Assembly (NCBI GenBank): GCA_024276825.1
Contig: JAJRWI010000033.1
Coordinates: forward strand, 90,614-154,613
Source: an archaeon
GTDB lineage: Archaea > Asgardarchaeota > Thorarchaeia > Thorarchaeales > Thorarchaeaceae
Reading direction: 5' to 3'
Length of the DNA: 64,000 nt
Shown: piece by piece, positions 1 to 64,000 of the stretch
Layout of the letters: the number at the start of each line of letters is the position of its first letter
Position numbering within the stretch: the stretch's first letter is position 1
The notes under the pieces: generated by a model
The model's input: only the letters and a program-made list of their open reading frames with translations
Databases searched by the model: none
What the model was told of the DNA's origin: nothing
Translations under genes and position numbers: made by a program

Positions 1-179
1 GTGGCTCCCATTCGAACAAGGGCAGAGCCCTCAGCCTTTGCAGCCACAATGTCATATTCTATCTCAATCGGTCTGTACTCATCAAACCTGCGGCCATCGA
101 TTCGTTCACCGCGAGAGAGCAACTCCTTGATATGATTCCTATCAATATGACTGATAATTTCAGCACTATAGTCACCCAT
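1..179 (-). CDS. rrp42: Exosome complex subunit Rrp42 (N-terminal part, runs off window)
   Basis: Own translation: MGDYSAEIISHIDRNHIKELLSRGERIDGRRFDEYRPIEIEYDIVAAKAEGSALVRMG; RNase PH motif; directly downstream of rrp41. Confidence 0.93.
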   Translation of the reverse strand, partial: MGDYSAEIISHIDRNHIKELLSRGERIDGRRFDEYRPIEIEYDIVAAKAEGSALVRMGA

Positions 180-182
180 AGT

Positions 183-986
183 TCAATCCTCCTCTCCTAT
201 GATTTCAGCCTCGCCGAGGTCTGTTTCCATATCGTCGTCAAAGTCATCATCTTCAGATGGTGCCTTGGTTGCATATGCTTTCATGAGTGCATCTTTCTGA
301 AGCTCATGAATGTACTTGCATGCTTGGATTCCCATTTGCATTGCCTCAAGAAGTTCCTCACGTGTGAATGAACCGTCTTGTTGCAACAGAGTTATTTCAT
401 CAGTGAGAGGCATGATTGCCATGGGCACATCTCCCTCACCATACTTGTCTTCCTGATCACCCAAGTCGACAATCAATGTACCATCTGCCTTTCCTACTGC
501 CACAGCTGGCACTAGACATTTCATGGGCACCCCTGCATCAGCAAGGGCAAGTGATGCCGCATTTATTGCTGCACAACGAGTGCCGCCATCTGCCTGTATC
601 ACCTGAATGAATATGTCAACTACTGCTTTTGGAAAGTCCTCAAGGAACAATGCAGGTTTCAGTGCATTGGCTATCACCATTGATATCTCCCTCTCTCTAC
701 GGGAGGGTGCTGGTTTCTTTCTGTCAGGCACTGAAAAGGTTGCCATTCTATAAACAACACGTAGATATGCCCTATCACTCAAAGTCAGATGTCTTGGGTG
801 AAGCTCACGTGGTCCATAGACCGCTGCTATAATGAAGGTCTTTCCCTGTTTAATATATGCTGACCCATCTGCTTGTTTCAATACTCCAACTTTGAACTCT
901 ATTGGCCGTAACTCATCTGGTCTACGACCATCAATTCTAAGTCCTTCCGCATTAATTAGGAAGTCTGGTTTGACTTCTGGACTCAT
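183..986 (-). CDS. rrp41: Exosome complex exonuclease Rrp41 with acidic C-tail
   Basis: RIDGRRPDELRP, ADGSAY, VYGPRE, QADGGTR motifs; operon context. Confidence 0.97.
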   Translation of the reverse strand: MSPEVKPDFLINAEGLRIDGRRPDELRPIEFKVGVLKQADGSAYIKQGKTFIIAAVYGPRELHPRHLTLSDRAYLRVVYRMATFSVPDRKKPAPSRREREISMVIANALKPALFLEDFPKAVVDIFIQVIQADGGTRCAAINAASLALADAGVPMKCLVPAVAVGKADGTLIVDLGDQEDKYGEGDVPMAIMPLTDEITLLQQDGSFTREELLEAMQMGIQACKYIHELQKDALMKAYATKAPSEDDDFDDDMETDLGEAEIIGEED

Positions 987-1904
987 TTACTCTTTCACTT
1001 CCTCTTTTTCTTCTTCTGTCTGTTCTTTATCTTCTTCTACAGGAGCTTCTATCTTTGCTTCTGGAGCCTCATCACTCTTGCTCTCCGGCTCCTCCACTTT
1101 TGCAGGAGTCTCCTCTTCAACTATAGAACCCTCGGGCTCGGGAGCTTTCTCCTCAGCTTCAGTTGGGGGTTCTTCTGGTTTTTCCTCTGGAACTGCACCA
1201 CTGACTTCTGTCTGCTCACCTCGAATCTTAGTGAGCTCTTCATCAATCATAGCTGCCACTCTATCAGTCAGCTTTGATGTATGTGCTTCTCGCTCAATCA
1301 TTTTGAAAGCTTTAATTGCAATACGCAATATCTTGGTGTTAGGGGCCTTGATCCAAATTCTGCCATTTTGTCCAACTATTGTATATATGCGAAGTTTGTC
1401 TTTGATCATATTGATCATCGAACCCCTTCTACCAATGATGCGTGGAATCTTGGATGGGCTGACATTTAGTATCATTCCATCTCGGAGCTTTTGTAGTCCC
1501 CTGCCCCTCATGGTGAGGAACGGACCGCTGACACGGTCGAATGCTATCACCTCTGCTGCGATCACATCGCCGACATCAAAGTACTTTGAGATGTCCTCAT
1601 CATAGGGCCGCCGCAATGCGTTATTCGCATGCAGTGAAGCACCATATGGACCTCCTATGTCAACCTTCCAATTATTTCCAGCAACAAGGGTTATTATTCC
1701 AATTACTAGATCTCCCTCTCTGGGGATATACACTCCCTCTAAGGGTACAACTTTTATTGTGTTCCCACGAAGCTCTGCAAGGCCTATCAATGATGCATAG
1801 ATCTTTCCATCCTTGCTGTACGTTCCTATTGATGAACGATATCGGCCTTCTGCAAGAAGCTGTCCTGGGACTACTATTTCTCGCTTCTGAAAGTATATTG
1901 CCAA
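987..1904 (-). CDS. rrp4: Exosome RNA-binding cap subunit Rrp4 (S1+KH) with Glu/Pro-rich tail
   Basis: VVPGQLL, YIPREGDLVIG, KH RIIGRRGSMI, VGQNGRIW; TTG start. Confidence 0.96.
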   Translation of the reverse strand: MAIYFQKREIVVPGQLLAEGRYRSSIGTYSKDGKIYASLIGLAELRGNTIKVVPLEGVYIPREGDLVIGIITLVAGNNWKVDIGGPYGASLHANNALRRPYDEDISKYFDVGDVIAAEVIAFDRVSGPFLTMRGRGLQKLRDGMILNVSPSKIPRIIGRRGSMINMIKDKLRIYTIVGQNGRIWIKAPNTKILRIAIKAFKMIEREAHTSKLTDRVAAMIDEELTKIRGEQTEVSGAVPEEKPEEPPTEAEEKAPEPEGSIVEEETPAKVEEPESKSDEAPEAKIEAPVEEDKEQTEEEKEEVKE

Positions 1905-1956
1905 TTTATTCCCTCGTTTAATTCTATTATCATGAAATTCTCATTCTTCTCATATG

Positions 1957-2691
1957 TTATCGTACAAGTTCTATTCTTACTTGACCCTTTGTCAGTTTGG
2001 AGAGTTCGTCGAAAAGATCCTGTCTCTGGGAGGCTGGTATCTCAACAACCCCTGTCCATGAACCATCAGGCTCCCATGTTTCTGACTTGATTAGTCCTGC
2101 AGATGCTACCATATTGTAGCCCTTACCGGTGTATGTGGCAGGCAGGGTTATTCTGAGTTTGATGCTCTCAAATGATATCGGTATTATAGCACGCAACGCC
2201 TTTACGATATTAGGAATCTGCTCCTCAACACTGATAAACGGGTCAACTCGGACCTTTGCCTCCTCCATTGCCTGACGAATTCTGTCCGGCGGGTGGGGGT
2301 GTCCAGTCTGGGGGTTCATGGCCCTCTTGGAGATTGACTCTACGATTGCATCGGTTTTCTCCTTCAAAAGCTGGGCCCTCTGTTCATGGGTGAGCTTGAA
2401 CTCTCCTCTCCTGATTACTTCAGGGGCAATGTCAAAAATATCATCAGAGCCAAAAGCATCAGCAACTAGGTCCAATACTGCTCTCTCACCCCGTTTGGCA
2501 TCCTCAAAGATATCATATGACTTGAGTATGTCTTCGATTGGAATGTCTGCTCCTCTACGATACTCGAATGCAAGATCTGGGTCAACAAATATCTCAACAT
2601 GCACATGATTCTTGTCCATGCCGATTATCACTGCATCAAGGTCAAGCCACTTTTCACCAGCCTTTCTTCCTGAACCGCCCATCATTGCCAT
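1957..2691 (-). CDS. Ribosome assembly factor SBDS/Sdo1
   Basis: EIFVDPD, IFEDAKRGE, NPQTGHPHPPDRI motifs; standard position in the exosome operon. Confidence 0.95.
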   Translation of the reverse strand: MAMMGGSGRKAGEKWLDLDAVIIGMDKNHVHVEIFVDPDLAFEYRRGADIPIEDILKSYDIFEDAKRGERAVLDLVADAFGSDDIFDIAPEVIRRGEFKLTHEQRAQLLKEKTDAIVESISKRAMNPQTGHPHPPDRIRQAMEEAKVRVDPFISVEEQIPNIVKALRAIIPISFESIKLRITLPATYTGKGYNMVASAGLIKSETWEPDGSWTGVVEIPASQRQDLFDELSKLTKGQVRIELVR

Positions 2692-2699
2692 TGCATCTC

Positions 2700-3452
2700 C
2701 TATCTCTTAGGTGTAGTTGGTGAGAGAAGATCCTCTCGTTCCTCACGAGTGAGCATCTTGAACTTGGAGGTCTTTACAGGAATCACTGCAATCTCAAGAT
2801 TGTCAGCAGTGAACTCTGTGTCGGTGGCCTGTCGAAGCGCGTCAAGGGCCAACATTATGACCTTTTTCAGTTTCATTGTTCTCTTATAGCTCTTCTCTAG
2901 GAACTCCCCAGCCGCTTTGCTGCCTCGTCCTATGACTGCTGCCATGAAGCCGTAGTAAGTTCCCACAGGATCAGTCATGAAGAGTTTTGGAGTCTTGTCA
3001 TAATCTACAGATCCGATTAACAGAGCAACTCCATATGGGCGGGCTCCTCCGCCTTGTGTGAACTGCGCCTTGACATCACAGATGTACTTTGCCAGTGTTT
3101 CTGCAGGTATTGGCTCATCGTATGTCAACCAGTAGGCTTGCGCCTTCACTCTGGCATCAGCAACAAGCTGTCTGGCATCAGCCATGAATCCCGATGCAGC
3201 TATTCCGATGTGTTCCTCGACTTGTGAGATCTTTTCAACACTCTCTGGTTCTTGTAGAGGAAGGACCTTTTTCTTAGCAAGTAATACTACTCCTTCATCC
3301 ACCATGATGCCTATTGCGGGCTCACCCTGTTCTACCGCCTTCTTGGCATATTCTGCTGCAAAGATGCGGCCATCTGGGCTGAATATGCTTGTACTCATAT
3401 CATAGCCTGCGCCACTAATCCCGTAGATTGTAGACTCCTCCAAGTAATTCAT
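2700..3452 (-). CDS. psmA: Proteasome alpha subunit (start uncertain)
   Basis: GYD..SIFSPDGR..EYA, TQGGGARPYGVALL, TDPVG. Confidence 0.95.
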   Translation of the reverse strand: MNYLEESTIYGISGAGYDMSTSIFSPDGRIFAAEYAKKAVEQGEPAIGIMVDEGVVLLAKKKVLPLQEPESVEKISQVEEHIGIAASGFMADARQLVADARVKAQAYWLTYDEPIPAETLAKYICDVKAQFTQGGGARPYGVALLIGSVDYDKTPKLFMTDPVGTYYGFMAAVIGRGSKAAGEFLEKSYKRTMKLKKVIMLALDALRQATDTEFTADNLEIAVIPVKTSKFKMLTREEREDLLSPTTPKR

Positions 3453-3625
3453 TTCATTGTATATCAGAAGACAGAACCATTAATGGGCAAAGTCTGTCAA
3501 TTCTGATATACTGCTGATAGATTTACACCAACCTTAGCTTGTCTGCCTATAGGTTCAATTCTCTATCGCTGACCAAACCACATAAACCTTCTGGTGAGTC
3601 GTATTCTGAACCGCGCCTCCAACTG

Positions 3626-4018
3626 TCAGTCTTGTAGCAGGTAAAGATATCCAATGAATCCAATAGACAGAGCAATTGATGCGCCTCCAACCCATGACCC
3701 AAACATGAGCCATGACATGGCACCAACAATGATGAGCATCAGGATTAACTCAAGCCATCCGGCCCTTACTTTTGTGAGATATAGTCGCAGATTGATTATC
3801 GTCACCGTGGCGAACACATAGAATCCAAGCATTATGAAGATTTCCAACAATATTGTGATATATGGATTAATGTCGTTAAGAGCACTTATCGGGCTAGTGA
3901 CCCCTGGTGCCGACCATATCCAGAAAGCCATGGCTATGACCAAGAAGATAGCAGCTAGCAGTATTGTGATAATTGATGAACGAATTATCTCGCTCCTTTC
4001 AGGAATCTCGTCGCTCAC
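3626..4018 (-). CDS. Hypothetical 4-TM membrane protein
   Basis: Four hydrophobic segments; likely GTG start at 4018 after GGTG. Confidence 0.7.
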   Translation of the reverse strand: MSDEIPERSEIIRSSIITILLAAIFLVIAMAFWIWSAPGVTSPISALNDINPYITILLEIFIMLGFYVFATVTIINLRLYLTKVRAGWLELILMLIIVGAMSWLMFGSWVGGASIALSIGFIGYLYLLQD

Positions 4019-4091
4019 GGTATCTACACCAACCTTTACAACGTGGCAAATTATGGTCACTCTTAAAGTTACCGAAGGTCACACAGATGAC

Positions 4092-4988
4092 TCACTCAAT
4101 ATTCGTAGTTTCCTGATGAATGACTTCTGGAATACCTTCATTGACCTTCTCTCTGATTTTCCGTATTTGAAGTGCGATGATATACGACAACGCTGCAAGT
4201 ATCCCTGTTATGGCACTGGGTGATACTGGCACTATGAATGATGTCATAATGCCTATTACTTGTGCTACTAGGGCTATGATGAACACGCCTATCATGACTT
4301 TATTGACAGACTTCAATGTTTCATTGGATGCCGCAGCAGGTGCTACAAGAATGGCATATACTAGGATTGCACCAACCGCCTTTGTGGCAAGTGCTATTGC
4401 AATTGATGAGATCACAAGAATCAGGTAATGATACCCTCTGGCGTTCAGACCGTGCGCCAGTGATCCTTCATAGTCCACACTTACATAGACAAACTCCTTC
4501 TTGAACAACAGGATTATGAATGCAACAAGGATTGTGGTGATGGTCAACATCACGATGTCTTGGTTAGTCATGAGTAGAATGTCGCCGACAAGATAACCCC
4601 ACAGAACCAGCACCTTATCAGGAGGGATGTAGTACATCAGGAATACGGCGATGCTCATAGAAAGTGCGAACGAAACCCCTACTGCAACCTCCATCTTCTG
4701 AGCCACCCCTGACTCTCCAGCATAACCTGTTATCACTGCAACAAGAACTGCAAACACTATTGCTCCCAAAGTGGGGTCAAACCATGGGAACAGACCAATA
4801 GCCTGCAGGAAAAAGCCCAGTGCTGCGCCTCCCAGAGCAGCGTGTGCAACGCCCGAGGTCATGAATGAGAGCCCCCGAAACACAAGGAAAGTACCACTGG
4901 TGGCTGCTATTATGGCAATGAGCAATGCAGCAATCAATGCTCTTTGAAGGAATGGGGTATTGAGGATCAGATCAATGATATCAATCAT
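4092..4988 (-). CDS. Zn/Mn ABC transporter permease (ZnuB/ABC-3)
   Basis: GTFLVFRGLSF, VAHAALGG, YLVGDIL, VGAILV; ATG overlaps the ATPase stop. Confidence 0.93.
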   Translation of the reverse strand: MIDIIDLILNTPFLQRALIAALLIAIIAATSGTFLVFRGLSFMTSGVAHAALGGAALGFFLQAIGLFPWFDPTLGAIVFAVLVAVITGYAGESGVAQKMEVAVGVSFALSMSIAVFLMYYIPPDKVLVLWGYLVGDILLMTNQDIVMLTITTILVAFIILLFKKEFVYVSVDYEGSLAHGLNARGYHYLILVISSIAIALATKAVGAILVYAILVAPAAASNETLKSVNKVMIGVFIIALVAQVIGIMTSFIVPVSPSAITGILAALSYIIALQIRKIREKVNEGIPEVIHQETTNIE

Positions 4989-5799
4989 GTCTGTCAACTC
5001 CCGAGTCATGTGTGATGCAATACTTGTGTCCTGAATGTTCTACTATTTGTGCAGTCGGCCCATAGACCTGCTTGATAAGTTCTGTGTCCATCACATCACA
5101 TGGGGTCCCAACGCCCAACAGAGTGTTTCTTAATAAGAGCACATTCTGCACCAAAACATGAATAGGATTGAGATCATGAGTGACCATGATCACGCTCACA
5201 TTGTTGTTCTTCTGATAATCGCTTAATGCATTTACAATCAGTTTTTGACTCTCTGCATCAGTCCCTGCTAATGGCTCGTCAAGAATAAGCAGTGGTCCCG
5301 AACTTGCAAGAGCACGTGCAACAAGGACCCTTTGTCGCTGTCCCCCTGATAGTTCAGGAAACGGCCTGTCCCAGAGTTCCAGCATGTTGACACGAGCAAG
5401 CGCCTCCTTGGCAGCTTTCTTGTCCATGGACGAGGCGAATCTAGGTGCCGGCTTTTTCAACAAACGTCCCATCAGAACAATGTCCTTGACTCTCATGGGG
5501 ATTGAGAGTTCGATATGATCCCTCTGTGGTACATACCTCACAAGCTTGCGAATCTCCTTGCTCTCCCTCACTACATCATATCCCATCACGCTTACTGTTC
5601 CACGGGTCGGATGTATTAGACCAAGAATTGTCTTCATCAGTGTGCTCTTTCCAGAGCCATTAGGGCCGATCACAGCTGTGAAGCTAGGAGCCTTAATTGT
5701 GAAACTCACATTATAGAGAGCAAGCTCACCATTTGGATATCTCACAGCAAGGTCTCGTGCTTCAACTAAAGGAACATCGTCCCCTGAGTCATTTGCCAT
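4981..5799 (-). CDS. Zn/Mn ABC transporter ATPase (ZnuC-like)
   Basis: GPNGSGKST, YVPQR, LSGGQRQR, LILDEP, VTHD; His/Cys tail. Confidence 0.95.
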   Translation of the reverse strand: MANDSGDDVPLVEARDLAVRYPNGELALYNVSFTIKAPSFTAVIGPNGSGKSTLMKTILGLIHPTRGTVSVMGYDVVRESKEIRKLVRYVPQRDHIELSIPMRVKDIVLMGRLLKKPAPRFASSMDKKAAKEALARVNMLELWDRPFPELSGGQRQRVLVARALASSGPLLILDEPLAGTDAESQKLIVNALSDYQKNNNVSVIMVTHDLNPIHVLVQNVLLLRNTLLGVGTPCDVMDTELIKQVYGPTAQIVEHSGHKYCITHDSGVDRHD

Positions 5800-5912
5800 A
5801 AAACCAGCTCCATAAGACGAGATTTACTTCACGCATCACCACTTAAGAATTCAGTGTTATATGCTAGGTATTAATAGGTCAAATGATGCTGAGTTATGCG
5901 AGTGCGGTGGCA

Positions 5913-6959
5913 ATGAAACGAAACAAGGCATTTCTTCTATTACTGATATTCATTGTTTCTGGAATGATCATAACTCCCACTTCCAATGCTCAAACAGAGC
6001 CAGTGATGACAGTAGCAGTTTCAATCGCACCCCTGGCAGGAATAGTCGAGTCTATTGGCGCAGGTCATATAAAAACTACAGTGCTGCTGTCAGAGGGCAT
6101 TGAGCCCCATGCCTTCACAGTGGACCCTACAATAATCGCCATGGCAGATGCCGCAGACCTTCTAGTCCTGACAGGCCACTACCGATGGGAAGCGAGCCTT
6201 GCAAATTCAACATCTACACCTTACATCTCATTTCATGATGAAAACGCCCTGCTTGACTATGCAGATTTTGGTGCTAGACTCTCCCCCATGCCCCGTACAA
6301 CTCCAACCGACATTGGAGATCTGAATCCTCATGCCTATTGGCTCCTACCCACAAATGCCATTGCGATTGCAAATGCAACACGATCCATATTTAGAGAGCT
6401 TGCTCCCTCTTTATCTGATGTATGGGACACGAACTTTGAGAAACTCATTGATGATCTCAATGATCTTGATGACTTGATTGAATCCCAAGACAGTGTCTAC
6501 CATTTCTCAGACATGCATGCTGTGGTCGTGTTTCCAGCGGAGGCATACGTCGCTGAGGCATTCGGTATTCAGGTTGACGCAGTCCTCATGGTTGAGGGCG
6601 TGACCATTTCTGGTCAGGAATTAATTGAGGTTCAGAACGCCATGAGGAACGGCAGTATTCAGATGATTCTTGGGTCCGATGTGGCAAGGCTGCAGGCGGG
6701 AGGTGAGTTTGCATATCAATTACAGGAAGATTACGGGACCACACTGATCTGGCTGAGAGCAGTGTTCTTCTCAGGCTTGCGAGATTATGTTTCAATAATG
6801 ACATACAATCTTGGTGCTCTAACCTCTGGACTTGAGGACCGTGGTCAGGCAGGTGTTGACTCCAACCTCGTACTATTACTGGCAAGTCTCGCAGGAGTGT
6901 TCGGACTCCTACTAGTACTTGAAACAGTCCTTCTCATTCAAAGAGGTCGGTCAGAATAG
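5913..6959 (+). CDS. Zn/Mn ABC substrate-binding protein (ZnuA/TroA-like) with C-terminal TM anchor
   Basis: Signal peptide, EPHAF, ADADLLV, NPHAYWL; divergent from ATPase/permease. Confidence 0.88.
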   Translation: MKRNKAFLLLLIFIVSGMIITPTSNAQTEPVMTVAVSIAPLAGIVESIGAGHIKTTVLLSEGIEPHAFTVDPTIIAMADAADLLVLTGHYRWEASLANSTSTPYISFHDENALLDYADFGARLSPMPRTTPTDIGDLNPHAYWLLPTNAIAIANATRSIFRELAPSLSDVWDTNFEKLIDDLNDLDDLIESQDSVYHFSDMHAVVVFPAEAYVAEAFGIQVDAVLMVEGVTISGQELIEVQNAMRNGSIQMILGSDVARLQAGGEFAYQLQEDYGTTLIWLRAVFFSGLRDYVSIMTYNLGALTSGLEDRGQAGVDSNLVLLLASLAGVFGLLLVLETVLLIQRGRSE

Positions 6960-6965
6960 AGTATT

Positions 6966-7295
6966 CTACTCAATGTGAGTGCCCAGACGAATATTGTAGA
7001 CTTCAAACTCAAGTTGTGCAAGCTCATCTTGTAGGACTCTGTACTGACGTTCAAACTCCTCTGGTCCAATTATTCCTGCCTTTTTATCCATGACCAATGC
7101 CTTTAGCGCCTTCTGACGCTTTGCTATCTCCCTCTTCAACTCCTCCCACCTCTGCCTGTTAGCAGAAATGGATTCTCCCCAACTATGGCTTGAAGAAGTT
7201 GTCTGATCCAGTTTGTGAACAATCTCACCCAATGAATCACGTATCTGCTCTGGATCTCTTTCATGTGATGACTCATCATCAGTCAAAATAGACAC
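6966..7295 (-). CDS. Small coiled-coil protein with SHOCT-like C-terminal motif
   Basis: Heptad-rich; GIIGPEEFERQYRVL. Confidence 0.6.
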   Translation of the reverse strand: MSILTDDESSHERDPEQIRDSLGEIVHKLDQTTSSSHSWGESISANRQRWEELKREIAKRQKALKALVMDKKAGIIGPEEFERQYRVLQDELAQLEFEVYNIRLGTHIE

Positions 7296-7367
7296 CGTGC
7301 TCGGATTGTCTTGTTCTGCATATATGACTTGAGTTAAGGCATAGATGTTAAACTTTGCTGAAGCTTA

Positions 7368-8672
7368 CTATTCGACATCAGTGATGTGAACACTACATGA
7401 AACACATGGATCATAGGATCTGACAACTGTCTGAAGTTTTTGAGCAATCTCTTCCTTTTCAGTTCCCACATTCAATAAGGCGGCGGTCAACCTCTTCAGG
7501 TCCTCCTCCATCACGGGCAGAAACATTGCAGTTGGTGTGATGATGTCCGATTTGGTGATAACACCCTTTGAATCAACTCTTATAGTATATGCCAGCATTC
7601 CTCGTGGGGCCTCGGTGACCGCCACGCCTGACTGCTCTTTTCCAAGCTTGTATTCCACTCGACTCTCATCTCTCATGCTCTTTGCAAGATCAAATGCAAT
7701 GGTATGGGCTCTCCTAATCCAGTGAACCAATTCGACTGCCTGTGCAAAATTATTTGCCAATGGGTTATTGGGATCTAGAAAGTCACTATACATTTCAACA
7801 AGCTCTTTCGAACGTCCAGAGAGAAGATCACCGAAGAGTGTGACTCTTGACAGGGCTCCTGTCACAAATGTCCTGTCTTGATATCTACTGTGTTTGGCAA
7901 ATGAGTGGGGGATCACCAACTCCTGTATTCTCATCCGATATGCATGAGTCTTGAATTTGGTGCCATCTGTGGCCTCCACCGTGTCGCCAAAGACGCCGTA
8001 CTCTTCTCCAACGGGTCTAAGTGCAAGATGTAATCGTTCGCCTTCGACCTCAGACCAGTTTGGAAAGCTTACCAGTACTTCAAGGGCATCTTCTGCCATG
8101 TTGAACAGGCCTTTTAGCCGGGTGGCTAATCCCTCCATGTTCCTTCTACTGGGCAATCGTCCAAAGCCACCAATTAATACATTCTCTTGGTGAATATACC
8201 TTGACCCAATAACAGTCTGAATATCTGCTCCTATGTCCTTGAGAGCGATTGCTGTCTTTATGAGGTCCTTGTGCACTTTGCCCATGCTGAAGGCATCAGG
8301 AAATCCGAGAAAGTCTGGCAACGCAAGAAAGAACAGATGGAGTGCATGACTCTCAATATGATCTCCAAGATAGCAGAGCTCTCGTATCTTTGTAGTCTGC
8401 TCTGTTGGCTCAATTCTTAGGGCATTCTCTGCCGCAAGGACTGCAGTGATCTTATGAGCTGCAGCACAGAAGGAACACACCCTTGGAAAGACAGCAACTG
8501 CCTCCTCAACAGGTCTTCCAACAGTTATGGCCTCAAAGAACCGGGGTCCCTCAAAGATGTTCACATGGGCTATCTTAACATCGGCTCCATCAAAATGAAC
8601 CTCAATACCTGCTTTCCCCTCAATTCTTGCCACATGGTCAATATCTATTGATTGCACAATCTTGTCTGTCAA
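7368..8672 (-). CDS. hydA: Group 3b [NiFe]-hydrogenase (sulfhydrogenase) large subunit alpha
   Basis: ARIEGK, EGPRFFE, L1 PRVCSFCAAAH, L2 YDPCVSCSVH plus short cleavable tail. Confidence 0.96.
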   Translation of the reverse strand: MTDKIVQSIDIDHVARIEGKAGIEVHFDGADVKIAHVNIFEGPRFFEAITVGRPVEEAVAVFPRVCSFCAAAHKITAVLAAENALRIEPTEQTTKIRELCYLGDHIESHALHLFFLALPDFLGFPDAFSMGKVHKDLIKTAIALKDIGADIQTVIGSRYIHQENVLIGGFGRLPSRRNMEGLATRLKGLFNMAEDALEVLVSFPNWSEVEGERLHLALRPVGEEYGVFGDTVEATDGTKFKTHAYRMRIQELVIPHSFAKHSRYQDRTFVTGALSRVTLFGDLLSGRSKELVEMYSDFLDPNNPLANNFAQAVELVHWIRRAHTIAFDLAKSMRDESRVEYKLGKEQSGVAVTEAPRGMLAYTIRVDSKGVITKSDIITPTAMFLPVMEEDLKRLTAALLNVGTEKEEIAQKLQTVVRSYDPCVSCSVHITDVE

Positions 8673-9491
8673 TCACTTATCTCCTCCAAAGGCCTTCTTC
8701 AGCATTTTATCCAAGTTCTTGTTGTGTGCTGCAAAAATCTTTAGCCTGGCTCTTACAAACTCCTCTGTGAAGCCCCTCTTTTTGAAGACCGTGGCCAGTG
8801 CATCGAACCATGCTGTGTTGTGAGGGACAGGTCCTCTACATCCTATACATGGCACATTGAATGTAATACATCGCGCCCCACAACCTGCTGTTGTCACAGA
8901 TCCCAGACATGGCACATTAGACTCAATCAAGATACATGGGTTCCCTGTGGTCCTGCACTCTGCACAGACCGGATAGTCCTTCTGCTCTGGAAATGAACCA
9001 ACAAGGAATGTGGTGAGAAAGTACATAATTTCGTCCTCTTCGGGGGGACATCCCGGAAGAGAGTAATCGACATGGACGTACTGTGAGATTGGTGCTGCCT
9101 GCAGCCCGGGCATGTCAATCTTGTCATCACCATAGACCTCCTCATAGATCTCATCATAACTCAGGTTTCCCTCAGCCCAGCTCTGAACACCGCCATGGAC
9201 TGCACATGCTCCCATTGCTACCAGTGTTTTGCAGTTCTTCCTAATCTCCAATATCTCTTTGAGGTCCTTCTCAGTAGAAACAGAGCCCTCGACAAAGGCG
9301 ATATCGACCTCCTCATCCATTGTACTGGCGCTTGAAACCATATAGAAACATCTAATGTCAAATACATTAGCGACTTCAAGAATGTCACTAACAGTCGCCA
9401 TCATCAGCTGGCATCCATAACATGATGTCAGAGCATAGACACCAATCCTCGGTCTTTCTCGTACATCTGCCCTTGTGTCTTCCTTTATCAT
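8673..9491 (-). CDS. hydD: Group 3b hydrogenase small subunit delta
   Basis: LTSCYGC, VEGSV, GACAVHGG, PGCPP, CLGSVT.AGC..C...PCIGCRG. Confidence 0.95.
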   Translation of the reverse strand: MIKEDTRADVRERPRIGVYALTSCYGCQLMMATVSDILEVANVFDIRCFYMVSSASTMDEEVDIAFVEGSVSTEKDLKEILEIRKNCKTLVAMGACAVHGGVQSWAEGNLSYDEIYEEVYGDDKIDMPGLQAAPISQYVHVDYSLPGCPPEEDEIMYFLTTFLVGSFPEQKDYPVCAECRTTGNPCILIESNVPCLGSVTTAGCGARCITFNVPCIGCRGPVPHNTAWFDALATVFKKRGFTEEFVRARLKIFAAHNKNLDKMLKKAFGGDK

Positions 9492-10349
9492 TCATATCAA
9501 CCCCGGTACACTGATGATGTCATAGTAGTCGAACACCGGGCCGTCCTTGCAGGCATACTTCCATGAGGTCGCGGTTCCAATATTGCAATGCCCACATTTA
9601 CCGACACCACACTTCATTCGTCTTTCAAGGGTGACGAAGATATATCGCCGATCAAACCCCCTCTTGACAAGTTCTTCGAACATACCCCTGTACATTGCTG
9701 GAGGACCACACATTGCAACTGCACAATTATTCGGGTCCACATTCACCTTGTCCATGTGTGCTGTTGCACGTCCATGCAATCCGGGGAAGTCAGGGTCCCG
9801 TGTCACAGTCTGAATTATCTCTATGTTCTCTGCAGTTGCAATATCCTTCATGGCCTCTAACTCTTTCTGGAATAGCAACTCCTTGCCATACTTTGCACTA
9901 TTGACAATTGTGATGTTTCCGAACAACCAGCGATTGTCAAGTGCATATAGAAAGATGGATCGCAGAGGGGCCATTCCCAGTCCTGCGGCTACCAGCAGGA
10001 GGTCCTTGTTGTAAAACTGATCCATGGGAAATCCATTTCCATAGGGGCCTCTGACCCCGATGAGATCCCCTGGTTTGAGCTTGTGTATCTGGGAGGTGAC
10101 TCTTCCTGCATTCCTGATACAGAGCTCAAAGAAACCCACTCTTCTGGCTGAAGAGCATATTGAGATCGGAACCTCTCCAATCCCTAGTAATGATACCTGA
10201 ACAAACTGTCCAGGCCCGAACCTCCAGTCCCTTGCTCTTATCGGGTCCTCAAACCTAAAGAGGAACAGTTTGTCAATGTTCGACATATCATAGACTCGGA
10301 GAACACGGACTTGATGCAGTTCGTAAATGTTTGATTCCCCATTACTCAC
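9492..10349 (-). CDS. hydG: Sulfhydrogenase gamma subunit (FAD/NAD(P), 2Fe-2S)
   Basis: PGQF, GEVPISI, RGPYGNGF, GLGMAPLRS, CGPP, MKCGVGKCGHC, CKDGPVF. Confidence 0.95.
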   Translation of the reverse strand: MSNGESNIYELHQVRVLRVYDMSNIDKLFLFRFEDPIRARDWRFGPGQFVQVSLLGIGEVPISICSSARRVGFFELCIRNAGRVTSQIHKLKPGDLIGVRGPYGNGFPMDQFYNKDLLLVAAGLGMAPLRSIFLYALDNRWLFGNITIVNSAKYGKELLFQKELEAMKDIATAENIEIIQTVTRDPDFPGLHGRATAHMDKVNVDPNNCAVAMCGPPAMYRGMFEELVKRGFDRRYIFVTLERRMKCGVGKCGHCNIGTATSWKYACKDGPVFDYYDIISVPGLI

Positions 10350-11372
10350 CTAAGCTTCCCCCCTTACTTCCAGCAGATTCTGCTTGAAGTTAATCTCTGC
10401 GGGACAGAAATATGTACATCTTCCGCAACCCACACAATATGAAGTTGTGACTTCTTGACAATAGGCATTCTTGCAGTGGTACCTATTGAAGAAGCGGTCT
10501 TTCTTTGTGGGTCTAAAGTTATGACCACCCGCGACAAGACCGTGTGTTCTAAACTGGCACGAGTCCCAAAACCTCACACGTTCGCCAGTCTTACCATCAA
10601 GATTTGGGATATCTTTCACATCATAGCACCTGCAGGTGGGACAAGTCGTTGTGCAATTCCCACAACCCAGACACTTTTCACTCTCCCTCACATACATGGG
10701 ATGGTCCATGTTCCATTCGAGATGATAGCGTAAATCATCCCAGTTACCCTGTATCGAGAACATACTTCTTCTCTTGACCTCGAACTCTGCAATGTAATCT
10801 GTGTCCTCTTTAGAGATTTCCTCCTCAAACAGGTCAAGGTTTGGCTCTATGAGTTTATGTCCAGTGATACTTCTTACTCTGACTAGAAATCCATCAGATA
10901 TTTCATGGAAGAAGAGATCAAATCCTGCATCGACAATCTCTACACGCCTGACATTACAGAAACAATACTCGTCAGGAAGGCATGAGATTCCTATGATTAT
11001 GCCATTCTCACGATGCTTCTTATACATGGGGTCTGGCTGCTCATCAAGAAAGGTAGCATCAATAATCCTAAGCCCTACAATGTCGCAAGAATGCACTCCA
11101 AATAGAATCACTCGTTCAGACTGGATCTCTACGGGATACTCCTCTACCTCCTCCATATTGAATTTGAACATGGTTTCCTTCTCTGGATAGAAAAACCTAC
11201 GGGGTGGTCTTACTGTTCTGTTGTATTCGAATATGACGCTATGAACATCATCAACCTCCACAAAATCATAATACTTCTCTGAGATATTTTGAGGGGCATG
11301 CAATGTTCCCAGGTCCTTGAGACGTTCAAGGAACATGTAGGTGTTTTCCCGCGAAATCTTTACGTATCTCAA
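10350..11372 (-). CDS. hydB: Sulfhydrogenase beta subunit (4Fe-4S, AsrA-like)
   Basis: MRYVK..ENTY.FLERLKD N-terminus as recalled for Thermococcales SHI beta; CLGCGNCTTTCPTCRC, WDSC, CVGCGRC...CP. Confidence 0.95.
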   Translation of the reverse strand: MRYVKISRENTYMFLERLKDLGTLHAPQNISEKYYDFVEVDDVHSVIFEYNRTVRPPRRFFYPEKETMFKFNMEEVEEYPVEIQSERVILFGVHSCDIVGLRIIDATFLDEQPDPMYKKHRENGIIIGISCLPDEYCFCNVRRVEIVDAGFDLFFHEISDGFLVRVRSITGHKLIEPNLDLFEEEISKEDTDYIAEFEVKRRSMFSIQGNWDDLRYHLEWNMDHPMYVRESEKCLGCGNCTTTCPTCRCYDVKDIPNLDGKTGERVRFWDSCQFRTHGLVAGGHNFRPTKKDRFFNRYHCKNAYCQEVTTSYCVGCGRCTYFCPAEINFKQNLLEVRGEA

Positions 11373-11413
11373 TACAGAGCCTCCCGAACTAGCCTATTAG
11401 TATAGACTCGTCT

Positions 11414-11440
11414 TAATAAAAAGGAGTTTGATGGCACCAT
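11414..11440 (-). promoter_or_regulatory. hyd promoter: ATGGTGCCA-N10-TTTTATTA
   Basis: Same motif and spacing at 20150-20176 and 25644-25670. Confidence 0.6.
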
Positions 11441-11519
11441 TTCACCGTACGGGTCAGAAAGATTATAACCCAAAATGAATTTACGCCAGCGTTAGAACCA
11501 GAGCTTGGAGAACCTCTCA

Positions 11520-14500
11520 ATGGTCAGCGAAGCGGTGCAAAAACCTGATAGCAAATCAAAACCAACTGACGTTGTGATCATTGGAGCAGGAATGGCTGGT
11601 ATCAATGCGGCCATTGACCTTGCCGAAGGTGGTCATCACGCTCATCTCATTGAGCGTACGGTCAATATTGGTGGTAAGTATGTGGCAATTTACAAGGTCT
11701 TTCCAATGCTTGAGTGCTCAGCATGTGTTATGACCCCCCTCACCTCTTATGTTGGTAAGCATCCAAACATCACAATACACGCACTCTCCGAGGTTGTCAA
11801 GGTCTCAGGGAGCAAAGGCAACTTCACAGTGACCATTCGTAAGAGAGCCCGCTATGTCAATGAGGACAAATGTACGGGTTGTGGTCTCTGTGTCCGTGCC
11901 TGTCCTGTTGAAGTGCCGAATGAATATGATCGCGGTCTCTCATTGAGAAAAGCAATCTACTTTAACTTCCCTCAACAGATCCCTCTTATTGCGACCATTG
12001 ACAGAGATGCATGTATTGGATGCGGTACTTGTGCTGGGGTCTGCCCTCAAGATTGTATAAACTATGAGGACCAAGACAAAGAATATGAGATTAATGCTGG
12101 TTCTATAATTGTTGCAACTGGTTTTGACGAGTACGAGCCCTTGGACTATGCTGAGTATGGCTATGGCATTTTTCCAAATGTGGTCACCTCTCTACAATAT
12201 GACCGCCAGACTCATCCCACTGGCCCAACTGATGCTCATATGGTACGACCATCAGATGGTAAAGAACCCACAAGGATATTGTTTGTCAACTGCGTTGGAA
12301 GCAGAGATGTGCGAGAGGCAATCAATGGCTATAGCAAACATTGCAATCGCGTCTGTTGCTCCTTCGGGCTCAAGCTGGCACAAGTCACAAGAATGCACTA
12401 TCCAGAGGACCATTGCGAAATAATCTATACTTACATGGACATGCGGACAGCTGGAAAGGCATTGGAAGAGTTTCTCTGGGACTCTCAACACAACCAAGGC
12501 ATCAAGTTTATCCGCGGCAGGGTGGCAGAGGTTTACGAGGACCCTGACACACATGACCTCTCAGTAAAGTTAGAAGACACAGAAACTGGAGAGATAATGG
12601 AGATCAAAGATGTATCAATGATGGTTCTTAATGCAAGTTTCAGACCCGCCAAGGACCTTGATAATCTGGCAAAGATATTGAAGATAGATCTTGATGATAC
12701 TGGTTTTGTGAAGGAGTCGCACCCTAACGCACATGCTCTAGAAACCACAAGGCCTGGCATATTTGTTGCAGGTTGCGCTCATGGTCCAAAAGATGGCACT
12801 GACACAGTAAATGAAGGCAAGGGTGCCGCAATGGCAGCACATTCTATCCTGCCGATTCCACCACCTCCAGAACCAGAGGACATTCCGCCTGCGGAAATCG
12901 CTGATGAGCCAAGAGTTGGAGTCTTCATCTGTCATTGTGGAGGCATCATTGGAAATGTCATTGATTCCCCAGGATTGGCTGAATGGGCTAAAGGTCTTCC
13001 AAATGTGGTTTATTCCACAGATTACATCTTCATGTGCAGCGACCCAGGACAAGAACTCATAACGAAGGCAATTCGAGAGCATAAACTGAATAGGGTTGTT
13101 GTCGGATCATGTTCACCTCTTCAGCATGAGGCTACCTTTAGGCGTGCCCTTGAAGCAGCAGGCCTCTCACAGTATTATTTTGTGGGGCCCGCAGGGCTCA
13201 GAGAGCATCTCGCACTTGTGAATGCCAATGCACCCAAGGAAGAAAGGCAAAAGAAGGGTCAAGACCTTATTCGCAGTGCAGTTGCTAAAGCGATCAATAA
13301 TGAAATAGTTCCTGTCAAGTCATTGGAGGTGGTACGGACCACCATGGTTGTGGGTGGTGGGGTTTCAGGAATGACAGCGGCTCTTGACATTGCCAAAAAA
13401 GGCTTCAATGTGATCCTTGTTGAAAAGGAAGACCGATTGGGCGGTCGCTTGAATGATCTATACAACGTATTCCCCCAACTATTGAGCGCTCAAGAGATTG
13501 TTGAGGACTTGGTTTCACGGATTGAAAAGAGCAAGCGAATCAAAGTATTATTGAAAAGCAAAGTGGTTGCCAGAGATGGGTCTTATGGGAATTATAAGAT
13601 AACCGTGGAGAACACCCAAACTGGTGAACAGTTGACTTATGATATTGGGTCCATGGTGATAACAGTAGGGACCGATACATATGAGCCAAAACCTGGCGAA
13701 TACGGCTATGGTGAGGTGCCTGGAGTAATCACAACCCTTCAACTTGAACGAATGCTGCGGAATGGTGAGTTGAAAGAACCACCAAAGAACCCAGTGTTCA
13801 TCCATTGTGTTGGATCAAGACAAAATCCGGGTGAGGGCAATCGCTATTGTTCACGTGTGTGTTGTTCTGCTGTTATCGCAATGCAACATGAATTACGAGA
13901 GATGTTTCCAGACATCAGGATATTCTCCGCCTACAAAGAACACATCAGACCCTATGCCAATAAGATGGAAGAGATGTGGCGTGAAAACCGGCAGAATGGT
14001 GTGTCATACCTCCGCTGGATACGAGATCGCCCCGTGACCGTTAAGAAGGACCCCGATGGCGATGGTGCGATAGTGACGATTTATGATACTCTCTTACAGG
14101 AAACTCTCAGAATCAAGTCTAACATGGTCGTATTGGCGGTAGGCTTGGAAGCCCCTCATGATATTGATGAGATTGTCAGGGCTCTTGGAATCAACAGGGG
14201 TCAGGATGGTTTTTTGCTCGAGATGCATATGAAGTACCGCCCAGTGGACACCACAGTGCCTGGTGTGTTCTTGGGGGTGACCTATGCAAAGAATATTGCT
14301 GACTCGGTCAATCAGGCCCGTAGTGCTGCAAGTGCTGCCACAATTCCTCTTAATCTGGGCACTGTGGAGATCGAGCTTCTCACAGCCGAAGTCGATCAGG
14401 AACTATGTGTGGGTTGTGATCTATGTCACTACTCAGAGATATGTCCATATGATGCCATAAGCATGATAGAGATTGAACCTGGAGTGAAGAAGAGTGTGAC

Positions 14501-14624
14501 TGACGAGTTAAAGTGTGAGGGCTGTGGTGCATGCTGTGCAATCTGTCCTACAGGTGCCCGCGACTTGCGTTGGTGGCGTGAGAAGAGTCTTCTTGAAGAG
14601 ATAGAAGCCATGTTGAAGGAATAG
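11520..14624 (+). CDS. hdrA: Heterodisulfide reductase subunit A-like, double flavin-domain form (HdrA1)
   Basis: Two GxGxxG Rossmann folds, inserted 2x[4Fe-4S], two CVGSR..C..VCC motifs, internal RVGVFICHCG domain, C-terminal ferredoxin. Confidence 0.93.
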   Translation: MVSEAVQKPDSKSKPTDVVIIGAGMAGINAAIDLAEGGHHAHLIERTVNIGGKYVAIYKVFPMLECSACVMTPLTSYVGKHPNITIHALSEVVKVSGSKGNFTVTIRKRARYVNEDKCTGCGLCVRACPVEVPNEYDRGLSLRKAIYFNFPQQIPLIATIDRDACIGCGTCAGVCPQDCINYEDQDKEYEINAGSIIVATGFDEYEPLDYAEYGYGIFPNVVTSLQYDRQTHPTGPTDAHMVRPSDGKEPTRILFVNCVGSRDVREAINGYSKHCNRVCCSFGLKLAQVTRMHYPEDHCEIIYTYMDMRTAGKALEEFLWDSQHNQGIKFIRGRVAEVYEDPDTHDLSVKLEDTETGEIMEIKDVSMMVLNASFRPAKDLDNLAKILKIDLDDTGFVKESHPNAHALETTRPGIFVAGCAHGPKDGTDTVNEGKGAAMAAHSILPIPPPPEPEDIPPAEIADEPRVGVFICHCGGIIGNVIDSPGLAEWAKGLPNVVYSTDYIFMCSDPGQELITKAIREHKLNRVVVGSCSPLQHEATFRRALEAAGLSQYYFVGPAGLREHLALVNANAPKEERQKKGQDLIRSAVAKAINNEIVPVKSLEVVRTTMVVGGGVSGMTAALDIAKKGFNVILVEKEDRLGGRLNDLYNVFPQLLSAQEIVEDLVSRIEKSKRIKVLLKSKVVARDGSYGNYKITVENTQTGEQLTYDIGSMVITVGTDTYEPKPGEYGYGEVPGVITTLQLERMLRNGELKEPPKNPVFIHCVGSRQNPGEGNRYCSRVCCSAVIAMQHELREMFPDIRIFSAYKEHIRPYANKMEEMWRENRQNGVSYLRWIRDRPVTVKKDPDGDGAIVTIYDTLLQETLRIKSNMVVLAVGLEAPHDIDEIVRALGINRGQDGFLLEMHMKYRPVDTTVPGVFLGVTYAKNIADSVNQARSAASAATIPLNLGTVEIELLTAEVDQELCVGCDLCHYSEICPYDAISMIEIEPGVKKSVTDELKCEGCGACCAICPTGARDLRWWREKSLLEEIEAMLKE

Positions 14625-14633
14625 GTGTCATGT

Positions 14634-15200
14634 ATGGTCACACTTGATGGACTATATGCAGCTTGGCATGTGCTTAATGAACTGCTTGGTGAACTGAATG
14701 GCAATGGTGTATTCATCCCAAAGTTCACTTATGCAGACATGCGTAATGCCAAGATGATGATTGAATATCTCCGCTCATTCGATGAAGACATCCAGAGCTT
14801 TCAGAGGAGTGAAACTGATATCCGTGAAGAAATGGAAGGCAAAATGTCAAGTCTAAGAGAATCACTGATGGTCTGGGCTGAGGAGAACCAAGGACTCGAA
14901 TACAGGCAGAATTGGGAGCATCGCTTTGAGAAGGCGCTTCATGGCGAAGCTGTTGATATTGTCATTGAAGAACAAGTCCCAATATCTGATATCCCCCGAG
15001 AGAGGGATGTGGGCTTTTTCAGAATCAGACTACCTGATGAAATTCCTGTGGAGGTCATCTCAGAGATTGCCGAGGACTGCAGAGTAATAATCTCGCTTGA
15101 CGGCGAAAGACATCTACAAGTCAGCGGCAAGAAGGAATGTGTACGCGATGCCATGCAGCGTCTGGGCGAACTGTTCTATGGTGAGAGCCGATTGGACTGA
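14634..15200 (+). CDS. DUF2096-like protein (helical N-domain plus small C-terminal alpha/beta domain)
   Basis: W.VL.EL..EL...G..IP..Y.DMR.AK pattern recalled from methanogen DUF2096; follows the hdrA stop directly. Confidence 0.6.
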   Translation: MVTLDGLYAAWHVLNELLGELNGNGVFIPKFTYADMRNAKMMIEYLRSFDEDIQSFQRSETDIREEMEGKMSSLRESLMVWAEENQGLEYRQNWEHRFEKALHGEAVDIVIEEQVPISDIPRERDVGFFRIRLPDEIPVEVISEIAEDCRVIISLDGERHLQVSGKKECVRDAMQRLGELFYGESRLD

Positions 15201-15245
15201 GTTCTGACTTGTGATTATGATTGTAATACTTGCCTTGTCTTGACA

Positions 15246-16121
15246 TTAGATCCCAAGTATATCGCTTACAGGATCAAGAGAGATTCTGTCCAGTTCGAGC
15301 CCGAGCCGTTCTTCATCAAGTCCCATGGCAAGACCCAAGATCTGAGTCACAAACAAGGCAGGGAGTTCTAGCGATTCACCATTTTCATCAGTCAATCCAA
15401 GGGCCTGAACATCATACTGGGTATGACAGGCGGGACAGTTGGTCACAACACAGTTAGCACCTGAGGCTTTTGCATCGGCAAGCTTCTCCTTTAATATCCT
15501 CGTTGCCACATCCTCGCTGGCAATCAAGAGCGGTGAACCACAGCATCTGAGTTTCAGGTTCCAAGGAATACTCTTAGCCCCGGTCAACTCAATCAACTCA
15601 TCAACTTTGCTGGGCAACTCGGGATCATCGAACCCTGCAACTTTGGACGGCCTTAGGAGATGGCATCCAGGATGAAATGCAACCTTGAGCCCTTCAAGTG
15701 GTTTCACAATCTTTGAGGCAATCTCGTCCTTCAAGTCATAAAGGACCTCTACAAAGTGTCTTATCTTGGACTTGCCCGTATACTCGAGCCCAAGCTCTTT
15801 GAGCACCTCATTGACGGCCTTTCTCTGTTCCTCCTCGGTATGTAGAACATGATCGACATCCTTTAGTGAGCCAAAGCAGCCGTTGCATGGCGTAACAATG
15901 TCATGTCCTCTCTTCTCGGCGAGTGCAATGTTTCGACCAGACATTGAAAGCCAGCTGTACTCATCAATTGACTTGAGCACAACAGTACCACAGCAGGTTG
16001 CACCATCAAAGTCAAGAAGCTTTATGTCTAGAGCCTCTGCGACGGCTCGCATGCTGCTCTCATAATTATTGAATCGATTCGGAATCGCACATCCAAGAAA
16101 GACCTCGTATGTCTTGTTCAT
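15246..16121 (-). CDS. hdrB: Heterodisulfide reductase subunit B (copy 1)
   Basis: FLGC, TCCG, TPCNGC, HPGCH, RCCG, NCPAC. Confidence 0.93.
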   Translation of the reverse strand: MNKTYEVFLGCAIPNRFNNYESSMRAVAEALDIKLLDFDGATCCGTVVLKSIDEYSWLSMSGRNIALAEKRGHDIVTPCNGCFGSLKDVDHVLHTEEEQRKAVNEVLKELGLEYTGKSKIRHFVEVLYDLKDEIASKIVKPLEGLKVAFHPGCHLLRPSKVAGFDDPELPSKVDELIELTGAKSIPWNLKLRCCGSPLLIASEDVATRILKEKLADAKASGANCVVTNCPACHTQYDVQALGLTDENGESLELPALFVTQILGLAMGLDEERLGLELDRISLDPVSDILGI

Positions 16122-16640
16122 TTATTCCTCCTCCTGTAGCTTCAAGAGCCTAGTCTTGTCCAATAACTTCTTCACATCATTGATGTCAAACTCGGGAACA
16201 TCATCAAGTTCCAAGTCTTCACGTTCCCAGTCTGTGGGCTCATAGAGTCGTCCATTATTATACAAACCCTGAGCAGCAGCAACATAACCGGGTGGCGCAA
16301 TCCCTTTTCTATAGGCCATGTTCTTCAGACCAAAGAGAATGTCCGTAATGTCTATTCCCTGTGGACAACGCTCCTGACAAGTATAGCAAGTCGTGCATAA
16401 CCAGATCATGTCGGTTTCTAAGACCTCCTCAAGACCAAAGAGAAGCATTCTCATGACCTCATGAATCTGGATGTTCACTTTATCACTGACGGGGCATCCC
16501 CCACTGCACTTGGCGCATTGAAAACATGCAGTCAGGTCTTGCCCGCCGATGAGTTCGGACACCTTCTTTGTGAATTTGGCGTCCAGCTTTTTGAATGTCA
16601 TTCCCTCAAAAGATTTGAATCGGCCCCAACTCTCGGTCAT
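16122..16640 (-). CDS. hdrC: Heterodisulfide reductase subunit C (copy 1)
   Basis: CFQCAKCSGGCP, WLCTTCYTCQERCP. Confidence 0.93.
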   Translation of the reverse strand: MTESWGRFKSFEGMTFKKLDAKFTKKVSELIGGQDLTACFQCAKCSGGCPVSDKVNIQIHEVMRMLLFGLEEVLETDMIWLCTTCYTCQERCPQGIDITDILFGLKNMAYRKGIAPPGYVAAAQGLYNNGRLYEPTDWEREDLELDDVPEFDINDVKKLLDKTRLLKLQEEE

Positions 16641-16642
16641 GA

Positions 16643-19600
16643 TTATCTCCTCCTCGGCCTAAGTGGGCTTGGCCCAAGCTTCTCAACGAGTTCCGTGAGT
16701 TCTTTCACTTTCTCTGCATATATTGGCCCCTCACTTGCGCTAATATGTGTGAATTGAAGTCTCTCAGGTTCAAGTCCTGCTTTTTCAATAATCTTCTTGG
16801 CAATCATGTATCTTCTCTCGAATGCTATATTTCCATCAACATAATGGCAGTCTCCAACATGACACCCTGATATCCAGACCATATCAGCACCTAACCTGAA
16901 TGCCTCTAGAATATGAGTCACACTGACCCTTCCAGTACACATCACCCTGATATCTCTCACAGCGGGCGGCTGTTGAAGCCTTGCAACGCCCGCCGAGTCT
17001 GCGCCTGCATAGGTACACCAGTTGCACATTATCGTGAGAATGCGAGGTTCATTTGGTGGCAGGTCTTCAAGAGCACTCCTGACCTGAGCCATTATCTGAT
17101 CATCTGTGAAGTGCTTCATGGTGATTGCCCCCGCTGGACAACCTGCAGCGCATTTGCCGCAACCTTGGCAGAGAACCGGATTTGACACCGCATAATCATG
17201 AGATCCATCGCCTGGTACCACTGCAATCGCATTGTATGCACAGTTGATCTCACAGGTGCCACAGCCAACACATACCTCTGGATCAACCACTGAAACTATG
17301 GCCTCTGCCTTTCTCACACCTTTAACCAGCGGAATCAATGCGCGCATGGCAGCACCCTGTCCCTGTGCCATGGCCTCATTGATGCCTTTGGGTGCAGTAG
17401 CTGTACCTGCAACAAAGACACCATCTGTCTGAAAGTCAATGGGCCGAAGCTTGGGGTGGGCCTCCATGAAATATCCTGACATATTTAGTGAGAGTTTGAA
17501 CAACTCCGAGACCTCTTTGTTGGACTCGTGTGGGACCATTGCAGTTGCCAGAACTACATGATCCACATCTAGCTCAAGGGTTGCACCAAGCACCTGATCC
17601 TTAACAGTGACGGTCAGGGCTTTGTCTTTACCCTTCTTCACAACTGGTGGTTCATCCTTGTCAAACCTGATGAACACGGCTCCCTTTTTTCTGGCCTCCC
17701 TGTATTTGTCCTCAACATTGTAGGGGGCACGAAGGTCCCTGTACAAATGAAACACCCGTGAGTCAGGATATCTATCAAGAAGCTCTAGTGTATGCTCTAG
17801 GGCGACAGTACAGCAGACTGATGAGCACCATGTTCTTGAGCCCTCAAGGGACTCGTCCTCACGTGAGCCTGCACAATGAATCACAACGAATGTTTCACCG
17901 TTTTTAATCCCATCTTCCTCAATCACCCTCCTGTTGAACTCTGCCTCGGTCATCACCTCTGGGAGCTTCTTCAGGCCATAGAGCCCCTCCTCCTCAAGCA
18001 TGGTTGCACCAGTAGCAACAATAATGACTCCGATCTTTATCTCCTTCTCCTCATCATTGGTGTTGACTATGACATTGAAATCTCCGATGGCTCCTTTCGA
18101 TGAAACAACCTGGGAGTTCAGCATCAATTCGATGTTTGCATTACTCTCAATTTTCTTCTCATATTCACTGATCAACTCTTCAGTGGACCTGCTGTCAAAA
18201 TTAACAGTCTTCACCCTGTTGAGAAAGCCTCCGACCCTGCTCTCTCTCTCAACCAGATACACCTTGTAACCCTTATTGGCAATAATCTCTGCTGCGGTCA
18301 TCCCTGCGACTCCCGCACCAATTACCAGTGCCATGGGAGCTATCTCGGTGATCGCCTCCTCCTGAGGTTCAAGAATTGTCGCTCTGGCCACTGCCATTCT
18401 GACAAGGTCCATGGCCTTCTCTGTGGCCTCATCCTTTTCAGTCTGATGAATCCATGAGCAATGCTCGCGAATATTGGCAAGCTCAAACAGATACTTGTTC
18501 AGCCCTGCTTCCTCAATTGTGGTTCTGAACAGTGGTTCATGAGTCCTTGGAGTACATGATGCAACAACAACTCTGTTCAGCTTGTGTTCCTTTATGGCCT
18601 CCTTGATCACGACTTGCGAGTCTGAAGAGCATGAATAGAGCAGGTTCTCAGCATAGACCACATTGGGCAGAGTGCTTGCGTATTCGGTCACACGGGCGAC
18701 ATCCACAGTGCCAGCAATATTGATTCCGCATGAACAGATAATGACCCCTATCCTGGGCTCTCCTGCCATCAACTCCAAATCTTGGCCCTCAATTGTATCG
18801 GTCTTCGAGTATGCCTTTGGTGTAGCAATGTCCATGGCAGCCAGTGCCGCAGCAGCACTGCCCTGAGCAACAGAATCAGGAATGTCCTTGGGTGCATTGC
18901 ATGTTCCACACATATGCACACCCTCCACACCGGTTTCAGTAAGGAGAAGACCTCCATTCTGTGCTGGAATGAAGCCATATTTGTCAGTCTTTATTCCAAT
19001 GCTCTCAAACAGCTTGCTGTTGTCCGTTGGAATCATTGCAGGACATAGAACAACAAGGTCATACCTGTCAATCAGGACCTCGTGTTCCTTTGCATCAACA
19101 TGCTTGATGATAAGGTCATGGGTGGTAGGGTCCTCATGAATCTCACTTGGGAGCCCCTTGACATAGTTTATGCCATACTCTGTCTCTCCGCGTACAATAA
19201 ACTCCTCGAAGCCCTTACCAAAGACTCTCATATCATTGAATAAAATGTCAATGTGCACCTCTGGAGTGTGCTCCTTTGTGATTATTGCCTCCTTTGTGGC
19301 ATAAGTACAGCAGATCTTAGAGCAATATGCGCAGTGATTCACGTCCCTACTCCCAACGCACTGAACGAATGCTATACGATGAGGCTCGCGACCATCAGAG
19401 GGTCTCATGACCACGCCGCTGGTTGGTCCGCTTGCAGACACCATTCTCTCATATTCCAGTGATGACACAACATTTGGGAATCTACCATAACCATACTCTG
19501 GAACTGTCGCGGGATCTATCAACTCAAACCCCGTTGCAATAATTATTGAACCCGCATTGACCTCGATGGTCTCATCAGTGAATGCCTCAAAGTCAATCGC

Positions 19601-20110
19601 TTTTGCCTTGCAAGTCTTAACACACATCATACACTGGATGCAATTTTCAATGTCAATTGTTGCTACATTGGGCACTGCTTGTGGGAATGGGATATATGCC
19701 GCCTTTCTCATCTTTAGACCCATGTCATACTCGTTTGGGACCTCAATAGGACATATCCGCTCACAGTCCCCACAACCTGTGCACTTGTCAGGATCTACCC
19801 TTCTGTTCTTTTTGAGAATCTTGACATTGAAGTTTCCACGCTTGCCAGAAACCTCGATGACCTCTGAGTATGACATGATCTCAATGTTTGGGTGTCGTGA
19901 ACAATCAACCATCCATGGCCCCTGAATACACATTGCACAATCAAGCGTGGGGAACGTCTTATCTAGTTGTGACATGTGTCCACCAATTGATGGTTGCCTC
20001 TCAACCAGATAGACCTTGACTCCCATTTCCGCCAGATCTAATGCAGCTCGCATTCCCGAGATGCCAGCTCCGACAATCATAACGGGCTTTGTTTCTGACT
20101 CAGCCATCAC
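16643..20110 (-). CDS. hdrA: Double-domain HdrA fused to C-terminal MvhD (HdrA2-MvhD)
   Basis: KTFPTLDCAMC, ANIREHCSW, two Rossmann folds, C-terminal CNWCTYAGAD..RVMCTGRV..GCHVGDCHY. Confidence 0.95.
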   Translation of the reverse strand: MMAESETKPVMIVGAGISGMRAALDLAEMGVKVYLVERQPSIGGHMSQLDKTFPTLDCAMCIQGPWMVDCSRHPNIEIMSYSEVIEVSGKRGNFNVKILKKNRRVDPDKCTGCGDCERICPIEVPNEYDMGLKMRKAAYIPFPQAVPNVATIDIENCIQCMMCVKTCKAKAIDFEAFTDETIEVNAGSIIIATGFELIDPATVPEYGYGRFPNVVSSLEYERMVSASGPTSGVVMRPSDGREPHRIAFVQCVGSRDVNHCAYCSKICCTYATKEAIITKEHTPEVHIDILFNDMRVFGKGFEEFIVRGETEYGINYVKGLPSEIHEDPTTHDLIIKHVDAKEHEVLIDRYDLVVLCPAMIPTDNSKLFESIGIKTDKYGFIPAQNGGLLLTETGVEGVHMCGTCNAPKDIPDSVAQGSAAAALAAMDIATPKAYSKTDTIEGQDLELMAGEPRIGVIICSCGINIAGTVDVARVTEYASTLPNVVYAENLLYSCSSDSQVVIKEAIKEHKLNRVVVASCTPRTHEPLFRTTIEEAGLNKYLFELANIREHCSWIHQTEKDEATEKAMDLVRMAVARATILEPQEEAITEIAPMALVIGAGVAGMTAAEIIANKGYKVYLVERESRVGGFLNRVKTVNFDSRSTEELISEYEKKIESNANIELMLNSQVVSSKGAIGDFNVIVNTNDEEKEIKIGVIIVATGATMLEEEGLYGLKKLPEVMTEAEFNRRVIEEDGIKNGETFVVIHCAGSREDESLEGSRTWCSSVCCTVALEHTLELLDRYPDSRVFHLYRDLRAPYNVEDKYREARKKGAVFIRFDKDEPPVVKKGKDKALTVTVKDQVLGATLELDVDHVVLATAMVPHESNKEVSELFKLSLNMSGYFMEAHPKLRPIDFQTDGVFVAGTATAPKGINEAMAQGQGAAMRALIPLVKGVRKAEAIVSVVDPEVCVGCGTCEINCAYNAIAVVPGDGSHDYAVSNPVLCQGCGKCAAGCPAGAITMKHFTDDQIMAQVRSALEDLPPNEPRILTIMCNWCTYAGADSAGVARLQQPPAVRDIRVMCTGRVSVTHILEAFRLGADMVWISGCHVGDCHYVDGNIAFERRYMIAKKIIEKAGLEPERLQFTHISASEGPIYAEKVKELTELVEKLGPSPLRPRRR

Positions 20111-20149
20111 TGATTACACTCCAGAGTGTTTGCGAACGGATAACTTGCG

Positions 20150-20176
20150 TGATAAAATGTTTATTGTTGGCACCAT
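20150..20176 (-). promoter_or_regulatory. hdrA-mvhD promoter: ATGGTGCCA-N10-TTTTATCA
   Basis: Identical 9-mer and spacing to the hyd promoter. Confidence 0.6.
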
Positions 20177-20218
20177 GGCCAATTGAACCATGAGTTGAAT
20201 AGCTATGCTTTTGGATAT

Positions 20219-21420
20219 TTACCGCTTGAACCTCATGAATGGCTGTTTCAACCACTTGAAGAACAACCTCAATGACCTCACTCTGATCTCACATTCAATG
20301 TCATAGTCCTCGAATGTGTATTCTGCATCTCTGACAATTTGACTGGTCAAATCATCATGCTGCCAGTACTGATAATTATCGATGATCAAGTTGACAAGTT
20401 CTTCAACCATATCTGTTCTCTTCTGAAGCAGAAGTTTGAAACCTCTATTGAATTCCCTATAGTCATGCGATTTCTCATCCTGAAACATGCCCCTAATGAT
20501 GTCCATATTATCCCAGAAATGTATCAACAGATTCATTCCTGCGATTCTTTCGTTTATTCACGTTAAATCAAGAATCTTATCAATGACTGAGATGCCCTGC
20601 ATGGGATTACAAATGCATGCAGTACTTATTATCTCTCTACTACCCATTCGAAACAGAAAGAGGTCATCAAGAAGAAGATGCCTTACTTGGTTGATGAATC
20701 GCTCAATGTCATTCACTCCTCCCACCGATTAATATCTGAGTGCGAGAATCGCCAGCCATTTTTGTTCTAAAATCTCTGACTTTAAGAGTGTAGAAATTTG
20801 TGCCAGCAATGCACTCTCCTCATCGCGTCCGAGTTTCATAGCACTGATACAAGCATTAGTCCTCTTAGTAGCATCCTCCATCTGCTGAACAAGACCCACC
20901 TCATCATCCAAGGAATCACTATCCAGAGTGACTCTCTCCATGATGGTTTCGACTGATTCTGGCTTTATCACATTATCAGTGTCAATATCAGATATCTCAA
21001 CCTTACCTTTTACTCTCCTTGGCAGTGGGAGAAATCACTTGTGATGAAGTTGCTCATCCCTTAGAAACTTAAACACGTTGATATAATCCCCAATCACCTG
21101 TGTTGATTTTGGAACAAACAATTGCTCATTTACTTCAAGAATGGCTTTATGAATTCTTTCAACATCAGAGGATGGATGAATCCAACTCATATTAAGAGAA
21201 TTTTCCATTCCCCCATAATAATGAAAATATCTATGGTGAGCCGCCTGACAGAGGTCAATTGGGTTTGCATCCCAATTTGCGTCGAATGTCAGGCCAATGA
21301 CAGACCTGTGGTTAAGACACAATATCTCGACAATTGTCATCGGAATCGTTTTGAATTCTGAGAATATTAATCATTTGAAAAGAGGTATGCCAATCAATCC
21401 TCATAAACTACGAATTTTCG
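20219..21420 (-). pseudogene. Decayed gene of unknown family: one reading frame broken by nonsense codons
   Basis: ORFs 21035-21340, 20729-20971 and 20219-20536 share one frame, joined by open stretches; stops at 21401 TGA, 21371 TGA, 21035 TGA, 20729 TAA, 20558 TGA. Confidence 0.7.
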
Positions 21421-21779
21421 ACGATAGAGAGCGCGATACAGACGTTTACTCCTATTCAGCGGGTATGAGTTTATATTACAGGAACATTATTCCCCATTTA
21501 TGAAGGCGACTCGGCAGTTTACTAGAATCTATCTCTCACGAATAAAGTCACGTTCAAGAGAGTATTTTGAGGAGGCAGAGGACGGGGCAACTTTCAACTC
21601 TGAAACTAAATCTTCAACCACATCTGATTGAAGCCTCTCTCCTTTATGAACTCTTTTGAAACATCATAAAGGATATTTTTCTCATTGTAGCTTTTTCATC
21701 TCTCTTTATCACTGCATTTCAGTTCTCTTTGTAATGGTCATTATAAATGCAAAATGAGATGATTTCTTCAGGTGATAAC

Positions 21780-23042
21780 ATGAAACGAAAAGACTTGCTT
21801 ATCAAGATGCTCGCAATATCAATGATGTTCTTGTTGATCTCATCTATTGCATCAGTCAGTGCTCAAGGGGATGACGATGATGACGATGATGATAATGAGC
21901 CCGAACATAATGATAGCGAGGAGCATGAGCCTGACTATGAACGAGATGAAGATGGCACTGTTTGGATTCAGACCGATATAATGACAGTGAAACTAGACTC
22001 GGAATATCCTAAATATCAGTTCTGGTACACTCCTGATGAGAATGGCAGTATCACGAAGTTTCAGGTCAAATACACAATGTTGGTTGAATTTGAAGATAGC
22101 AACGGTGATGGTGTATATCAGTTCAATGAAACAATAGCCTTTGTACCATTGACAATTTTTGACTGGACATTACAAGTCGGTTCCATAACTGATGATCAGG
22201 GTCAAAACACAGAGGTTTACGCGTCTTATACAAAAGGCGCACTCCTTGATGAATGGGATGATGACTGGTTTGATGAGTGGCTTCCAGACTCATTTAATGA
22301 CATGGGTCTAGATCTCGCTGATGGTGATGACGATGATGACAACTCCACTGATGATGATCATCACGATACACAGGCCCTTAACTTCACTCAATATGAATCA
22401 ATGACTGTTCAGTTTTATGGACACATCTATCTCACTGATTACAATGGCACAGTCAGTGATGAGGAGGGCGTCCAAGCCAACTATACAATTGATGGCGGAA
22501 TGGAGTTTAAGATTGACATAGAGATTGGCAACTTCCCATTTCTTTCTAACACATCCAAAATTGCAATTCTAAACAGTCTTGATGAGGACTTGTCTGAAGA
22601 AGATCACAAGATTAGACTTCATGAGAGCGATGAAGATGAAGAGCATGACTCGGATGAGGAATGGGATGATGACCTCGGAGTGGAATTTGACGAGTCAGAT
22701 GACGATGAAATAGAAGAGTTGTCATTTGTGGACAGCTCAAATAATGTCACTCGAGGTTTCTACAGGTGGCTTGACAAAGCAGTCATGACTCTCCCTAACA
22801 ACAGCCAAATTGTAGTTGATGTTGCTGCTTCCTACTGGGTCGATGACTCCGAACTATACCTCTTCCTTGCATATCCGAACTTTGATGGAGGTTCTCTGAT
22901 TCATGATCCATCAGTGAAACTACTGGAGTCAGCCATTCCGGAAGTTGCACAATCGTGGTCTCCTACACTCTCGAATGGAGTGCTTATCGCATCGGGAATT
23001 ATTGCTCTTGCAGCAATTGTCGTTGTGTTAAAACGGAGATAA
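21780..23042 (+). CDS. Secreted Asp/Glu/His-rich cell-surface protein with C-terminal TM anchor
   Basis: Signal peptide, poly-Asp tracts, DSNGDG Ca-loop motif, many N-x-S/T sequons, TM plus KRR tail. Confidence 0.85.
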   Translation: MKRKDLLIKMLAISMMFLLISSIASVSAQGDDDDDDDDNEPEHNDSEEHEPDYERDEDGTVWIQTDIMTVKLDSEYPKYQFWYTPDENGSITKFQVKYTMLVEFEDSNGDGVYQFNETIAFVPLTIFDWTLQVGSITDDQGQNTEVYASYTKGALLDEWDDDWFDEWLPDSFNDMGLDLADGDDDDDNSTDDDHHDTQALNFTQYESMTVQFYGHIYLTDYNGTVSDEEGVQANYTIDGGMEFKIDIEIGNFPFLSNTSKIAILNSLDEDLSEEDHKIRLHESDEDEEHDSDEEWDDDLGVEFDESDDDEIEELSFVDSSNNVTRGFYRWLDKAVMTLPNNSQIVVDVAASYWVDDSELYLFLAYPNFDGGSLIHDPSVKLLESAIPEVAQSWSPTLSNGVLIASGIIALAAIVVVLKRR

Positions 23043-23049
23043 TTCTCCC

Positions 23050-23081
23050 GCAGGGGCAGCTATGCCCCTGCATCCCTTTTT
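23050..23081 (+). terminator. Hairpin plus T-tract
   Basis: GCAGGGGCA-gcta-TGCCCCTGC perfect 9-bp stem, then ATCCCTTTTT. Confidence 0.7.
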
Positions 23082-23136
23082 CTACTACCACATATGAATT
23101 GTTTTAAACCAAGAATATGAAAAAGATAAGAACAAA

Positions 23137-24135
23137 GTGAGAAGTATGGAGCCCAAATACATTCTACTGCTAAGCTTGATTGCTCTCCTCATATCTGCTG
23201 GACCCCCATATGACATTATAGCCCAAGACACAGATGACATTGTGTTTGAAGACACCAAGATCCAACTGGTCCTTCATGTTAACGGCACTACCATCATCAA
23301 TTTCAAGACTCTAGTAAAGAACTCGGGATTGCAGCCCATCTCCACACTCACAATAAGGGTCGATGTAAGATCACTAATAATGATCAATGCCGCCTTTAAT
23401 GACAAGCCTGTTGAAGCTTCAATTGTCAATGCTGACAGATATTCAATGATCAGTATTACCTTGTCTGAAATTCTTGCATCAAATGAAACTGGTTCTCTTG
23501 AGATAGATCTATCTACAAGAGATATTCAGGAAGAATACAGCCTAGACTATGAGCGCTCCTTATCACTTCAACATATCATCTTCTACATTCGCCCAACGCA
23601 TCTGATTCAACATCTATCAGTTTCTATTGCATTACCTCCTCATGCAGTTCTTGACACTCAGAGTTCATCGTTAATATATCCTACTCCTTCCCAAAACCAC
23701 ACTGACGGCACTCGAATGGTATTTACTTGGGACTCTGGGCCGATATTTCCCGGTCAAGAGTCTGTGTTCATTGTGAAATTTGGTCTACCAATAACAAATC
23801 TCGATGCAAACACTAGCACTAACTCGTTAATCTTGCCTCTTAGCATCACTTTCATACTTGGAGCTCTCTCATTCATAATTACACAAAGGCTCCACCAGTT
23901 CATCAAATCTCTGAAGATGAAACCAATACACAGTCTTCCACTCAGCAAGCAGGATAAGATGGTACTTGAATTCATAATCAAGAAGGGAGGTTCTTGTTCA
24001 CAACGAGTGATTTACGAAGAACTGGACATGTCGCAATCGATGACAAGCATGATTCTCTCGAGCCTAGAAGAACGTGGCCTTATCAGACGGCTTAGAGAAG
24101 GGCGAATGAATATGGTCCATATCATTGAAGAATAA
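23137..24135 (+). CDS. Membrane-anchored transcriptional regulator (extracellular beta domain-TM-wHTH; COG2512-like)
   Basis: Signal peptide, beta-rich domain, TM, C-terminal GG.CSQ..I...L.MS....S.IL..LEERGLIRR.REGR. Confidence 0.82.
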   Translation: MRSMEPKYILLLSLIALLISAGPPYDIIAQDTDDIVFEDTKIQLVLHVNGTTIINFKTLVKNSGLQPISTLTIRVDVRSLIMINAAFNDKPVEASIVNADRYSMISITLSEILASNETGSLEIDLSTRDIQEEYSLDYERSLSLQHIIFYIRPTHLIQHLSVSIALPPHAVLDTQSSSLIYPTPSQNHTDGTRMVFTWDSGPIFPGQESVFIVKFGLPITNLDANTSTNSLILPLSITFILGALSFIITQRLHQFIKSLKMKPIHSLPLSKQDKMVLEFIIKKGGSCSQRVIYEELDMSQSMTSMILSSLEERGLIRRLREGRMNMVHIIEE

Positions 24136-24145
24136 ACCCAGATAA

Positions 24146-25060
24146 CTATGTCTTCAGGCCAAGCCGTTCCCAGTTGGGTTCGCTCTTCCTCTGCATGTAC
24201 TGCAGATGTGTTGACAGTCCGAACTCCTCAGGCTCATGACCAAAAGCAAGTGCAAGTAACTCCACAACATGCAATATATCAAACTGGTAATCCAGATCAA
24301 AATGCTTCTTTATCTCTACCTGTCCAAGGTCCAGTTGTAACTCACAGAATGGGCATGGTGTCACAATAATATCTGCGCCACCTGCCTCCAATAGACTATT
24401 GAACTTCTGTTTTGTGAAGTCCAACGCGACCTTTACATCTGCAGTCCTCACAGCGCCTCCTGCACCACAGCAGATGAGTTCATCCTTATATGGAACATAT
24501 GTTGCACCTGAAGTCTCGCATAACTCTCTGAAAATGTGAGGTCTCTCAGAATTGTCCTTCTGCTTTAAAGCCGCTGGACGCATCCAGTGGCAGCCTGGGT
24601 GCAATGCCATTCTTACGCCGGTCAGTGGTCGTGTGACATGCTTACGAATCTTCTCAAGACCCGCAATTGAATAGAGGGCGTCAACATAATGAGTGACCTC
24701 TATACTCCCCTTGAACTCACGATTGATCTCAGCAAGATTATCATTAACAGTCTTCATCAATTCCTCATCATGCTTCAACTCGTGATTGGCATCCCAGAGA
24801 CTTGCAAAGCAACCGTTGCATCCAGTGGTAATCGGGTGCCCTCCTGCTTCTGCGATTGTCAGGTTTCTAGCGGCAATTGTTGCCCATGTGACCCTGTCAA
24901 AAGAACCAAACACTCCTGGTGCGGGACAGCAACTTGCACCCTCCATGTCAAGAAGTTCTAAACCAAGATCTTCAAACACAATACGAGCGGCCTTCTCAAT
25001 GCTAGGATATCTATGTGGAATGATGCAACCAAGAAAATGGTAGAACTTGTGCTTTGCCAT
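24146..25060 (-). CDS. hdrB: HdrB (copy 2, methanogen-type CCPAPG)
   Basis: FLGCIIPHRYP, SCCPAPG, CNGC, HPGCH, CCGAGG, CPFC. Confidence 0.95.
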   Translation of the reverse strand: MAKHKFYHFLGCIIPHRYPSIEKAARIVFEDLGLELLDMEGASCCPAPGVFGSFDRVTWATIAARNLTIAEAGGHPITTGCNGCFASLWDANHELKHDEELMKTVNDNLAEINREFKGSIEVTHYVDALYSIAGLEKIRKHVTRPLTGVRMALHPGCHWMRPAALKQKDNSERPHIFRELCETSGATYVPYKDELICCGAGGAVRTADVKVALDFTKQKFNSLLEAGGADIIVTPCPFCELQLDLGQVEIKKHFDLDYQFDILHVVELLALAFGHEPEEFGLSTHLQYMQRKSEPNWERLGLKT

Positions 25061-25062
25061 AT

Positions 25063-25605
25063 CTATTCCTCCTTTGGTGCGATGAGCTTGTCGAAGCCGC
25101 TCTTCTTGGCCAACTTCCTTATCTCCTCAATTGTCTCATGATATCTGCTTGCATTTGGTGGTACTGGCTCAAGACCGACTTTTTCTCTAAGTTTCTGCCA
25201 TGACTCTTTATCAAGTGGTACTGCATGACCGGCTTCAAGGACTTTCAGTGCTACACTCTGGTGTGGCTTTAACATATGGCCCTCTGCAACAGCAATGTTT
25301 CTGATGGCCTTGATAACATCCGTAGGCTTGACATCCTGTGGACATCTGTCAGTGCAGGTATAACAAGTAGTACAGTACCAGAGTTCTGGGGCTGATATAC
25401 ACTCTTCCTTCAGACCAAGTAATGCCTTTCGAATGATGAGTCTGACAAGATAGTTGGTTCTGGCACCAGCAGGACAACTCCCGCTACAGGTCCCACACTG
25501 ATAACACGATTGAATATTGGGACCACCAACACGTTTTATCATCTCCACAAATTCCCTGTCTGTGGAGTCTATATCTATTGTAGACCTGTCTTCTGCACTT
25601 GCCAC
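25063..25605 (-). CDS. hdrC: HdrC (copy 2)
   Basis: CYQCGTCSGSCP, LWYCTTCYTCTDRCP, GHAVP; likely GTG start at 25605. Confidence 0.93.
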   Translation of the reverse strand: MASAEDRSTIDIDSTDREFVEMIKRVGGPNIQSCYQCGTCSGSCPAGARTNYLVRLIIRKALLGLKEECISAPELWYCTTCYTCTDRCPQDVKPTDVIKAIRNIAVAEGHMLKPHQSVALKVLEAGHAVPLDKESWQKLREKVGLEPVPPNASRYHETIEEIRKLAKKSGFDKLIAPKEE

Positions 25606-25643
25606 GATGTCCACCGACTGTGGATTGCACACAGAATTTCAGC

Positions 25644-25670
25644 CTTAAATTCATTGCCAATTGGCACAAT
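25644..25670 (-). promoter_or_regulatory. hdrC2 promoter: ATTGTGCCA-N10-AATTTAAG, overlapping palindrome TGCCAATTGGCA
   Basis: 8/9 match to the ATGGTGCCA box with similar spacing; 12-bp palindrome at 25655-25666. Confidence 0.5.
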
Positions 25671-25701
25671 ATTCATCAGAACAAATTACCCTAATTATTC
25701 A

Positions 25702-26772
25702 ATGAGATGTGCATTTCATCCCAACCGCCTTACATCGCGAGCAATTGGTGTATGCTCTGAATGCCTGAGTTCCAATCCGTCCAGCATGAATCAATCTCTT
25801 GAAACTCACAGGCGACTGAGAGCACGACTGGGCCTTGTTGAAACTATACATGGTCATGGACAGATTGTATGCTCCGAATGCGGAAACCATTGCAGACTCA
25901 ATAATGGTGATGTTGGCTTCTGTAATCTGCGAATCGCTAAGAATGGCATAATTGAGGAACGCTTCAAGGAAAAGGCAATAGTTTCATATTACTATGATCC
26001 GCTGCCTACAAACTGTGTGGCTGACTGGGTGTGTCCATGTAAGACCGATGGACTACTTGATAGCAACCATCGTTTCAATAACTTGGCTGTGTTTTATGGT
26101 TCCTGTAATTCTGACTGTCTGTTTTGTCAGAATGCGAGTTATCGTGACATGATGGCTAAAGGGAGGTCTCTCATGACCCCTCATGCACTTGCAGAGGCTG
26201 CTAATGAAAGGACTGCCTGTGTCTGCTTCTTTGGTGGGGATCCATCCTGTAATGCTGCCCATTCGATTGCAGTGTCCGAGTTCCTCATTCACCATGGAAT
26301 AAAGGTCTGTTATGAAACCAATGGAATAATCTCACGAAAATGGTTAAAGATAATGGCAGATGTAGTCATCAGGAGTGGAGGCACATTCAAGATTGATCTG
26401 AAGGCTTATTCTTCAAACATATACAAGGCATTGACAGGAGTTTCAAATACTGTTGTCTTGAATAATTTTCGAAGACTTGCAAAGATTGGTAGGGGACTGA
26501 ATCATACATTTCTGGTGGCAAGCATTCTACTAATACCCGAGTATGTGTCTGTTGATGAGGTGCAGCGTCTCTGTGAGTTCATTGCATACTGCGACCCTAC
26601 AATTCCAACTGCACTACTCGGTTTTGCTCCTCATCTTGCCATGTCCGATTTACCACGGACTAGTCGTGCACATGCATTCAGAGCCAAGGAGGTTGCTGAA
26701 GAGGCTGGACTTGAAAATGTGCGTATTGGCAACCTTGCTCTTCTGTCGAAGGCGGACTATGTGTTTGAATAG
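25702..26772 (+). CDS. Radical SAM enzyme (PflA/AmmeMemoRadiSam-like, COG1180)
   Basis: CNSDCLFCQN, FFGGDP, ETNG, IDLKA; Cys-rich N-terminus; likely start ATG 25702. Confidence 0.88.
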   Translation: MRCAFHPNRLTSRAIGVCSECLSSNPSSMNQSLETHRRLRARLGLVETIHGHGQIVCSECGNHCRLNNGDVGFCNLRIAKNGIIEERFKEKAIVSYYYDPLPTNCVADWVCPCKTDGLLDSNHRFNNLAVFYGSCNSDCLFCQNASYRDMMAKGRSLMTPHALAEAANERTACVCFFGGDPSCNAAHSIAVSEFLIHHGIKVCYETNGIISRKWLKIMADVVIRSGGTFKIDLKAYSSNIYKALTGVSNTVVLNNFRRLAKIGRGLNHTFLVASILLIPEYVSVDEVQRLCEFIAYCDPTIPTALLGFAPHLAMSDLPRTSRAHAFRAKEVAEEAGLENVRIGNLALLSKADYVFE

Positions 26773-26856
26773 AAACAAATTAATTCAAACCACTCATGCT
26801 ACATCCACCAGTCTTATATTTGAATCTAAGTGGCAACCAGTCATAGAGGTCTTTTG

Positions 26857-27408
26857 ATGAGCGACCCGATAATCCGTGAAATAATAGACTCTGAGGAAAT
26901 AGACCCCGAGTTTGTAGACCTGCTGGTTGAGGCTGGAGCTGATCGCATACGGACATGCATTCAATGTGGTACATGTTCAAGTGTCTGCCCAAGTGGCAGG
27001 CGCACTGCGTTCAGAACAAGGGAGCTTATGCGAAAGGCCATTCTGGGGCTGAAGGACGAGGTATTGTCTAGTCCTGATCTCTGGCTCTGTGCCACATGTC
27101 TGACCTGTCTTGAGAGGTGTCCTAGACAGATCAAGACTACAGATGCAATTATCATTTTAAGAAACATTGCTGTTGCACAGGGCTATATGCTTCCACAACA
27201 TCGAAAGGCATCGATGAAGCTACTTGAAACAGGACATGCAGTTCCGATTGATGAGGCAAATATGAAGAAGCGGAAAGACTTGGGCCTAAAGGAAATACCG
27301 CCCACAGTACACTCGCATAAGAAGTCACTCAAAGAAGTTCAGAAGATAATGAAAAAGACAGGCTTCAAGGCTCTCATTGAGGGTACAAGTAAGGGGGCTC
27401 AACAATGA
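26857..27408 (+). CDS. hdrC: HdrC (copy 3)
   Basis: CIQCGTCSSVCPSGRRT, LWLCATCLTCLERCPR, TGHAVP, PPTVH. Confidence 0.95.
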   Translation: MSDPIIREIIDSEEIDPEFVDLLVEAGADRIRTCIQCGTCSSVCPSGRRTAFRTRELMRKAILGLKDEVLSSPDLWLCATCLTCLERCPRQIKTTDAIIILRNIAVAQGYMLPQHRKASMKLLETGHAVPIDEANMKKRKDLGLKEIPPTVHSHKKSLKEVQKIMKKTGFKALIEGTSKGAQQ

Positions 27409-28301
27409 CTGAAACGCAGCGATATTCCTTCTTCCTTGGGTGCGTGATGCCCAACCGTTTTCCAAACCTTGAGAAGTCCATTCGTGTTGTGCTTCCCAAA
27501 CTCGGGATTGAGTTGGAGGACTTGAAGGGGGCAAGCTGTTGTCCTGCACCTGGTGTCATCAGGTCGTTCAGTGAACCGACATGGCTTGCACTGGCCTCCC
27601 GAAATCTAGCGCTTGCTGAGAAGGCAGGTCTTGACATAGTCACTGGATGCAACGGGTGCTATGGGACATTCAAAGAGGCATTACATGTCGTCCATGAACA
27701 CCCTCAACGGCTCAAGGAAGTCCAACATATACTTGGCGACATTGGCCTTAATTACGAGGCAAAGACTGATGCCAAACATATAATTGAGATAATCTTTGAG
27801 ATTGGCCCTGAAAAGATCAAGGAGCTTGTTGTTCGACCACTGACTGGCCTGAAGATTGCAGTTCATTATGGATGCCATCTACTCAAGCCCAGTGTTCTTA
27901 GGCCATGGAAAAAGACACAACGTCCTACTTTTCTTGATGAACTTGTTGAGGCAACTGGAGCAACAAGCATACGCTATAAAGACAAGTTCTTGTGCTGTGG
28001 TGCTGGCGGTGGGGTGCGTGGGAGCAATGTACCAGTTTCAATCGATATTGCAAGGGAGAAGCTTGACAATGCCATTAATGCTCAGGCTGATGCAATACTC
28101 AATGTCTGTTCATTCTGTCATTTGCAATATGAAACCGCCCAAGTACAAATAAACAAAGAGATAGGTGAGATGAAATATAGGCTGCCAGTGATATACTACA
28201 CTCAACTACTTGGACTAGCGTTAGGACTTGAACCTGATGAACTCGGTCTAAACAAGCATCTCATTAGTGTTGACTCAGTATTGAACAAAGTGCTTGGCTA
28301 A
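27405..28301 (+). CDS. hdrB: HdrB (copy 3, methanogen-type)
   Basis: FFLGCVMPNRFP, SCCPAPG, HYGCH, CCGAGGGVR, CSFC. Confidence 0.95.
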   Translation: MTETQRYSFFLGCVMPNRFPNLEKSIRVVLPKLGIELEDLKGASCCPAPGVIRSFSEPTWLALASRNLALAEKAGLDIVTGCNGCYGTFKEALHVVHEHPQRLKEVQHILGDIGLNYEAKTDAKHIIEIIFEIGPEKIKELVVRPLTGLKIAVHYGCHLLKPSVLRPWKKTQRPTFLDELVEATGATSIRYKDKFLCCGAGGGVRGSNVPVSIDIAREKLDNAINAQADAILNVCSFCHLQYETAQVQINKEIGEMKYRLPVIYYTQLLGLALGLEPDELGLNKHLISVDSVLNKVLG

Positions 28302-28317
28302 TATACTGCAATCACCA

Positions 28318-29226
28318 TCACTTCTTTGCAATGTAATATACGAGGACTGCAAAGAATGCACTGATTATTATCGATGCTGAAATGAATAGTGCCGGACGGA
28401 CGTCTGTTGTTGCACCCGTTGTATTTGTCAGTGTCATTGTTGTTGTGGTTTCAGTTGTAGGCGTTGTTGGAATTATGTCACCGGCAGTGAACTCAGGAGA
28501 TTTGTCATAACTGGTATAGATGCCATCAGACACCCTGACCTCAATAATGTAATCATTTTTTCTAATGAATTCCGAGCAGTCCCACTCATACCACATCTCG
28601 GTCAGTCCGGCAGCTAACAGGTTGAAAGTATACCCTCCATCACTCGATAGCAGGACCTCAAAAGTGAGGGTTTCCTCAGTATTATTGTCCCATGCAAGCC
28701 ATGTTATGTTATTACGACCTGTCCACACATCATCAGATTTTGGAGTGATTATGGACACATGGGGTTTGAAAAAGTTCCCAAGGAACACATTCTCAAAAGT
28801 ATTGATAATGATGGATCCATTGGCCAGCCATGCTGTGACATTGATCAGGCAAGTACCATTATTGCCAAGACTTCGTGTGTCAATCTCGATAGTGGATGCA
28901 TTTGCCTCATTGAATATCACATTATTAATTGCGGTTAAATTCACTTCAATTCGTGTTCGATTGACAAGACCCTTTGGGTAAAAGGTTGCATTTAATGTGA
29001 TGTGGTCTCCCTCAATCTTTTGATTCGAATGGACTGGGACCTTGGTACTATTCCAGTTTGAATAGTATGTCAGATTAAGTTTAGGTGTGTCCGCTGATAT
29101 TGAATGGCCCCGATTAAGTGGGACTGATGATATCACGACCGTTGGCAATTGCGTTGAAGAATAGGGCTGCAGCATGATGACTACAAATAATGTCAATAAT
29201 AGGGCCTTCGGCAATTTTCTCAGCAT
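28318..29226 (-). CDS. Cell-surface protein (Ig/FN3-like domain, Thr-rich stalk, C-terminal TM)
   Basis: Signal peptide, NITW...D, SSDGGYTF, VRVSDG, Thr tract, TM plus KK. Confidence 0.75.
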   Translation of the reverse strand: MLRKLPKALLLTLFVVIMLQPYSSTQLPTVVISSVPLNRGHSISADTPKLNLTYYSNWNSTKVPVHSNQKIEGDHITLNATFYPKGLVNRTRIEVNLTAINNVIFNEANASTIEIDTRSLGNNGTCLINVTAWLANGSIIINTFENVFLGNFFKPHVSIITPKSDDVWTGRNNITWLAWDNNTEETLTFEVLLSSDGGYTFNLLAAGLTEMWYEWDCSEFIRKNDYIIEVRVSDGIYTSYDKSPEFTAGDIIPTTPTTETTTTMTLTNTTGATTDVRPALFISASIIISAFFAVLVYYIAKK

Positions 29227-29296
29227 TATTAGTACACCATGCATATTAGCAATACACGAGTCTTCTGAACAAGAGTTTTTAGTTCTATTCATAGAA

Positions 29297-29764
29297 CTAG
29301 TCCTCCTCTGGGAATGGCTGTTCACGCCATATTCTGAATGCCTCATACCACAGGACAATACAGACTGAAATCAACAGTGCAATCAACACAACAGAATACC
29401 AGTTCAGAAACATCCATAGCATTGTTGCAAAGGCCGCAGTCAGCGATGAATAGAATGTTGCATAGAACAGGAACCTTGGTACCATTAGTCGACCGCGTCC
29501 GATGAATAGTTTAAGAAGTCCTATCCGGACATCTCTCTTCACTGTGTATTGCCCGTGGATGTCCTTCTCGACAAGTCCAAATTGACGAAGCCTTTCCAAA
29601 TGATGCATTGAGAGTGAAGGGCTGGATAGATCTGTCCCTCTTTGAATCTCCCTTGCCGTCATGGGTTCTGGATGGCGCAGCATGAACCAATAGACATGGA
29701 GGGTCTTGCCCTTCAACTGTTTCGCCAGTTCATCCTCGGAAAGCTCATCACCTGACAATGACAT
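29297..29764 (-). CDS. ArsR-like HTH protein with two C-terminal TM helices
   Basis: LKGKTLHVYW, REIQR...SSPSLSMHHLERL..FGLVEKD; likely ATG 29764. Confidence 0.85.
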   Translation of the reverse strand: MSLSGDELSEDELAKQLKGKTLHVYWFMLRHPEPMTAREIQRGTDLSSPSLSMHHLERLRQFGLVEKDIHGQYTVKRDVRIGLLKLFIGRGRLMVPRFLFYATFYSSLTAAFATMLWMFLNWYSVVLIALLISVCIVLWYEAFRIWREQPFPEED

Positions 29765-29888
29765 TGGCTCCCTATTCACGCAATCGCTTGCATACTTGCA
29801 ATCATTTGTTCTTATAATGAATTCTGGTTGATTGATTTTATCCTTCAAGGCAAGGCTAAAATAGCATAGTATCTCGCCAATGTCCAGC

Positions 29889-29918
29889 CAACAATGTCAT
29901 ATAGTAGTGACATCGTTG
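29889..29918. promoter_or_regulatory. Inverted repeat CAACAATGTCA-N8-TGACATCGTTG
   Basis: 11-bp arms with one mismatch, between the divergent HTH gene and korD. Confidence 0.55.
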
Positions 29919-29970
29919 ACAACATTGTAATGACTGAGACATAATCTCAGACTCCACGGGGAACTCAGTT

Positions 29971-30318
29971 ATGTCAGCTGTACGCAAGCCAATCACTCCA
30001 AAGCCTCCACGAGTACGAAAACACGTTCTTGTGATTCAACAAGAACAATGTAAGCAATGTGGGTTATGTGTAGAATTCTGTCCCAAGAATGTGCTATGCA
30101 TTGACACATCAATTTACAATAAGAAGGGGTACCATCCAGTTAGTGCATGCGATATTGAGGCTTGCGTTAATTGCGGCTTTTGTGAGAGGATCTGCCCCGA
30201 TCTGGCAATCTATCTGGCTGACAAAGAAGAGGCCAGGAAAGCCTACGAGTCCGGTAATGTCCAAGAAGGAACAGTGATTCCAGAATTTGAAAAGAATAGT
30301 TCTGACGAGGGACAATAA
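29971..30318 (+). CDS. korD: 2-oxoacid:ferredoxin oxidoreductase delta subunit
   Basis: CKQCGLCVEFCP, GYHP, CVNCGFCERICPDLAI. Confidence 0.92.
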   Translation: MSAVRKPITPKPPRVRKHVLVIQQEQCKQCGLCVEFCPKNVLCIDTSIYNKKGYHPVSACDIEACVNCGFCERICPDLAIYLADKEEARKAYESGNVQEGTVIPEFEKNSSDEGQ

Positions 30319-31452
30319 ATGCCTGAACGTGTGATGTTTACCATGGGCGATATTGCCTGTGCCGAAGGTGCCCTGAGTGCGGGATGTAGATATTTTGGAG
30401 GATACCCAATCACTCCTGCTACTGAGATTGCTGAATGGATGGCTCGTAGAATGCCAGAGGTTGGAGGTGCCTATGTTCAATATGAAGACGAGATTGCATC
30501 AATTACCAGCGTGATTGGAGCATCTTGGACTGGAGCAAAGGCAATGACTGCAACATCGGGTCCTGGGGTCAGCCTTATGCTCGAGGCCATTGGACTGGCT
30601 GTGATGACAGAAACCCCACTTGTTATCGTGAACATCATGCGTGGTGGCCCCAGTACTGGACAGCCCACCAGGGGTCAACAGGGTGATGTCATGCAAGCCA
30701 AATGGGGGAGTCACGGTGATTACCAAATCATAGCACTCACCCCAGCATCAGTTCAGGAGATGTTCGACCAGACTGTACGTGCATTCAATCTGGCTGAGCG
30801 CTTCAGAACTCCTGTGTTCATCCTTGCAGATGAAACTGTTGGCCACATGCGTGAGCGACTTGTGATTCCCGATGAGCATGACCTGAAGATTGAGTATCGA
30901 AAGCTCCCCAAAGTACCTCCTGAAGAGTATCTGCCATTCAAGGCCGATGACGATTTAGTCCCGCCAATGGCCCTGCTTGGATCAGAATATCAGTTCTATG
31001 CAACGGGTCTGACTCATGACGAACGCGGATATCCGAGTGATAAAGAAAACGTTCAGATTGAACTAATAACAAGACTGAACAACAAGATTCTACATAATGC
31101 GGATAAGATAATTGAACTTGAAGAGTTCATGCTTGATGATGCTGACATTGCAGTGGTTTCGTATGGCACTCCCTCACGAAGTGCGAAGAGGGCAATCAAA
31201 GATGCACGAAACGAGGGCATTAAGGTTGGCATGCTCAGACTGAAGACCGTCTGGCCATTCCCTGAAAAGGCCATTGCTGATCTCGCATCACGTGTGAAGC
31301 ATATCATTGTTCCAGAACAAAATATGGGACAGATATACCACCTTGTAAAAGAGCACGCATTGACAACGCCTGTACATCTAATGGCAAAGCCTGCAGGAAT
31401 GCCGCAATACCCTCAAGAGATAGTCCAGAAAATACACGAGGTCAGTTCGTGA
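30319..31452 (+). CDS. korA: 2-oxoacid:ferredoxin oxidoreductase alpha subunit
   Basis: GYPITPATE, EDEIAS, TATSGPG, RGGPSTGQPT. Confidence 0.95.
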   Translation: MPERVMFTMGDIACAEGALSAGCRYFGGYPITPATEIAEWMARRMPEVGGAYVQYEDEIASITSVIGASWTGAKAMTATSGPGVSLMLEAIGLAVMTETPLVIVNIMRGGPSTGQPTRGQQGDVMQAKWGSHGDYQIIALTPASVQEMFDQTVRAFNLAERFRTPVFILADETVGHMRERLVIPDEHDLKIEYRKLPKVPPEEYLPFKADDDLVPPMALLGSEYQFYATGLTHDERGYPSDKENVQIELITRLNNKILHNADKIIELEEFMLDDADIAVVSYGTPSRSAKRAIKDARNEGIKVGMLRLKTVWPFPEKAIADLASRVKHIIVPEQNMGQIYHLVKEHALTTPVHLMAKPAGMPQYPQEIVQKIHEVSS

Positions 31453-31514
31453 TAATCACTATTAATAAAGGACATGAATATATGCGCCATTTTAATTTCC
31501 ATATTATTATATGA

Positions 31515-33698
31515 TTGAATTCCAATATTTCAATGGGGTCTCTAAAAGCAGAAGGTCTGACTAATTTGAATAATGAAATCACCATTGACGGGTCATTCAT
31601 CAACTCACTTGATTCCCCCGTAATAATGATAAACAGGACTGGCAAGATCATCGCTGTAAATAGGGCCTTCGAACAATGGCAGGACATTCCGAGAGCAGAA
31701 GTCATTGGTAAGAGCATTGGCGATTTAATTAGTTATGACCAACCTGAGGCCATCTCCGATTATTTGCAATCAGGAAACTTCAAGTCCCTTAATGAGGCGC
31801 TATTGGAGTGGAGATTTAACACTCAAAGCACAATTAGAATAACCGCCAGATTCCACTCAATTCGTCTAGATAATGGCGAGAGTGGCTTGCTGGTCATAAT
31901 AAAAAAGAAACCCTCCGCCCATGAGGACCTGCAACTCTACAAGGCAGTATTCGATTTCTCTTTCAATGCAATTGCAATATTGGACTCGAATGGCAGATAT
32001 CTGATGCAAAATAATGCCCATCGTAAGATGATTGGCTACTCTAATGAAGAGCTTGAGGGAAAGACTCCTGCAATACACATGGGCGAGCAGGCCTTCCAAG
32101 AGATCTTTAAGGAACTATCCAAACATGGGAGATGCAGTGGCGAGTACGAATGTGTAACCAAATCTGGCAAACATCTATTCATTGGTCTATCAGCATTTAC
32201 TATCCTTGGTAGTGATGGCAGACCTGAATATTATGTTGGAATTAAGCGCGACATAACAGAGTCCAAGAAACACAAAGAACAACTCCAAACAAGTCAGCAG
32301 AAACTTCGGCAGGTAATTGATCTTGTCCCCCACCAAATATTCCTGAAGGACAAGCATGGCAATCTAATCCTTGTAAACAAGGCTGTAGCCGAAGCCTTTG
32401 GGACCACTGTTGAAGAACTGATTGGAAAAAACCATAGGGATCTCCATCCCAATCAAGAAGAGGTTGAGAGGTTTCTAGCGGAGGATCAGCAGGTCATTCA
32501 GACCGGCAAAGAAATGTTCATTCCTCGACAGCCATTCACCTACGCCGATGGTACAGTCCATTGGCTTGAAACCCGCAAGATCCCTGTTGAGTTTGCTGAT
32601 CATGGGACCTGTGTGCTTGGTGTTAGTCTAGATATCACCAGACGTATTCAGATCGAAGACGCCTTACGCGAGAGTGAGGAACGCTACAAGTCTCTTATTG
32701 AAACCAACTTTGATGGTGTACTCATTCATGACAGGGGTGAGATTATCGATGTGAACCAGCAACTCGCAGACATGTTTGGGTATAGTATAGAAGAGGTAAT
32801 TGGACGCAGTCTGCTTGATTTCGCATCGCCAGTTTCAGCAGACCTCATCAGAGAACAGATGCTCAGTCAGAGCGGCAATATGATTGAGGTGACTGGTGTC
32901 AAAAAGGATGGAACTCAGCTAATCCTTGAAGTGATAAGTAATGATTGCATGTATCAAGGACGAAAGGTCCGAATTAATGCAATCCGGGATGTGACTCAGA
33001 GAAAGCTCATGGAACGGGCGTATAGGGCTGCAACTGAGAGGGCACTGCTCTATCTGGACCTCATGAGTCATGATCTAAGAAACCAATTCCAAGTCGTTGT
33101 TGGTTATGCGACACTGGCAATGGAGATGCTTGACGATGAGGGGCTCAGAGATATTATGGAAAAGATTGTAAAATCTGTTGATGTATGCGAGTCAATAATC
33201 CGTAAGGTGGCAATTACCGAACAGCTGCTCTCTCAATCATTGAGAGAGGTAAACCTGAATCAGATCCTTTACACCTGCTTGTCAAACCTCCGCTCAAAAT
33301 GGACAAATGTAAATTTCATCATCCAGATTGAAATCGAGAACGCCACTATAATGGCAAACGAATTTTTGGAATTCCTGTTCACATTACTTATTGAACACCT
33401 GATCACTCATAACCCTCATGATGACAAGACTATATGGCTCTCAGCAATTGAGGTTATCAGCGGCTATAATATCTCGATTGCTGACAATGGCCTTGGCATC
33501 TCTGATGAGCGGAAACCCGACATATTCGACATACATCGGCGCTACGGCGGTATTGAAATACATCAGGCAAAACAGATTGTTGAAAGAATCGGCGGCTCGA
33601 TGTCTGTGAAAGACAGAGTGCCCAACAATTCTGAGCTTGGTGTGTGCTTTGTCATCTATCTTCCCAGAGTTCCCCTTGATATTGCCGACACAACCTGA
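31515..33698 (+). CDS. Multi-PAS sensor histidine kinase-like protein with degenerate ATPase domain
   Basis: Four PAS/PAC repeats, H-box MSHDLRNQ, ADNGLGI; N and G2 boxes altered; start uncertain. Confidence 0.88.
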   Translation: MNSNISMGSLKAEGLTNLNNEITIDGSFINSLDSPVIMINRTGKIIAVNRAFEQWQDIPRAEVIGKSIGDLISYDQPEAISDYLQSGNFKSLNEALLEWRFNTQSTIRITARFHSIRLDNGESGLLVIIKKKPSAHEDLQLYKAVFDFSFNAIAILDSNGRYLMQNNAHRKMIGYSNEELEGKTPAIHMGEQAFQEIFKELSKHGRCSGEYECVTKSGKHLFIGLSAFTILGSDGRPEYYVGIKRDITESKKHKEQLQTSQQKLRQVIDLVPHQIFLKDKHGNLILVNKAVAEAFGTTVEELIGKNHRDLHPNQEEVERFLAEDQQVIQTGKEMFIPRQPFTYADGTVHWLETRKIPVEFADHGTCVLGVSLDITRRIQIEDALRESEERYKSLIETNFDGVLIHDRGEIIDVNQQLADMFGYSIEEVIGRSLLDFASPVSADLIREQMLSQSGNMIEVTGVKKDGTQLILEVISNDCMYQGRKVRINAIRDVTQRKLMERAYRAATERALLYLDLMSHDLRNQFQVVVGYATLAMEMLDDEGLRDIMEKIVKSVDVCESIIRKVAITEQLLSQSLREVNLNQILYTCLSNLRSKWTNVNFIIQIEIENATIMANEFLEFLFTLLIEHLITHNPHDDKTIWLSAIEVISGYNISIADNGLGISDERKPDIFDIHRRYGGIEIHQAKQIVERIGGSMSVKDRVPNNSELGVCFVIYLPRVPLDIADTT

Positions 33699-33767
33699 TA
33701 TGTCAATATCGCCCCATCAACAACTCTTTTATCTGATTGCCTACTGATTCTGCCCCGTGGTCTTGTC

Positions 33768-34613
33768 ATGACCGAATCAACAACTACCCTGTCTCATCCT
33801 ATGCAGAAGTACATCCGTACTGATCGTTTGCCATGGATCTACTGCCCTGGCTGCTCTATTGGTATCGCTACTCAAATGGTGGCACATGCCATTGAAGACC
33901 TTGGCCTTGATTTTCACAAGGTGGTCATTATTTCAGGTATTGGCTGTTCTGGTAGAACCTCTGGATACTTCAAGACTGGAACTTATCATACCACCCATGG
34001 TAGAGCTATTGCCTTTGCTGAGGGCGTCAAGATTGCTAATCCAGAGCTGGAAGTAATTGTGATAAGCGGCGATGGGGATCTTGCCGCCATTGGTGGAAAC
34101 CATCTCATTCATGCCTGTCGTAGAAATATTGACATCACGGTCGTTTGCATCAACAACCTTAATTATGGAATGACAGGTGGTCAATTTGGTCCAACAACCG
34201 AACATGAGCGATATTCCCAAACAAGTCCACCTCCTTTTGGAAATGTGGAACATCCATTCAACCTGGTGCAGCTTGCGGCATCATCAGGAGCGACTTTTGT
34301 AGCCAGATGGACTGCAGTTCAGGCGAGGCGTGCGACCAAATCGATAGCAAAAGGAATCAAGAAGAAGGGGTTCTCATTCATCGAAATAGTGGGCGCATGT
34401 CCGACTGCATATGGACGGATGAACCGACTGGGTGATGGGCTAGCCATGCATAAGCACCTGCTTGAAGTTGCAGACATTCAGAACGGGCTACCGCCTCACG
34501 AAGCAGAGTTCGACTATGAGCGTCGGATCGTGTGTGGGGAGTTTGTTAACATTGAGAAGCCTGAGTACACCGAGGTTTTGCGGCAGATGCATCTGAAGGC
34601 ACATGGCCAATAG
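33768..34613 (+). CDS. korB: 2-oxoacid:ferredoxin oxidoreductase beta subunit
   Basis: YCPGC, SGIGCS, HGRA, TPP motif GDGD..NN..YGMTGGQ. Confidence 0.95.
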   Translation: MTESTTTLSHPMQKYIRTDRLPWIYCPGCSIGIATQMVAHAIEDLGLDFHKVVIISGIGCSGRTSGYFKTGTYHTTHGRAIAFAEGVKIANPELEVIVISGDGDLAAIGGNHLIHACRRNIDITVVCINNLNYGMTGGQFGPTTEHERYSQTSPPPFGNVEHPFNLVQLAASSGATFVARWTAVQARRATKSIAKGIKKKGFSFIEIVGACPTAYGRMNRLGDGLAMHKHLLEVADIQNGLPPHEAEFDYERRIVCGEFVNIEKPEYTEVLRQMHLKAHGQ

Positions 34614-34709
34614 TTCTACATATCTTGCAAGCAATTGACGAATCTTACTGAAGATAACTGAACTTTACTTTCCCCATCTGACCAAACTTTACCATCTAAA
34701 AACATGAGG

Positions 34710-34949
34710 CTATTCTTCTTTCCTTTTTGGCATTCCAATATTTCATGGAGTATGCAATTTGTAATGATAATACTCTTCGCCAAATATACGCTCAAGGAAA
34801 GGCAAGTTGATAAAATCATGAATGTCAGTAGATAATTTAAAATGAATCAATTTCGGTCAAAGATTCTCTTTGAATTGACAATAGATTACAGCAAAAATCA
34901 AAGTTGATAGTCTGATGGGATGATTGAGAAGATTAAGGACTATATCATA
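34710..34949 (-). pseudogene. Remnant of an ICMT/PEMT-family membrane methyltransferase
   Basis: Own translation ...LNHPIRL...*...PFLERIFGEEYYHYKLHTP*NIGMPKRKEE*; in-frame TGA at 34857 and 34743. Confidence 0.5.
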
Positions 34950-35040
34950 ATCATGTTATAAAGAGCTAAACGCATGGTTTTTATTTAGATGGGTTTCCCT
35001 ATCGACCAAGTCTGAACAAACACAGGGCGCCGGTGAATGA

Positions 35041-35598
35041 ATGACAAGATATGAGATTCGCATTGGAGGATTTGGTGGCCAAGGGATAGTTACGATGGCG
35101 GTTGTATTGGGCGAAACCCTCTCTCTAATCGAAGGTAGGGAGTGTGTCCAGACGCAGAGCTATGGTCCTGAGGCAAGGGGCGGCGCCAGCAAGAGTGAGA
35201 TTGTCATAGATGATGATGAGGTGGATTATCCCAAGGTGCAAGAGCCTGATGTCTTTGTTGCAATGAGCAGAGCTGCGTACCTAGAATACATTCATGGACT
35301 CAAGGAAAATGGCATTCTAATAATAGATGAGGACCTTGTAGAGATAGAAAGTGCTCTCCCGAAAGGCGTCAAGGTTTACGAGATTCCCGCTACTCGGATT
35401 GCTGACATGGAGGTTGGTAATAAACAGACCACTAATGTTGTCATGCTTGGAGCTCTTGCCGTCATAACAAAGATAGTATCGACTGAGGGCCTGAAGAAGC
35501 GAGTAGAAGAGCGGTGGCCTCGGTTCAAGGAGGCGAACCTGAAAGCCCTAGAACTGGGCATCAAGGCCGGAGAACAGGCCTTGGCCCAGCAAGGATGA
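35041..35598 (+). CDS. korC: 2-oxoacid:ferredoxin oxidoreductase gamma subunit
   Basis: GFGGQG, QSYGPEARGGAS, NVVMLGA. Confidence 0.95.
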   Translation: MTRYEIRIGGFGGQGIVTMAVVLGETLSLIEGRECVQTQSYGPEARGGASKSEIVIDDDEVDYPKVQEPDVFVAMSRAAYLEYIHGLKENGILIIDEDLVEIESALPKGVKVYEIPATRIADMEVGNKQTTNVVMLGALAVITKIVSTEGLKKRVEERWPRFKEANLKALELGIKAGEQALAQQG

Positions 35599-35620
35599 AA
35601 CATAGACTCTTAAGCATCAC

Positions 35621-35992
35621 TCATCTGATAATCATATCATCACGACTGAGGAATGCCATCTCGAACTCGGCAGATAGTTCCAGTACGGAACGTGGACAGG
35701 ACTCAACACACTGAGCGCATAATATACACCTGTCAAAGTGGCAAATGGGTCTCCAGCCCGTTTTTGTCTGGATATCATCGGGACCGCACTCCACCATCTC
35801 AATTGCACTACTGGGACAGACACGTTCGCAGATCTTACAGCCAGTGCACCTGTCTGGGTTCTTGTAGGTCCACCTTCCACGAAGTCCGACTGGGATGTTT
35901 AGGCCTTCCTTCGTAAATGGATAGATCACAGTAGCGGGCTTTTTCTTGATACTCTTCAGGAGTTCCTTTTCCATGGCACCAAGTCTAGACAT
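35621..35992 (-). CDS. NuoI/EchF-like 2x[4Fe-4S] subunit
   Basis: PATVIYPF, GLRG, CTGCKICERVCP, CILCAQCVESCP; start overlaps the upstream stop (TAATG). Confidence 0.9.
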   Translation of the reverse strand: MSRLGAMEKELLKSIKKKPATVIYPFTKEGLNIPVGLRGRWTYKNPDRCTGCKICERVCPSSAIEMVECGPDDIQTKTGWRPICHFDRCILCAQCVESCPRSVLELSAEFEMAFLSRDDMIIR

Positions 35993-37083
35993 TAAACAAT
36001 CACCCCGAGTATTGGAAATATGTAAACTATTGCAAGTTGCACGAGAAGCAGGTTCACAAGGGCCAGAGGCACCATGAACTTCCAGCCGTAATGAACAATC
36101 TGATCGATTCTCCAGCGTGCAAATGCGGTCCTCATGTTGCTCAATATCATCACAACGATGATGGACTTGAACATAAACACAAGAGTGTAGTAGACCCACC
36201 CAATCCATGATGTCTGCATGAGGGTGGCAAAAGTGACCGAGAACACATCGAGCGGAATGAACTCGAGAAGATATGGTCCTCCCAGAAACAGGGATGTGGT
36301 GATACCAGCAGCAAACACCAGCATGATGTCCTCAGCCATATGAATGAGTGCTAGCTTCTTTCCGCTGAACTCGACCTGCCAGCCGTGAACAATCTCCGTT
36401 TCAGCATGACTAACATCAAAGGGAATCCTCTCAAGTTCCGCCTGTATTGATATCAAGAATATTACAAGTGGTAGGATGAGCAGGAGTGCATAGGGTATAT
36501 TGAGAGTCTTCAGACCCTCCATAATTGTTGATATTCTAAGGCTCCCCGTGAGGATGGCTGGAGTGACAATTGCAGCAATCAGTGGGATCTCAAAACTGAT
36601 CAGGAGCATTCCAGTCCTTGCAGAACCTACCTGTCCAAATGGATTGGATGAGAAGTATCCTGCGAGCATGATCACTGCGACGAGCATTGATGAGAGGAAG
36701 AGTAAGAGTATGAGGTCTCCCTCAAAGCTCAGGATTCCTTGGATCCCTGGCAATGATGGGTCCATATCCACAATCGGAATAAACATGCATAGTGTGATGG
36801 ATAGAACTAACATGATCACAGGCACGGCTGAGAAGCTCCTCTTGTCAGCCCTTTTGGGTGTAAGGTCCTCCTTACCGAGAAGCTTGAGAAAGTCCATCAG
36901 GGGCTGAAGTATCCCTTGCCAGCCTGTATGGAGCGGACCTATTCTGTTCTGCAATCGAGCATATACCTTTCTATCAATCCATTCCCAAAGTAGTGCGAGG
37001 AATGTGATGAAGAATATTCCTGGGAATAGTAGGACCCAAAGGCCCCAAATCAAAATGTCTAAGAACTGCAATGTCTGCATCAT
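35992..37083 (-). CDS. NuoH/MbhM-like membrane subunit
   Basis: DRKVYARLQNRIGP, QPLMDFLKLLGKE, RIPFDVSHAETEIV.G..VEFSG. Confidence 0.93.
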   Translation of the reverse strand: MMQTLQFLDILIWGLWVLLFPGIFFITFLALLWEWIDRKVYARLQNRIGPLHTGWQGILQPLMDFLKLLGKEDLTPKRADKRSFSAVPVIMLVLSITLCMFIPIVDMDPSLPGIQGILSFEGDLILLLFLSSMLVAVIMLAGYFSSNPFGQVGSARTGMLLISFEIPLIAAIVTPAILTGSLRISTIMEGLKTLNIPYALLLILPLVIFLISIQAELERIPFDVSHAETEIVHGWQVEFSGKKLALIHMAEDIMLVFAAGITTSLFLGGPYLLEFIPLDVFSVTFATLMQTSWIGWVYYTLVFMFKSIIVVMILSNMRTAFARWRIDQIVHYGWKFMVPLALVNLLLVQLAIVYIFPILGVIV

Positions 37084-38309
37084 TAGAACTTCCCACCATT
37101 CTGTCTGTACCATTTGTTTGCTCTCACTCTCATGATGTCTAAAGGCACTGACTCTATGAGGTTGTCATCTGTATCGACTATTGTGACTCTGTCAGTGCAG
37201 CTAAAGCAGGGATCGATGGCTGCAAGAATTATAGGAGCATCTGCAAGATAGTTCCCAATCAGGGTGTGTCGCATTGACACCCAGTTCGCATGTGTTGGTG
37301 CACGGACCTTCCAACGTTCTGGCTTGTCTGTTCCGTTTGTCACAAGATAGTGAACTACCTCGCCCCGTGGGGCCTCATATCTTGCAAGGACCTCGTTTGG
37401 CTGAACTCTTGGACGCACCCTCTCTCTGATTGGTCCATCTGGAAGGTTCTGAAGGAGCCATCTGCACATCTTGATCGACTCTATGGTTTCAACCACTCTG
37501 ACAATAGCTCGACCAGCAACATCACACCTTTCTGAGAGTATCATCTCAAACTCGCCCGAGTCGCGAAGATGCACATAGGCCTGCGTTGGGTCATTGAAAC
37601 GAACATCCACTGGGACATTGCTTCCTCTGGCTGTGGGACCCACTGCACCAGTGGCCCTGGCAACGGAGGTTTCCAAGACACCCACCCCATCCACTCTGTT
37701 CCAGAATGTCTTCTCCTGAATTGCGACATCGCGATAGTATATCATCCTCTCTTCTAGCTTGTCAAGCCTCGTTAGTAGACTTGATCTGAGTTCCTCTGAC
37801 ACATTTCTTCGGACTCCACCAATAGTGTTCATCGAATAGTTCACACGATTGCCACTAAGGTCCTCAAGCATGTCCATTACTATCTCTCTGTCGCGCCATG
37901 AGTACATGAATGCAGTGTCAAACCCGACCTCGTGAAATGCAACTCCCAGCCATAGAATATGTGAGTGAATTCTCTCTAGCTCCCAAGTCAATGTTCGTAT
38001 GAACTTGGCTCGTTCTGGAATCTCAACCTCTGCTGCCATCTCAACAGCCTGAGCATAATTGCCATTATGTGTTGCAGAACAGATACCACAGATTCGTTCT
38101 GCAAGGTATAGGACCTGAAGGTGTGTCTTACTCTCTGCTAGCTTTTCTATCCCTCGATGATTGTAGCCAATATTCACTTCAGCATCTACAATCCTCTCAC
38201 CCTCAATTGTAAGCTTGAACATTCCAGGTTCTTTGAGAGCTGGATGCTGTGGCCCGATTGGGATTGTCACTCTTGGAGGTGTGACTGTCTTTCTGTTTCC
38301 TGTTGACAT
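37083..38309 (-). CDS. Group 4 [NiFe]-hydrogenase large subunit (NuoD-like)
   Basis: GPQHPAL, HRGIEK, L1 ERICGICSATH, EAPRGE, L2 DPCFSCTDR plus C-terminal extension. Confidence 0.93.
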   Translation of the reverse strand: MSTGNRKTVTPPRVTIPIGPQHPALKEPGMFKLTIEGERIVDAEVNIGYNHRGIEKLAESKTHLQVLYLAERICGICSATHNGNYAQAVEMAAEVEIPERAKFIRTLTWELERIHSHILWLGVAFHEVGFDTAFMYSWRDREIVMDMLEDLSGNRVNYSMNTIGGVRRNVSEELRSSLLTRLDKLEERMIYYRDVAIQEKTFWNRVDGVGVLETSVARATGAVGPTARGSNVPVDVRFNDPTQAYVHLRDSGEFEMILSERCDVAGRAIVRVVETIESIKMCRWLLQNLPDGPIRERVRPRVQPNEVLARYEAPRGEVVHYLVTNGTDKPERWKVRAPTHANWVSMRHTLIGNYLADAPIILAAIDPCFSCTDRVTIVDTDDNLIESVPLDIMRVRANKWYRQNGGKF

Positions 38310-38310
38310 T

Positions 38311-38868
38311 CTATTTTACCTCCTTTGGTCCTGTTGTCTGCGATCGTTTCATCAGACCTCTGGGGTCTTGCCAGTCCTTCCTGAGCGGGAATTCATCCGC
38401 AGGCCAGTTCTCCGGCAGCTCACACCTTCTCGGGTTCGGATGACCCACTGGAACAAGCCCGAACATCTCACGAAGCTCGTTTTCAACAAACTCGGCGGCT
38501 GGTACAATGTCCGTTATTGACTGGTACTCTGGCATTGTGCGGGGGACATTGATTCTGATAGTCACCGCAATCTTCTTGTCATTGATAAAGAAGTGATAAT
38601 TGGCCTGCAAATCATTTCCAAGGTCTCTACCAGATAATGTACTGAACTGCCACATCCCATGCTTCTCTTGCATGTACTTTACGAAATCTCTCAGCTTGTC
38701 AGGCCGGATCTGAATAAAGACTCGTCGCGGTTGAATGTGAACATATGTGCCTTCCTCGATTATTATATCTCCCATTTCAGACTTTATCTGGTTGAGCAGA
38801 GCATATTCATCCTCATGACCCTCTTCTAGTGCCGGTCTGAAAATTGACACATTATCCTGATTACTCAT
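38311..38868 (-). CDS. NuoC/MbhK-like subunit
   Basis: SITDIVPAAEFVENELREMFG..GHP, FPLRKD. Confidence 0.9.
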   Translation of the reverse strand: MSNQDNVSIFRPALEEGHEDEYALLNQIKSEMGDIIIEEGTYVHIQPRRVFIQIRPDKLRDFVKYMQEKHGMWQFSTLSGRDLGNDLQANYHFFINDKKIAVTIRINVPRTMPEYQSITDIVPAAEFVENELREMFGLVPVGHPNPRRCELPENWPADEFPLRKDWQDPRGLMKRSQTTGPKEVK

Positions 38869-39383
38869 GTTTCTGCAACTCCCTCGCTCTGTGCTGCAGT
38901 AATGTCAAAGGGTACCTCCTCTTTCTCCTTTTTCTCGGCAACTCCAAACGCTTTTGATAGCACTTCTAGGAGCTTGTATGCACCAAATGTGATTGCGGTG
39001 GGCTTCGGCGGACAACCAGGGATATATGCAGTCACTGGAATAGCTTGGTCAACACCGCCTAGCACATTATAGCCCCCGCGAAAGACGCCTCCACTACATG
39101 CACAAGACCCCACAGCCACAACAAACTTGGGCTCAGCCATCTGTTCATAGATGCGTTGAAGTCTGGGCCTGATCTGTTCAGTCACAGGTCCCGTAATCAA
39201 CATGATGTCCGCATGACGTGGACTTCCCACAAGCTTTACTCCGAAACGTTCAAGGTCAAGCCGGGGCATGAGCGCTGCCAGTATCTCGATGTCACAACCA
39301 TTGCAACTACCAGAGTTGAAATGGAACACATACGGCGATTTTACTCGTGCTTTATTGATCAGTTTCTGGAGGAACCCCATCAA
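38865..39383 (-). CDS. NuoB/MbhJ-like hydrogenase small subunit
   Basis: SCNGCDIE (CxxC type), SPRHAD, GSCACSGG, IPGCPP. Confidence 0.93.
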   Translation of the reverse strand: MMGFLQKLINKARVKSPYVFHFNSGSCNGCDIEILAALMPRLDLERFGVKLVGSPRHADIMLITGPVTEQIRPRLQRIYEQMAEPKFVVAVGSCACSGGVFRGGYNVLGGVDQAIPVTAYIPGCPPKPTAITFGAYKLLEVLSKAFGVAEKKEKEEVPFDITAAQSEGVAET

Positions 39384-39384
39384 T

Positions 39385-39726
39385 CTACCTCCCGAAGTCC
39401 TTTGGCTTGGATGAGATGTAAGACGCGGCCACTAGCGTGATGATCAGGTAAAAGATCACCATTATACCTGGGTTTGCCCAAGAGAGAAATAGCATGAATC
39501 CAACCACTTCAAAGGCCATGAAATACATGGCATAGTTGAACAGTTCAAGGTTGAATTGCACTTTGCCGCCAAGAAACGACGGTTCTCCGCATGCATAAGA
39601 CTCAACCGCTGCTCCTTCAGTCCGGGCCTTCGGTGCAACGGACCGGCCCAAAAGTAGCAATATTCCAGCAAACACTATGCTCAACACGAGCACGAGGATC
39701 ATTCCAATTACAAGGTCCAAGTCCAT
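39385..39726 (-). CDS. NuoA-like 3-TM subunit
   Basis: YACGE loop, FNYAMYFMAFEV; likely start ATG 39726 or GTG 39729. Confidence 0.85.
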   Translation of the reverse strand: MDLDLVIGMILVLVLSIVFAGILLLLGRSVAPKARTEGAAVESYACGEPSFLGGKVQFNLELFNYAMYFMAFEVVGFMLFLSWANPGIMVIFYLIITLVAASYISSKPKDFGR

Positions 39727-39812
39727 CACCCATGTATGCTGCCGACGCCCGTCCGCACTGCAATCCATTAATATGCTTGTTGATAGTGACCATCAGATTA
39801 TCATCTATCAGA

Positions 39813-40595
39813 TTAGAAACTCTTTTTCAGAGACATGATTGCAGCCCCTAAAGCGCCAGTCAACTGAGGTATCTTGGGCACCCACAATTCAACTTCGAGT
39901 TGCTTCGAGAGATAATGCCGAAAGGCTGGGTTTTTTGCAACTCCTCCAGTTATCGCAACGGGCTCAACCACGCCAACTCTTCGAGAGAGTGTACTGATCT
40001 TTGATGCCATCGCTTTGTGAATCCCTGCTGCTATGTCTTGTGGTTTCTCTCCAGAACCAATCCTTCCAATGACCTCGCTCTCAGCGAATACTGTGCATGT
40101 ACTGCTGATTGAACAGGGTTTGCTTGATTCAAGAGCAAGAGGACCGAGATTCTCAATCGATACTCCAAGCACCCGTGCCATGACCTCAAGGAAGCGTCCT
40201 GTACCTGCACTGCATTTGTCGTTGAGTTCAAAGTCAATAGGTTTTCCATTGTCGCCAATCCTGATGACCTTCGAGTCCTGTCCTCCCACATCAATGAGAA
40301 GATTGATCTCAGGGTTGAGATGATGAACACCAATGCTGTGACAGGTGATCTCGGTGACTGCTCTATGCGCAGAATCAACCATTGCTCGTCCATATCCCGT
40401 GCTGACAACTGGTACTCTCTCTAGATCAGTACCACTCTTCTCACGAAGTGTCGCAATTACCTCTTGCACAGCGGCTGAAACTGAAGCGCCCGTCTGACGC
40501 AAATAAGATGCAACGACCTCTCCATTCTGATTGATAATGACTCCCTTTGTTGTAGTTGAACCGACATCCAGTCCAATCCCATATTCTTTAGTCAT
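39813..40595 (-). CDS. 2-hydroxyacyl-CoA dehydratase activator (HgdC/BadFG-type ASKHA ATPase)
   Basis: GLDVGSTTTK, TGYGR, DVGGQDSK, NDKCSAGTG, STCTVFAESE. Confidence 0.95.
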   Translation of the reverse strand: MTKEYGIGLDVGSTTTKGVIINQNGEVVASYLRQTGASVSAAVQEVIATLREKSGTDLERVPVVSTGYGRAMVDSAHRAVTEITCHSIGVHHLNPEINLLIDVGGQDSKVIRIGDNGKPIDFELNDKCSAGTGRFLEVMARVLGVSIENLGPLALESSKPCSISSTCTVFAESEVIGRIGSGEKPQDIAAGIHKAMASKISTLSRRVGVVEPVAITGGVAKNPAFRHYLSKQLEVELWVPKIPQLTGALGAAIMSLKKSF

Positions 40596-40605
40596 TGAAT
40601 CCCCT

Positions 40606-41817
40606 TCAGACTATCATCTCTAACAATGCGTCAATGCGGGTCTGGACCTGTGCCTCATTGAAGAGACGACTGTCTACCATGTCCCCTTCTATTATCACTC
40701 CAGGGACTCCAGTACGTTCCATCACAATCTCCTTGGAAACCATCTGCCCCAACGAGTATCTCTTGCATGACCTCACAGAGAAGAGAACAAAGCCATCAAG
40801 GTCATAGTCCATGATTAGTTCGCACATCTTGTCTATTTTAGCATCAATACCCTTATTGAGATACACGTTTGAGTAGAGTGAAACAATCGCATTCAAGATG
40901 TCCGGGCTATCAAATGATCCCGACCATGCATGTGTATATGTATCTGCAGGAAACACAACACCCCTCTTGGCTAGACTGTTGAAGAACCTGAATATATTGA
41001 ACCACGGCGGAATGTTGTCCCAGAGAAGTCGGACTTTTTCATCCATGATGGCTCCTAGACCATTGGACACACGCTCTCTGACCTCTTTTAATAATGTTTC
41101 ATAATATTCAAGAATATATTCTGTGCCCCTCTGCGAAACCACAGGGGCCATTGCTAGAAACCTATCAGCACAGTTCAAAGGCGATGGTTTTGCCTTGCAT
41201 GACTGGAGGATCTCGGTCCATAGAGCAATTGCTCGTGTGGAGTTGTCTGCGACTTCTCTCAAGCGATCATCTTGGAGTTCTACATCAAAGTGATCTGATA
41301 TGAATGTGATAAGCCTCTCAAGTCCAGCCTTGACATACTCTTTGTGATGATCTCCCTGAACATCATCAATTGGTGGCGTGTCCAATAGGAAAACAGGTGC
41401 ACCAGTGAGCTGAGATACAGCATCGTACCATTTCATAACAGTCCCACAGATGTTGTTCCCTGCCAATAATGCCTGAGGCTTCGGAAGCCCTTCCAGAGGA
41501 CTCTCTTCAGGTTTCAACACCGAGCCAATACTAGACCTTGCATAGGAGCAGAGCTCCGGTGAATAACCGATATTCTCAGCAAATGCACAGACTTGGGGCC
41601 CCATCTTCTGTGACCCCACCACTGCACCATATTGTTCTGGATAGACAACTCCAAGACTCATTGCTAGGGGGATCTCCACAGGGAATCCAGATGTCAGCCA
41701 GGCAAGACGTCCCTCTTCACTTGCTGAATGACCCTCAAGCATGTATCTGAACATTATCTGATTTAGAAGATTATTGGCCTCTAGCAGCCTGTATGCCTTC
41801 TCTTTCTTCTCCGACAT
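40606..41817 (-). CDS. 2-hydroxyacyl-CoA dehydratase subunit (HgdA/B, BcrB-like)
   Basis: YPEQY, ELCSYAR, NICGT, RSCK, EGDMVD, TRIDALLE. Confidence 0.9.
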   Translation of the reverse strand: MSEKKEKAYRLLEANNLLNQIMFRYMLEGHSASEEGRLAWLTSGFPVEIPLAMSLGVVYPEQYGAVVGSQKMGPQVCAFAENIGYSPELCSYARSSIGSVLKPEESPLEGLPKPQALLAGNNICGTVMKWYDAVSQLTGAPVFLLDTPPIDDVQGDHHKEYVKAGLERLITFISDHFDVELQDDRLREVADNSTRAIALWTEILQSCKAKPSPLNCADRFLAMAPVVSQRGTEYILEYYETLLKEVRERVSNGLGAIMDEKVRLLWDNIPPWFNIFRFFNSLAKRGVVFPADTYTHAWSGSFDSPDILNAIVSLYSNVYLNKGIDAKIDKMCELIMDYDLDGFVLFSVRSCKRYSLGQMVSKEIVMERTGVPGVIIEGDMVDSRLFNEAQVQTRIDALLEMIV

Positions 41818-43007
41818 CAGACCAACTCCAGTAGATTTTCCAAAAAGCTCTGCAATCGCAATTTGACTCGTTCCTGATCGGACAATTCGGGATCAATTGG
41901 TAATCGCACGACTGGAATACTCTCCTCCTTTGCTACTCTTTCAAGAGATGGTGCCTCGAACTCATCAGGATCGCAGAATGACTGCTCGAGAATAATGAGT
42001 CCCTCTATTTTGAGATTAACCAGAGTTTCCCTCAAGAATATCAGACGATTTGTGAGTCCTTCCTGTGTTGGTTCCTTTGGTGTTGAAAGTATATTTTTAG
42101 CCATTTCAACAAACGGGTCACTGTCAAATTGAATTTGAGGTGAGAACACGCACTTGAATCCAAATGAAAGCAGATCAATGACTAATGAGAACCTCTCTCC
42201 CTCTCCCAGTTCGTGCAAAACCTGTGAAATGAGCTGTGGGTCCGTCATACCTCCCACCATGGCAATCCGTGGATGATCTCTCTCCACATCAAACTCACGT
42301 TCAACTCTCATTCTCTGCATCATTTGTTTCAATTCTCTGAAATCATTGATGATATCTGTGGATAATGGCCCTAATGATCCTGCTATATGCCTGTTAATCT
42401 CATCAAGACTCTCTCTGGTTGGCTCTGTCAAAAATTGTCTTGTAAGTTCCATGAGTTGATGATATGTGATGATGCTTGGCATAATTACCCTGGCTGAATA
42501 AATCATCTGAAGACTCTCTCTGAATCCATTGATCATCTCAACAGCTGCTTTGAAACTCTCATTGGAGAATGGAACTCCAAACTCTCTTTCAATCCTATCA
42601 CTGAGTATTTTTAGTTCTTCAGCCAAGAACTTGACAGAAGCCTTGCCATAATCACTAACGGGGTAGGTGACCTTGAATACCACATCCTCTGGGAACCTGT
42701 ATCGCCATATATCGCCTGCATTTTGAAGAGAATCACAAGTATTGCTGGGAAAGACAAGGCCTGATAGAGATGACAACTCTCCCCTGACTCTTCGACTGAA
42801 CAGGTTTCTCACATATCCACAGGCAAAGGTCTGCAGGCTATTCTCGAAAGCACCTTGAGTTTCAGGATTGGTACTGATAAGAGAGGGGACAAGTCCATGA
42901 GCAAGAACAAGCTCTACGGGAAAATGGGGGTAGATATATCCAATTACTCTTTTCTTCTCTTCAGAACTCTCTTGAATGCCCGCAGAAGCACTGCTCGTTC
43001 TCACCAA
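41817..43007 (-). CDS. 2-hydroxyacyl-CoA dehydratase subunit (BcrC-like)
   Basis: PVELVLAHG, FACGYV, NTCDSLQ, FCDP, RLQSFLE. Confidence 0.87.
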   Translation of the reverse strand: MVRTSSASAGIQESSEEKKRVIGYIYPHFPVELVLAHGLVPSLISTNPETQGAFENSLQTFACGYVRNLFSRRVRGELSSLSGLVFPSNTCDSLQNAGDIWRYRFPEDVVFKVTYPVSDYGKASVKFLAEELKILSDRIEREFGVPFSNESFKAAVEMINGFRESLQMIYSARVIMPSIITYHQLMELTRQFLTEPTRESLDEINRHIAGSLGPLSTDIINDFRELKQMMQRMRVEREFDVERDHPRIAMVGGMTDPQLISQVLHELGEGERFSLVIDLLSFGFKCVFSPQIQFDSDPFVEMAKNILSTPKEPTQEGLTNRLIFLRETLVNLKIEGLIILEQSFCDPDEFEAPSLERVAKEESIPVVRLPIDPELSDQERVKLRLQSFLENLLELV

Positions 43008-43168
43008 AGCTTCACTCCTTATGCTATTGACGTTACAACTCCCTAAACTTATTCCTTATGCATAACAATAAATTGAAAAAATTAAATCATTTTGGCATCG
43101 CAATCAATACATGCCATAAACCTCAATAAATCGGCAGTGAACAACTCCATTACAGATTATAGGGGGAC

Positions 43169-43495
43169 ATGAACATGAATAACCCAATTGACGAAATCAT
43201 CAGGACCTGCAAGCAACTCATTAGGGAGATTGAGGCTGGAACACGTTGTGCCAATCTTGCTCTCATTCAACAGCAGTTTAGCAAGGCAGTCGAGTTCGCA
43301 ATGAGCGAATACAAGGCCGGGAGAATCAAAGTCAGTCTTGAGGCCCTTCCTGAGGTGATGTATATCTTTGCAACTAAAGACCTGCCAAAACTATGTGCTG
43401 GTGATGAGGTTTCCATTAAGAGGGCATACTCTCAACTCAAACTCTTCCTAAATACAATGGAGCAAATCCTCAAACCGCAAATGGTTGATGAGTGA
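43169..43495 (+). CDS. Hypothetical helical protein
   Basis: 108-aa ORF with SD-like GGGGG; no recognised motif. Confidence 0.6.
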   Translation: MNMNNPIDEIIRTCKQLIREIEAGTRCANLALIQQQFSKAVEFAMSEYKAGRIKVSLEALPEVMYIFATKDLPKLCAGDEVSIKRAYSQLKLFLNTMEQILKPQMVDE

Positions 43496-43500
43496 ATGAA

Positions 43501-43743
43501 CTATTCACTCTCAAATACAACTCGAAGAATGGATTCTACTTTACCAATTGGCTTGTCTGTCACTATATTACCATTATTATCAATCAAGATCCAATTAGAT
43601 TTATGTGATTGTGATGTGAATGGCCAGTCATCTTCAATTACTTCTCGTAGAGTCTGGTTTCTCTCCCCTTGTATGATATACTCCTCATGAGTTTGTTTGT
43701 TCACGATTGCTCTACTGACAATCTCCCCCGATTTTACTCCCAA
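43501..43743 (-). CDS. Hypothetical 80-aa alpha/beta protein
   Basis: TTG start abuts the upstream TAA. Confidence 0.55.
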   Translation of the reverse strand: MGVKSGEIVSRAIVNKQTHEEYIIQGERNQTLREVIEDDWPFTSQSHKSNWILIDNNGNIVTDKPIGKVESILRVVFESE

Positions 43744-43984
43744 TTACCCTGGCTTGCCCAAAGGTGTAATAGCTGAGGTCTCTTGCCATAGAGAACATCC
43801 CACCATCGAACAAAGAACCGACATTAAAACAAGACCTGCAGGTACAATCATTAATGGCAAAAATGGAAGGTATCCATAGCAATTTAGAAATGCAATAAGA
43901 ATAGTAAAAATGAAAACAATGAGTCCTGATACAACAAGATTATTGCAAACTGTCTGGAGTATCCCTCCCTCTCAATGATATCAT
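43744..43984 (-). pseudogene. Small 2-TM protein with an apparent one-base insertion near 43963 (not in ORF track)
   Basis: ATG ATA TCA TTG AGA GGG AGG [G] ATA CTC... gives MISLRGR-ILQTVCNNLVVSGLIVFIFTILIAFL...WQETSAITPLGKPG*. Confidence 0.5.
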
Positions 43985-44099
43985 TTTACTATAATAATCA
44001 ACTCAATAATAGTTTTCCCTCGTAAATTTAGTCTCCCTAAAGAAATATGAGTGATGATTGCATAATAAAACAGAGGATTATTTGAGAGATGTGATATCG

Positions 44100-45857
44100 A
44101 TGGAAGAACTATACTGGCAAAATGGCCCGAAATGGCCAAAGCATGTCACCAAGACATTGGAATACCCTGAAGAACCGCTCTTCACAATGCTTGACAGGGC
44201 GGCAGAGAAAAGTCCTGACCTTCCCTATGCGACCTTTATGGGAAAGTCCAAAACATTTGCTGAAGTACGTGAAGATGCTGATCGAATCGCAAATTTTCTA
44301 GTCAGTCAAGGAATCAAACAAGGAGATCGTGTAGCAATATTTCTTCCCAATGTACCGCACTATCCCCCTGTTTTCTTTGGTTCATTAAAGGCTGGGGCAA
44401 AGGTAGTCACCTGTAACCCACTATATAAGGCACGTGAACTCAACTATCAATTGAAAGACACAGGGGCCAAGTTGGTCTTTGTTCTTGATCACCCCACATT
44501 CACTCCGACTTGCTATGAAGCAATAAAGGACACTGATGTGACGCAGGTTGTTGTGTGCGGGATCGGCTCATTCATTCCGAAGGTCAAAGCAGTACTTGGA
44601 TCACTGCTTGGAAAGCTTCCCAAGAGTCCCCATTATGAGATGGACAAGACAATCTTCTATGATGACATAATCAAACAGTATGATCCCAAACCCCCAAAGC
44701 TGGAAGTGGACCCCCACGATACGGCAATACTGATCTATACTGGCGGAACCACTGGTGTTCCCAAAGGTGCCGAGCTCACCCATATGAACCTGATATCAAA
44801 TATAATTCAGATTTCTGAATGGGTGTCACTTAATGAAGAGGATGTTGATGAGCCCGGTCCTATCAGATATGGCAAAGAAGTGTTTGTTGGCGCTCTGCCA
44901 TGGTATCACTCGTATGGACTGACTCTGACTATGCTGCTATCCACCTGGTTTGCTGGGAAGCTAGTCTGCATACCCGATCCAAGAGCTGGAAAACCTCCTC
45001 TCTCTGACCTTCTACATAACCTCGAAAAATACAGAGGTACCATTCTAAACTGTGTTCCCGCTCTATATGCCGCAATCGTCAATCATCCACATATCAACAA
45101 ATATGATCTGACTTCAATCAAGATTTGCAGCTCGGGTGCTGCACCTCTGCCTCCAGAACTTGCAAAGAGCTTCGAGGAGGTAACAGGCGCCTTGTTGTTT
45201 GAAGGATACGGTCTTACAGAAACCTCGCCAGTGACCCACATAAATCCGACAAACAAACGTGACCGTAAATTCGGCTCAATTGGTATTCCAATATCCGATA
45301 CAATCTGCAAGATTGTGGACCCTGAAACTGGCACGAAAGAGTTACCTCTTGGTGAGAAGGGTGAGATTGCGATTCATGGACCACAGGTGATGAAGGGTTA
45401 TTGGAATCGTCCTGAAGAAACTGCAAATGTGATGCGTGAATTCAATGGTAAACGCTTCTTCCTCACTGGCGACATTGGCTATATGGACGAATTTGGCTAT
45501 ACATACATTAGCGACAGAAAGAAACAGATGATCAACGTTGGAGGTCTAAAGGCCTATCCGCGAGAAATCGAAGATGTTCTCTTTGAGCATCCAAAGATCA
45601 AAATGGCTGCAGTCATTGGGGTTCCACGTGACAACGACCCTAGCAATGAGTTCGTCAAGGCATTCATTGTTCTGAAAGATGGTGTTGAGGCAACCCCCGA
45701 AGAGTTCATCGAATGGGCGAGAGAGCGAATGGCTGGATACAAGAGACCTCGTGAGGTCGAGATTGTGGACGAGTTGCCAATGAGTGCAGTGGGCAAGGTT
45801 TTGAGGCGAGTGCTTCGTGAGAAGGAGCTAAAGGCAAGAGGTTTCGAGTCTGACTAA
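44100..45857 (+). CDS. Long-chain acyl-CoA synthetase (AMP-forming)
   Basis: YTGGTTGVPKG, EGYGLTE, TGDIG, AVGKVLRR. Confidence 0.95.
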   Translation: MEELYWQNGPKWPKHVTKTLEYPEEPLFTMLDRAAEKSPDLPYATFMGKSKTFAEVREDADRIANFLVSQGIKQGDRVAIFLPNVPHYPPVFFGSLKAGAKVVTCNPLYKARELNYQLKDTGAKLVFVLDHPTFTPTCYEAIKDTDVTQVVVCGIGSFIPKVKAVLGSLLGKLPKSPHYEMDKTIFYDDIIKQYDPKPPKLEVDPHDTAILIYTGGTTGVPKGAELTHMNLISNIIQISEWVSLNEEDVDEPGPIRYGKEVFVGALPWYHSYGLTLTMLLSTWFAGKLVCIPDPRAGKPPLSDLLHNLEKYRGTILNCVPALYAAIVNHPHINKYDLTSIKICSSGAAPLPPELAKSFEEVTGALLFEGYGLTETSPVTHINPTNKRDRKFGSIGIPISDTICKIVDPETGTKELPLGEKGEIAIHGPQVMKGYWNRPEETANVMREFNGKRFFLTGDIGYMDEFGYTYISDRKKQMINVGGLKAYPREIEDVLFEHPKIKMAAVIGVPRDNDPSNEFVKAFIVLKDGVEATPEEFIEWARERMAGYKRPREVEIVDELPMSAVGKVLRRVLREKELKARGFESD

Positions 45858-45943
45858 CCAGCATCCAGAAACATCTGACTTGATAATCGCCTGTCTCAAA
45901 AGGCTTAATTCAGAAAAGTCCTCTCCTCAGTTGGAGATAGGAA

Positions 45944-46372
45944 ATGCGCATAGAAGCACTGAGAAAAGCACTTGAGGACCTTGAAATCGAATTTCTGATG
46001 GTCGCCATGGACACAATGCCCATCGAGTTCACTATAATTGATGGTGATGATAATGTGCGATTCTGGAATAAGCACGGAATTCGCGTCTTTAAGAGAGGTC
46101 CTGCAGTCATTGGGAGAAATGTAAGAATGTGCCACCCACAAAGCACTCTGGACAGCGTAGAGAAAGTCCTGAAATATCTGAAGAGCGGTGAGCGCGATCA
46201 TCTCGACTTCTGGATTGACAAGCAAGTGGGTGATGATACAAGGAAACTGTTCATCAGGTACGCAGCGATCAGGGACGATAAGGGCAACTATCTTGGCACG
46301 CTTGAAACTACAATAGACATCACACAATTTCAAGGCATAACTGGTGAGAGGAGAGTTTCAGATATCGAATAG
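45944..46372 (+). CDS. Stand-alone PAS domain protein (PAS_10/DUF438-like)
   Basis: VIGRNVRMCHP, FW, RY.AIRD..G.YLGTLE. Confidence 0.88.
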   Translation: MRIEALRKALEDLEIEFLMVAMDTMPIEFTIIDGDDNVRFWNKHGIRVFKRGPAVIGRNVRMCHPQSTLDSVEKVLKYLKSGERDHLDFWIDKQVGDDTRKLFIRYAAIRDDKGNYLGTLETTIDITQFQGITGERRVSDIE

Positions 46373-46440
46373 GTTTTCAGGCATAACTAATAAAACGAAT
46401 GAAAGCACTTGTGATAACTCAAAGATTAACAGAGGGTTAA

Positions 46441-46833
46441 TTGGTGACCGGACACGAAACAATATTGGTCACTGGGACATGCGGCCATGAGTTTGAAGTC
46501 ACAATTCCGAATGGCAACTCATATTTCCTAACTAGGGACAACCTTAATGAAATTCTATCAGGAAAAATATCATTTACCAGATGCCCAATATGCAACACCG
46601 AGGTCGCGTTCCTTTACGAGTTTGTGATTAACACTTTCTGTGAACGCATTGGTGTATATCCCATTCAATGGAAAGAAGAGATTATGAGCAAGCGACGCAA
46701 CTTTGACACTATAATATTTGAGGAGTTTGGAGGTCCGTTTCTTAATCTGAGGAAACACCTTGAGAATATAGGCGTCCTAGCTGATCATAGATGCCTGTCT
46801 GATGAGTATATGGACCGTCTTGATGAGCAGTAG
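46441..46833 (+). CDS. CpXC-like zinc-ribbon protein
   Basis: CGHEF ... EILSG.....CPIC. Confidence 0.6.
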   Translation: MVTGHETILVTGTCGHEFEVTIPNGNSYFLTRDNLNEILSGKISFTRCPICNTEVAFLYEFVINTFCERIGVYPIQWKEEIMSKRRNFDTIIFEEFGGPFLNLRKHLENIGVLADHRCLSDEYMDRLDEQ

Positions 46834-46836
46834 TAT

Positions 46837-47352
46837 CTACTGATAACACTCTTTATGCCTACGTCCGAGCTCCACGTATAACTCTGCTCCTATGAGGAAT
46901 CCTTCAAGGAGTTCATCTGAAACTTCCCTCTTCACCTTGCCCGGAATACCGAGAACAAGGCTTCTGTCTGGGATTACAGTGTTTTCGGTGACCACTGAGC
47001 CTGCACCAATCACACACTCCTTGCCCACTTTTGCCCCAGTTAAAACAATGGCACCAATGCCAACAACCGACCTGTCCCCAATCTCACAGGCATGAATCAC
47101 GCAATTGTGTCCTGCAGTGACATGATCCCCAATAATTGCGGGATGTGTGAAGGTTGTATGTACTGTAGCATTGTCCTGAATTGATGTCCCCTTTCCAATG
47201 CGAATGTAATTCATGTCTCCTCTCAGCACTGCAAACTCCCAGATTGACGAGTCCTCACCCACCTCTACATCGCCGAGGAGGGAGGCACGTGGTGAAATGT
47301 ATGCATTTGGATGCGCCTTTGGAGTCTTTCCATCAAACTCGTATAATCCCAT
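46837..47352 (-). CDS. Gamma-carbonic anhydrase family (YrdA/PaaY)
   Basis: Hexapeptide repeats, LRGD, IQDN.TVH, GH..VIH.C. Confidence 0.93.
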   Translation of the reverse strand: MGLYEFDGKTPKAHPNAYISPRASLLGDVEVGEDSSIWEFAVLRGDMNYIRIGKGTSIQDNATVHTTFTHPAIIGDHVTAGHNCVIHACEIGDRSVVGIGAIVLTGAKVGKECVIGAGSVVTENTVIPDRSLVLGIPGKVKREVSDELLEGFLIGAELYVELGRRHKECYQ

Positions 47353-47518
47353 ATTGAAACCTCATTTATTTCGCTACTGTCATATCTTTAAGATTATTGA
47401 ATCTGGCCTAAGCACAAACCACTACAGATTTACCTCACCACCTACCAAAACTATCAAAAAGCCCGCTCACAAAAGAATGATATAGACTTTTGTTTAATGA
47501 AACTATGGTGTAATTTGA

Positions 47519-48178
47519 ATGGACCCATTGCTCTTTGCTACTTCTACAGCATCTGCATCGGTTTCATTCATTGTTTCATTTATTTTCTTAAGGGTATACT
47601 TTCAAGAGCACAAGTCAACCCGCCTTCTGTGGGCACTCGCCTACTTTCTCTATGCCTGCGGCCACACGATAGTGTCATTGATTTCACTTGACATAATTGT
47701 TGGTGATGCAGTTTTACTATGGATGTGGATCTATGTGAATCTGGGTGGCAGTGGCACGGTTGGACTCATCCTATTCACCATGTTTCCCTTCTTGACCAAT
47801 CGGCAACATATGCGAGAGGTTATAGTCCTTATTTTTGTCATTCTGTACTCTATCGGAACTGCACTCTATGCCTTTGTTATTCCTGTTGATAGCATATACG
47901 CAATTATAAATCCGTTCGACAAGACACATCTCAATAATATGAGCTGGTGGGTCGTTATTATGGTAATCCCTGCATCTTTCTTAGTCAGCTATATCTTCCT
48001 GAATCATTACAGGGTGACTAGGACGAATTGGGGCCTATTCATTGGGATCTCATTCTTCATGTATGCCTTTATTCTCTTCATCTGGCCAATTCAGGAGTTG
48101 AAGCCTCTGTTTTACATTCTTCGTACTGTTTCGGTAGGACTACTTGGAGTGGGCGGCATACTACTGGCACGCGACTAA
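47519..48178 (+). CDS. Hypothetical ~7-TM membrane protein
   Basis: Seven hydrophobic segments; no retinal-binding Lys motif. Confidence 0.75.
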   Translation: MDPLLFATSTASASVSFIVSFIFLRVYFQEHKSTRLLWALAYFLYACGHTIVSLISLDIIVGDAVLLWMWIYVNLGGSGTVGLILFTMFPFLTNRQHMREVIVLIFVILYSIGTALYAFVIPVDSIYAIINPFDKTHLNNMSWWVVIMVIPASFLVSYIFLNHYRVTRTNWGLFIGISFFMYAFILFIWPIQELKPLFYILRTVSVGLLGVGGILLARD

Positions 48179-49041
48179 TCACTTCGACTGAGATCAGATA
48201 TGCTGGCGCCTCGTTTCTTTACTACAAAGTATATAGAAACAAGACCAAGATATGATAGGTATCCCACAACTTCTAACAATGACGGGTTGCCATTATATCC
48301 AAACAGGCTCTTTGCAAGACCTCCAATCAGTCCATTCTCATGAAGGAGGGGATAACTGCCATCTGGTAGTAATGGTGGATTGATGTTCCATAGCTCCGTT
48401 GTGCCAAACAGAATAACTCCTCCCTCCTGCAACTCATGAATCCCATAAGCCACCATTCCCGCTGCAAAAAAGATTAGGAGGAAACTGGTCCATTTGAAGA
48501 ACGACCCCAATGGCACTCGAAATGTGCCCTTGTATAGCATCACACCAATAATCGATGCAGCAAACACTCCTATTATGAGGCCAATATATGTGATGACTCC
48601 ATCCTGAATCACAAGAACCGCTGTAAAGAATACAAGCTCAACCCCCTCTCTCAGAATCAATGCGAAAACAAGCAAGAACAGACCAAATGCGCTACGCGAA
48701 CTGATATTCTTCTGAACAGAGTCTTCAATCTCACCTGCAATCCTGTTCTTGGAGTTCCACATCCAAAGAATCATAGTGGTCAACATCACTGCTGCCAATA
48801 ACATCAAAGACCCTTCAAAGATAGGAAGAAACTCGCTCTCTAGAGAACCCCATATCGCATTCATCATAGCAGCAAGAATTATACTTGCAATCGCTGCAAA
48901 GACTCCCCCGAGAATTACAAACCTGTTTAACTCCGTTCTGTGAGTCTTTCTTAAGTACACCAGAACAATTGATACTACAAGAGCTATCTCCATTCCTTCC
49001 CGTAATGTGATTATCAGTGATGCAATTACCATCGTTACCAT
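48175..49041 (-). CDS. FTR1/EfeU iron permease
   Basis: Two REGxE motifs (LREGMEI, LREGVEL). Confidence 0.95.
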   Translation of the reverse strand: MVTMVIASLIITLREGMEIALVVSIVLVYLRKTHRTELNRFVILGGVFAAIASIILAAMMNAIWGSLESEFLPIFEGSLMLLAAVMLTTMILWMWNSKNRIAGEIEDSVQKNISSRSAFGLFLLVFALILREGVELVFFTAVLVIQDGVITYIGLIIGVFAASIIGVMLYKGTFRVPLGSFFKWTSFLLIFFAAGMVAYGIHELQEGGVILFGTTELWNINPPLLPDGSYPLLHENGLIGGLAKSLFGYNGNPSLLEVVGYLSYLGLVSIYFVVKKRGASISDLSRSD

Positions 49042-49048
49042 ACAATCC

Positions 49049-49066
49049 TATTAACAATTGTTAATA
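49049..49066. promoter_or_regulatory. Perfect 18-bp palindrome TATTAACAATTGTTAATA upstream of FTR1
   Basis: Exact self-reverse-complement, 7 nt from the ATG. Confidence 0.7.
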
Positions 49067-49100
49067 AACATCATCATATGACTTCTGTTTCATATTAATA

Positions 49101-50027
49101 TTATAGATGCCACTCCTCCAGTGATATCTGCGAGTATGTATCAATTACTGCCCTGTATTTGTAGAGATCTCTCAGAAACTGGTTATATGCGTTAACACTC
49201 TCTGTGCGCACGGTTGCATAAAGACTGTAAACGTCTCCTACTCGATGCAAGTCCCAGACCTCGCTCATTGCACTGATTCTCCTAGCAGCTGATGATATGG
49301 ATCCTGGCTTTGTTCGTATCTGTAGAAAGAACTTGATTGGCAGACCAATTTGTCTGAAACTGATGTCAACCGAATAGCCAACAATCACCCCCATCTGCTC
49401 AAGCTGTCTGATCGCCCTTGAAACTGCAGGTTGTGTGAGCCTTGGTTTCATGGAATCCCCAATTGTCTGTTGTGATGGTGGATATGGGTCTTCTTCTATT
49501 GCTCTCCATCTGGCGATTGTTTTAAGGAGTTCCCAATCTCTTGAAGAAAGAGTCATACTCCCATCATGTTTTATATTCAATACGAATCCGTTTGTCTTGT
49601 ATGTTGAGAGCACCTGTAGCATTTTATACGTCTGTGCTCCAGATTTGGCAACTACTCTGTCAATTTGATCTAAGAACTGATTGAACCTGACAGGTGAACG
49701 GAATCTAAGAAGACCCAGCAATGAATACTCTCCAGAGATGCCATCAAGTGACTCGAGTTCTGCCATCTGTATCAATGCCTGACTCACGCTAATCTCCCTT
49801 GGATTGGTCTTAACAAGTAATATCGTATTTCTCTCTGAATACACCAGAGCAGGGTTGACCACTGTAGTGTAGGCACGAATTATCCCCTGTTTGACCAGTT
49901 TCTTAGTGACATGCGCGACCCAATTACGGCTCTTGCCAATTCTCTTGCCGAGTTCCTCATGACTGGCCCTGGAGTTTTTCAATAACTCTGCTAAAAGATT
50001 CTTTTCAGACTCTTTCATAGATTGCAC
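49101..50027 (-). CDS. Tandem-duplicated Lrp/AsnC regulator
   Basis: Two HTH plus RAM units (NSRAS..ELGK.IG; SQQ..QPAVSRAIRQLE.MGVI.GY). Confidence 0.88.
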   Translation of the reverse strand: MQSMKESEKNLLAELLKNSRASHEELGKRIGKSRNWVAHVTKKLVKQGIIRAYTTVVNPALVYSERNTILLVKTNPREISVSQALIQMAELESLDGISGEYSLLGLLRFRSPVRFNQFLDQIDRVVAKSGAQTYKMLQVLSTYKTNGFVLNIKHDGSMTLSSRDWELLKTIARWRAIEEDPYPPSQQTIGDSMKPRLTQPAVSRAIRQLEQMGVIVGYSVDISFRQIGLPIKFFLQIRTKPGSISSAARRISAMSEVWDLHRVGDVYSLYATVRTESVNAYNQFLRDLYKYRAVIDTYSQISLEEWHL

Positions 50028-50116
50028 AATAATTCTTCAATATCTATGCAATTTATTCATTTTCATTACACAGGATTCATATAATATGCGATGTCCTAAC
50101 TGACCCGTGAGTTACA

Positions 50117-51373
50117 ATGGTTGATTACAAAGTAAAAGACATTAGCTTAGCTGAAGAAGGCCGAATGTTGATAGACTATGCTGAGAAACATATGCCAGTT
50201 CTCATGCATCTTAGAGAGAAATATTCAGAGTCCAAACCTCTCAAGGGAATGAGGATCTCAGGATGCCTACACGTGACCAAAGAAACCGCGGTCCTTGTAG
50301 AAACCCTGCGAGCATGCGGTGCCCAAGTCGCGTGGTCTGGATGCAATCCCTTGTCCACCAATGACAAGGTCGCTGCAGCACTGGCAGCAAATGATATTCC
50401 AGTCTTTGCATGGCATGGTCTCAGTAAGGATGAATATTACTGGTGCATTGAGCAGACCCTAAAGATTGAGCCCACCCTCACCCTTGATGATGGTGCAGAC
50501 CTTATCTTCACACTGCACAATAAGCGTGATGACCTAATTCCTAACCTCTATGGCGGTTCTGAAGAAACAACAACAGGGGTCATTAGAGTCAGGGCAATGG
50601 CTGAGGATGGTGCACTAAAGTATCCAATCATGGCCGTGAATGATGCCCAGACCAAGCACATGTTTGACAATGTTTATGGCACTGGTCAGAGCTCATTTGA
50701 CGGTGTTTTAAGAGCCTCTGCAATACTAATTGCTGGCAAGACTGTTGTCATTGGCGGCTATGGCTACTGCGGCAGAGGGCTTGCTACTCGTGCAAAGGGT
50801 CTGGGTGCTGATGTCATTGTGACCGAGGTCGATCCGGTGAGGGCTCTTCAAGCAAGAATGGATGGCTACAGAGTCATGCCGATGAGCAAGGCGGCAAAGG
50901 AGGGTGACCTGTTCATCACAGCCACGGGAATGAAAGATGTGATCACTGGTGAACACATGAAGGTGATGAAGGATGGTGCAATCCTTGGAAATGCTGGACA
51001 TTACAATGTTGAGATCAATGAGCCCGATCTCATGGCAATGAGCAAGGGGAAGAAACGTGTCCGTCATGCTCTTGACGAGTATGAGTTGAAGGATGGTCGG
51101 AGAATATACCTGCTTGGCGAGGGGCGACTGGTGAACCTCGTGGCTGCTGAAGGGCATCCAAGCGAAGTCATGGACCTATCATTTGCTGGTCAATTGAATG
51201 CCATGATCTGGCTGGCCAAGAATGGCAAGGGTCTCAAGCCTGCAGTCTACGAGTTCCCTGAAGAGCTTGACAAGGAGACCGCCTTGGCAAAGTTGGAAAC
51301 CATGGGAATCAAGATTGACAAATGGACTCCTGAACAAGAGGCATATGCAAGGGCATATGCTGAAGGAACATAA
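50117..51373 (+). CDS. ahcY: Adenosylhomocysteinase
   Basis: CLHVTKET, CNPLST, LDDGADL, EETTTG, FDN.YGTGQS, GRLVNL..A.GHP. Confidence 0.98.
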   Translation: MVDYKVKDISLAEEGRMLIDYAEKHMPVLMHLREKYSESKPLKGMRISGCLHVTKETAVLVETLRACGAQVAWSGCNPLSTNDKVAAALAANDIPVFAWHGLSKDEYYWCIEQTLKIEPTLTLDDGADLIFTLHNKRDDLIPNLYGGSEETTTGVIRVRAMAEDGALKYPIMAVNDAQTKHMFDNVYGTGQSSFDGVLRASAILIAGKTVVIGGYGYCGRGLATRAKGLGADVIVTEVDPVRALQARMDGYRVMPMSKAAKEGDLFITATGMKDVITGEHMKVMKDGAILGNAGHYNVEINEPDLMAMSKGKKRVRHALDEYELKDGRRIYLLGEGRLVNLVAAEGHPSEVMDLSFAGQLNAMIWLAKNGKGLKPAVYEFPEELDKETALAKLETMGIKIDKWTPEQEAYARAYAEGT

Positions 51374-51416
51374 GTGTGGAGAATTAATCTCCCACCTCTT
51401 CTTTTTTATCACAGAA

Positions 51417-51881
51417 TTATTTGCTAAGCATTTCTACAATAGACCTTGCAAAATCATGAGCTCGCTGAATCTCATCATCTGCGAGAGGACCACGAGGTCC
51501 CTTGACCTTTGCAGAAAAGCCCTCTGTCAAGACTCTTACCACTGGAATCTTGTCTTTGATATAGGCCTCTAGTTTAGACTGTGCGATGCTCTTGTTGCCT
51601 CCAGTATATGTATCGAAAGTGGTGAACCTCTTTCCCTCCAGATTTACAATCGCTGCCCGATCAATGAAATGGAGTAGATTGGCAGCGGGTTCCTGATTAT
51701 GATTGGGGCATCCAAATAATATGACATCATACTCTCCAAGTTCATCAGTATGAATCTCATCTGGCTTCTTGACAACGCACTTGATGTTCTCATTCCTATC
51801 GAGTACCTCAGCCATTGCTTCGGCAATCTTCTTCGTATTACCATATACACTCTCATAGACTATAATGACCTTCATCATCAC
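51417..51881 (-). CDS. Flavodoxin-like protein
   Basis: VYESVYGNTKKIAE, FGCP, FDTY. Confidence 0.9.
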   Translation of the reverse strand: MMMKVIIVYESVYGNTKKIAEAMAEVLDRNENIKCVVKKPDEIHTDELGEYDVILFGCPNHNQEPAANLLHFIDRAAIVNLEGKRFTTFDTYTGGNKSIAQSKLEAYIKDKIPVVRVLTEGFSAKVKGPRGPLADDEIQRAHDFARSIVEMLSK

Positions 51882-51950
51882 TCAATCAGGAGTTATATTG
51901 TTTTCTTTTATTTGAATTGGTATAAAGAAGCCATCTGCTTGATTAGAACT

Positions 51951-52597
51951 ATGACAATCAGCAGAGATTTCAACCAGGATGTCTATTCTCAATACATTCG
52001 ATCTCGACTTGAAAAACAAATCGAGTTCATTGCGGAGATTGACAAGGCTAAGCGGGTGATACGTCAGACCTCATTGATGGACGGGTCTCGCCAAGAGAAT
52101 GATGCAGAGCACTCATGGCACATCGCACTCATGGCGTTGATTCTATCAGAGTATACTAATGAGCCTATTGATGTTCTAAATGTCATCAAGATGTTATTGA
52201 TTCACGATCTTGGTGAGATTGATGCAGGTGATGTCTTTGTCTATGACAAGGACGCAGATCTGAGTGAGAAGCATAGGCGTGAGCAAGTAGCCGCTTCTAG
52301 GATTTTTGGTCTACTGCCAGAAGATCAGGCTGAAGACTTTTTGCACGCATGGAATGAGTTTGAGGAGCAAAAGACCCCTGAGGCAAAGTTTGCAAAGGCC
52401 CTTGATGGCTTACAGCCGGTACTTCAAGGCTTCTTTAACAAAGGCTGGTCATGGCATACTCATCACATTCAAATGGAACAGGTCTTGAAAAAGAAAAAGC
52501 CGATAAGAACGGCTCTCTCTCATTGTGGGAGTTCACAAGAGACCTAATTGCAAAGGCAAATGAGAATGGTTATTTCTTTAATGAAGAATCAGGATGA
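51951..52597 (+). CDS. HD-domain hydrolase (HDDC2/YfbR-like) with a frameshift near 52506
   Basis: RQENDAEHSW, LIHDLGEIDAGD, EAKFAKALD; family-like tail GSLSLWEFTRDLIAKANENGYF lies in the -1 frame. Confidence 0.85.
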
Positions 52598-52650
52598 TGC
52601 CCCGACGCAAACTATTAAGACACTTTACAGACCAGTTCTCTATGATTGCG

Positions 52651-52998
52651 ATGGTAACCGCTAGTGAAGTCTTTGAAGCATTGAAACCAGTGATGGACCC
52701 AGAACATCCTGTTTCAATCACTGATCCCCGACTGGGAATTGTCACACCAGAAGGAATCAAAGTAGATGATGACCTGATCCAAGTTCGTTTCAAGCCTACC
52801 GTGGCCACCTGCCCAATGGGTGGTCTTATTGGCGTTCTTATCAGATACCATCTTGAGAAAGAGTATCCAGACGCCAAGATTGTTGTCAAACTCATTCCGG
52901 GGACTCACGTTTCTGAGGATGCAGTGAACAACATGATTAACAACAATGATCAATATAACAACATAATCGAGCAGATGCAACAGCGTGGTATGATCTAG
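52651..52998 (+). CDS. DUF59/MIP18 (CIA2-like) Fe-S targeting protein
   Basis: DPEHP, FKPTVATCPMGGLIG..IR, PGTHVSEDAVN. Confidence 0.85.
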   Translation: MVTASEVFEALKPVMDPEHPVSITDPRLGIVTPEGIKVDDDLIQVRFKPTVATCPMGGLIGVLIRYHLEKEYPDAKIVVKLIPGTHVSEDAVNNMINNNDQYNNIIEQMQQRGMI

Positions 52999-53012
52999 GT
53001 TGCAAGCCTTAC

Positions 53013-53498
53013 TCACAAGAGAATCAGACCTGAAGTCGTCATTCGATATCTCCTAAGCCTGTCAGTTATCCATGGGTATCTGCTCAACCAATTAAGAAAC
53101 CTGTCATTTGACACGATATCCGCATTCAATCTCTGAGCCATTTGGATTATCAACAAGTCATCGTCCGTACCTGGCTTGGCTTCTATTACATTACCCGCAT
53201 TAATGAGATCCTGAAGTGTCATTGGCCTGTCAATCTTGTGCTTTAAGGCCGCAGATGTGACGACAACGGGCTGGAGCCGCACTGATCTTAGACTGTTAAT
53301 TGCAAGGATTATATTATGGATATGAGGGAGATTATCATATGAAAGATAGTAGGCCACATTGCTTCCGTCAACAATGACTCTACTTCTTGAAACCCGTGTG
53401 ACATTCTTTATGCGGGCTCTGCATCTAAAGATATGATCATCTAACTTGTCAATTGAAAAAAGCTTGTCACAATGCGGACATCTTGCACGTTTGGGCAA
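53013..53498 (-). CDS. C2HC zinc finger plus Zc3h12a/Regnase-type PIN RNase
   Basis: CPHC-x11-H-x3-C; IVDGSNVA, DDDLLII, IVSNDRF. Confidence 0.85.
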   Translation of the reverse strand: MPKRARCPHCDKLFSIDKLDDHIFRCRARIKNVTRVSRSRVIVDGSNVAYYLSYDNLPHIHNIILAINSLRSVRLQPVVVTSAALKHKIDRPMTLQDLINAGNVIEAKPGTDDDLLIIQMAQRLNADIVSNDRFLNWLSRYPWITDRLRRYRMTTSGLILL

Positions 53499-53693
53499 AA
53501 CTCTGTCGCTCCTTGAGCTGTTCTGATGATATGCTGTCTGAATTTGTGTTGCCTGCCAATCACTGAATTTGTCAGGCGTCTAGGTTCAAAACTGATCTAT
53601 TATTCTATAAACATAACTTGGTCGGATTGTCATCCATTGACCATCTGGCAATTTGAATTTAGATCTGGATGTTTCAGTAAGATGAAGCCAAGA

Positions 53694-54989
53694 TCATCCA
53701 ATGAACAAAGTCAGAAGCAAAAACCATCCTGTGCCAATTCCCAACATCATAAATCCAAGTGGTGTCGCCAGTCTTGCAAAGTCTGCCAATCTGATTGGCT
53801 TGTGTTCCTTTTCAGACATTGCAAGAACCAAGATATTTGCGGGAGACCCTATTGGAAGGACAAAGCCCCCAATATTCACAGCAAACATGAGGGCTAGCGG
53901 CAACAGTGGGCTCAGTGATGCATATTGAACTGCAATAGGAGCAAGCACTGCAGAAATAGGAATGTTATCAATCACTGCTGACAACAATCCCGGGACCCAG
54001 ATCATGAATATAATTCCAAGTTCTCTGGACCCTTCAATCAGTCCACCAACAAACACTGCCAACTCATCAATGATTCCAGTTATTTCCAGAGCAGCGACAA
54101 GTCCAAACAGTCCGACGAGAAAGAACACGGTGCCCCAGTTGACCCTTTTAAGAATGTCATCCACCCACTCTCTAGTTATCAGAAGGAGTATGGAAGCAAC
54201 TATAATGGCAATCAGTGATGGTTGAAATCCGAACGAGTGCCCCATTGTAAACCCAACAATCAAAATCACCATGGCAATGACTGATGCATAGAAGTCCTTC
54301 CTTGAATGAATCATCTGAGTTGGGTCAATCCATAACATCTGCTCTACCAGCTCATCTTCAACAGGCACCAACATTGACTTAAAGTATCTCAACATAATAG
54401 GCAGAGAGATCATGAACAGACCTATTGAAAGGGGCATCATTACAATGAACATGAATCCTTGGTCCAATGTTGCCACATTGGCAGTCCTTTCTGCAATAAC
54501 TAGGTTTGGAACAGCACCGACGATTGTTGGTATTGATGCAAAATTGCACGTGATGGCCTCGGATATGAGAAACGGGCGAAAGTCAAGGTCCATGGCCTTA
54601 CATATCTCAATGGTCAGGGGAGCCACCACAAGTATTGTTGATACTGTATCAAAGAATAATGAGATACCAAACACGAATACTAGAAATGTGATGAACAATT
54701 TCTTAGAATCGCCACGTGTTGGCTTTGTCAACTCAAGGGCAATATATTGAAACATTCCAGAACCTGCAGCCACAGTTACTATGATCATCATGCTCGTGAC
54801 AAACAAGACTGTGTGCCACTCAACATGCTCCACAATTGTTGAAAATGTGCCTGAACCACTTGCTACAAGAATGACTCCAACGACGCCCATTCCAAGCAAT
54901 GATGTTGCAGTACGGTTTACCTTCTCAGAGCTGATTGCAACATAGGTCAAGATGAACACAACCAATACCATTCCTGAAATGAAGTCCAT
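53694..54989 (-). CDS. ArsB/NhaD (P-protein-like) ion transporter
   Basis: SAVIDNIP, NIGG..LPIGSPAN; ~11 TM. Confidence 0.9.
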   Translation of the reverse strand: MDFISGMVLVVFILTYVAISSEKVNRTATSLLGMGVVGVILVASGSGTFSTIVEHVEWHTVLFVTSMMIIVTVAAGSGMFQYIALELTKPTRGDSKKLFITFLVFVFGISLFFDTVSTILVVAPLTIEICKAMDLDFRPFLISEAITCNFASIPTIVGAVPNLVIAERTANVATLDQGFMFIVMMPLSIGLFMISLPIMLRYFKSMLVPVEDELVEQMLWIDPTQMIHSRKDFYASVIAMVILIVGFTMGHSFGFQPSLIAIIVASILLLITREWVDDILKRVNWGTVFFLVGLFGLVAALEITGIIDELAVFVGGLIEGSRELGIIFMIWVPGLLSAVIDNIPISAVLAPIAVQYASLSPLLPLALMFAVNIGGFVLPIGSPANILVLAMSEKEHKPIRLADFARLATPLGFMMLGIGTGWFLLLTLFIG

Positions 54990-55016
54990 GGCGATTCCTC
55001 CTGTGGCATTATGCGT

Positions 55017-56471
55017 TCATTCTAGACTTCTGCGATTTGATATCAGATATTCATCTCTTCTTTCTGCAATTGTTTCCTTGAAATATGGCACTATTAATAA
55101 TATGAGACCAACAATGGCAATGCCCATCCCTGCAATGAATAGTATTAGTACTCCCACTATCATGATCAATAGTAGCCAAATTGAGCCTATCGCTAGATGC
55201 ACAATCCCAAGAAGTGTGCCTATTTTCACAAACTCCATGAAAATAATTGGGTCATGCTCCTTCTCTGAAAAGCCAATTGCGACCATATTGGCTGGCGATC
55301 CCAAAGGTGTAAAGATGTAGCCGCCTATGTTCACAGCAAATACAAGTGCCAATGGCAATACAGGACTCACATCAATGAACCGTACTGCAATTGGTGCCAG
55401 AACTGCTGATACTGGCAGATTATCCAGAAATGCAGACAACATCGCAGGTATCCATACCATAAACACAGTTGCGATATTTGCGTCAGTTCCGATTATCCCT
55501 TCAATGCCATTTGCCAAGTCGTCAATCAGTCCTGCCACTCCCAATGCCACAACAAGGCCGAAGAGCCCCACTAGAAAGAACACAGTGTCCCATCCAACCT
55601 CAGTCAAAAACTTGTTTGCTCTGTCATGAGAAAGGATTAGCATGAATGCTGCAATTACCAATGCAAACATGGGCGGCGCAAGACCAAGAGTTGGCCCTAG
55701 AGCAAACCCAATAATGAGAATAATGATTGCAATCACAGACGCATAGAAGTCGCGTTTTGACTTGATCATATGAGCAGGGTCAATATCAAACAGGGCCTCA
55801 ACCCGATGTCTATCAGTGACTCCAAAAGTCTTGGAGTACCATTTTAACAGAATTGGTAGAGAAACCAGAAACAGGATTAGAGCCAGTGGCATGAATGCTA
55901 CGAACAGAAGACCAGCATCAAGATCAGTTCGTCCTGCAATAACAAGGTTGGGCACAGCACCAACTATTGATGGAATTGACGCAAAGTTGCATGTTATCGC
56001 CTCTGAAACCAAAAACGGCTTGAAATCAATCTCTAAAGCTCGACAGACTTCTATGGTCAATGGCGACATGATTAACATTGTAGAAACCGTATCAAAGAAC
56101 AGACTGATTCCAAACACGAAGAATAAGAAGGTGATATAGAGCCTCTTATGATCTCCACCACTGGGTCTCACAAGACGTAATGCAACATATTGAAACATCC
56201 CTGAGGCCCCAGCAACAGCAACAATAATCATCATACTTGTGACGAACAGTACAGTGTCCCATTCAATACGAAGTGCCAACTCTGCAAAGGGACTATGTTC
56301 CCACCCTTCAGTGACTGGGTGATGAAGAACAGAGGCGGCCCAGAATACAAACCCAATGATTCCCATTCCAAACAGTGACATGCCCGTTCTGTTGATCTTC
56401 TCTGTACTGATAACGAGATATGTGCCAATGAATATTGCAAGTACAGTTAATCCAAACCAATCAAGGGCCAC
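55017..56471 (-). CDS. ArsB/NhaD transporter paralog
   Basis: SAFLDNLP, NIGG.FTPLGSPAN; long near-identical blocks with the neighbour. Confidence 0.9.
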   Translation of the reverse strand: MALDWFGLTVLAIFIGTYLVISTEKINRTGMSLFGMGIIGFVFWAASVLHHPVTEGWEHSPFAELALRIEWDTVLFVTSMMIIVAVAGASGMFQYVALRLVRPSGGDHKRLYITFLFFVFGISLFFDTVSTMLIMSPLTIEVCRALEIDFKPFLVSEAITCNFASIPSIVGAVPNLVIAGRTDLDAGLLFVAFMPLALILFLVSLPILLKWYSKTFGVTDRHRVEALFDIDPAHMIKSKRDFYASVIAIIILIIGFALGPTLGLAPPMFALVIAAFMLILSHDRANKFLTEVGWDTVFFLVGLFGLVVALGVAGLIDDLANGIEGIIGTDANIATVFMVWIPAMLSAFLDNLPVSAVLAPIAVRFIDVSPVLPLALVFAVNIGGYIFTPLGSPANMVAIGFSEKEHDPIIFMEFVKIGTLLGIVHLAIGSIWLLLIMIVGVLILFIAGMGIAIVGLILLIVPYFKETIAERRDEYLISNRRSLE

Positions 56472-56568
56472 TTCTGCTCACCATAGTAATCATGTCTTTG
56501 GCCTGTCTATCCAGACCTATTTGATATGCTCAAAGTAAGTCCAACTCTTTAATCTGTCGCAAAAATCG

Positions 56569-57468
56569 CTAGAATTGATATGGTAAGCCAGCACAGATGT
56601 CGCCTTTGACAAACTCGATAATGTCAACATTACCTTGTTTGATCTCGACTAGGGCCACTGCATCATGTACGAGTTTCTCATAGTTTCCATCATCAGGACG
56701 TCCATAGCCCAAGGAAACAGTCATTGCAGTTATACCCTCTATGTGCACAAGATTTCTGATGTGGCTATGACCTGAGATTGTCAATTTCACCCTTTTGTAC
56801 TCCATCAGGATCTTGCCAGTACTTACAGCCCCCATATAGGCTGAGTAGAAGTCCCATGGCAGCCTGTATTTGTATATTGTAAGTTCTCTAAAAGGGAGAT
56901 GATGTGAAGCATACACAACATGTTCCACATTCTCGGGAAGCGTCGCAAGGTCATATGCTAGCTTCTTGTTGAAGAGATCAGTGGCCTCTTTATCAGTAAA
57001 TGTCCAGTCAATATAGAAGTAATCGTTCCACACAGCTCCCTTGTAATGCTTTGTTTCATATGCTTCCTCAGGAATTCTGAGTTCCTCTCGCCTGAAGGAA
57101 TAGTCTGACCAGCCAATACTGCCAACAAATGCAATGTTGTTTACAACAGTCGGAGAATCAGGCAAGTGAATGAACCCATTCTTCTTGCAGGTCTCCCCTA
57201 TCAAGCGAGCATACTTTTCAAGAGAACTCCACCCCTTCTCCTTCTCAAACCACACATCGTGATTTCCTGCAACATACATATTTGGAATGTCTGGGATATG
57301 AAGTTTGGAAAGGGTGTCATCAATCGTTTCCAGGTAGTGACTTATATCTCCAGCAATAACAAAAACATCTGGTTCGAGTTCCTCAACACGGTCTCTTAGA
57401 GTTCGGATTAGTTCATCATCCTTGTTATCGGACCTTATGTGAATGTCAGAGACCGCAGCAACTCTCAT
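56569..57468 (-). CDS. Calcineurin-like metallophosphoesterase
   Basis: SDIH, AGD, GNHD, HHLP, GHSH. Confidence 0.92.
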   Translation of the reverse strand: MRVAAVSDIHIRSDNKDDELIRTLRDRVEELEPDVFVIAGDISHYLETIDDTLSKLHIPDIPNMYVAGNHDVWFEKEKGWSSLEKYARLIGETCKKNGFIHLPDSPTVVNNIAFVGSIGWSDYSFRREELRIPEEAYETKHYKGAVWNDYFYIDWTFTDKEATDLFNKKLAYDLATLPENVEHVVYASHHLPFRELTIYKYRLPWDFYSAYMGAVSTGKILMEYKRVKLTISGHSHIRNLVHIEGITAMTVSLGYGRPDDGNYEKLVHDAVALVEIKQGNVDIIEFVKGDICAGLPYQF

Positions 57469-57604
57469 ATAATACCTCTCCCAGGTCACGATTTGCTGGG
57501 CTTAATCCCGCAAAGAAGGTTTCGGCCTGCGATGTCGCAACCAATGCGTTGATATTTGATGATGCCACTCTTCTTAAACTAACAATCTCGTGGATGAGTT
57601 TAAC

Positions 57605-59254
57605 ATGACCAATCAGATTCGAGCTGAAAAGATTGCAACTTCTGACCTTTCAGGTGTGAAAATAGTTGATGATCCTGAAGAGATTACTGACACATATGCC
57701 CTCTACCTAGATGATGAGAGTCACTCCTTTGACGGGAAGACCGAGAGGATACTATTTCCCTCTACTGAGAACGATATAGCTACTATTCTGAGTGATGCTA
57801 TGCAGAATGCGACTCCAGTCACAATCCAGGGCGCACGTACTGGTCTAACTGGGGGTGCAGTTCCTCTTGGCGGGATAACTATCAATCTGGAGAAGATGAA
57901 CTCGTTACTCTACATGAACTATTATCCAGAGAAGGATATGTTTTCAATCACCGCACAGGCGGGGGTCTTACTTGAGGACCTTGTCAAGGCGGTTATCACT
58001 AAGGACCTCTCGGAACTTGAAGGTAAGGGGTCATCCGAGCAACAAGACGCCCTTCAAAAGTTTCTTGCTGATGGCAGAGAGTTCATATTTCCTGTTGACC
58101 CGACTGAAACGAGCGCTTGGCTTGGTGGAATCACTGCTTGCAACGCTTCTGGTGCAAGGACCTTCAAATATGGTGCAGTGCGCGACTGGGTACTTAGAAT
58201 CCGCATGGTCTTAATGAACGGTGAAGTTCTAGATATCAGGCGGGGCTCAGTCATTGCTGAGAATGGCAAGTTCGAGATAATCAACAGTGATGGTTTTATC
58301 ACCGAGGTCACCGTGCCAACTTACAGAATGCCTCCAACGAAGAATGCTGCAGGGCTTTATGCTAAGCCCAATATGGACCTGATTGACCTTTTTATTGGTT
58401 CAGAGGGCATCCTGGGAGTCATCACTGAAGTGGAACTCGGGCTCGTGGCACTTCCAGAAAGCATGATGACTGTAATGGCATTCTTCCCAAGCGAGAAGGA
58501 TGCAGTAGACTTTGTCTATGAGATCAGGGCTCCAGACTCCCCTGTCCAGATGGAGTTTCTCGAATATTTTGGCCCCAATGCATTGAAGATCATCCGCGAG
58601 AAAGCCAGTTCTGCAGGTATCAAGGTCCCTGCCCTCACAGACGCCACTCAGGCAATAGTCTTCTTTGAGTTTGCATTCACCGACGAGGACATGGAAGAAA
58701 AGGTCATGGCCTTGGAGATGGTGCTTAACAATCACAATTCATCCTCCGAGTCCAGTTGGGCAGGCCTTGACAGGACAGAGCTTGAAAAGATGAAGACAGT
58801 CCGCCATTTTGTTCCTGAAACAGTCAATGCCACAATTGCCATGAGAAAGGCACAGTATCATGAGGTGCACAAGATTGGCACAGACATGGCGGTTCCAGAT
58901 GAAGCTCTACGTGAATACCTGAAGTTCTATCGCGACACCCTTGAAGAACAGGGCCTCGAGTATCTGGTCTGGGGCCATATTGGAAACAATCATCTTCATG
59001 TGAACATTCTCCCACGAAACCCCGCAGAAGTTGAGTTGGGAATGAAGGACTATATGATCTTTGCAAAGAAGGCAGTTGAACTCGGTGGGACCGTGGCTGC
59101 AGAGCATGGGATTGGCAAGCTCAAGAGGGACTTCCTCGTGTTGATGTATGGTGAGAAGGGCATCTCTGAGATGCAGGCTGTCAAGCGGGCCCTCGATCCC
59201 AAGTGGCTGCTTAACCGCGGAAACATGATCGCAGTGCCTGAGGAGTTCCAATGA
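57605..59254 (+). CDS. FAD-linked oxidase/dehydrogenase (GlcD / D-lactate dehydrogenase family)
   Basis: GARTGLTGG, NASGA, GSEGILG, GHIGNNHLH, AEHGIGKLK, DP..LN.G. Confidence 0.92.
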   Translation: MTNQIRAEKIATSDLSGVKIVDDPEEITDTYALYLDDESHSFDGKTERILFPSTENDIATILSDAMQNATPVTIQGARTGLTGGAVPLGGITINLEKMNSLLYMNYYPEKDMFSITAQAGVLLEDLVKAVITKDLSELEGKGSSEQQDALQKFLADGREFIFPVDPTETSAWLGGITACNASGARTFKYGAVRDWVLRIRMVLMNGEVLDIRRGSVIAENGKFEIINSDGFITEVTVPTYRMPPTKNAAGLYAKPNMDLIDLFIGSEGILGVITEVELGLVALPESMMTVMAFFPSEKDAVDFVYEIRAPDSPVQMEFLEYFGPNALKIIREKASSAGIKVPALTDATQAIVFFEFAFTDEDMEEKVMALEMVLNNHNSSSESSWAGLDRTELEKMKTVRHFVPETVNATIAMRKAQYHEVHKIGTDMAVPDEALREYLKFYRDTLEEQGLEYLVWGHIGNNHLHVNILPRNPAEVELGMKDYMIFAKKAVELGGTVAAEHGIGKLKRDFLVLMYGEKGISEMQAVKRALDPKWLLNRGNMIAVPEEFQ

Positions 59255-59271
59255 ATCACATTAATGCTGGC

Positions 59272-59559
59272 CTATGATATGGCCAGCGTTTCTACTCTTT
59301 TCATCTTGCTACATAGTTCGGGCTCCTCATTACAGAGCCTTCCGAGATCCTTAACTCCGAAGCTCTCCCAGAACTCTCTCATGATTTCACCTGAGTTCTC
59401 AGCATTAGCATGATGTCCATTATCAAGCAAGTCTTGAAGTCTTGTTACCAATTCGTCTTCAGACATCTTTCTGATTTTAACTCGTGCCCAGAAATCACAC
59501 ATCTTTCCCCTGCATGGTCCCTTAAACATGACACACCAAGACACTGCAGATCCACTCAC
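59272..59559 (-). CDS. Hypothetical Cys-motif protein
   Basis: WCVMFKGPCRGKMCDFW and LC..EPELC. Confidence 0.6.
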   Translation of the reverse strand: MSGSAVSWCVMFKGPCRGKMCDFWARVKIRKMSEDELVTRLQDLLDNGHHANAENSGEIMREFWESFGVKDLGRLCNEEPELCSKMKRVETLAIS

Positions 59560-59609
59560 TGGTCTGCAATGTTAGTAATATCTTAAGAGTTGCTCTAGAG
59601 CACTCATCT

Positions 59610-59648
59610 AAAAAAAGAGGGGGAAGCCCGACAAAAACGAGTCGGGCT
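59610..59648 (-). terminator. Hairpin plus T-tract after the protease gene
   Basis: AGCCCGAC-N8-GTCGGGCT stem; T7 downstream on the minus strand. Confidence 0.65.
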
Positions 59649-59665
59649 CTAAAGGCGAAACAAAT

Positions 59666-61759
59666 TCAGGGAACCGTCAGGGTTTCTGACGTTTCAACAT
59701 TACTGCCACTGTCGTAAGTATAACCACTCTTTACGAGGTTGGTCACAGTAGATGTGTAGGTGCCTTTGCCGCCCTGCTGGTATACAAAAGTGACCGTACC
59801 ATCTGCACCAGTGAGAGCATTACCTGTAGCAGTTGATCCACCCGGAAGTGTCATTTCCAAGTAGACATCAACTCCTTCCAGCGCGTTGCCATTCTGGTCA
59901 TGGACTGTGACCTTAGTGTATACATCGTAGCCGATGATCCAGAACCACCATCTGACAGGCTCATACCACATGTCGATTGATGCAACATGCATTGTGTTGT
60001 CGCCATAGGTTGTGGCTGAGGCTGGGTCGGACTTTGTACCCTCGTTGCCAGCAGTGTCAACTGCTGAAACCTCATAGGTGTATGTTGTACTGGGTGATAG
60101 ACCAGTATCTGTGTATGTTGTTGATGTGGTTGTGGCTATCTTCACACCATCTCTGTATATGTTGTAATAGCTTAGGTCGGACTCAGTGTTGGCGTCCCAA
60201 CTAAGATCAATTGAAGTGGATGATGCTGGTGTTGCAGTCAATCCAGTCACCTTGGCAGGCGGTGTTGTATCTGGTGGTGCTGGGTCTGTTGTGGCTGAGG
60301 CTGGGTCGGACTTTGTACCCTCGTTGCCAGCAGTGTCAACTGCCGAAACCTCATAGGTGTATGTGGTTTCGGGACTTAGGCCTGAGTCTGAATATGTAGT
60401 AGCAGTTGTAGTCCCGATCAGGGTCCCATCTCTGTAAATGTTATAGTGGTCAAGATCTGACTCGCTGTTTGCATTCCAACTGAGGTCAATCTGACTTGAT
60501 GACACTGTTGTAGCGGTCAGTCCAGTCACCTGAGCGGGTGGTGTTGTGTCTGGTGGTGTGCCGCCACCTGCTGCATCAACAGCTGCTACTGAATTCACCT
60601 CACCATAACCATAGTACTGATCCCAGCCAGTGGCACCGAGGTCAGTGCTGGTTGTGTGTAGAATGTCCCTGACTTCAGGAGGTGTGAGATTCGGGTTAGC
60701 ACTGAGAATCAATGCGACTACGCCTGCAACCATTGGTGTGGCCATGGATGTGCCACTCATGGTGTCATAGTCGTTGCTGTAGCCATACCACCAGCTAGTC
60801 AGAGTCACTGAATATGTGGGCATGGTGCTGTAAATGTCAACTCCTGGAGCAACAACCTCTTGCTCGGGTCCATAGTTGCTGAAGCTAGCAAGGTTGTGGT
60901 TGGAATCAATTGCACCCACCGCAATGGCATTTGTATATGCTGCAGGATATGATATTGTGCCAGTACCATCATTTCCAGATGCAGCTACAACAACTATCCC
61001 TGCATTATATGCACGAGTGACAGCATCATCAAATGAAGCATCATAGCTTCCACCACCAAGGCTCATTGAGATGACATCCATCCCGTTATTGATTGCCCAG
61101 TCGATACCTGCAATGATGTCACTGGTGTAGCCAGATCCCTGATCGTCAAGAACTCTGACTGCATATAGTGAGGCATGTGGTGCTGTTCCAATAACACCAA
61201 TCCCATTGTCCTCAGCTGCTACTATGCCAGCACAATGAGTTCCATGACCATTTCCATCCAAGGGGTCTGCATCATTGTCTACAAAATCATATCCGCCTCG
61301 ATAGTTGTCATCAAGGTCCGGATGGGTGTAATCAATTCCTGTGTCCAGAATTGCCACCTTGACGCCAGTGCCATCAACATTGCCTGGGATCACATCGACA
61401 GCATTCTCGCTGCCTCCCCAGACAACCTCGGCATCAACATCATCCACACCCCAATCGAGTGTGTCTTGGCAAATCCTCCATTCCTTATCAATCTGTATTG
61501 AGCTCACAAACCACGCGTTCTCCAATATCCTGTACATGGAAACAGGAATACGAGCTGCAACTCCATTGAGTGCATCGTACCTGTGAATGATCTCCATGCC
61601 ATGGATATCCACTTTCACATTTGAATCAAACATGATTATTGCATCAACAAATCTCTCTCTTCCGCGAACATCAACTGCAGTTGAGTTGACAACTACTGAG
61701 AAAACAAGTACGGAAGCGATGAGAACTGTTAGCATTAGTATCCTATGCTTATGTTTCAT
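59666..61759 (-). CDS. Secreted S8 subtilisin with prodomain, two FN3 domains and a C-terminal Ig-like domain
   Basis: ILDTGID, GHGTHCAG, GTSMATP; signal peptide. Confidence 0.96.
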   Translation of the reverse strand: MKHKHRILMLTVLIASVLVFSVVVNSTAVDVRGRERFVDAIIMFDSNVKVDIHGMEIIHRYDALNGVAARIPVSMYRILENAWFVSSIQIDKEWRICQDTLDWGVDDVDAEVVWGGSENAVDVIPGNVDGTGVKVAILDTGIDYTHPDLDDNYRGGYDFVDNDADPLDGNGHGTHCAGIVAAEDNGIGVIGTAPHASLYAVRVLDDQGSGYTSDIIAGIDWAINNGMDVISMSLGGGSYDASFDDAVTRAYNAGIVVVAASGNDGTGTISYPAAYTNAIAVGAIDSNHNLASFSNYGPEQEVVAPGVDIYSTMPTYSVTLTSWWYGYSNDYDTMSGTSMATPMVAGVVALILSANPNLTPPEVRDILHTTSTDLGATGWDQYYGYGEVNSVAAVDAAGGGTPPDTTPPAQVTGLTATTVSSSQIDLSWNANSESDLDHYNIYRDGTLIGTTTATTYSDSGLSPETTYTYEVSAVDTAGNEGTKSDPASATTDPAPPDTTPPAKVTGLTATPASSTSIDLSWDANTESDLSYYNIYRDGVKIATTTSTTYTDTGLSPSTTYTYEVSAVDTAGNEGTKSDPASATTYGDNTMHVASIDMWYEPVRWWFWIIGYDVYTKVTVHDQNGNALEGVDVYLEMTLPGGSTATGNALTGADGTVTFVYQQGGKGTYTSTVTNLVKSGYTYDSGSNVETSETLTVP
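60008..60556 (-). repeat. Tandem 279-bp duplication encoding the two FN3 domains
   Basis: Period 279 nt; a ~75-nt block identical except for one base (~60010-60087 vs ~60289-60364). Confidence 0.9.
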
Positions 61760-61947
61760 CCTAATCACCGAAAGCCCAAGTTCGTCCTCGATTGGACCCT
61801 GGGCACTCTCTCAACCCGAAGGTCTTCTATGATAGTGATGCATAACATCCAATCTTACTTATAAATCATTTGGGAACTCATGCATGCAAGATTTCCCATA
61901 ATGAATATATATGCTCTTGCTATACCATGCAACTAGGTGTTATTGAT

Positions 61948-62451
61948 ATGGCGTTAAAACTCCTGCAAGGAAAAACACGCCCAACGAGGTTTTTGAGCAG
62001 GGTTGTTCTAGTAAGCGTTCTACTTACTATAGTCATCCCACTCATCAATCTTCCAACAGTGAGTGCGAATACTCCCAATGATGATTACCTGTTTAATGTA
62101 ACAATTGCTGATGCATGCTATCTTGACGCAGACTATGACTATTATACTGATGATGTGTTGGTAGTACTCAAATTTGATCTTGGATATGCATTGATTTATG
62201 ACTTCTACTACCTTATCACACTCACGTTACCTTCTGGACTAGAATACAGCTATCTGGTTCATGTGCTGGCATGGGCTGACACAATTTATCTCTACAATGT
62301 GTTCTACGACCATGCTACTGAGAGCGGCAACTACACAGTTTATGTTAGTGCCCTAATGGTAAGCCCAACCACTGCAACTGATTCTGGGATATATGTATTC
62401 GACCCACCTGGAGGTAGTCCTGGCGGAAGACCCACGTTTGACGTGTTCTAA
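61948..62451 (+). CDS. Secreted beta-rich hypothetical protein
   Basis: Signal peptide, D-x-D-x-D-like motif DADYDYYTDD, GNYTV, FDPPG. Confidence 0.7.
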   Translation: MALKLLQGKTRPTRFLSRVVLVSVLLTIVIPLINLPTVSANTPNDDYLFNVTIADACYLDADYDYYTDDVLVVLKFDLGYALIYDFYYLITLTLPSGLEYSYLVHVLAWADTIYLYNVFYDHATESGNYTVYVSALMVSPTTATDSGIYVFDPPGGSPGGRPTFDVF

Positions 62452-62521
62452 AAATTGTGCTAATAGTAAGACTTGAATATCTTCAACAAAAACTCAATCC
62501 TAATGGGGGACTACTCGAGAA

Positions 62522-63712
62522 GTGGTGACTTGGAAGAGCCGTGGTCTAGAGGTGAAGGATTACCAGATATTCCTTCAACTCGATCGCAATCCATCGCAGA
62601 GCAATCTTGCAATTGCAAAAGAAGTCGGTCTATCCGCAGAGGCAGTGCGTATCAGACGTCAAGCACTGAAAAAATCTCGATTTCTAAGGGAAGATGCAAC
62701 TATTCATGATGCAATTCTGGGAGAACGTCGTCAGACGGAGATCCAGGCAGTGTATCACCCCAACAAGCTTGGTCTTCTCAGGCAGCATGTTCTCTTCAGA
62801 AACATAACTGACAGAAAGTCACTGAACTCGCTGAAGATGCTCTGTGATGTTCATCCTTATACGCATTATAGATCTGTTATGTACGGCCAAAACGCAACAC
62901 TCTATGTGCAGTTTGACATCCCTCCTGCCATCAGAAGAAACATGCAGATATTATACTCATCACTTCTTGAGAGAGGGCTTTACAAGAGTCTGGAAGTCAT
63001 TGATGAAAAATATGGGGTTTCCCAGAAGGCAGACTTTGCTCGCTGGAATATGGACGACAACTCTTGGACTCTCACATATCAACAAAAATCAAGTATTAGT
63101 GAGAGAACAAGCAAGATTGAGGACCTGTGGGAAGAGTTCATGAGGATGAAGAACAAGCCTCAAGCAGAGATTCTGCAACCTGCATTGGTCTATAACTTTG
63201 ACTCATTAGACATGCTCCTCCTCAGGGAGCTCACAATAAACTCACGAGTAACTATCAAGGACCTGGCAAAGGCTTACGGAAAAGACGCGTCTACTATCTC
63301 TCGCCGAATCGCTCGTATCCGTGAACTTGTTGCCCCCGAAGACTTGCTGTACTATAACTACTCGGTGTTCGACCTGACCTATGCACAGATAATCACTGGC
63401 GTGTTCAATAAGAACTCACATCTCGATGATGAGAGATTCTATCAGTTCATCAAGTCTGGAGTCTTGCCCTTTGAATGCAAGGGAGTCACAGATGGTCAGC
63501 AGTTCCTAATATACCTCCACACACCACCATCCTACGCTTCAGACTTTTCGGAGTTCTTCTGGGAGCATGCTGACAATGTGGAGATATTCCAGATGCAGCT
63601 GGGCAGCTCATTCACCTACTTCTTCTATCACGAGAACTATCTTGGCGATGGTATGTGGAAGACTGACAAGAAATACGTTCTCGATGATCCCCTCGCATCT
63701 ATTGACAATTAG
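62522..63712 (+). CDS. Double-HTH (Lrp/AsnC-like) transcriptional regulator
   Basis: N-terminal IAKEVGLSAEAVRIR and internal DMLLLREL..NSR..IKDLA...STISRRI. Confidence 0.8.
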   Translation: MVTWKSRGLEVKDYQIFLQLDRNPSQSNLAIAKEVGLSAEAVRIRRQALKKSRFLREDATIHDAILGERRQTEIQAVYHPNKLGLLRQHVLFRNITDRKSLNSLKMLCDVHPYTHYRSVMYGQNATLYVQFDIPPAIRRNMQILYSSLLERGLYKSLEVIDEKYGVSQKADFARWNMDDNSWTLTYQQKSSISERTSKIEDLWEEFMRMKNKPQAEILQPALVYNFDSLDMLLLRELTINSRVTIKDLAKAYGKDASTISRRIARIRELVAPEDLLYYNYSVFDLTYAQIITGVFNKNSHLDDERFYQFIKSGVLPFECKGVTDGQQFLIYLHTPPSYASDFSEFFWEHADNVEIFQMQLGSSFTYFFYHENYLGDGMWKTDKKYVLDDPLASIDN

Positions 63713-63785
63713 TGCCACTTTCCAAGCCTACTTATTTGTAAAAATCTGGCACACCAGAACCAATTCATGTAAGGTGTGTCTGTCA

Positions 63786-64000
63786 TTGGTGCGAGAGAAG
63801 AACCAAGGCCCCAGAATAACCGAAGAGAAAGAGACTGTTGAACGAATGATTCGCTACTATTGCACAAAGAAGCATGATACATCTGAACTATGTGAGAGCT
63901 GCACCGAACTCCTTCATTATGCACATCGGCGTCTGGAGTTCTGTCGATTTGGTGAGGACAAGCCATCCTGCCGCAAATGTCCTGTTCATTGCTATAGTCC
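63786..64000 (+). CDS. YgbA family (nitrous oxide-stimulated promoter) protein, partial
   Basis: Own translation RITEEKETVERMIRYYC..KH...LCESCTELLHYAHRRLEFCRFGEDKPSCRKCPVHCY. Confidence 0.88.
   Translation, partial: MVREKNQGPRITEEKETVERMIRYYCTKKHDTSELCESCTELLHYAHRRLEFCRFGEDKPSCRKCPVHCYS

Follow-up and report, generated by a model that had tools for sequence, protein, structure and literature searches.

A SHI-type group 3b [NiFe] hydrogenase next to a double-HdrA locus in Thorarchaeota, probably a separate enzyme system that is its neighbor by descent

The window discussed here is a 64,000-nt stretch of a Thorarchaeota genome, which we compared with about 150 related loci. On its minus strand, hydB, hydG, hydD and hydA follow one another without interruption (7368-11372) as a four-gene beta-gamma-delta-alpha hydrogenase operon, which stands back-to-back with hdrA1 across 132 nt (Table 1). 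On its far side, hdrA1 is faced by the converging genes hdrA2-mvhD (hdrA2D), hdrC and hdrB. A first-pass annotation of this DNA had described the divergent and the convergent arrangement and placed all genes correctly, but it left out the DUF2096 gene (14625-15200), which abuts the hdrA1 stop codon and separates hdrA1 from hdrB.

Table 1. Genes and regulatory features of the hyd-hdr locus, in window positions
Feature	Position	Strand	Remarks
Small coiled-coil ORF, far edge of variable slot	6966..7295	-	109 aa; without Pfam match
hydA, [NiFe] large subunit	7368..8672	-	434 aa; Pfam NiFeSe_Hases
hydD, small (delta) subunit	8673..9491	-	272 aa; Pfam Oxidored_q6
hydG, FAD/NAD(P)-binding and [2Fe-2S] gamma subunit	9492..10349	-	285 aa; Pfam FAD_binding_6, NAD_binding_1, DHODB_Fe-S_bind
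hydB, iron-sulfur beta subunit	10350..11372	-	340 aa; Pfam Fer4_22
Divergent intergenic region hydB/hdrA1	11373..11504	.	132 nt
hdrA1, fused double HdrA without MvhD	11505..14624	+	1039 aa
DUF2096 gene	14625..15200	+	191 aa; Pfam DUF2096_N, KH_DUF2096_C
hdrB	15246..16121	-	291 aa; Pfam CCG, two stretches; TIGR03288 at 1e-84
hdrC	16122..16640	-	172 aa; Pfam Fer4_8; TIGR03290 at 1.3e-30
hdrA2-mvhD, fused double HdrA with C-terminal MvhD	16643..20110	-	1155 aa
Second ATGGTGCCA copy	20168..20176	-	hdrA2D promoter, 66 nt upstream of hdrA2-mvhD start

Judged by its sequence, HydBGDA is a plain SHI-type group 3b [NiFe] hydrogenase. The four genes have the identical order as those of sulfhydrogenase I (SHI) in Pyrococcus furiosus and other Thermococcales (PDB 9NEZ, 9NF0), and three of the subunits match the solved chains end to end with E-values from 1e-123 to 1e-141: HydA the alpha chain (9NEZ_D, 4.5e-123), HydG 9NEZ_C (2e-135) and HydB 9NEZ_B (1e-141, residues 1-338). 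HydD was assigned from the delta-subunit profile rather than by a chain search (NCBIfam sulfhyd_HydD, 5.5e-100, residues 12-268). The top NCBIfam match of HydA is sulfhyd_HydA (1e-135), and HydB is 61% identical to the SHI beta subunit of Pyrococcus horikoshii. Scores of 453, 505, 334 and 470 bits for HydA, HydB, HydD and HydG lie below the respective NCBIfam equivalog cutoffs (880, 750, 500 and 650), which are tuned to Thermococcales; HydG still passes the subfamily model PRK08345 (419 bits, cutoff 395). As HydA scores 453 bits with the SHI model and 142 bits with VhuA, the hydrogenase next to hdrA1 does not belong to group 3c.

The cofactor motifs known from SHI are intact, those for Ni-Fe and the iron-sulfur clusters as well as those for FAD and NAD(P). 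HydA has both conserved nickel-iron motifs in the alignment to 9NEZ_D, the N-terminal CxxC and the C-terminal DPCxxCxxH, HydB keeps all 16 of the 16 cysteines that are invariant across the subfamily, and Pfam detects the FAD, NAD(P) and [2Fe-2S] domains in HydG. The enzyme is probably bidirectional and NADP(H)-linked: after H2 is split at the Ni-Fe site of HydA, electrons would travel from cluster to cluster in HydD and HydB until they reach the [2Fe-2S] cluster and the FAD of HydG, which would reduce NADP+, or they would take the reverse path. It differs from SHI in its surroundings, since its host has a mesophile-type Thorarchaeota genome and the operon adjoins hdr genes, which the loci of Thermococci lack.

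HdrA1 and HdrA2 are both fused double proteins, consisting of two thioredoxin-reductase-like halves between which the N-terminal domain, Cys197 and the ferredoxin domains are split in a complementary manner. Alignment of the halves to a canonical 654-aa HdrA from the same genome and to 9SFI_A shows that each double HdrA has a single N-terminal cluster domain, a single half with Cys197 and two ferredoxin domains, one of them inserted and the other C-terminal; the Cys197-bearing half, which lacks the N-terminal domain, comes first. In HdrA1, this N-terminal half comprises a thioredoxin-reductase-like FAD domain with an inserted ferredoxin domain and an ECSAC motif (the Cys194/Cys197 equivalents). 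HdrA2 has complementary halves of matching architecture, reaches 1138 bits with NCBIfam hetero_SS_HdrA2 and ends in a full-length match to Pfam FlpD (E 4.5e-43, residues 1024-1146). We considered whether the second flavin half of the double HdrA proteins binds NAD(P)H directly and set this aside, because all four halves keep the CVGSR...CC cysteine cluster at the nucleotide-domain position.

Fused or tandem double HdrA proteins have been described in ANME-1 (HdrA3/4), in the MetFV-HdrABC-MvhD of Moorella thermoacetica and in Thorarchaeota and Lokiarchaeota (PMC9012536; PMC11237513). With these, the proteins of our locus share the complementary halves and the fusion of MvhD to the C terminus of one protein, but the order of their halves is reversed relative to the published description of ANME HdrA3/4. 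The DUF2096 gene comes directly after hdrA1 in every relative examined and is single-copy in 81 of 85 genomes of the family; a search of the available literature library found no paper on it, nor one on the SHI structure. A role as a general HdrA accessory was rejected, the homologs in other Asgard lineages not adjoining hdr genes.

Among characterized systems, MvhAGD-HdrABC and VhuAGD-Hdr of hydrogenotrophic methanogens (5ODC, 9SW2, 9SFI) have the flavin and iron-sulfur domains of HdrA in common with our locus, which also encodes the [2Fe-2S] domain of MvhD, an HdrB with two CCG domains and HdrC. They differ in that the adjacent hydrogenase here is of group 3b, not 3c, and that HdrA is an asymmetric fused double with MvhD fused on. 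Further, the actual 3c enzyme of this genome is encoded on another contig, where genes resembling VhuA, VhuG and VhuD are embedded in a second large hdr cluster with hdrA genes of its own. The earlier statement that mvhA and mvhG are missing therefore applies to the window but not to the genome, where mvhAG-type genes do stand next to other hdrA genes, so that a coupling to HdrA "instead of MvhAG" is true only locally.

A second comparison is with FlxABCD-HdrABC, the NADH-dependent system of Desulfovibrio, in which Flx subunits feed HdrA via an MvhD protein. HydG is a member of the FlxA family and HydB of the FlxB/C family, with MvhD corresponding to FlxD, a kinship that speaks against two separate systems, and the parts list of the first-pass annotation, namely a 3b hydrogenase with HydG and HydB of the FlxA and FlxB families, a fused MvhD, two double HdrA and HdrBC, agrees with our analysis. 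Yet Flx lacks hydrogenase subunits and runs in the same direction as hdr, whereas the beta/gamma pair here is embedded in a complete SHI-type hydrogenase with stand-alone enzymes as its nearest relatives.

With all needed parts within 12.7 kb, the hydrogenase and the Hdr proteins had been proposed to form a supercomplex. In such an assembly, HydBGDA would attach to HdrA2 through the MvhD domain, and possibly to HdrA1 too, as an optional input module for H2 or NAD(P)H, which we consider improbable. Electrons from H2 would then reach the bifurcating flavin and be split between ferredoxin and the disulfide at HdrBC, as in Flx-Hdr but with a [NiFe] head, a flow to which we likewise give little credence. 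That the SHI-type head is detachable and couples the oxidation of H2 and/or NADPH to bifurcation seems unlikely to us, and we would be surprised to find, with ferredoxin and disulfide as its acceptors, a hybrid of Mvh-Hdr and Flx-Hdr in this non-methanogen. The full-length FlpD match retained by HdrA2 is in favor of docking. The intact NAD(P) module of HydG speaks against it, as a dedicated wire from H2 to MvhD would not need one.

The same transfer of electrons from a group 3b hydrogenase to HdrA was independently proposed in 2025 for Syntropharchaeia (f__YL-1/YL-2), from the co-localization of a 3b cluster with hdrA (PMC12533140). This parallel, which we draw from the published description, supports a supercomplex but concerns another phylum. 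Both the idea of 3b-HdrA coupling and the fused double HdrA are, accordingly, already published. A direct connection of a 3b hydrogenase to HdrA, if true, would open a new route by which H2 or NADPH could reduce ferredoxin, and the handling of hydrogen and low-potential electrons by Asgard archaea is central to syntrophy models of eukaryote origins.

The distribution of the two gene sets was analyzed in a family sample of 85 genomes, counting the hydrogenase by its type-1 3b hydB. While hdrA1 (orthologs at 75-82% identity) and hdrA2D are found in 84 of the 85, hydB occurs in about 25. Three genomes that are 92-93% complete have neither a 3b nor a 3c hydrogenase, with sub-threshold matches to PF00374 only, yet they keep the Hdr locus. 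A universal Hdr locus beside a patchy hydrogenase, missing in some relatives along with any detectable soluble hydrogenase, counts against a dedicated supercomplex. We also considered 3b type-1 and group 3c enzymes as alternative heads of Hdr with complementary distributions, but rejected this idea because most genomes with 3b type-1 also have 3c.

Where the hydrogenase is present, it adjoins hdrA1 in 22 of the 25 genomes; in the other 3, contig ends cut the locus, leaving a linkage of 22/22 in verifiable cases. The proposed synteny of hydBGDA and hdrA is thereby confirmed and speaks for a supercomplex, but it counts weakly, because it reflects one acquisition in a variable slot of a syntenic block. 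The hydrogenases of Thorarchaeota form a single clade in which the genera are monophyletic, which fits a single gain followed by losses, and the HdrA1 tree requires at least four changes of hydrogenase state. Gene order is shared throughout the family over the whole block, from rrp41 via znu and a small ORF as far as hdrA1 and hdrA2D, and the exosome, proteasome and Znu genes in it are unrelated to Hdr yet equally linked. In other genomes, unrelated genes occupy the slot upstream of hdrA1, coding for a transporter, helicase, GNAT protein, nucleotidyltransferase or CitMHS transporter, and three hydrogenase-less loci have the small coiled-coil ORF divergent to hdrA1 at a distance of 135-173 nt. 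The gap between hydB and hdrA1 ranges from 0.13 to 9.2 kb, with unrelated genes in the spacers, which also speaks against a supercomplex. Against a reading as two systems, at least four genera have retained the close divergent placement (130-560 nt).

Outside the family, we scanned the neighbors of the same hydrogenase subfamily up to 9-12 kb upstream and over shorter distances downstream, many contigs ending sooner, in Heimdallarchaeum, Hermodarchaeota, Bathyarchaeia, Thermoplasmatota, Thermococci and Coprothermobacteraceae. Within this range, no hdrA, hdrB, hdrC, MvhD or DUF2096 gene was found near the hydrogenase in 4 other Asgard genomes and about 60 further loci. The lack of a cross-lineage hdr linkage at these about 65 loci sets the hydrogenase further apart from FlxABCD-HdrABC and argues against a supercomplex. 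Two weak tests point the same way: HydA, HydB, HydD and HydG have no Thorarchaeota-specific indels relative to homologs without hdr linkage, so that we rejected clade-specific indels as a sign of a docking surface, and longer HydB homologs include fusions to HydG only, none to MvhD or HdrA.

We therefore favor, with some reservation, the view that HydBGDA and Hdr are two separate enzyme systems, neighbors by descent that probably do not form a dedicated, stable complex. The earlier inference of a supercomplex was right about the parts and about the linkage of hyd to hdrA1, but what was drawn from them is not supported, given the single origin of this linkage, the universal Hdr, the patchy hydrogenase and its hdr-free relatives. 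HydBGDA would be an accessory cassette of Thorarchaeota, acquired once and lost repeatedly, in the variable slot that separates a transporter/small-ORF pair from hdrA1. The genes hdrA1-DUF2096 and hdrA2-mvhD/hdrC/hdrB would encode the universal flavin-based disulfide reductase of the family, built on an asymmetric, presumably self-dimerizing double HdrA and able to work without this hydrogenase. Any tie between the two would run through shared redox pools (H2, NADPH) and possibly through local co-regulation in this genome. The comparison of the related loci points to an inherited neighborhood in a variable chromosome slot, and gene adjacency within so strongly syntenic a block should not count as evidence of a complex. 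Our data argue for a double-HdrA system that may be independent of soluble hydrogenases in Thorarchaeota, in which case its electron donor should be sought elsewhere.

Co-regulation had been proposed from a promoter box. In the hydB/hdrA1 intergenic region, ATGGTGCCA (11432-11440, minus strand) lies between two TATA elements, that of hydB (about 11412-11421) and that of the hdrA1 promoter, AGAAAGATTATAAC (about 11457-11470). This 9-mer precedes hydB by 68 nt and, in an identical copy, hdrA2D by 66 nt; a variant, ATTGTGCCA, lies upstream of hdrC2 (25662-25670). Of 106 genome-wide matches to ATGGTGCCA, only the hydB and hdrA2D copies are placed promoter-like. Their common offset would also suit a supercomplex. 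The box is real at hydB and hdrA2D, with a variant at hdrC2, but the hdrA1 promoter does not share it as such and it is not conserved in relatives. There, beyond a one-mismatch copy upstream of hdrA2D in a genome of the same genus, we found no ATGGTGCCA upstream of hydB or hdrA2D, and in four other genomes tested these two promoters share no positional 8-mer, which also counts against a supercomplex. Since some 8-mer is common to about 23% of pairs of shuffled sequences, it is only the matching position that makes the box notable.

These promoters bear on a third reading, by which the SHI-type enzyme and Hdr would be switched on together and communicate by diffusible carriers only, without a stable complex. 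Such a module is consistent with the 132-nt spacing of the divergent hydB and hdrA1, with the box located between their promoter elements, with its recurrence at hdrA2D and, as a variant, at hdrC2, and with the one-mismatch copy within the genus. Other genera, however, lack the box or have a different one, and the hdrA1 promoter element, GACAGAAAGATTATATCG, is kept in relatives with and without the hydrogenase. We regard joint switching as rather doubtful, and only tentatively suggest that it would balance H2 and NADPH against the ferredoxin and thiol/disulfide pools in hydrogenase-bearing lineages.

Throughout this genome, HydB homologs occur only inside its two hyd operons, and the window also contains a group-4/Nuo-like membrane hydrogenase module (35992-39383).

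The locus proposed in the first-pass annotation to encode a hydrogenase-Hdr supercomplex, with a group 3b enzyme replacing MvhAG, contains every gene named there, including hdrA2-mvhD (hdrA2D), hdrC and hdrB converging on hdrA1, but also a DUF2096 gene that had been overlooked (see table). It is flanked by archaeal housekeeping genes (exosome, SBDS, proteasome alpha, Znu-type ABC transporter). The best-supported reading is that HydBGDA is an ordinary NADP(H)-linked enzyme of the type of Pyrococcus furiosus sulfhydrogenase I (SHI) and probably an accessory cassette beside the double-HdrA/HdrBC locus that is universal in the family; a link between hydrogenase and Hdr, if any, would run via redox pools and perhaps local regulation.

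Genes and intergenic region of the hydBGDA-hdr locus (window coordinates)
Feature	Position	Strand	Remark
hydA	7368-8672	minus	
hydD	8673-9491	minus	
hydG	9492-10349	minus	
hydB	10350-11372	minus	
hydB-hdrA1 divergent intergenic region			132 nt
hdrA1	11505-14624	plus	1039 aa
DUF2096 gene	14625-15200		begins at hdrA1 stop codon
hdrB	15246-16121	minus	
hdrC	16122-16640	minus	
hdrA2-mvhD	16643-20110	minus	1155 aa

Sequence comparisons identify HydBGDA as an unexceptional group 3b enzyme of the SHI type. HydA, HydB and HydG match the solved P. furiosus SHI (PDB 9NEZ) end to end (E 4.5e-123, 1e-141 and 2e-135, respectively), and HydB is 61% identical to the SHI beta subunit of Pyrococcus horikoshii. 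Both Ni-Fe ligand motifs are found in HydA, 16 of 16 subfamily-invariant cysteines are kept in HydB, and HydG retains its FAD, NAD(P) and [2Fe-2S] domains. Across 10 Thorarchaeota sequences and 10 non-hdr-linked relatives, none of the Hyd subunits has an insertion or deletion specific to the clade, and the longer HydB homologs were fusions to HydG only, none to MvhD or HdrA.

The products of hdrA1 and hdrA2 are both fused double HdrA proteins of identical layout, the first half of each comprising an FAD domain, an inserted ferredoxin domain and a Cys194/Cys197 pair; MvhD is an extra C-terminal domain of HdrA2. Double HdrA proteins of Thorarchaeota, frequently with a C-terminal MvhD fusion, are already on record (PMC11237513), and the complementary pseudo-heterodimer design is known from ANME-1 and Moorella (PMC9012536). 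The order of the halves in ANME HdrA3/4 is, however, opposite to that in HdrA1 and HdrA2 here.

We surveyed synteny in 87 genomes of the order, with family counts referring to 85 genomes. HydB orthologs (65-75% identity) occur in about 25 of the 87, and in 22 of these hydBGDA is divergent to hdrA1-DUF2096, the remaining three loci being cut by contig ends. Between hydB and hdrA1 lie 0.13 to 9.2 kb, the larger gaps carrying unrelated cargo (helicase, GNAT, nucleotidyltransferase, citrate-type transporter). Among the 85 family genomes, 84 have hdrA2D and a full-length hdrA1 (75-82% identity), and parts of the block are kept in most of 20 hydrogenase-less genomes: where the fetched stretch reaches, its left side runs rrp41-rrp4-sbds-psmA, an unnamed ORF, znu genes and a small ORF, its right side hdrA1-DUF2096 followed by hdrB-hdrC-hdrA2D. 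The small ORF lies 135-173 nt from hdrA1 in these genomes, or 1-11 kb with other cargo between. Since the block order is kept without the hydrogenase and the slot between the small coiled-coil ORF (6966-7295) and hdrA1 holds other cargo, the hydrogenase cassette fills a slot of variable content, while the overall gene order around it is kept regardless of function. A Mem_trans transporter borders this slot in hydrogenase-bearing and hydrogenase-less genomes alike. In four other hydrogenase-bearing loci (L028, L030, L034, L035) hydA is separated from the small coiled-coil ORF by this transporter gene; the window has none at 6966-7367, with only 72 nt from hydA to the small ORF.

In several relatives, with and without hydrogenase, the gene immediately before hdrA1, on the same strand, encodes a protein of ~365-375 aa, grouped by size and position (loci L037:9376-10503, L044:9988-11079, L040:9810-10913, L018:5656-6756); the window has no copy, and the two copies scanned (L037, L018) had no Pfam match. 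In each of the Thorarchaeota genomes inspected, the DUF2096 gene follows hdrA1 without a gap, and 81 of the 85 genomes in the family have a single copy. DUF2096 homologs in other Asgard families (23-31% identity; L142-L146) lie away from hdr genes, and one (L146) adjoins psmA-sbds, the exosome/proteasome neighbourhood bordering the window locus as well, so the tie to hdrA1 may be historical rather than functional.

In a concatenated HydBGDA tree, the Thorarchaeota copies form one clade (99% SH-aLRT) relative to other Asgard copies, with genera monophyletic inside it. The HdrA1 tree tracks genus assignments and requires the hydrogenase to have been gained or lost at least four times. Most simply, the hydrogenase genes would have been inserted next to hdrA1 once and early, then inherited vertically and lost repeatedly. 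Under one insertion with vertical descent, within-family synteny is a single observation.

Outside the family, the closest hydBGDA (62-65% identity) belong to four other Asgard genomes and have no hdr gene within 12 kb upstream and 4 kb downstream. Of 80 loci from a scan across GTDB species genomes, 17 are from the Thorarchaeota family by gene content (HydB 68-74% identical). Near the other 63 (Heimdallarchaeum, Hermodarchaeota, Bathyarchaeia, Thermoplasmatota, Thermococci and one Coprothermobacteraceae) there was no match to hdrA, hdrB, hdrC, MvhD or DUF2096 (E 1e-8 or better, up to 9 kb). A 3b hydrogenase beside hdrA and feeding HdrA has already been proposed, without biochemistry, for a Syntropharchaeia order (PMC12533140). 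A true Hyd-Hdr supercomplex is quite improbable here; independent comparative support for it is nil and several indirect points are contrary.

The shared promoter box, previously taken as evidence of co-regulation, is present in this genome: ATGGTGCCA precedes the hydB start codon by 68 nt and that of hdrA2D by 66 nt, a variant lies ahead of hdrC2, and the 106 genome-wide matches to ATKGTGCCA have promoter-like placement only at hydB and hdrA2D. It is, however, unconserved. None of 19 relatives has the exact ATGGTGCCA in front of hydB, and upstream of hdrA2D relatives have only a one-mismatch copy, in a hydrogenase-less genome of the same genus. The hydB and hdrA2D promoters of four other genomes have no positional 8-mer in common; about 23% of shuffled sequence pairs share some 8-mer. 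The hdrA1 element GACAGAAAGATTATATCG (11457-11470) is strongly conserved across genera, with or without hydrogenase (upstream regions of L017-L056). Co-regulation of hydrogenase and Hdr genes is possible in the source genome but is not a conserved feature. A module in which the two are co-regulated yet form no stable complex is possible, though not likely.

The source genome (2.94 Mb, 98% complete) encodes about 12 HdrA paralogs, about eight each of HdrB and HdrC, and nine MvhD domains. Contig C2 carries a second, divergent hydBGDA, and contig C15 VhuA-, VhuG- and VhuD-like genes (group 3c) inside a large hdr cluster, so that the phrase "instead of MvhAG" applies to the locus but not to the genome. 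VhuA-like genes occur in 62 of the 85 genomes in the family, among them almost every 3b-bearing one, and we therefore rejected 3b and 3c as alternative Hdr heads. Three genomes (G043, G045, G060; 92-93% complete) retain hdrA1 and hdrA2D while lacking both 3b types and 3c, with only a sub-threshold PF00374 match. Because of these, the universal double-HdrA system appears, on gene content, to have no need of a soluble [NiFe] hydrogenase.

In several relatives, a ~1020-aa HdrA paralog adjoining the VhuA gene reads through one in-frame stop, TAG in G029:C47, G052:C14, G037:C156, G003:C5 and G039:C368 and TGA in G005:C24; such a stop could mean that the apparent fusion is a pair of tandem in-frame hdrA genes, or, in the TGA case, could encode selenocysteine. 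The window itself contains two more hdrC-hdrB pairs on either side of a radical SAM gene (24146-28301), syntenic in L031 and L035 at 72-84% identity. At 35992-43007, a group-4/Nuo-like membrane hydrogenase module (NuoH, NuoD-like [NiFe] large subunit, NuoC, NuoB) adjoins a 2-hydroxyacyl-CoA dehydratase and its activator ATPase.

Follow-up and report, generated by a model that had tools for sequence, protein, structure and literature searches.

Does a single regulator control the hydrogenase and Hdr genes of a Thorarchaeota (Asgard) genome? The question is raised by the window, by which we mean the whole 64,000-nt stretch of DNA that was analysed. It holds a Hyd-Hdr cluster made of genes for a group-3b-type [NiFe] hydrogenase, for two double-HdrA proteins, one of them fused to MvhD, and for several HdrCB pairs. 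Syntrophy models of eukaryogenesis give a central place to the hydrogen and Hdr metabolism of Asgard archaea. A literature search returned no study of promoter-specific regulation in these organisms, and nothing specific on Asgard promoter motifs or Hdr regulators. An earlier note on this DNA had drawn attention to a box, ATKGTGCCA, at a fixed distance from TATA in front of several H2/Hdr operons, and had read it as the site of one activator with its own regulon. We find that this is not a genome-wide H2/redox regulon. The reading that we prefer, to which we give a probability of roughly 0.45, is that of a short cis-element specific to the cluster, placed directly before the BRE and unusually uniform in this genome.

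Promoters and boxes of the Hyd-Hdr cluster

Pfam assignments agreed broadly with the gene names of the earlier note. The operons and genes concerned are the following.

7368-11372, minus strand: genes of the hyd operon, a group-3b-like hydrogenase (TTG start 11370-11372; Shine-Dalgarno GGGAGG 11380-11385)
11520-14624, plus strand: hdrA2, a double-HdrA gene divergent from hyd
15246-20107, minus strand: hdrA-hdrA-mvhD / hdrC / hdrB, the hdrA-mvhD operon (ATG start 20105-20107; Shine-Dalgarno GGAGTG 20117-20122)
23137-24135, plus strand: gene lying between hdrA-mvhD and hdrC2, for a protein whose C-terminal part is a winged-helix domain (MarR/DUF7343)
24146-25605, minus strand: hdrC2-hdrB2 (corrected start GTG 25603-25605)

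Two gene starts were corrected. That of hdrC2 was moved to GTG 25605 from 25632, and that of a nuoA-like gene, which belongs to a group 4 / complex-I-like operon, to TTG 39720 from ATG 39768, which would fall within TATA.

The four sequence strings quoted in the earlier note are all present exactly on the minus strand, at 11440..11414, 20176..20150, 25670..25644 and 39793..39767. They resolve into TATA boxes and upstream words, given here together with the TATA box of hdrA2; identities are weighted identities to this genome in the orthologous upstream regions.

11414..11421, minus strand: TATA box TTTTATTA of the hyd operon (identity 0.92 over 14 orthologues)
11432..11440, minus strand: box 1, ATGGTGCCA, with the core GTGCCA at 11432-11437, between the divergent hyd and hdrA2 promoters
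11461..11468, plus strand: TATA box GATTATAA of hdrA2, of which GACAGAAAGATTATAT is kept in orthologues
20150..20157, minus strand: TATA box TTTTATCA of the hdrA-mvhD operon (identity 0.91 over 56 orthologous promoters)
20168..20176, minus strand: box 2, ATGGTGCCA, with the core GTGCCA at 20168-20173, hdrA-mvhD promoter
25644..25651, minus strand: TATA box AATTTAAG of hdrC2-hdrB2 (identity 0.88 over 27 orthologues)
25662..25670, minus strand: box 3, ATTGTGCCA, with the core GTGCCA at 25662-25667, hdrC2 promoter
39767..39793, minus strand: weak fourth site, ATGGTCACT-N10-ATATTAAT, upstream of the nuoA-like gene, with a real conserved TATA

The hyd, hdrA-mvhD and hdrC2 sites are genuine archaeal BRE/TATA promoters, as the earlier note had supposed, because their TATA boxes are kept in orthologues and stand some 40-50 nt before start codons led by GGAG or GGTG Shine-Dalgarno sequences, which is the usual layout of this genome. 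The cluster operons have canonical promoters with a BRE-like ACAA, a TATA box and a Shine-Dalgarno sequence, and the TATA-to-start distance suggests a leader of about 20 nt. TATA-like words are enriched 4-6 times genome-wide at -80 to -25 relative to gene starts; word-based definitions of TATA were used because a general TATA/BRE matrix built by EM drifted to a junk motif. The spacers between box and TATA also hold conserved letters. At hdrA-mvhD the spacer ACAATAAACA is part of a conserved BRE-proximal block, ACAAnAAAC (spacer identity 0.66 over the 56 promoters), and at hdrC2 the spacer ATTGGCAATG corresponds to a conserved element TTTGRCAATG (0.71 over the 27 orthologues).

The three cluster boxes are identical over 8-9 bases. 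Their distance of "exactly 10 nt" from TATA holds for the chosen TATA 8-mer but not for the TTTA core, from which they lie 11, 11 and 12 nt away. The fourth site is not supported as a weaker member of the set: with 6 of 9 positions matching it is indistinguishable from chance. The TATA of the nuoA-like gene, which also has the usual layout before its corrected start, is kept in 10 orthologues, but these lack the box and have AACCAYCAAG beside TATA in its place.

Occurrence of the box in the genome

Within the window, ATKGTGCCA occurs 4 times against 2.1 expected, a count reached by 15% of shuffles. The genome as a whole holds 106 copies against about 95 (extrapolated from dinucleotide shuffles of the window), 11 of them non-coding against about 11.3 expected for a non-coding fraction of 10.7%, so that the word is enriched neither in the whole genome nor in non-coding DNA. 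Genome-wide there is no peak at a spacing of 10 to TATA, even if 1 or 2 mismatches are tolerated, and no further promoter carries ATKGTGCCA at the same TATA spacing; the other upstream copies precede unrelated genes. The looser pattern TGG-N0-2-CCA stands at the right spacing in 6 promoters genome-wide, and the identified ones outside the cluster precede fumarase and an unknown protein. The proposed regulon, for which no further member promoters with related functions came to light, is accordingly not supported.

These counts bear on the strongest rival explanation, which is that the agreement over 8-9 bases arose by chance, on a background of inherited and slowly decaying bases, and that no protein reads the box. 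We regard this as a serious possibility, though one that we are inclined to doubt. In its favour, the box word and the 13-mer that extends it are frequent in coding DNA (46-64 copies per genome vs 7-14 for a reversed control), and so are loose repeats: identical 9-mers at equal spacing to any non-coding TATA-like 8-mer form 322 pairs within 64 kb, and 34 triples. Under a strict test, where TATA lies 25-75 nt from a gene start, the 2.94-Mb genome yields 9 pairs and a single triple, which is the Hyd-Hdr one; by chance, an estimated 0.25 or so triples in such a position would be expected per genome, and very many windows were scanned. What speaks against coincidence is that the three sites, together with hdrA2 in relatives, all come from one functional cluster. 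The 13-mer ATGGTGMCAWCAA was also considered as a genus-level motif and rejected, its other exact copies (in three genomes) all lying inside long ORFs.

A short core shared by related genomes

Across some 100 orthologous promoters the box is not kept as a 9-mer (identity 0.28, 0.31 and 0.43 in the three families), and its 5' half, ATKG, shows background-level identity. Near-identical boxes across these promoters are found in this genome alone among 25 genomes of the family, the mismatches between boxes of one genome being 0/1/1 here vs 2-9 in the 24 others, and this confinement again fits coincidence. In G002, of the same genus, the box is absent at both hdrA and hdrC2, and in G001 it is present at hdrA with a spacing that differs by 3 nt. 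Other genera show a weak core, GKnCCA[T] (p<0.003 to about 0.02 under the two nulls given below), at equal register in the hyd, hdrA-mvhD, hdrC2 and divergent hdrA2 families. This core occupies -16..-10 from the TATA 8-mer, upstream of a BRE-like ACAA, itself ending 5 nt short of the TTTA core, and a CC dinucleotide peaks at -13/-12 in 4 of 4 cluster families, at 33-65%. The hdrA2 promoter of this genome is without the core at its own register. The notion of an element common to H2/Hdr genes is partly supported for the cluster promoters; the group 4 operon is not a member.

When scored on ortholog matrices from which this genome had been left out, ATGGTGCCA reached 5.6 (hdrA), 5.9 (hyd) and 6.3 bits (hdrC2), with the maximum at the observed register +/-1 in each of these families; by the minimum score over the three, ATGGTGCCA ranked 27 and ATTGTGCCA ranked 9 among 262,144 9-mers. 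With the whole genus excluded, the top 7-mer common to the four families was GTGCCAT, at -16 from the TATA 8-mer, with 5.71 bits. None of 300 column permutations reached this value (null mean 3.6, sd 0.4; p<0.003), and under a stricter base-relabelling null (mean 4.04, sd 0.64) it was reached in 2% of cases (p≈0.02). Recovery of GTGCCAT at the same register without the genus argues against coincidence; the p of about 0.02 from the stricter null, and the relatedness and hence non-independence of sequences within a family, weigh on the other side.

The AdoHcyase and thermosome promoter families, to which the controls were limited, are without the core element, and trios that include either of them reached 4.1-4.5 bits vs 5.9-7.3 among the four cluster families. 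Of the other families considered as controls, korC was unusable, with another gene directly 5' in 27 relatives; GS1 was dropped for its few orthologues; and the TBP gene was dropped for its several tandem TATA boxes, which make anchoring ambiguous. A core matrix made from relatives alone ranked the three cluster promoters 7th, 13th and 14th among 1215. Beyond these three, its top matches precede unrelated genes, and about 10 unrelated promoters score equally high, the core holding some 5-6 bits. A striking exact repeat can make a signal look larger than it is; here 5-6 of the 9 bases seem to count.

The equally high scores at unrelated genes would also suit a generic promoter architecture of this uncultured lineage, for example an extended TFB/TFE contact or a DNA-shape element above the BRE, found in a subset of promoters independently of gene function. 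Among 392 promoter-positioned TTTA cores, CCA ends at -13 in 13 (4.7 expected), TGG ends at -16 in 13 (4.1 expected) and ATGG is found 7 times (1.2 expected). However, these excesses (p 3e-4 to 1e-3) were lost on correction for 2,304-8,960 tests, ACAA at -5 being the sole k-mer to survive; column frequencies in the generic alignment are flat at the core register; and nothing comparable to the C/G or G.CCA signal was seen there when 280-392 promoters of this genome were anchored on TATA. Given also the control families, which lack the element, we consider such an architecture unlikely.

Most improbable of all is a leader peptide opened by the ATG of ATGGTGCCA (Met-Val-Pro..., 23 codons at hyd and 20 codons at hdrA): both frames end at stops beside the main start codons, but this reading was rejected because the ATG is not kept in orthologues and the conserved TATA would fall within the uORF, and in addition the third site has ATT and no Shine-Dalgarno sequence precedes the ATG.

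A possible local regulator site

Since only a short GTGCCA-like core recurs in related genomes, the boxes are best described as a possible local regulator site. The cluster-specific element would be a short and weakly conserved one, some 10-16 nt before the TATA 8-mer at hyd, hdrA-mvhD and hdrC2, and at hdrA2 in relatives, with the core G-K-n-C-C-A-(T), or loosely ATGG-N0-2-CCAT. By estimate it would lie just above the BRE, at -40 to -46 relative to the transcription start. Such an element would most likely be bound by a transcription factor dedicated to the Hyd-Hdr cluster, which may contact or recruit TFB/TBP; its position makes activation likelier than repression. We propose tentatively, as a step that may well prove mistaken, that a new Asgard transcription factor co-regulates the Hyd-Hdr (putative electron-bifurcating) cluster through this ATGG-N0-2-CCAT-like element, one helical turn above TATA. 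If so, few cis-regulatory signals would have been defined in Asgard archaea before it.

GTTn3AAC, the motif of the redox regulator SurR, occurs 15 times in the window vs 12.6 expected and in none of the four promoter regions. In Thermococcales, the SurR regulon provides redox/sulfur-responsive control of hydrogenase genes (PMC12162507). The element resembles that system in idea, namely one regulator that coordinates hydrogenase and other energy-metabolism operons from sites near BRE/TATA, but the box sequence differs and no genome-wide regulon is seen. Known archaeal activator sites occupy the same position upstream of BRE/TATA (PMC5512572; PMC5817253), and in this respect the placement described in the earlier note is typical. 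The EarA sites of the Methanococcus maripaludis fla promoter and the Sulfolobus ara-box (PMC5512572) are likewise short elements directly above the BRE/TATA of particular operons, where archaeal activators recruit TBP/TFB. EarA differs in its four repeats of 6 bp, its known protein and the genetic proof behind it; the Thorarchaeota box is present in a single copy per promoter and is known from sequence alone. The UV-inducible hexanucleotide A(N)TTTC of Sulfolobus acidocaldarius, at -39 to -44 from the TSS, was described at 214 promoters and validated by reporter assays (PMC5817253). It shares with our element a length of about 6 nt, a near-equal estimated distance from the TSS, functionally linked promoters and partial conservation between related species; it differs in sequence, and our element concerns 3-4 promoters of one cluster, recognised through their letters only.

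The three sites do not share a single dyad symmetry, which was considered and rejected (ATGG-TG-CCAT; TTGGC-N6-GCCAA; TGCCAATTGGCA), and half-site spacing varies among them (0, 1 or 2 nt), which would be awkward for one rigid dimer. At box 3, the 3' part doubles as the left half of a perfect palindrome of 12 bp, TGCCAATTGGCA (25655-25666). No regulator gene in conserved synteny with the cluster was found, and in relatives there is no conserved one between hdrA2 and hyd, where the intervening genes are variable and unrelated. The DNA-binding proteins encoded in the window include a double Lrp/AsnC protein at 62522-63712. A cluster-wide cis-element, if real, would offer a handle for finding the regulator, and would support the group-3b hydrogenase and the double-HdrA proteins as one co-expressed unit. 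By position alone, the winged-helix protein encoded at 23137-24135 is a local candidate.

Genes and promoters of the Hyd-Hdr cluster

Genes of the source genome (G000; 2.94 Mb in 82 contigs, 43.6% G+C) were called using a simple model of codon usage and Shine-Dalgarno sequences, which returned 2,738 genes and 89% coding sequence. The window corresponds to G000:C24:90614-154613. The gene assignments of the earlier note were upheld by Pfam:

7368-11372, minus strand: group-3b-like [NiFe] hydrogenase operon (hyd), four genes
11520-14624, plus strand: double HdrA, named hdrA2
15246-20107, minus strand: HdrA-HdrA-MvhD, HdrC, HdrB
24146-25605, minus strand: HdrC2-HdrB2
35621-39720, minus strand: NuoA-B-C-D-H-I-like module

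Comparison with orthologues moved the hdrC2 start to a GTG at 25605 and that of the nuoA-like gene to a TTG at 39720, and with these two corrections all four TATA boxes lie 40-50 nt from a start codon. Across the source genome, GGAG/GGTG words peaked 10-15 nt upstream of starts, TATA-like words were enriched 4-6 fold at 25-80 nt, and a generic BRE-like signal was found as ACAA ending 5 nt ahead of a TTTA core (CAA: 27 vs 8.7, p=5e-7).

The earlier note had described a 9-mer, ATKGTGCCA, exactly 10 nt upstream of TATA at the hyd, hdrA-mvhD and hdrC2 promoters, with a weaker copy before what it called the group 4 hydrogenase (the nuoA-like module), and all four strings that it quoted are present on the minus strand precisely where it placed them. 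Orthologous upstream regions were collected from the family and from metagenomes (hdrA-mvhD, n=56; hyd, n=14; hdrC2, n=27; nuoA-like, n=10). The best-conserved block in all four groups was the TATA 8-mer picked out in that note (weighted identity to the source genome of 0.88-0.92), and the promoters are real. The fixed spacing holds for the chosen 8-mer register and is lost when measured to the TTTA core, where the gaps are 11, 11 and 12 nt. At two of the promoters the "10-nt spacer" is itself a conserved promoter-proximal block, ACAAnAAAC at hdrA-mvhD (identity 0.66) and TTTGRCAATG at hdrC2 (0.71).

Two neighbouring genes deserve mention. The longest radical SAM reading frame (25510-26772) overlaps hdrC2; by-eye comparison of orthologues (N-terminus M-x-C-P-N-H) suggests that it probably starts at an ATG near 25702, which would give an intergenic region of about 100 nt that it shares with hdrC2. 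The korC-like POR/KOR gamma-subunit gene (35041-35598) is solitary here with its own TATA-like sequence and lies directly behind another coding gene in 27 relatives (L214-L241, collected upstream regions), so a local rearrangement has taken place.

Conservation of the box and of a shorter core

The 9-mer as such was not conserved among relatives: weighted identity over the box columns was 0.28 (hdrA), 0.31 (hyd) and 0.43 (hdrC2), against 0.25-0.30 in unconstrained flanks. Within the same genus, G001 carries ATGGTGACA at its hdrA promoter, with a spacer of 7 instead of 10 nt, and TTATGGACA at the box position of hdrC2, while G002 carries GGGCTGTCA and TTCAGCACC at the hdrA and hdrC2 positions. 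The box-position 9-mers of the cluster promoters differ from one another at 2-9 positions in 24 other family genomes; only the source genome shows 0/1/1 differences, and the exact identity is peculiar to it. The fourth site did not survive as a conserved box, its orthologues carrying AACCAYCAAG adjoining TATA.

A degenerate core was nevertheless shared. On position matrices built from the orthologues with the source genome left out, ATGGTGCCA scored +5.6, +5.9 and +6.3 bits on the three families, with its maximum at the observed register +/-1; ranked by minimum score over the three, it was 27th and ATTGTGCCA 9th among 262,144 9-mers, and registers further upstream held no shared 9-mer above 4.1 bits. 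The comparison was then extended with the promoter family of hdrA2, which is divergent from hyd, and the whole genus was excluded. The consensus at -17..-9, counted from the TATA 8-mer, read TTGTCCGAT (hdrA), TAGGTCCAT (hyd), ACGGCCATT (hdrC2) and CTTGGCCAT (hdrA2), and the best 7-mer common to all four was GTGCCAT, the 3' part of the proposed box (start -16, 5.71 bits). Permuting columns within each family gave 3.6 +/- 0.4 bits, with 0/300 permutations reaching the observed value; a stricter null, in which bases were relabelled and the positional conservation profile of each family was kept, gave 4.04 +/- 0.64, with 2% reaching it. These figures describe a core of only ~5-6 bits in orthologous sequences that are not independent, and any local G+C bias that they share upstream of the BRE would inflate the similarity. 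Trios including a control family (AdoHcyase or thermosome, the only two usable) reached 4.1-4.5 bits vs 5.9-7.3 within the four, and CC peaked at -13/-12 in all four families (33-65%) and elsewhere in the controls. The half-site spacing varies, from ATGG-TG-CCAT in the source genome to GG(T)CCA elsewhere. Overall, the alignments appear to lend moderate independent support to a short shared core upstream of the BRE.

We tentatively read this core as a putative cluster-specific regulator site, with a probability of roughly 0.45. The sites of the archaeal activator EarA and the ara-box occupy the same position, immediately upstream of the BRE (PMC5512572), and the core also matches the position of the Sulfolobus UV hexanucleotide at -39..-44 (PMC5817253). 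The SurR-type sequence GTTN3AAC was neither enriched nor present at the cluster promoters, so the box is not SurR-like. In the literature that we searched, Asgard archaea have neither a described promoter motif nor a described Hdr regulator. The matrix from relatives ranked the hyd, hdrA-mvhD and hdrC2 promoters 7th, 13th and 14th of 1,215; its other top matches precede genes for a PAC2 chaperone, an M50 peptidase, DUF460, a DNA methylase, an epimerase, inositol-phosphate synthase and fumarase, so the redox regulon is no wider than the cluster. The shared boxes stand as observed, and the regulon proposed for them does not reach beyond the Hyd-Hdr cluster. No regulator gene was syntenic across the relatives examined, and the winged-helix protein encoded at 23137-24135 is only a positional candidate.

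Frequency of the box and alternative readings

The somewhat less probable reading, still a serious one, is that coincidence plus inheritance accounts for the shared box. The 9-mer was not in excess in the window (4 copies vs 2.1 expected), genome-wide (106 copies, roughly the dinucleotide expectation) or in non-coding DNA (11 vs 11.3). Its other upstream copies precede genes for an Arf-like GTPase, unknown proteins and a thioredoxin-reductase-like protein, none with a TATA at the box spacing, and no peak appeared at spacing 10 with up to one mismatch (5 vs 1-7 at other spacings) or up to two (41 vs 25-49). Identical 9-mers equally spaced from a TATA-like 8-mer are common under a loose definition (322 pairs and 34 triples within 64 kb). 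When the TATA had to lie 25-75 nt from a called start, nine pairs were left and a single triple, the hyd/hdrA-mvhD/hdrC2 boxes. We estimate that each genome would yield ~0.25 triples of this kind by chance; when very many windows are scanned, a coincidence of that order is unusual without being extreme. The 13-mer extension of the box occurs often in coding sequence (46-64 copies per genome vs 7-14 for the reversed control).

A related observation concerns ATGGTGMCAWCAA, which with <=1 mismatch is 4-8x commoner than its reversed control in the whole genomes G000, G001 and G002, nearly all copies lying inside long ORFs; so strong a coding-word bias can imitate motif conservation.

That the core is a generic architectural feature of promoters is unlikely, since column frequencies were flat at its register in 280-392 promoters of the source genome and small CCA/TGG/ATGG excesses were lost on multiple-test correction; all other readings together are very improbable.

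Other elements near promoters

Several further elements were seen around the cluster promoters. The hdrC2 TATA has a perfect 12-bp palindrome, TGCCAATTGGCA (25655-25666), immediately ahead of it, in the region that separates the divergent promoters of hdrC2 and radical-SAM/hdrC3B3; the distant relative G010 (L085) has TACCAATTGGTA in the corresponding position, and partial forms occur in two others. In several relatives (L003, L013, L025, L033, L036), palindromes of the TTGGCGCCAA type or GCGCCAA half-sites occur 50-60 nt ahead of the TATA of hdrA-mvhD, and in the source genome TTGGC-N6-GCCAA (20165-20185) overlaps the hdrA-mvhD box. At hyd promoters of several other genera (L047-L055), the place of the source genome's box is taken by two or three TATGTAC/TGTACA repeats in tandem, which lie 10-35 nt ahead of TATA.

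GTAC-containing repeats are present at thermosome promoters too. These also carry a strongly conserved GAAGT(G/C)CATGTACAGTTTT, abutting TATA and duplicated in several genomes (orthologues L273-L297), which is likely a heat-shock regulator site:

G000:C30, ~7,915-8,036: thermosome promoter element (L272)
G000:C48, upstream of 47688: thermosome promoter element (L267)

The AdoHcyase promoter (50017-50090; gene 50117-51373, plus strand) has two conserved TGCA boxes separated by ~20 nt (TTGCAY ... GTGCAATNNATTC) and, downstream of them, a highly conserved GATGTAGGATTCATATAA, as seen in ~28 orthologous promoters (L184-L212); the boxes resemble the operator of a methionine/SAM-cycle regulator. Lastly, the region ahead of the TBP gene (G000:C19, upstream of 25220, L302; L303-L328) holds three to four TATA-like boxes in tandem, TTTATAAGG ... 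CTTATATA ... TATATAAAGG, which are conserved across the family and could reflect TBP autoregulation.
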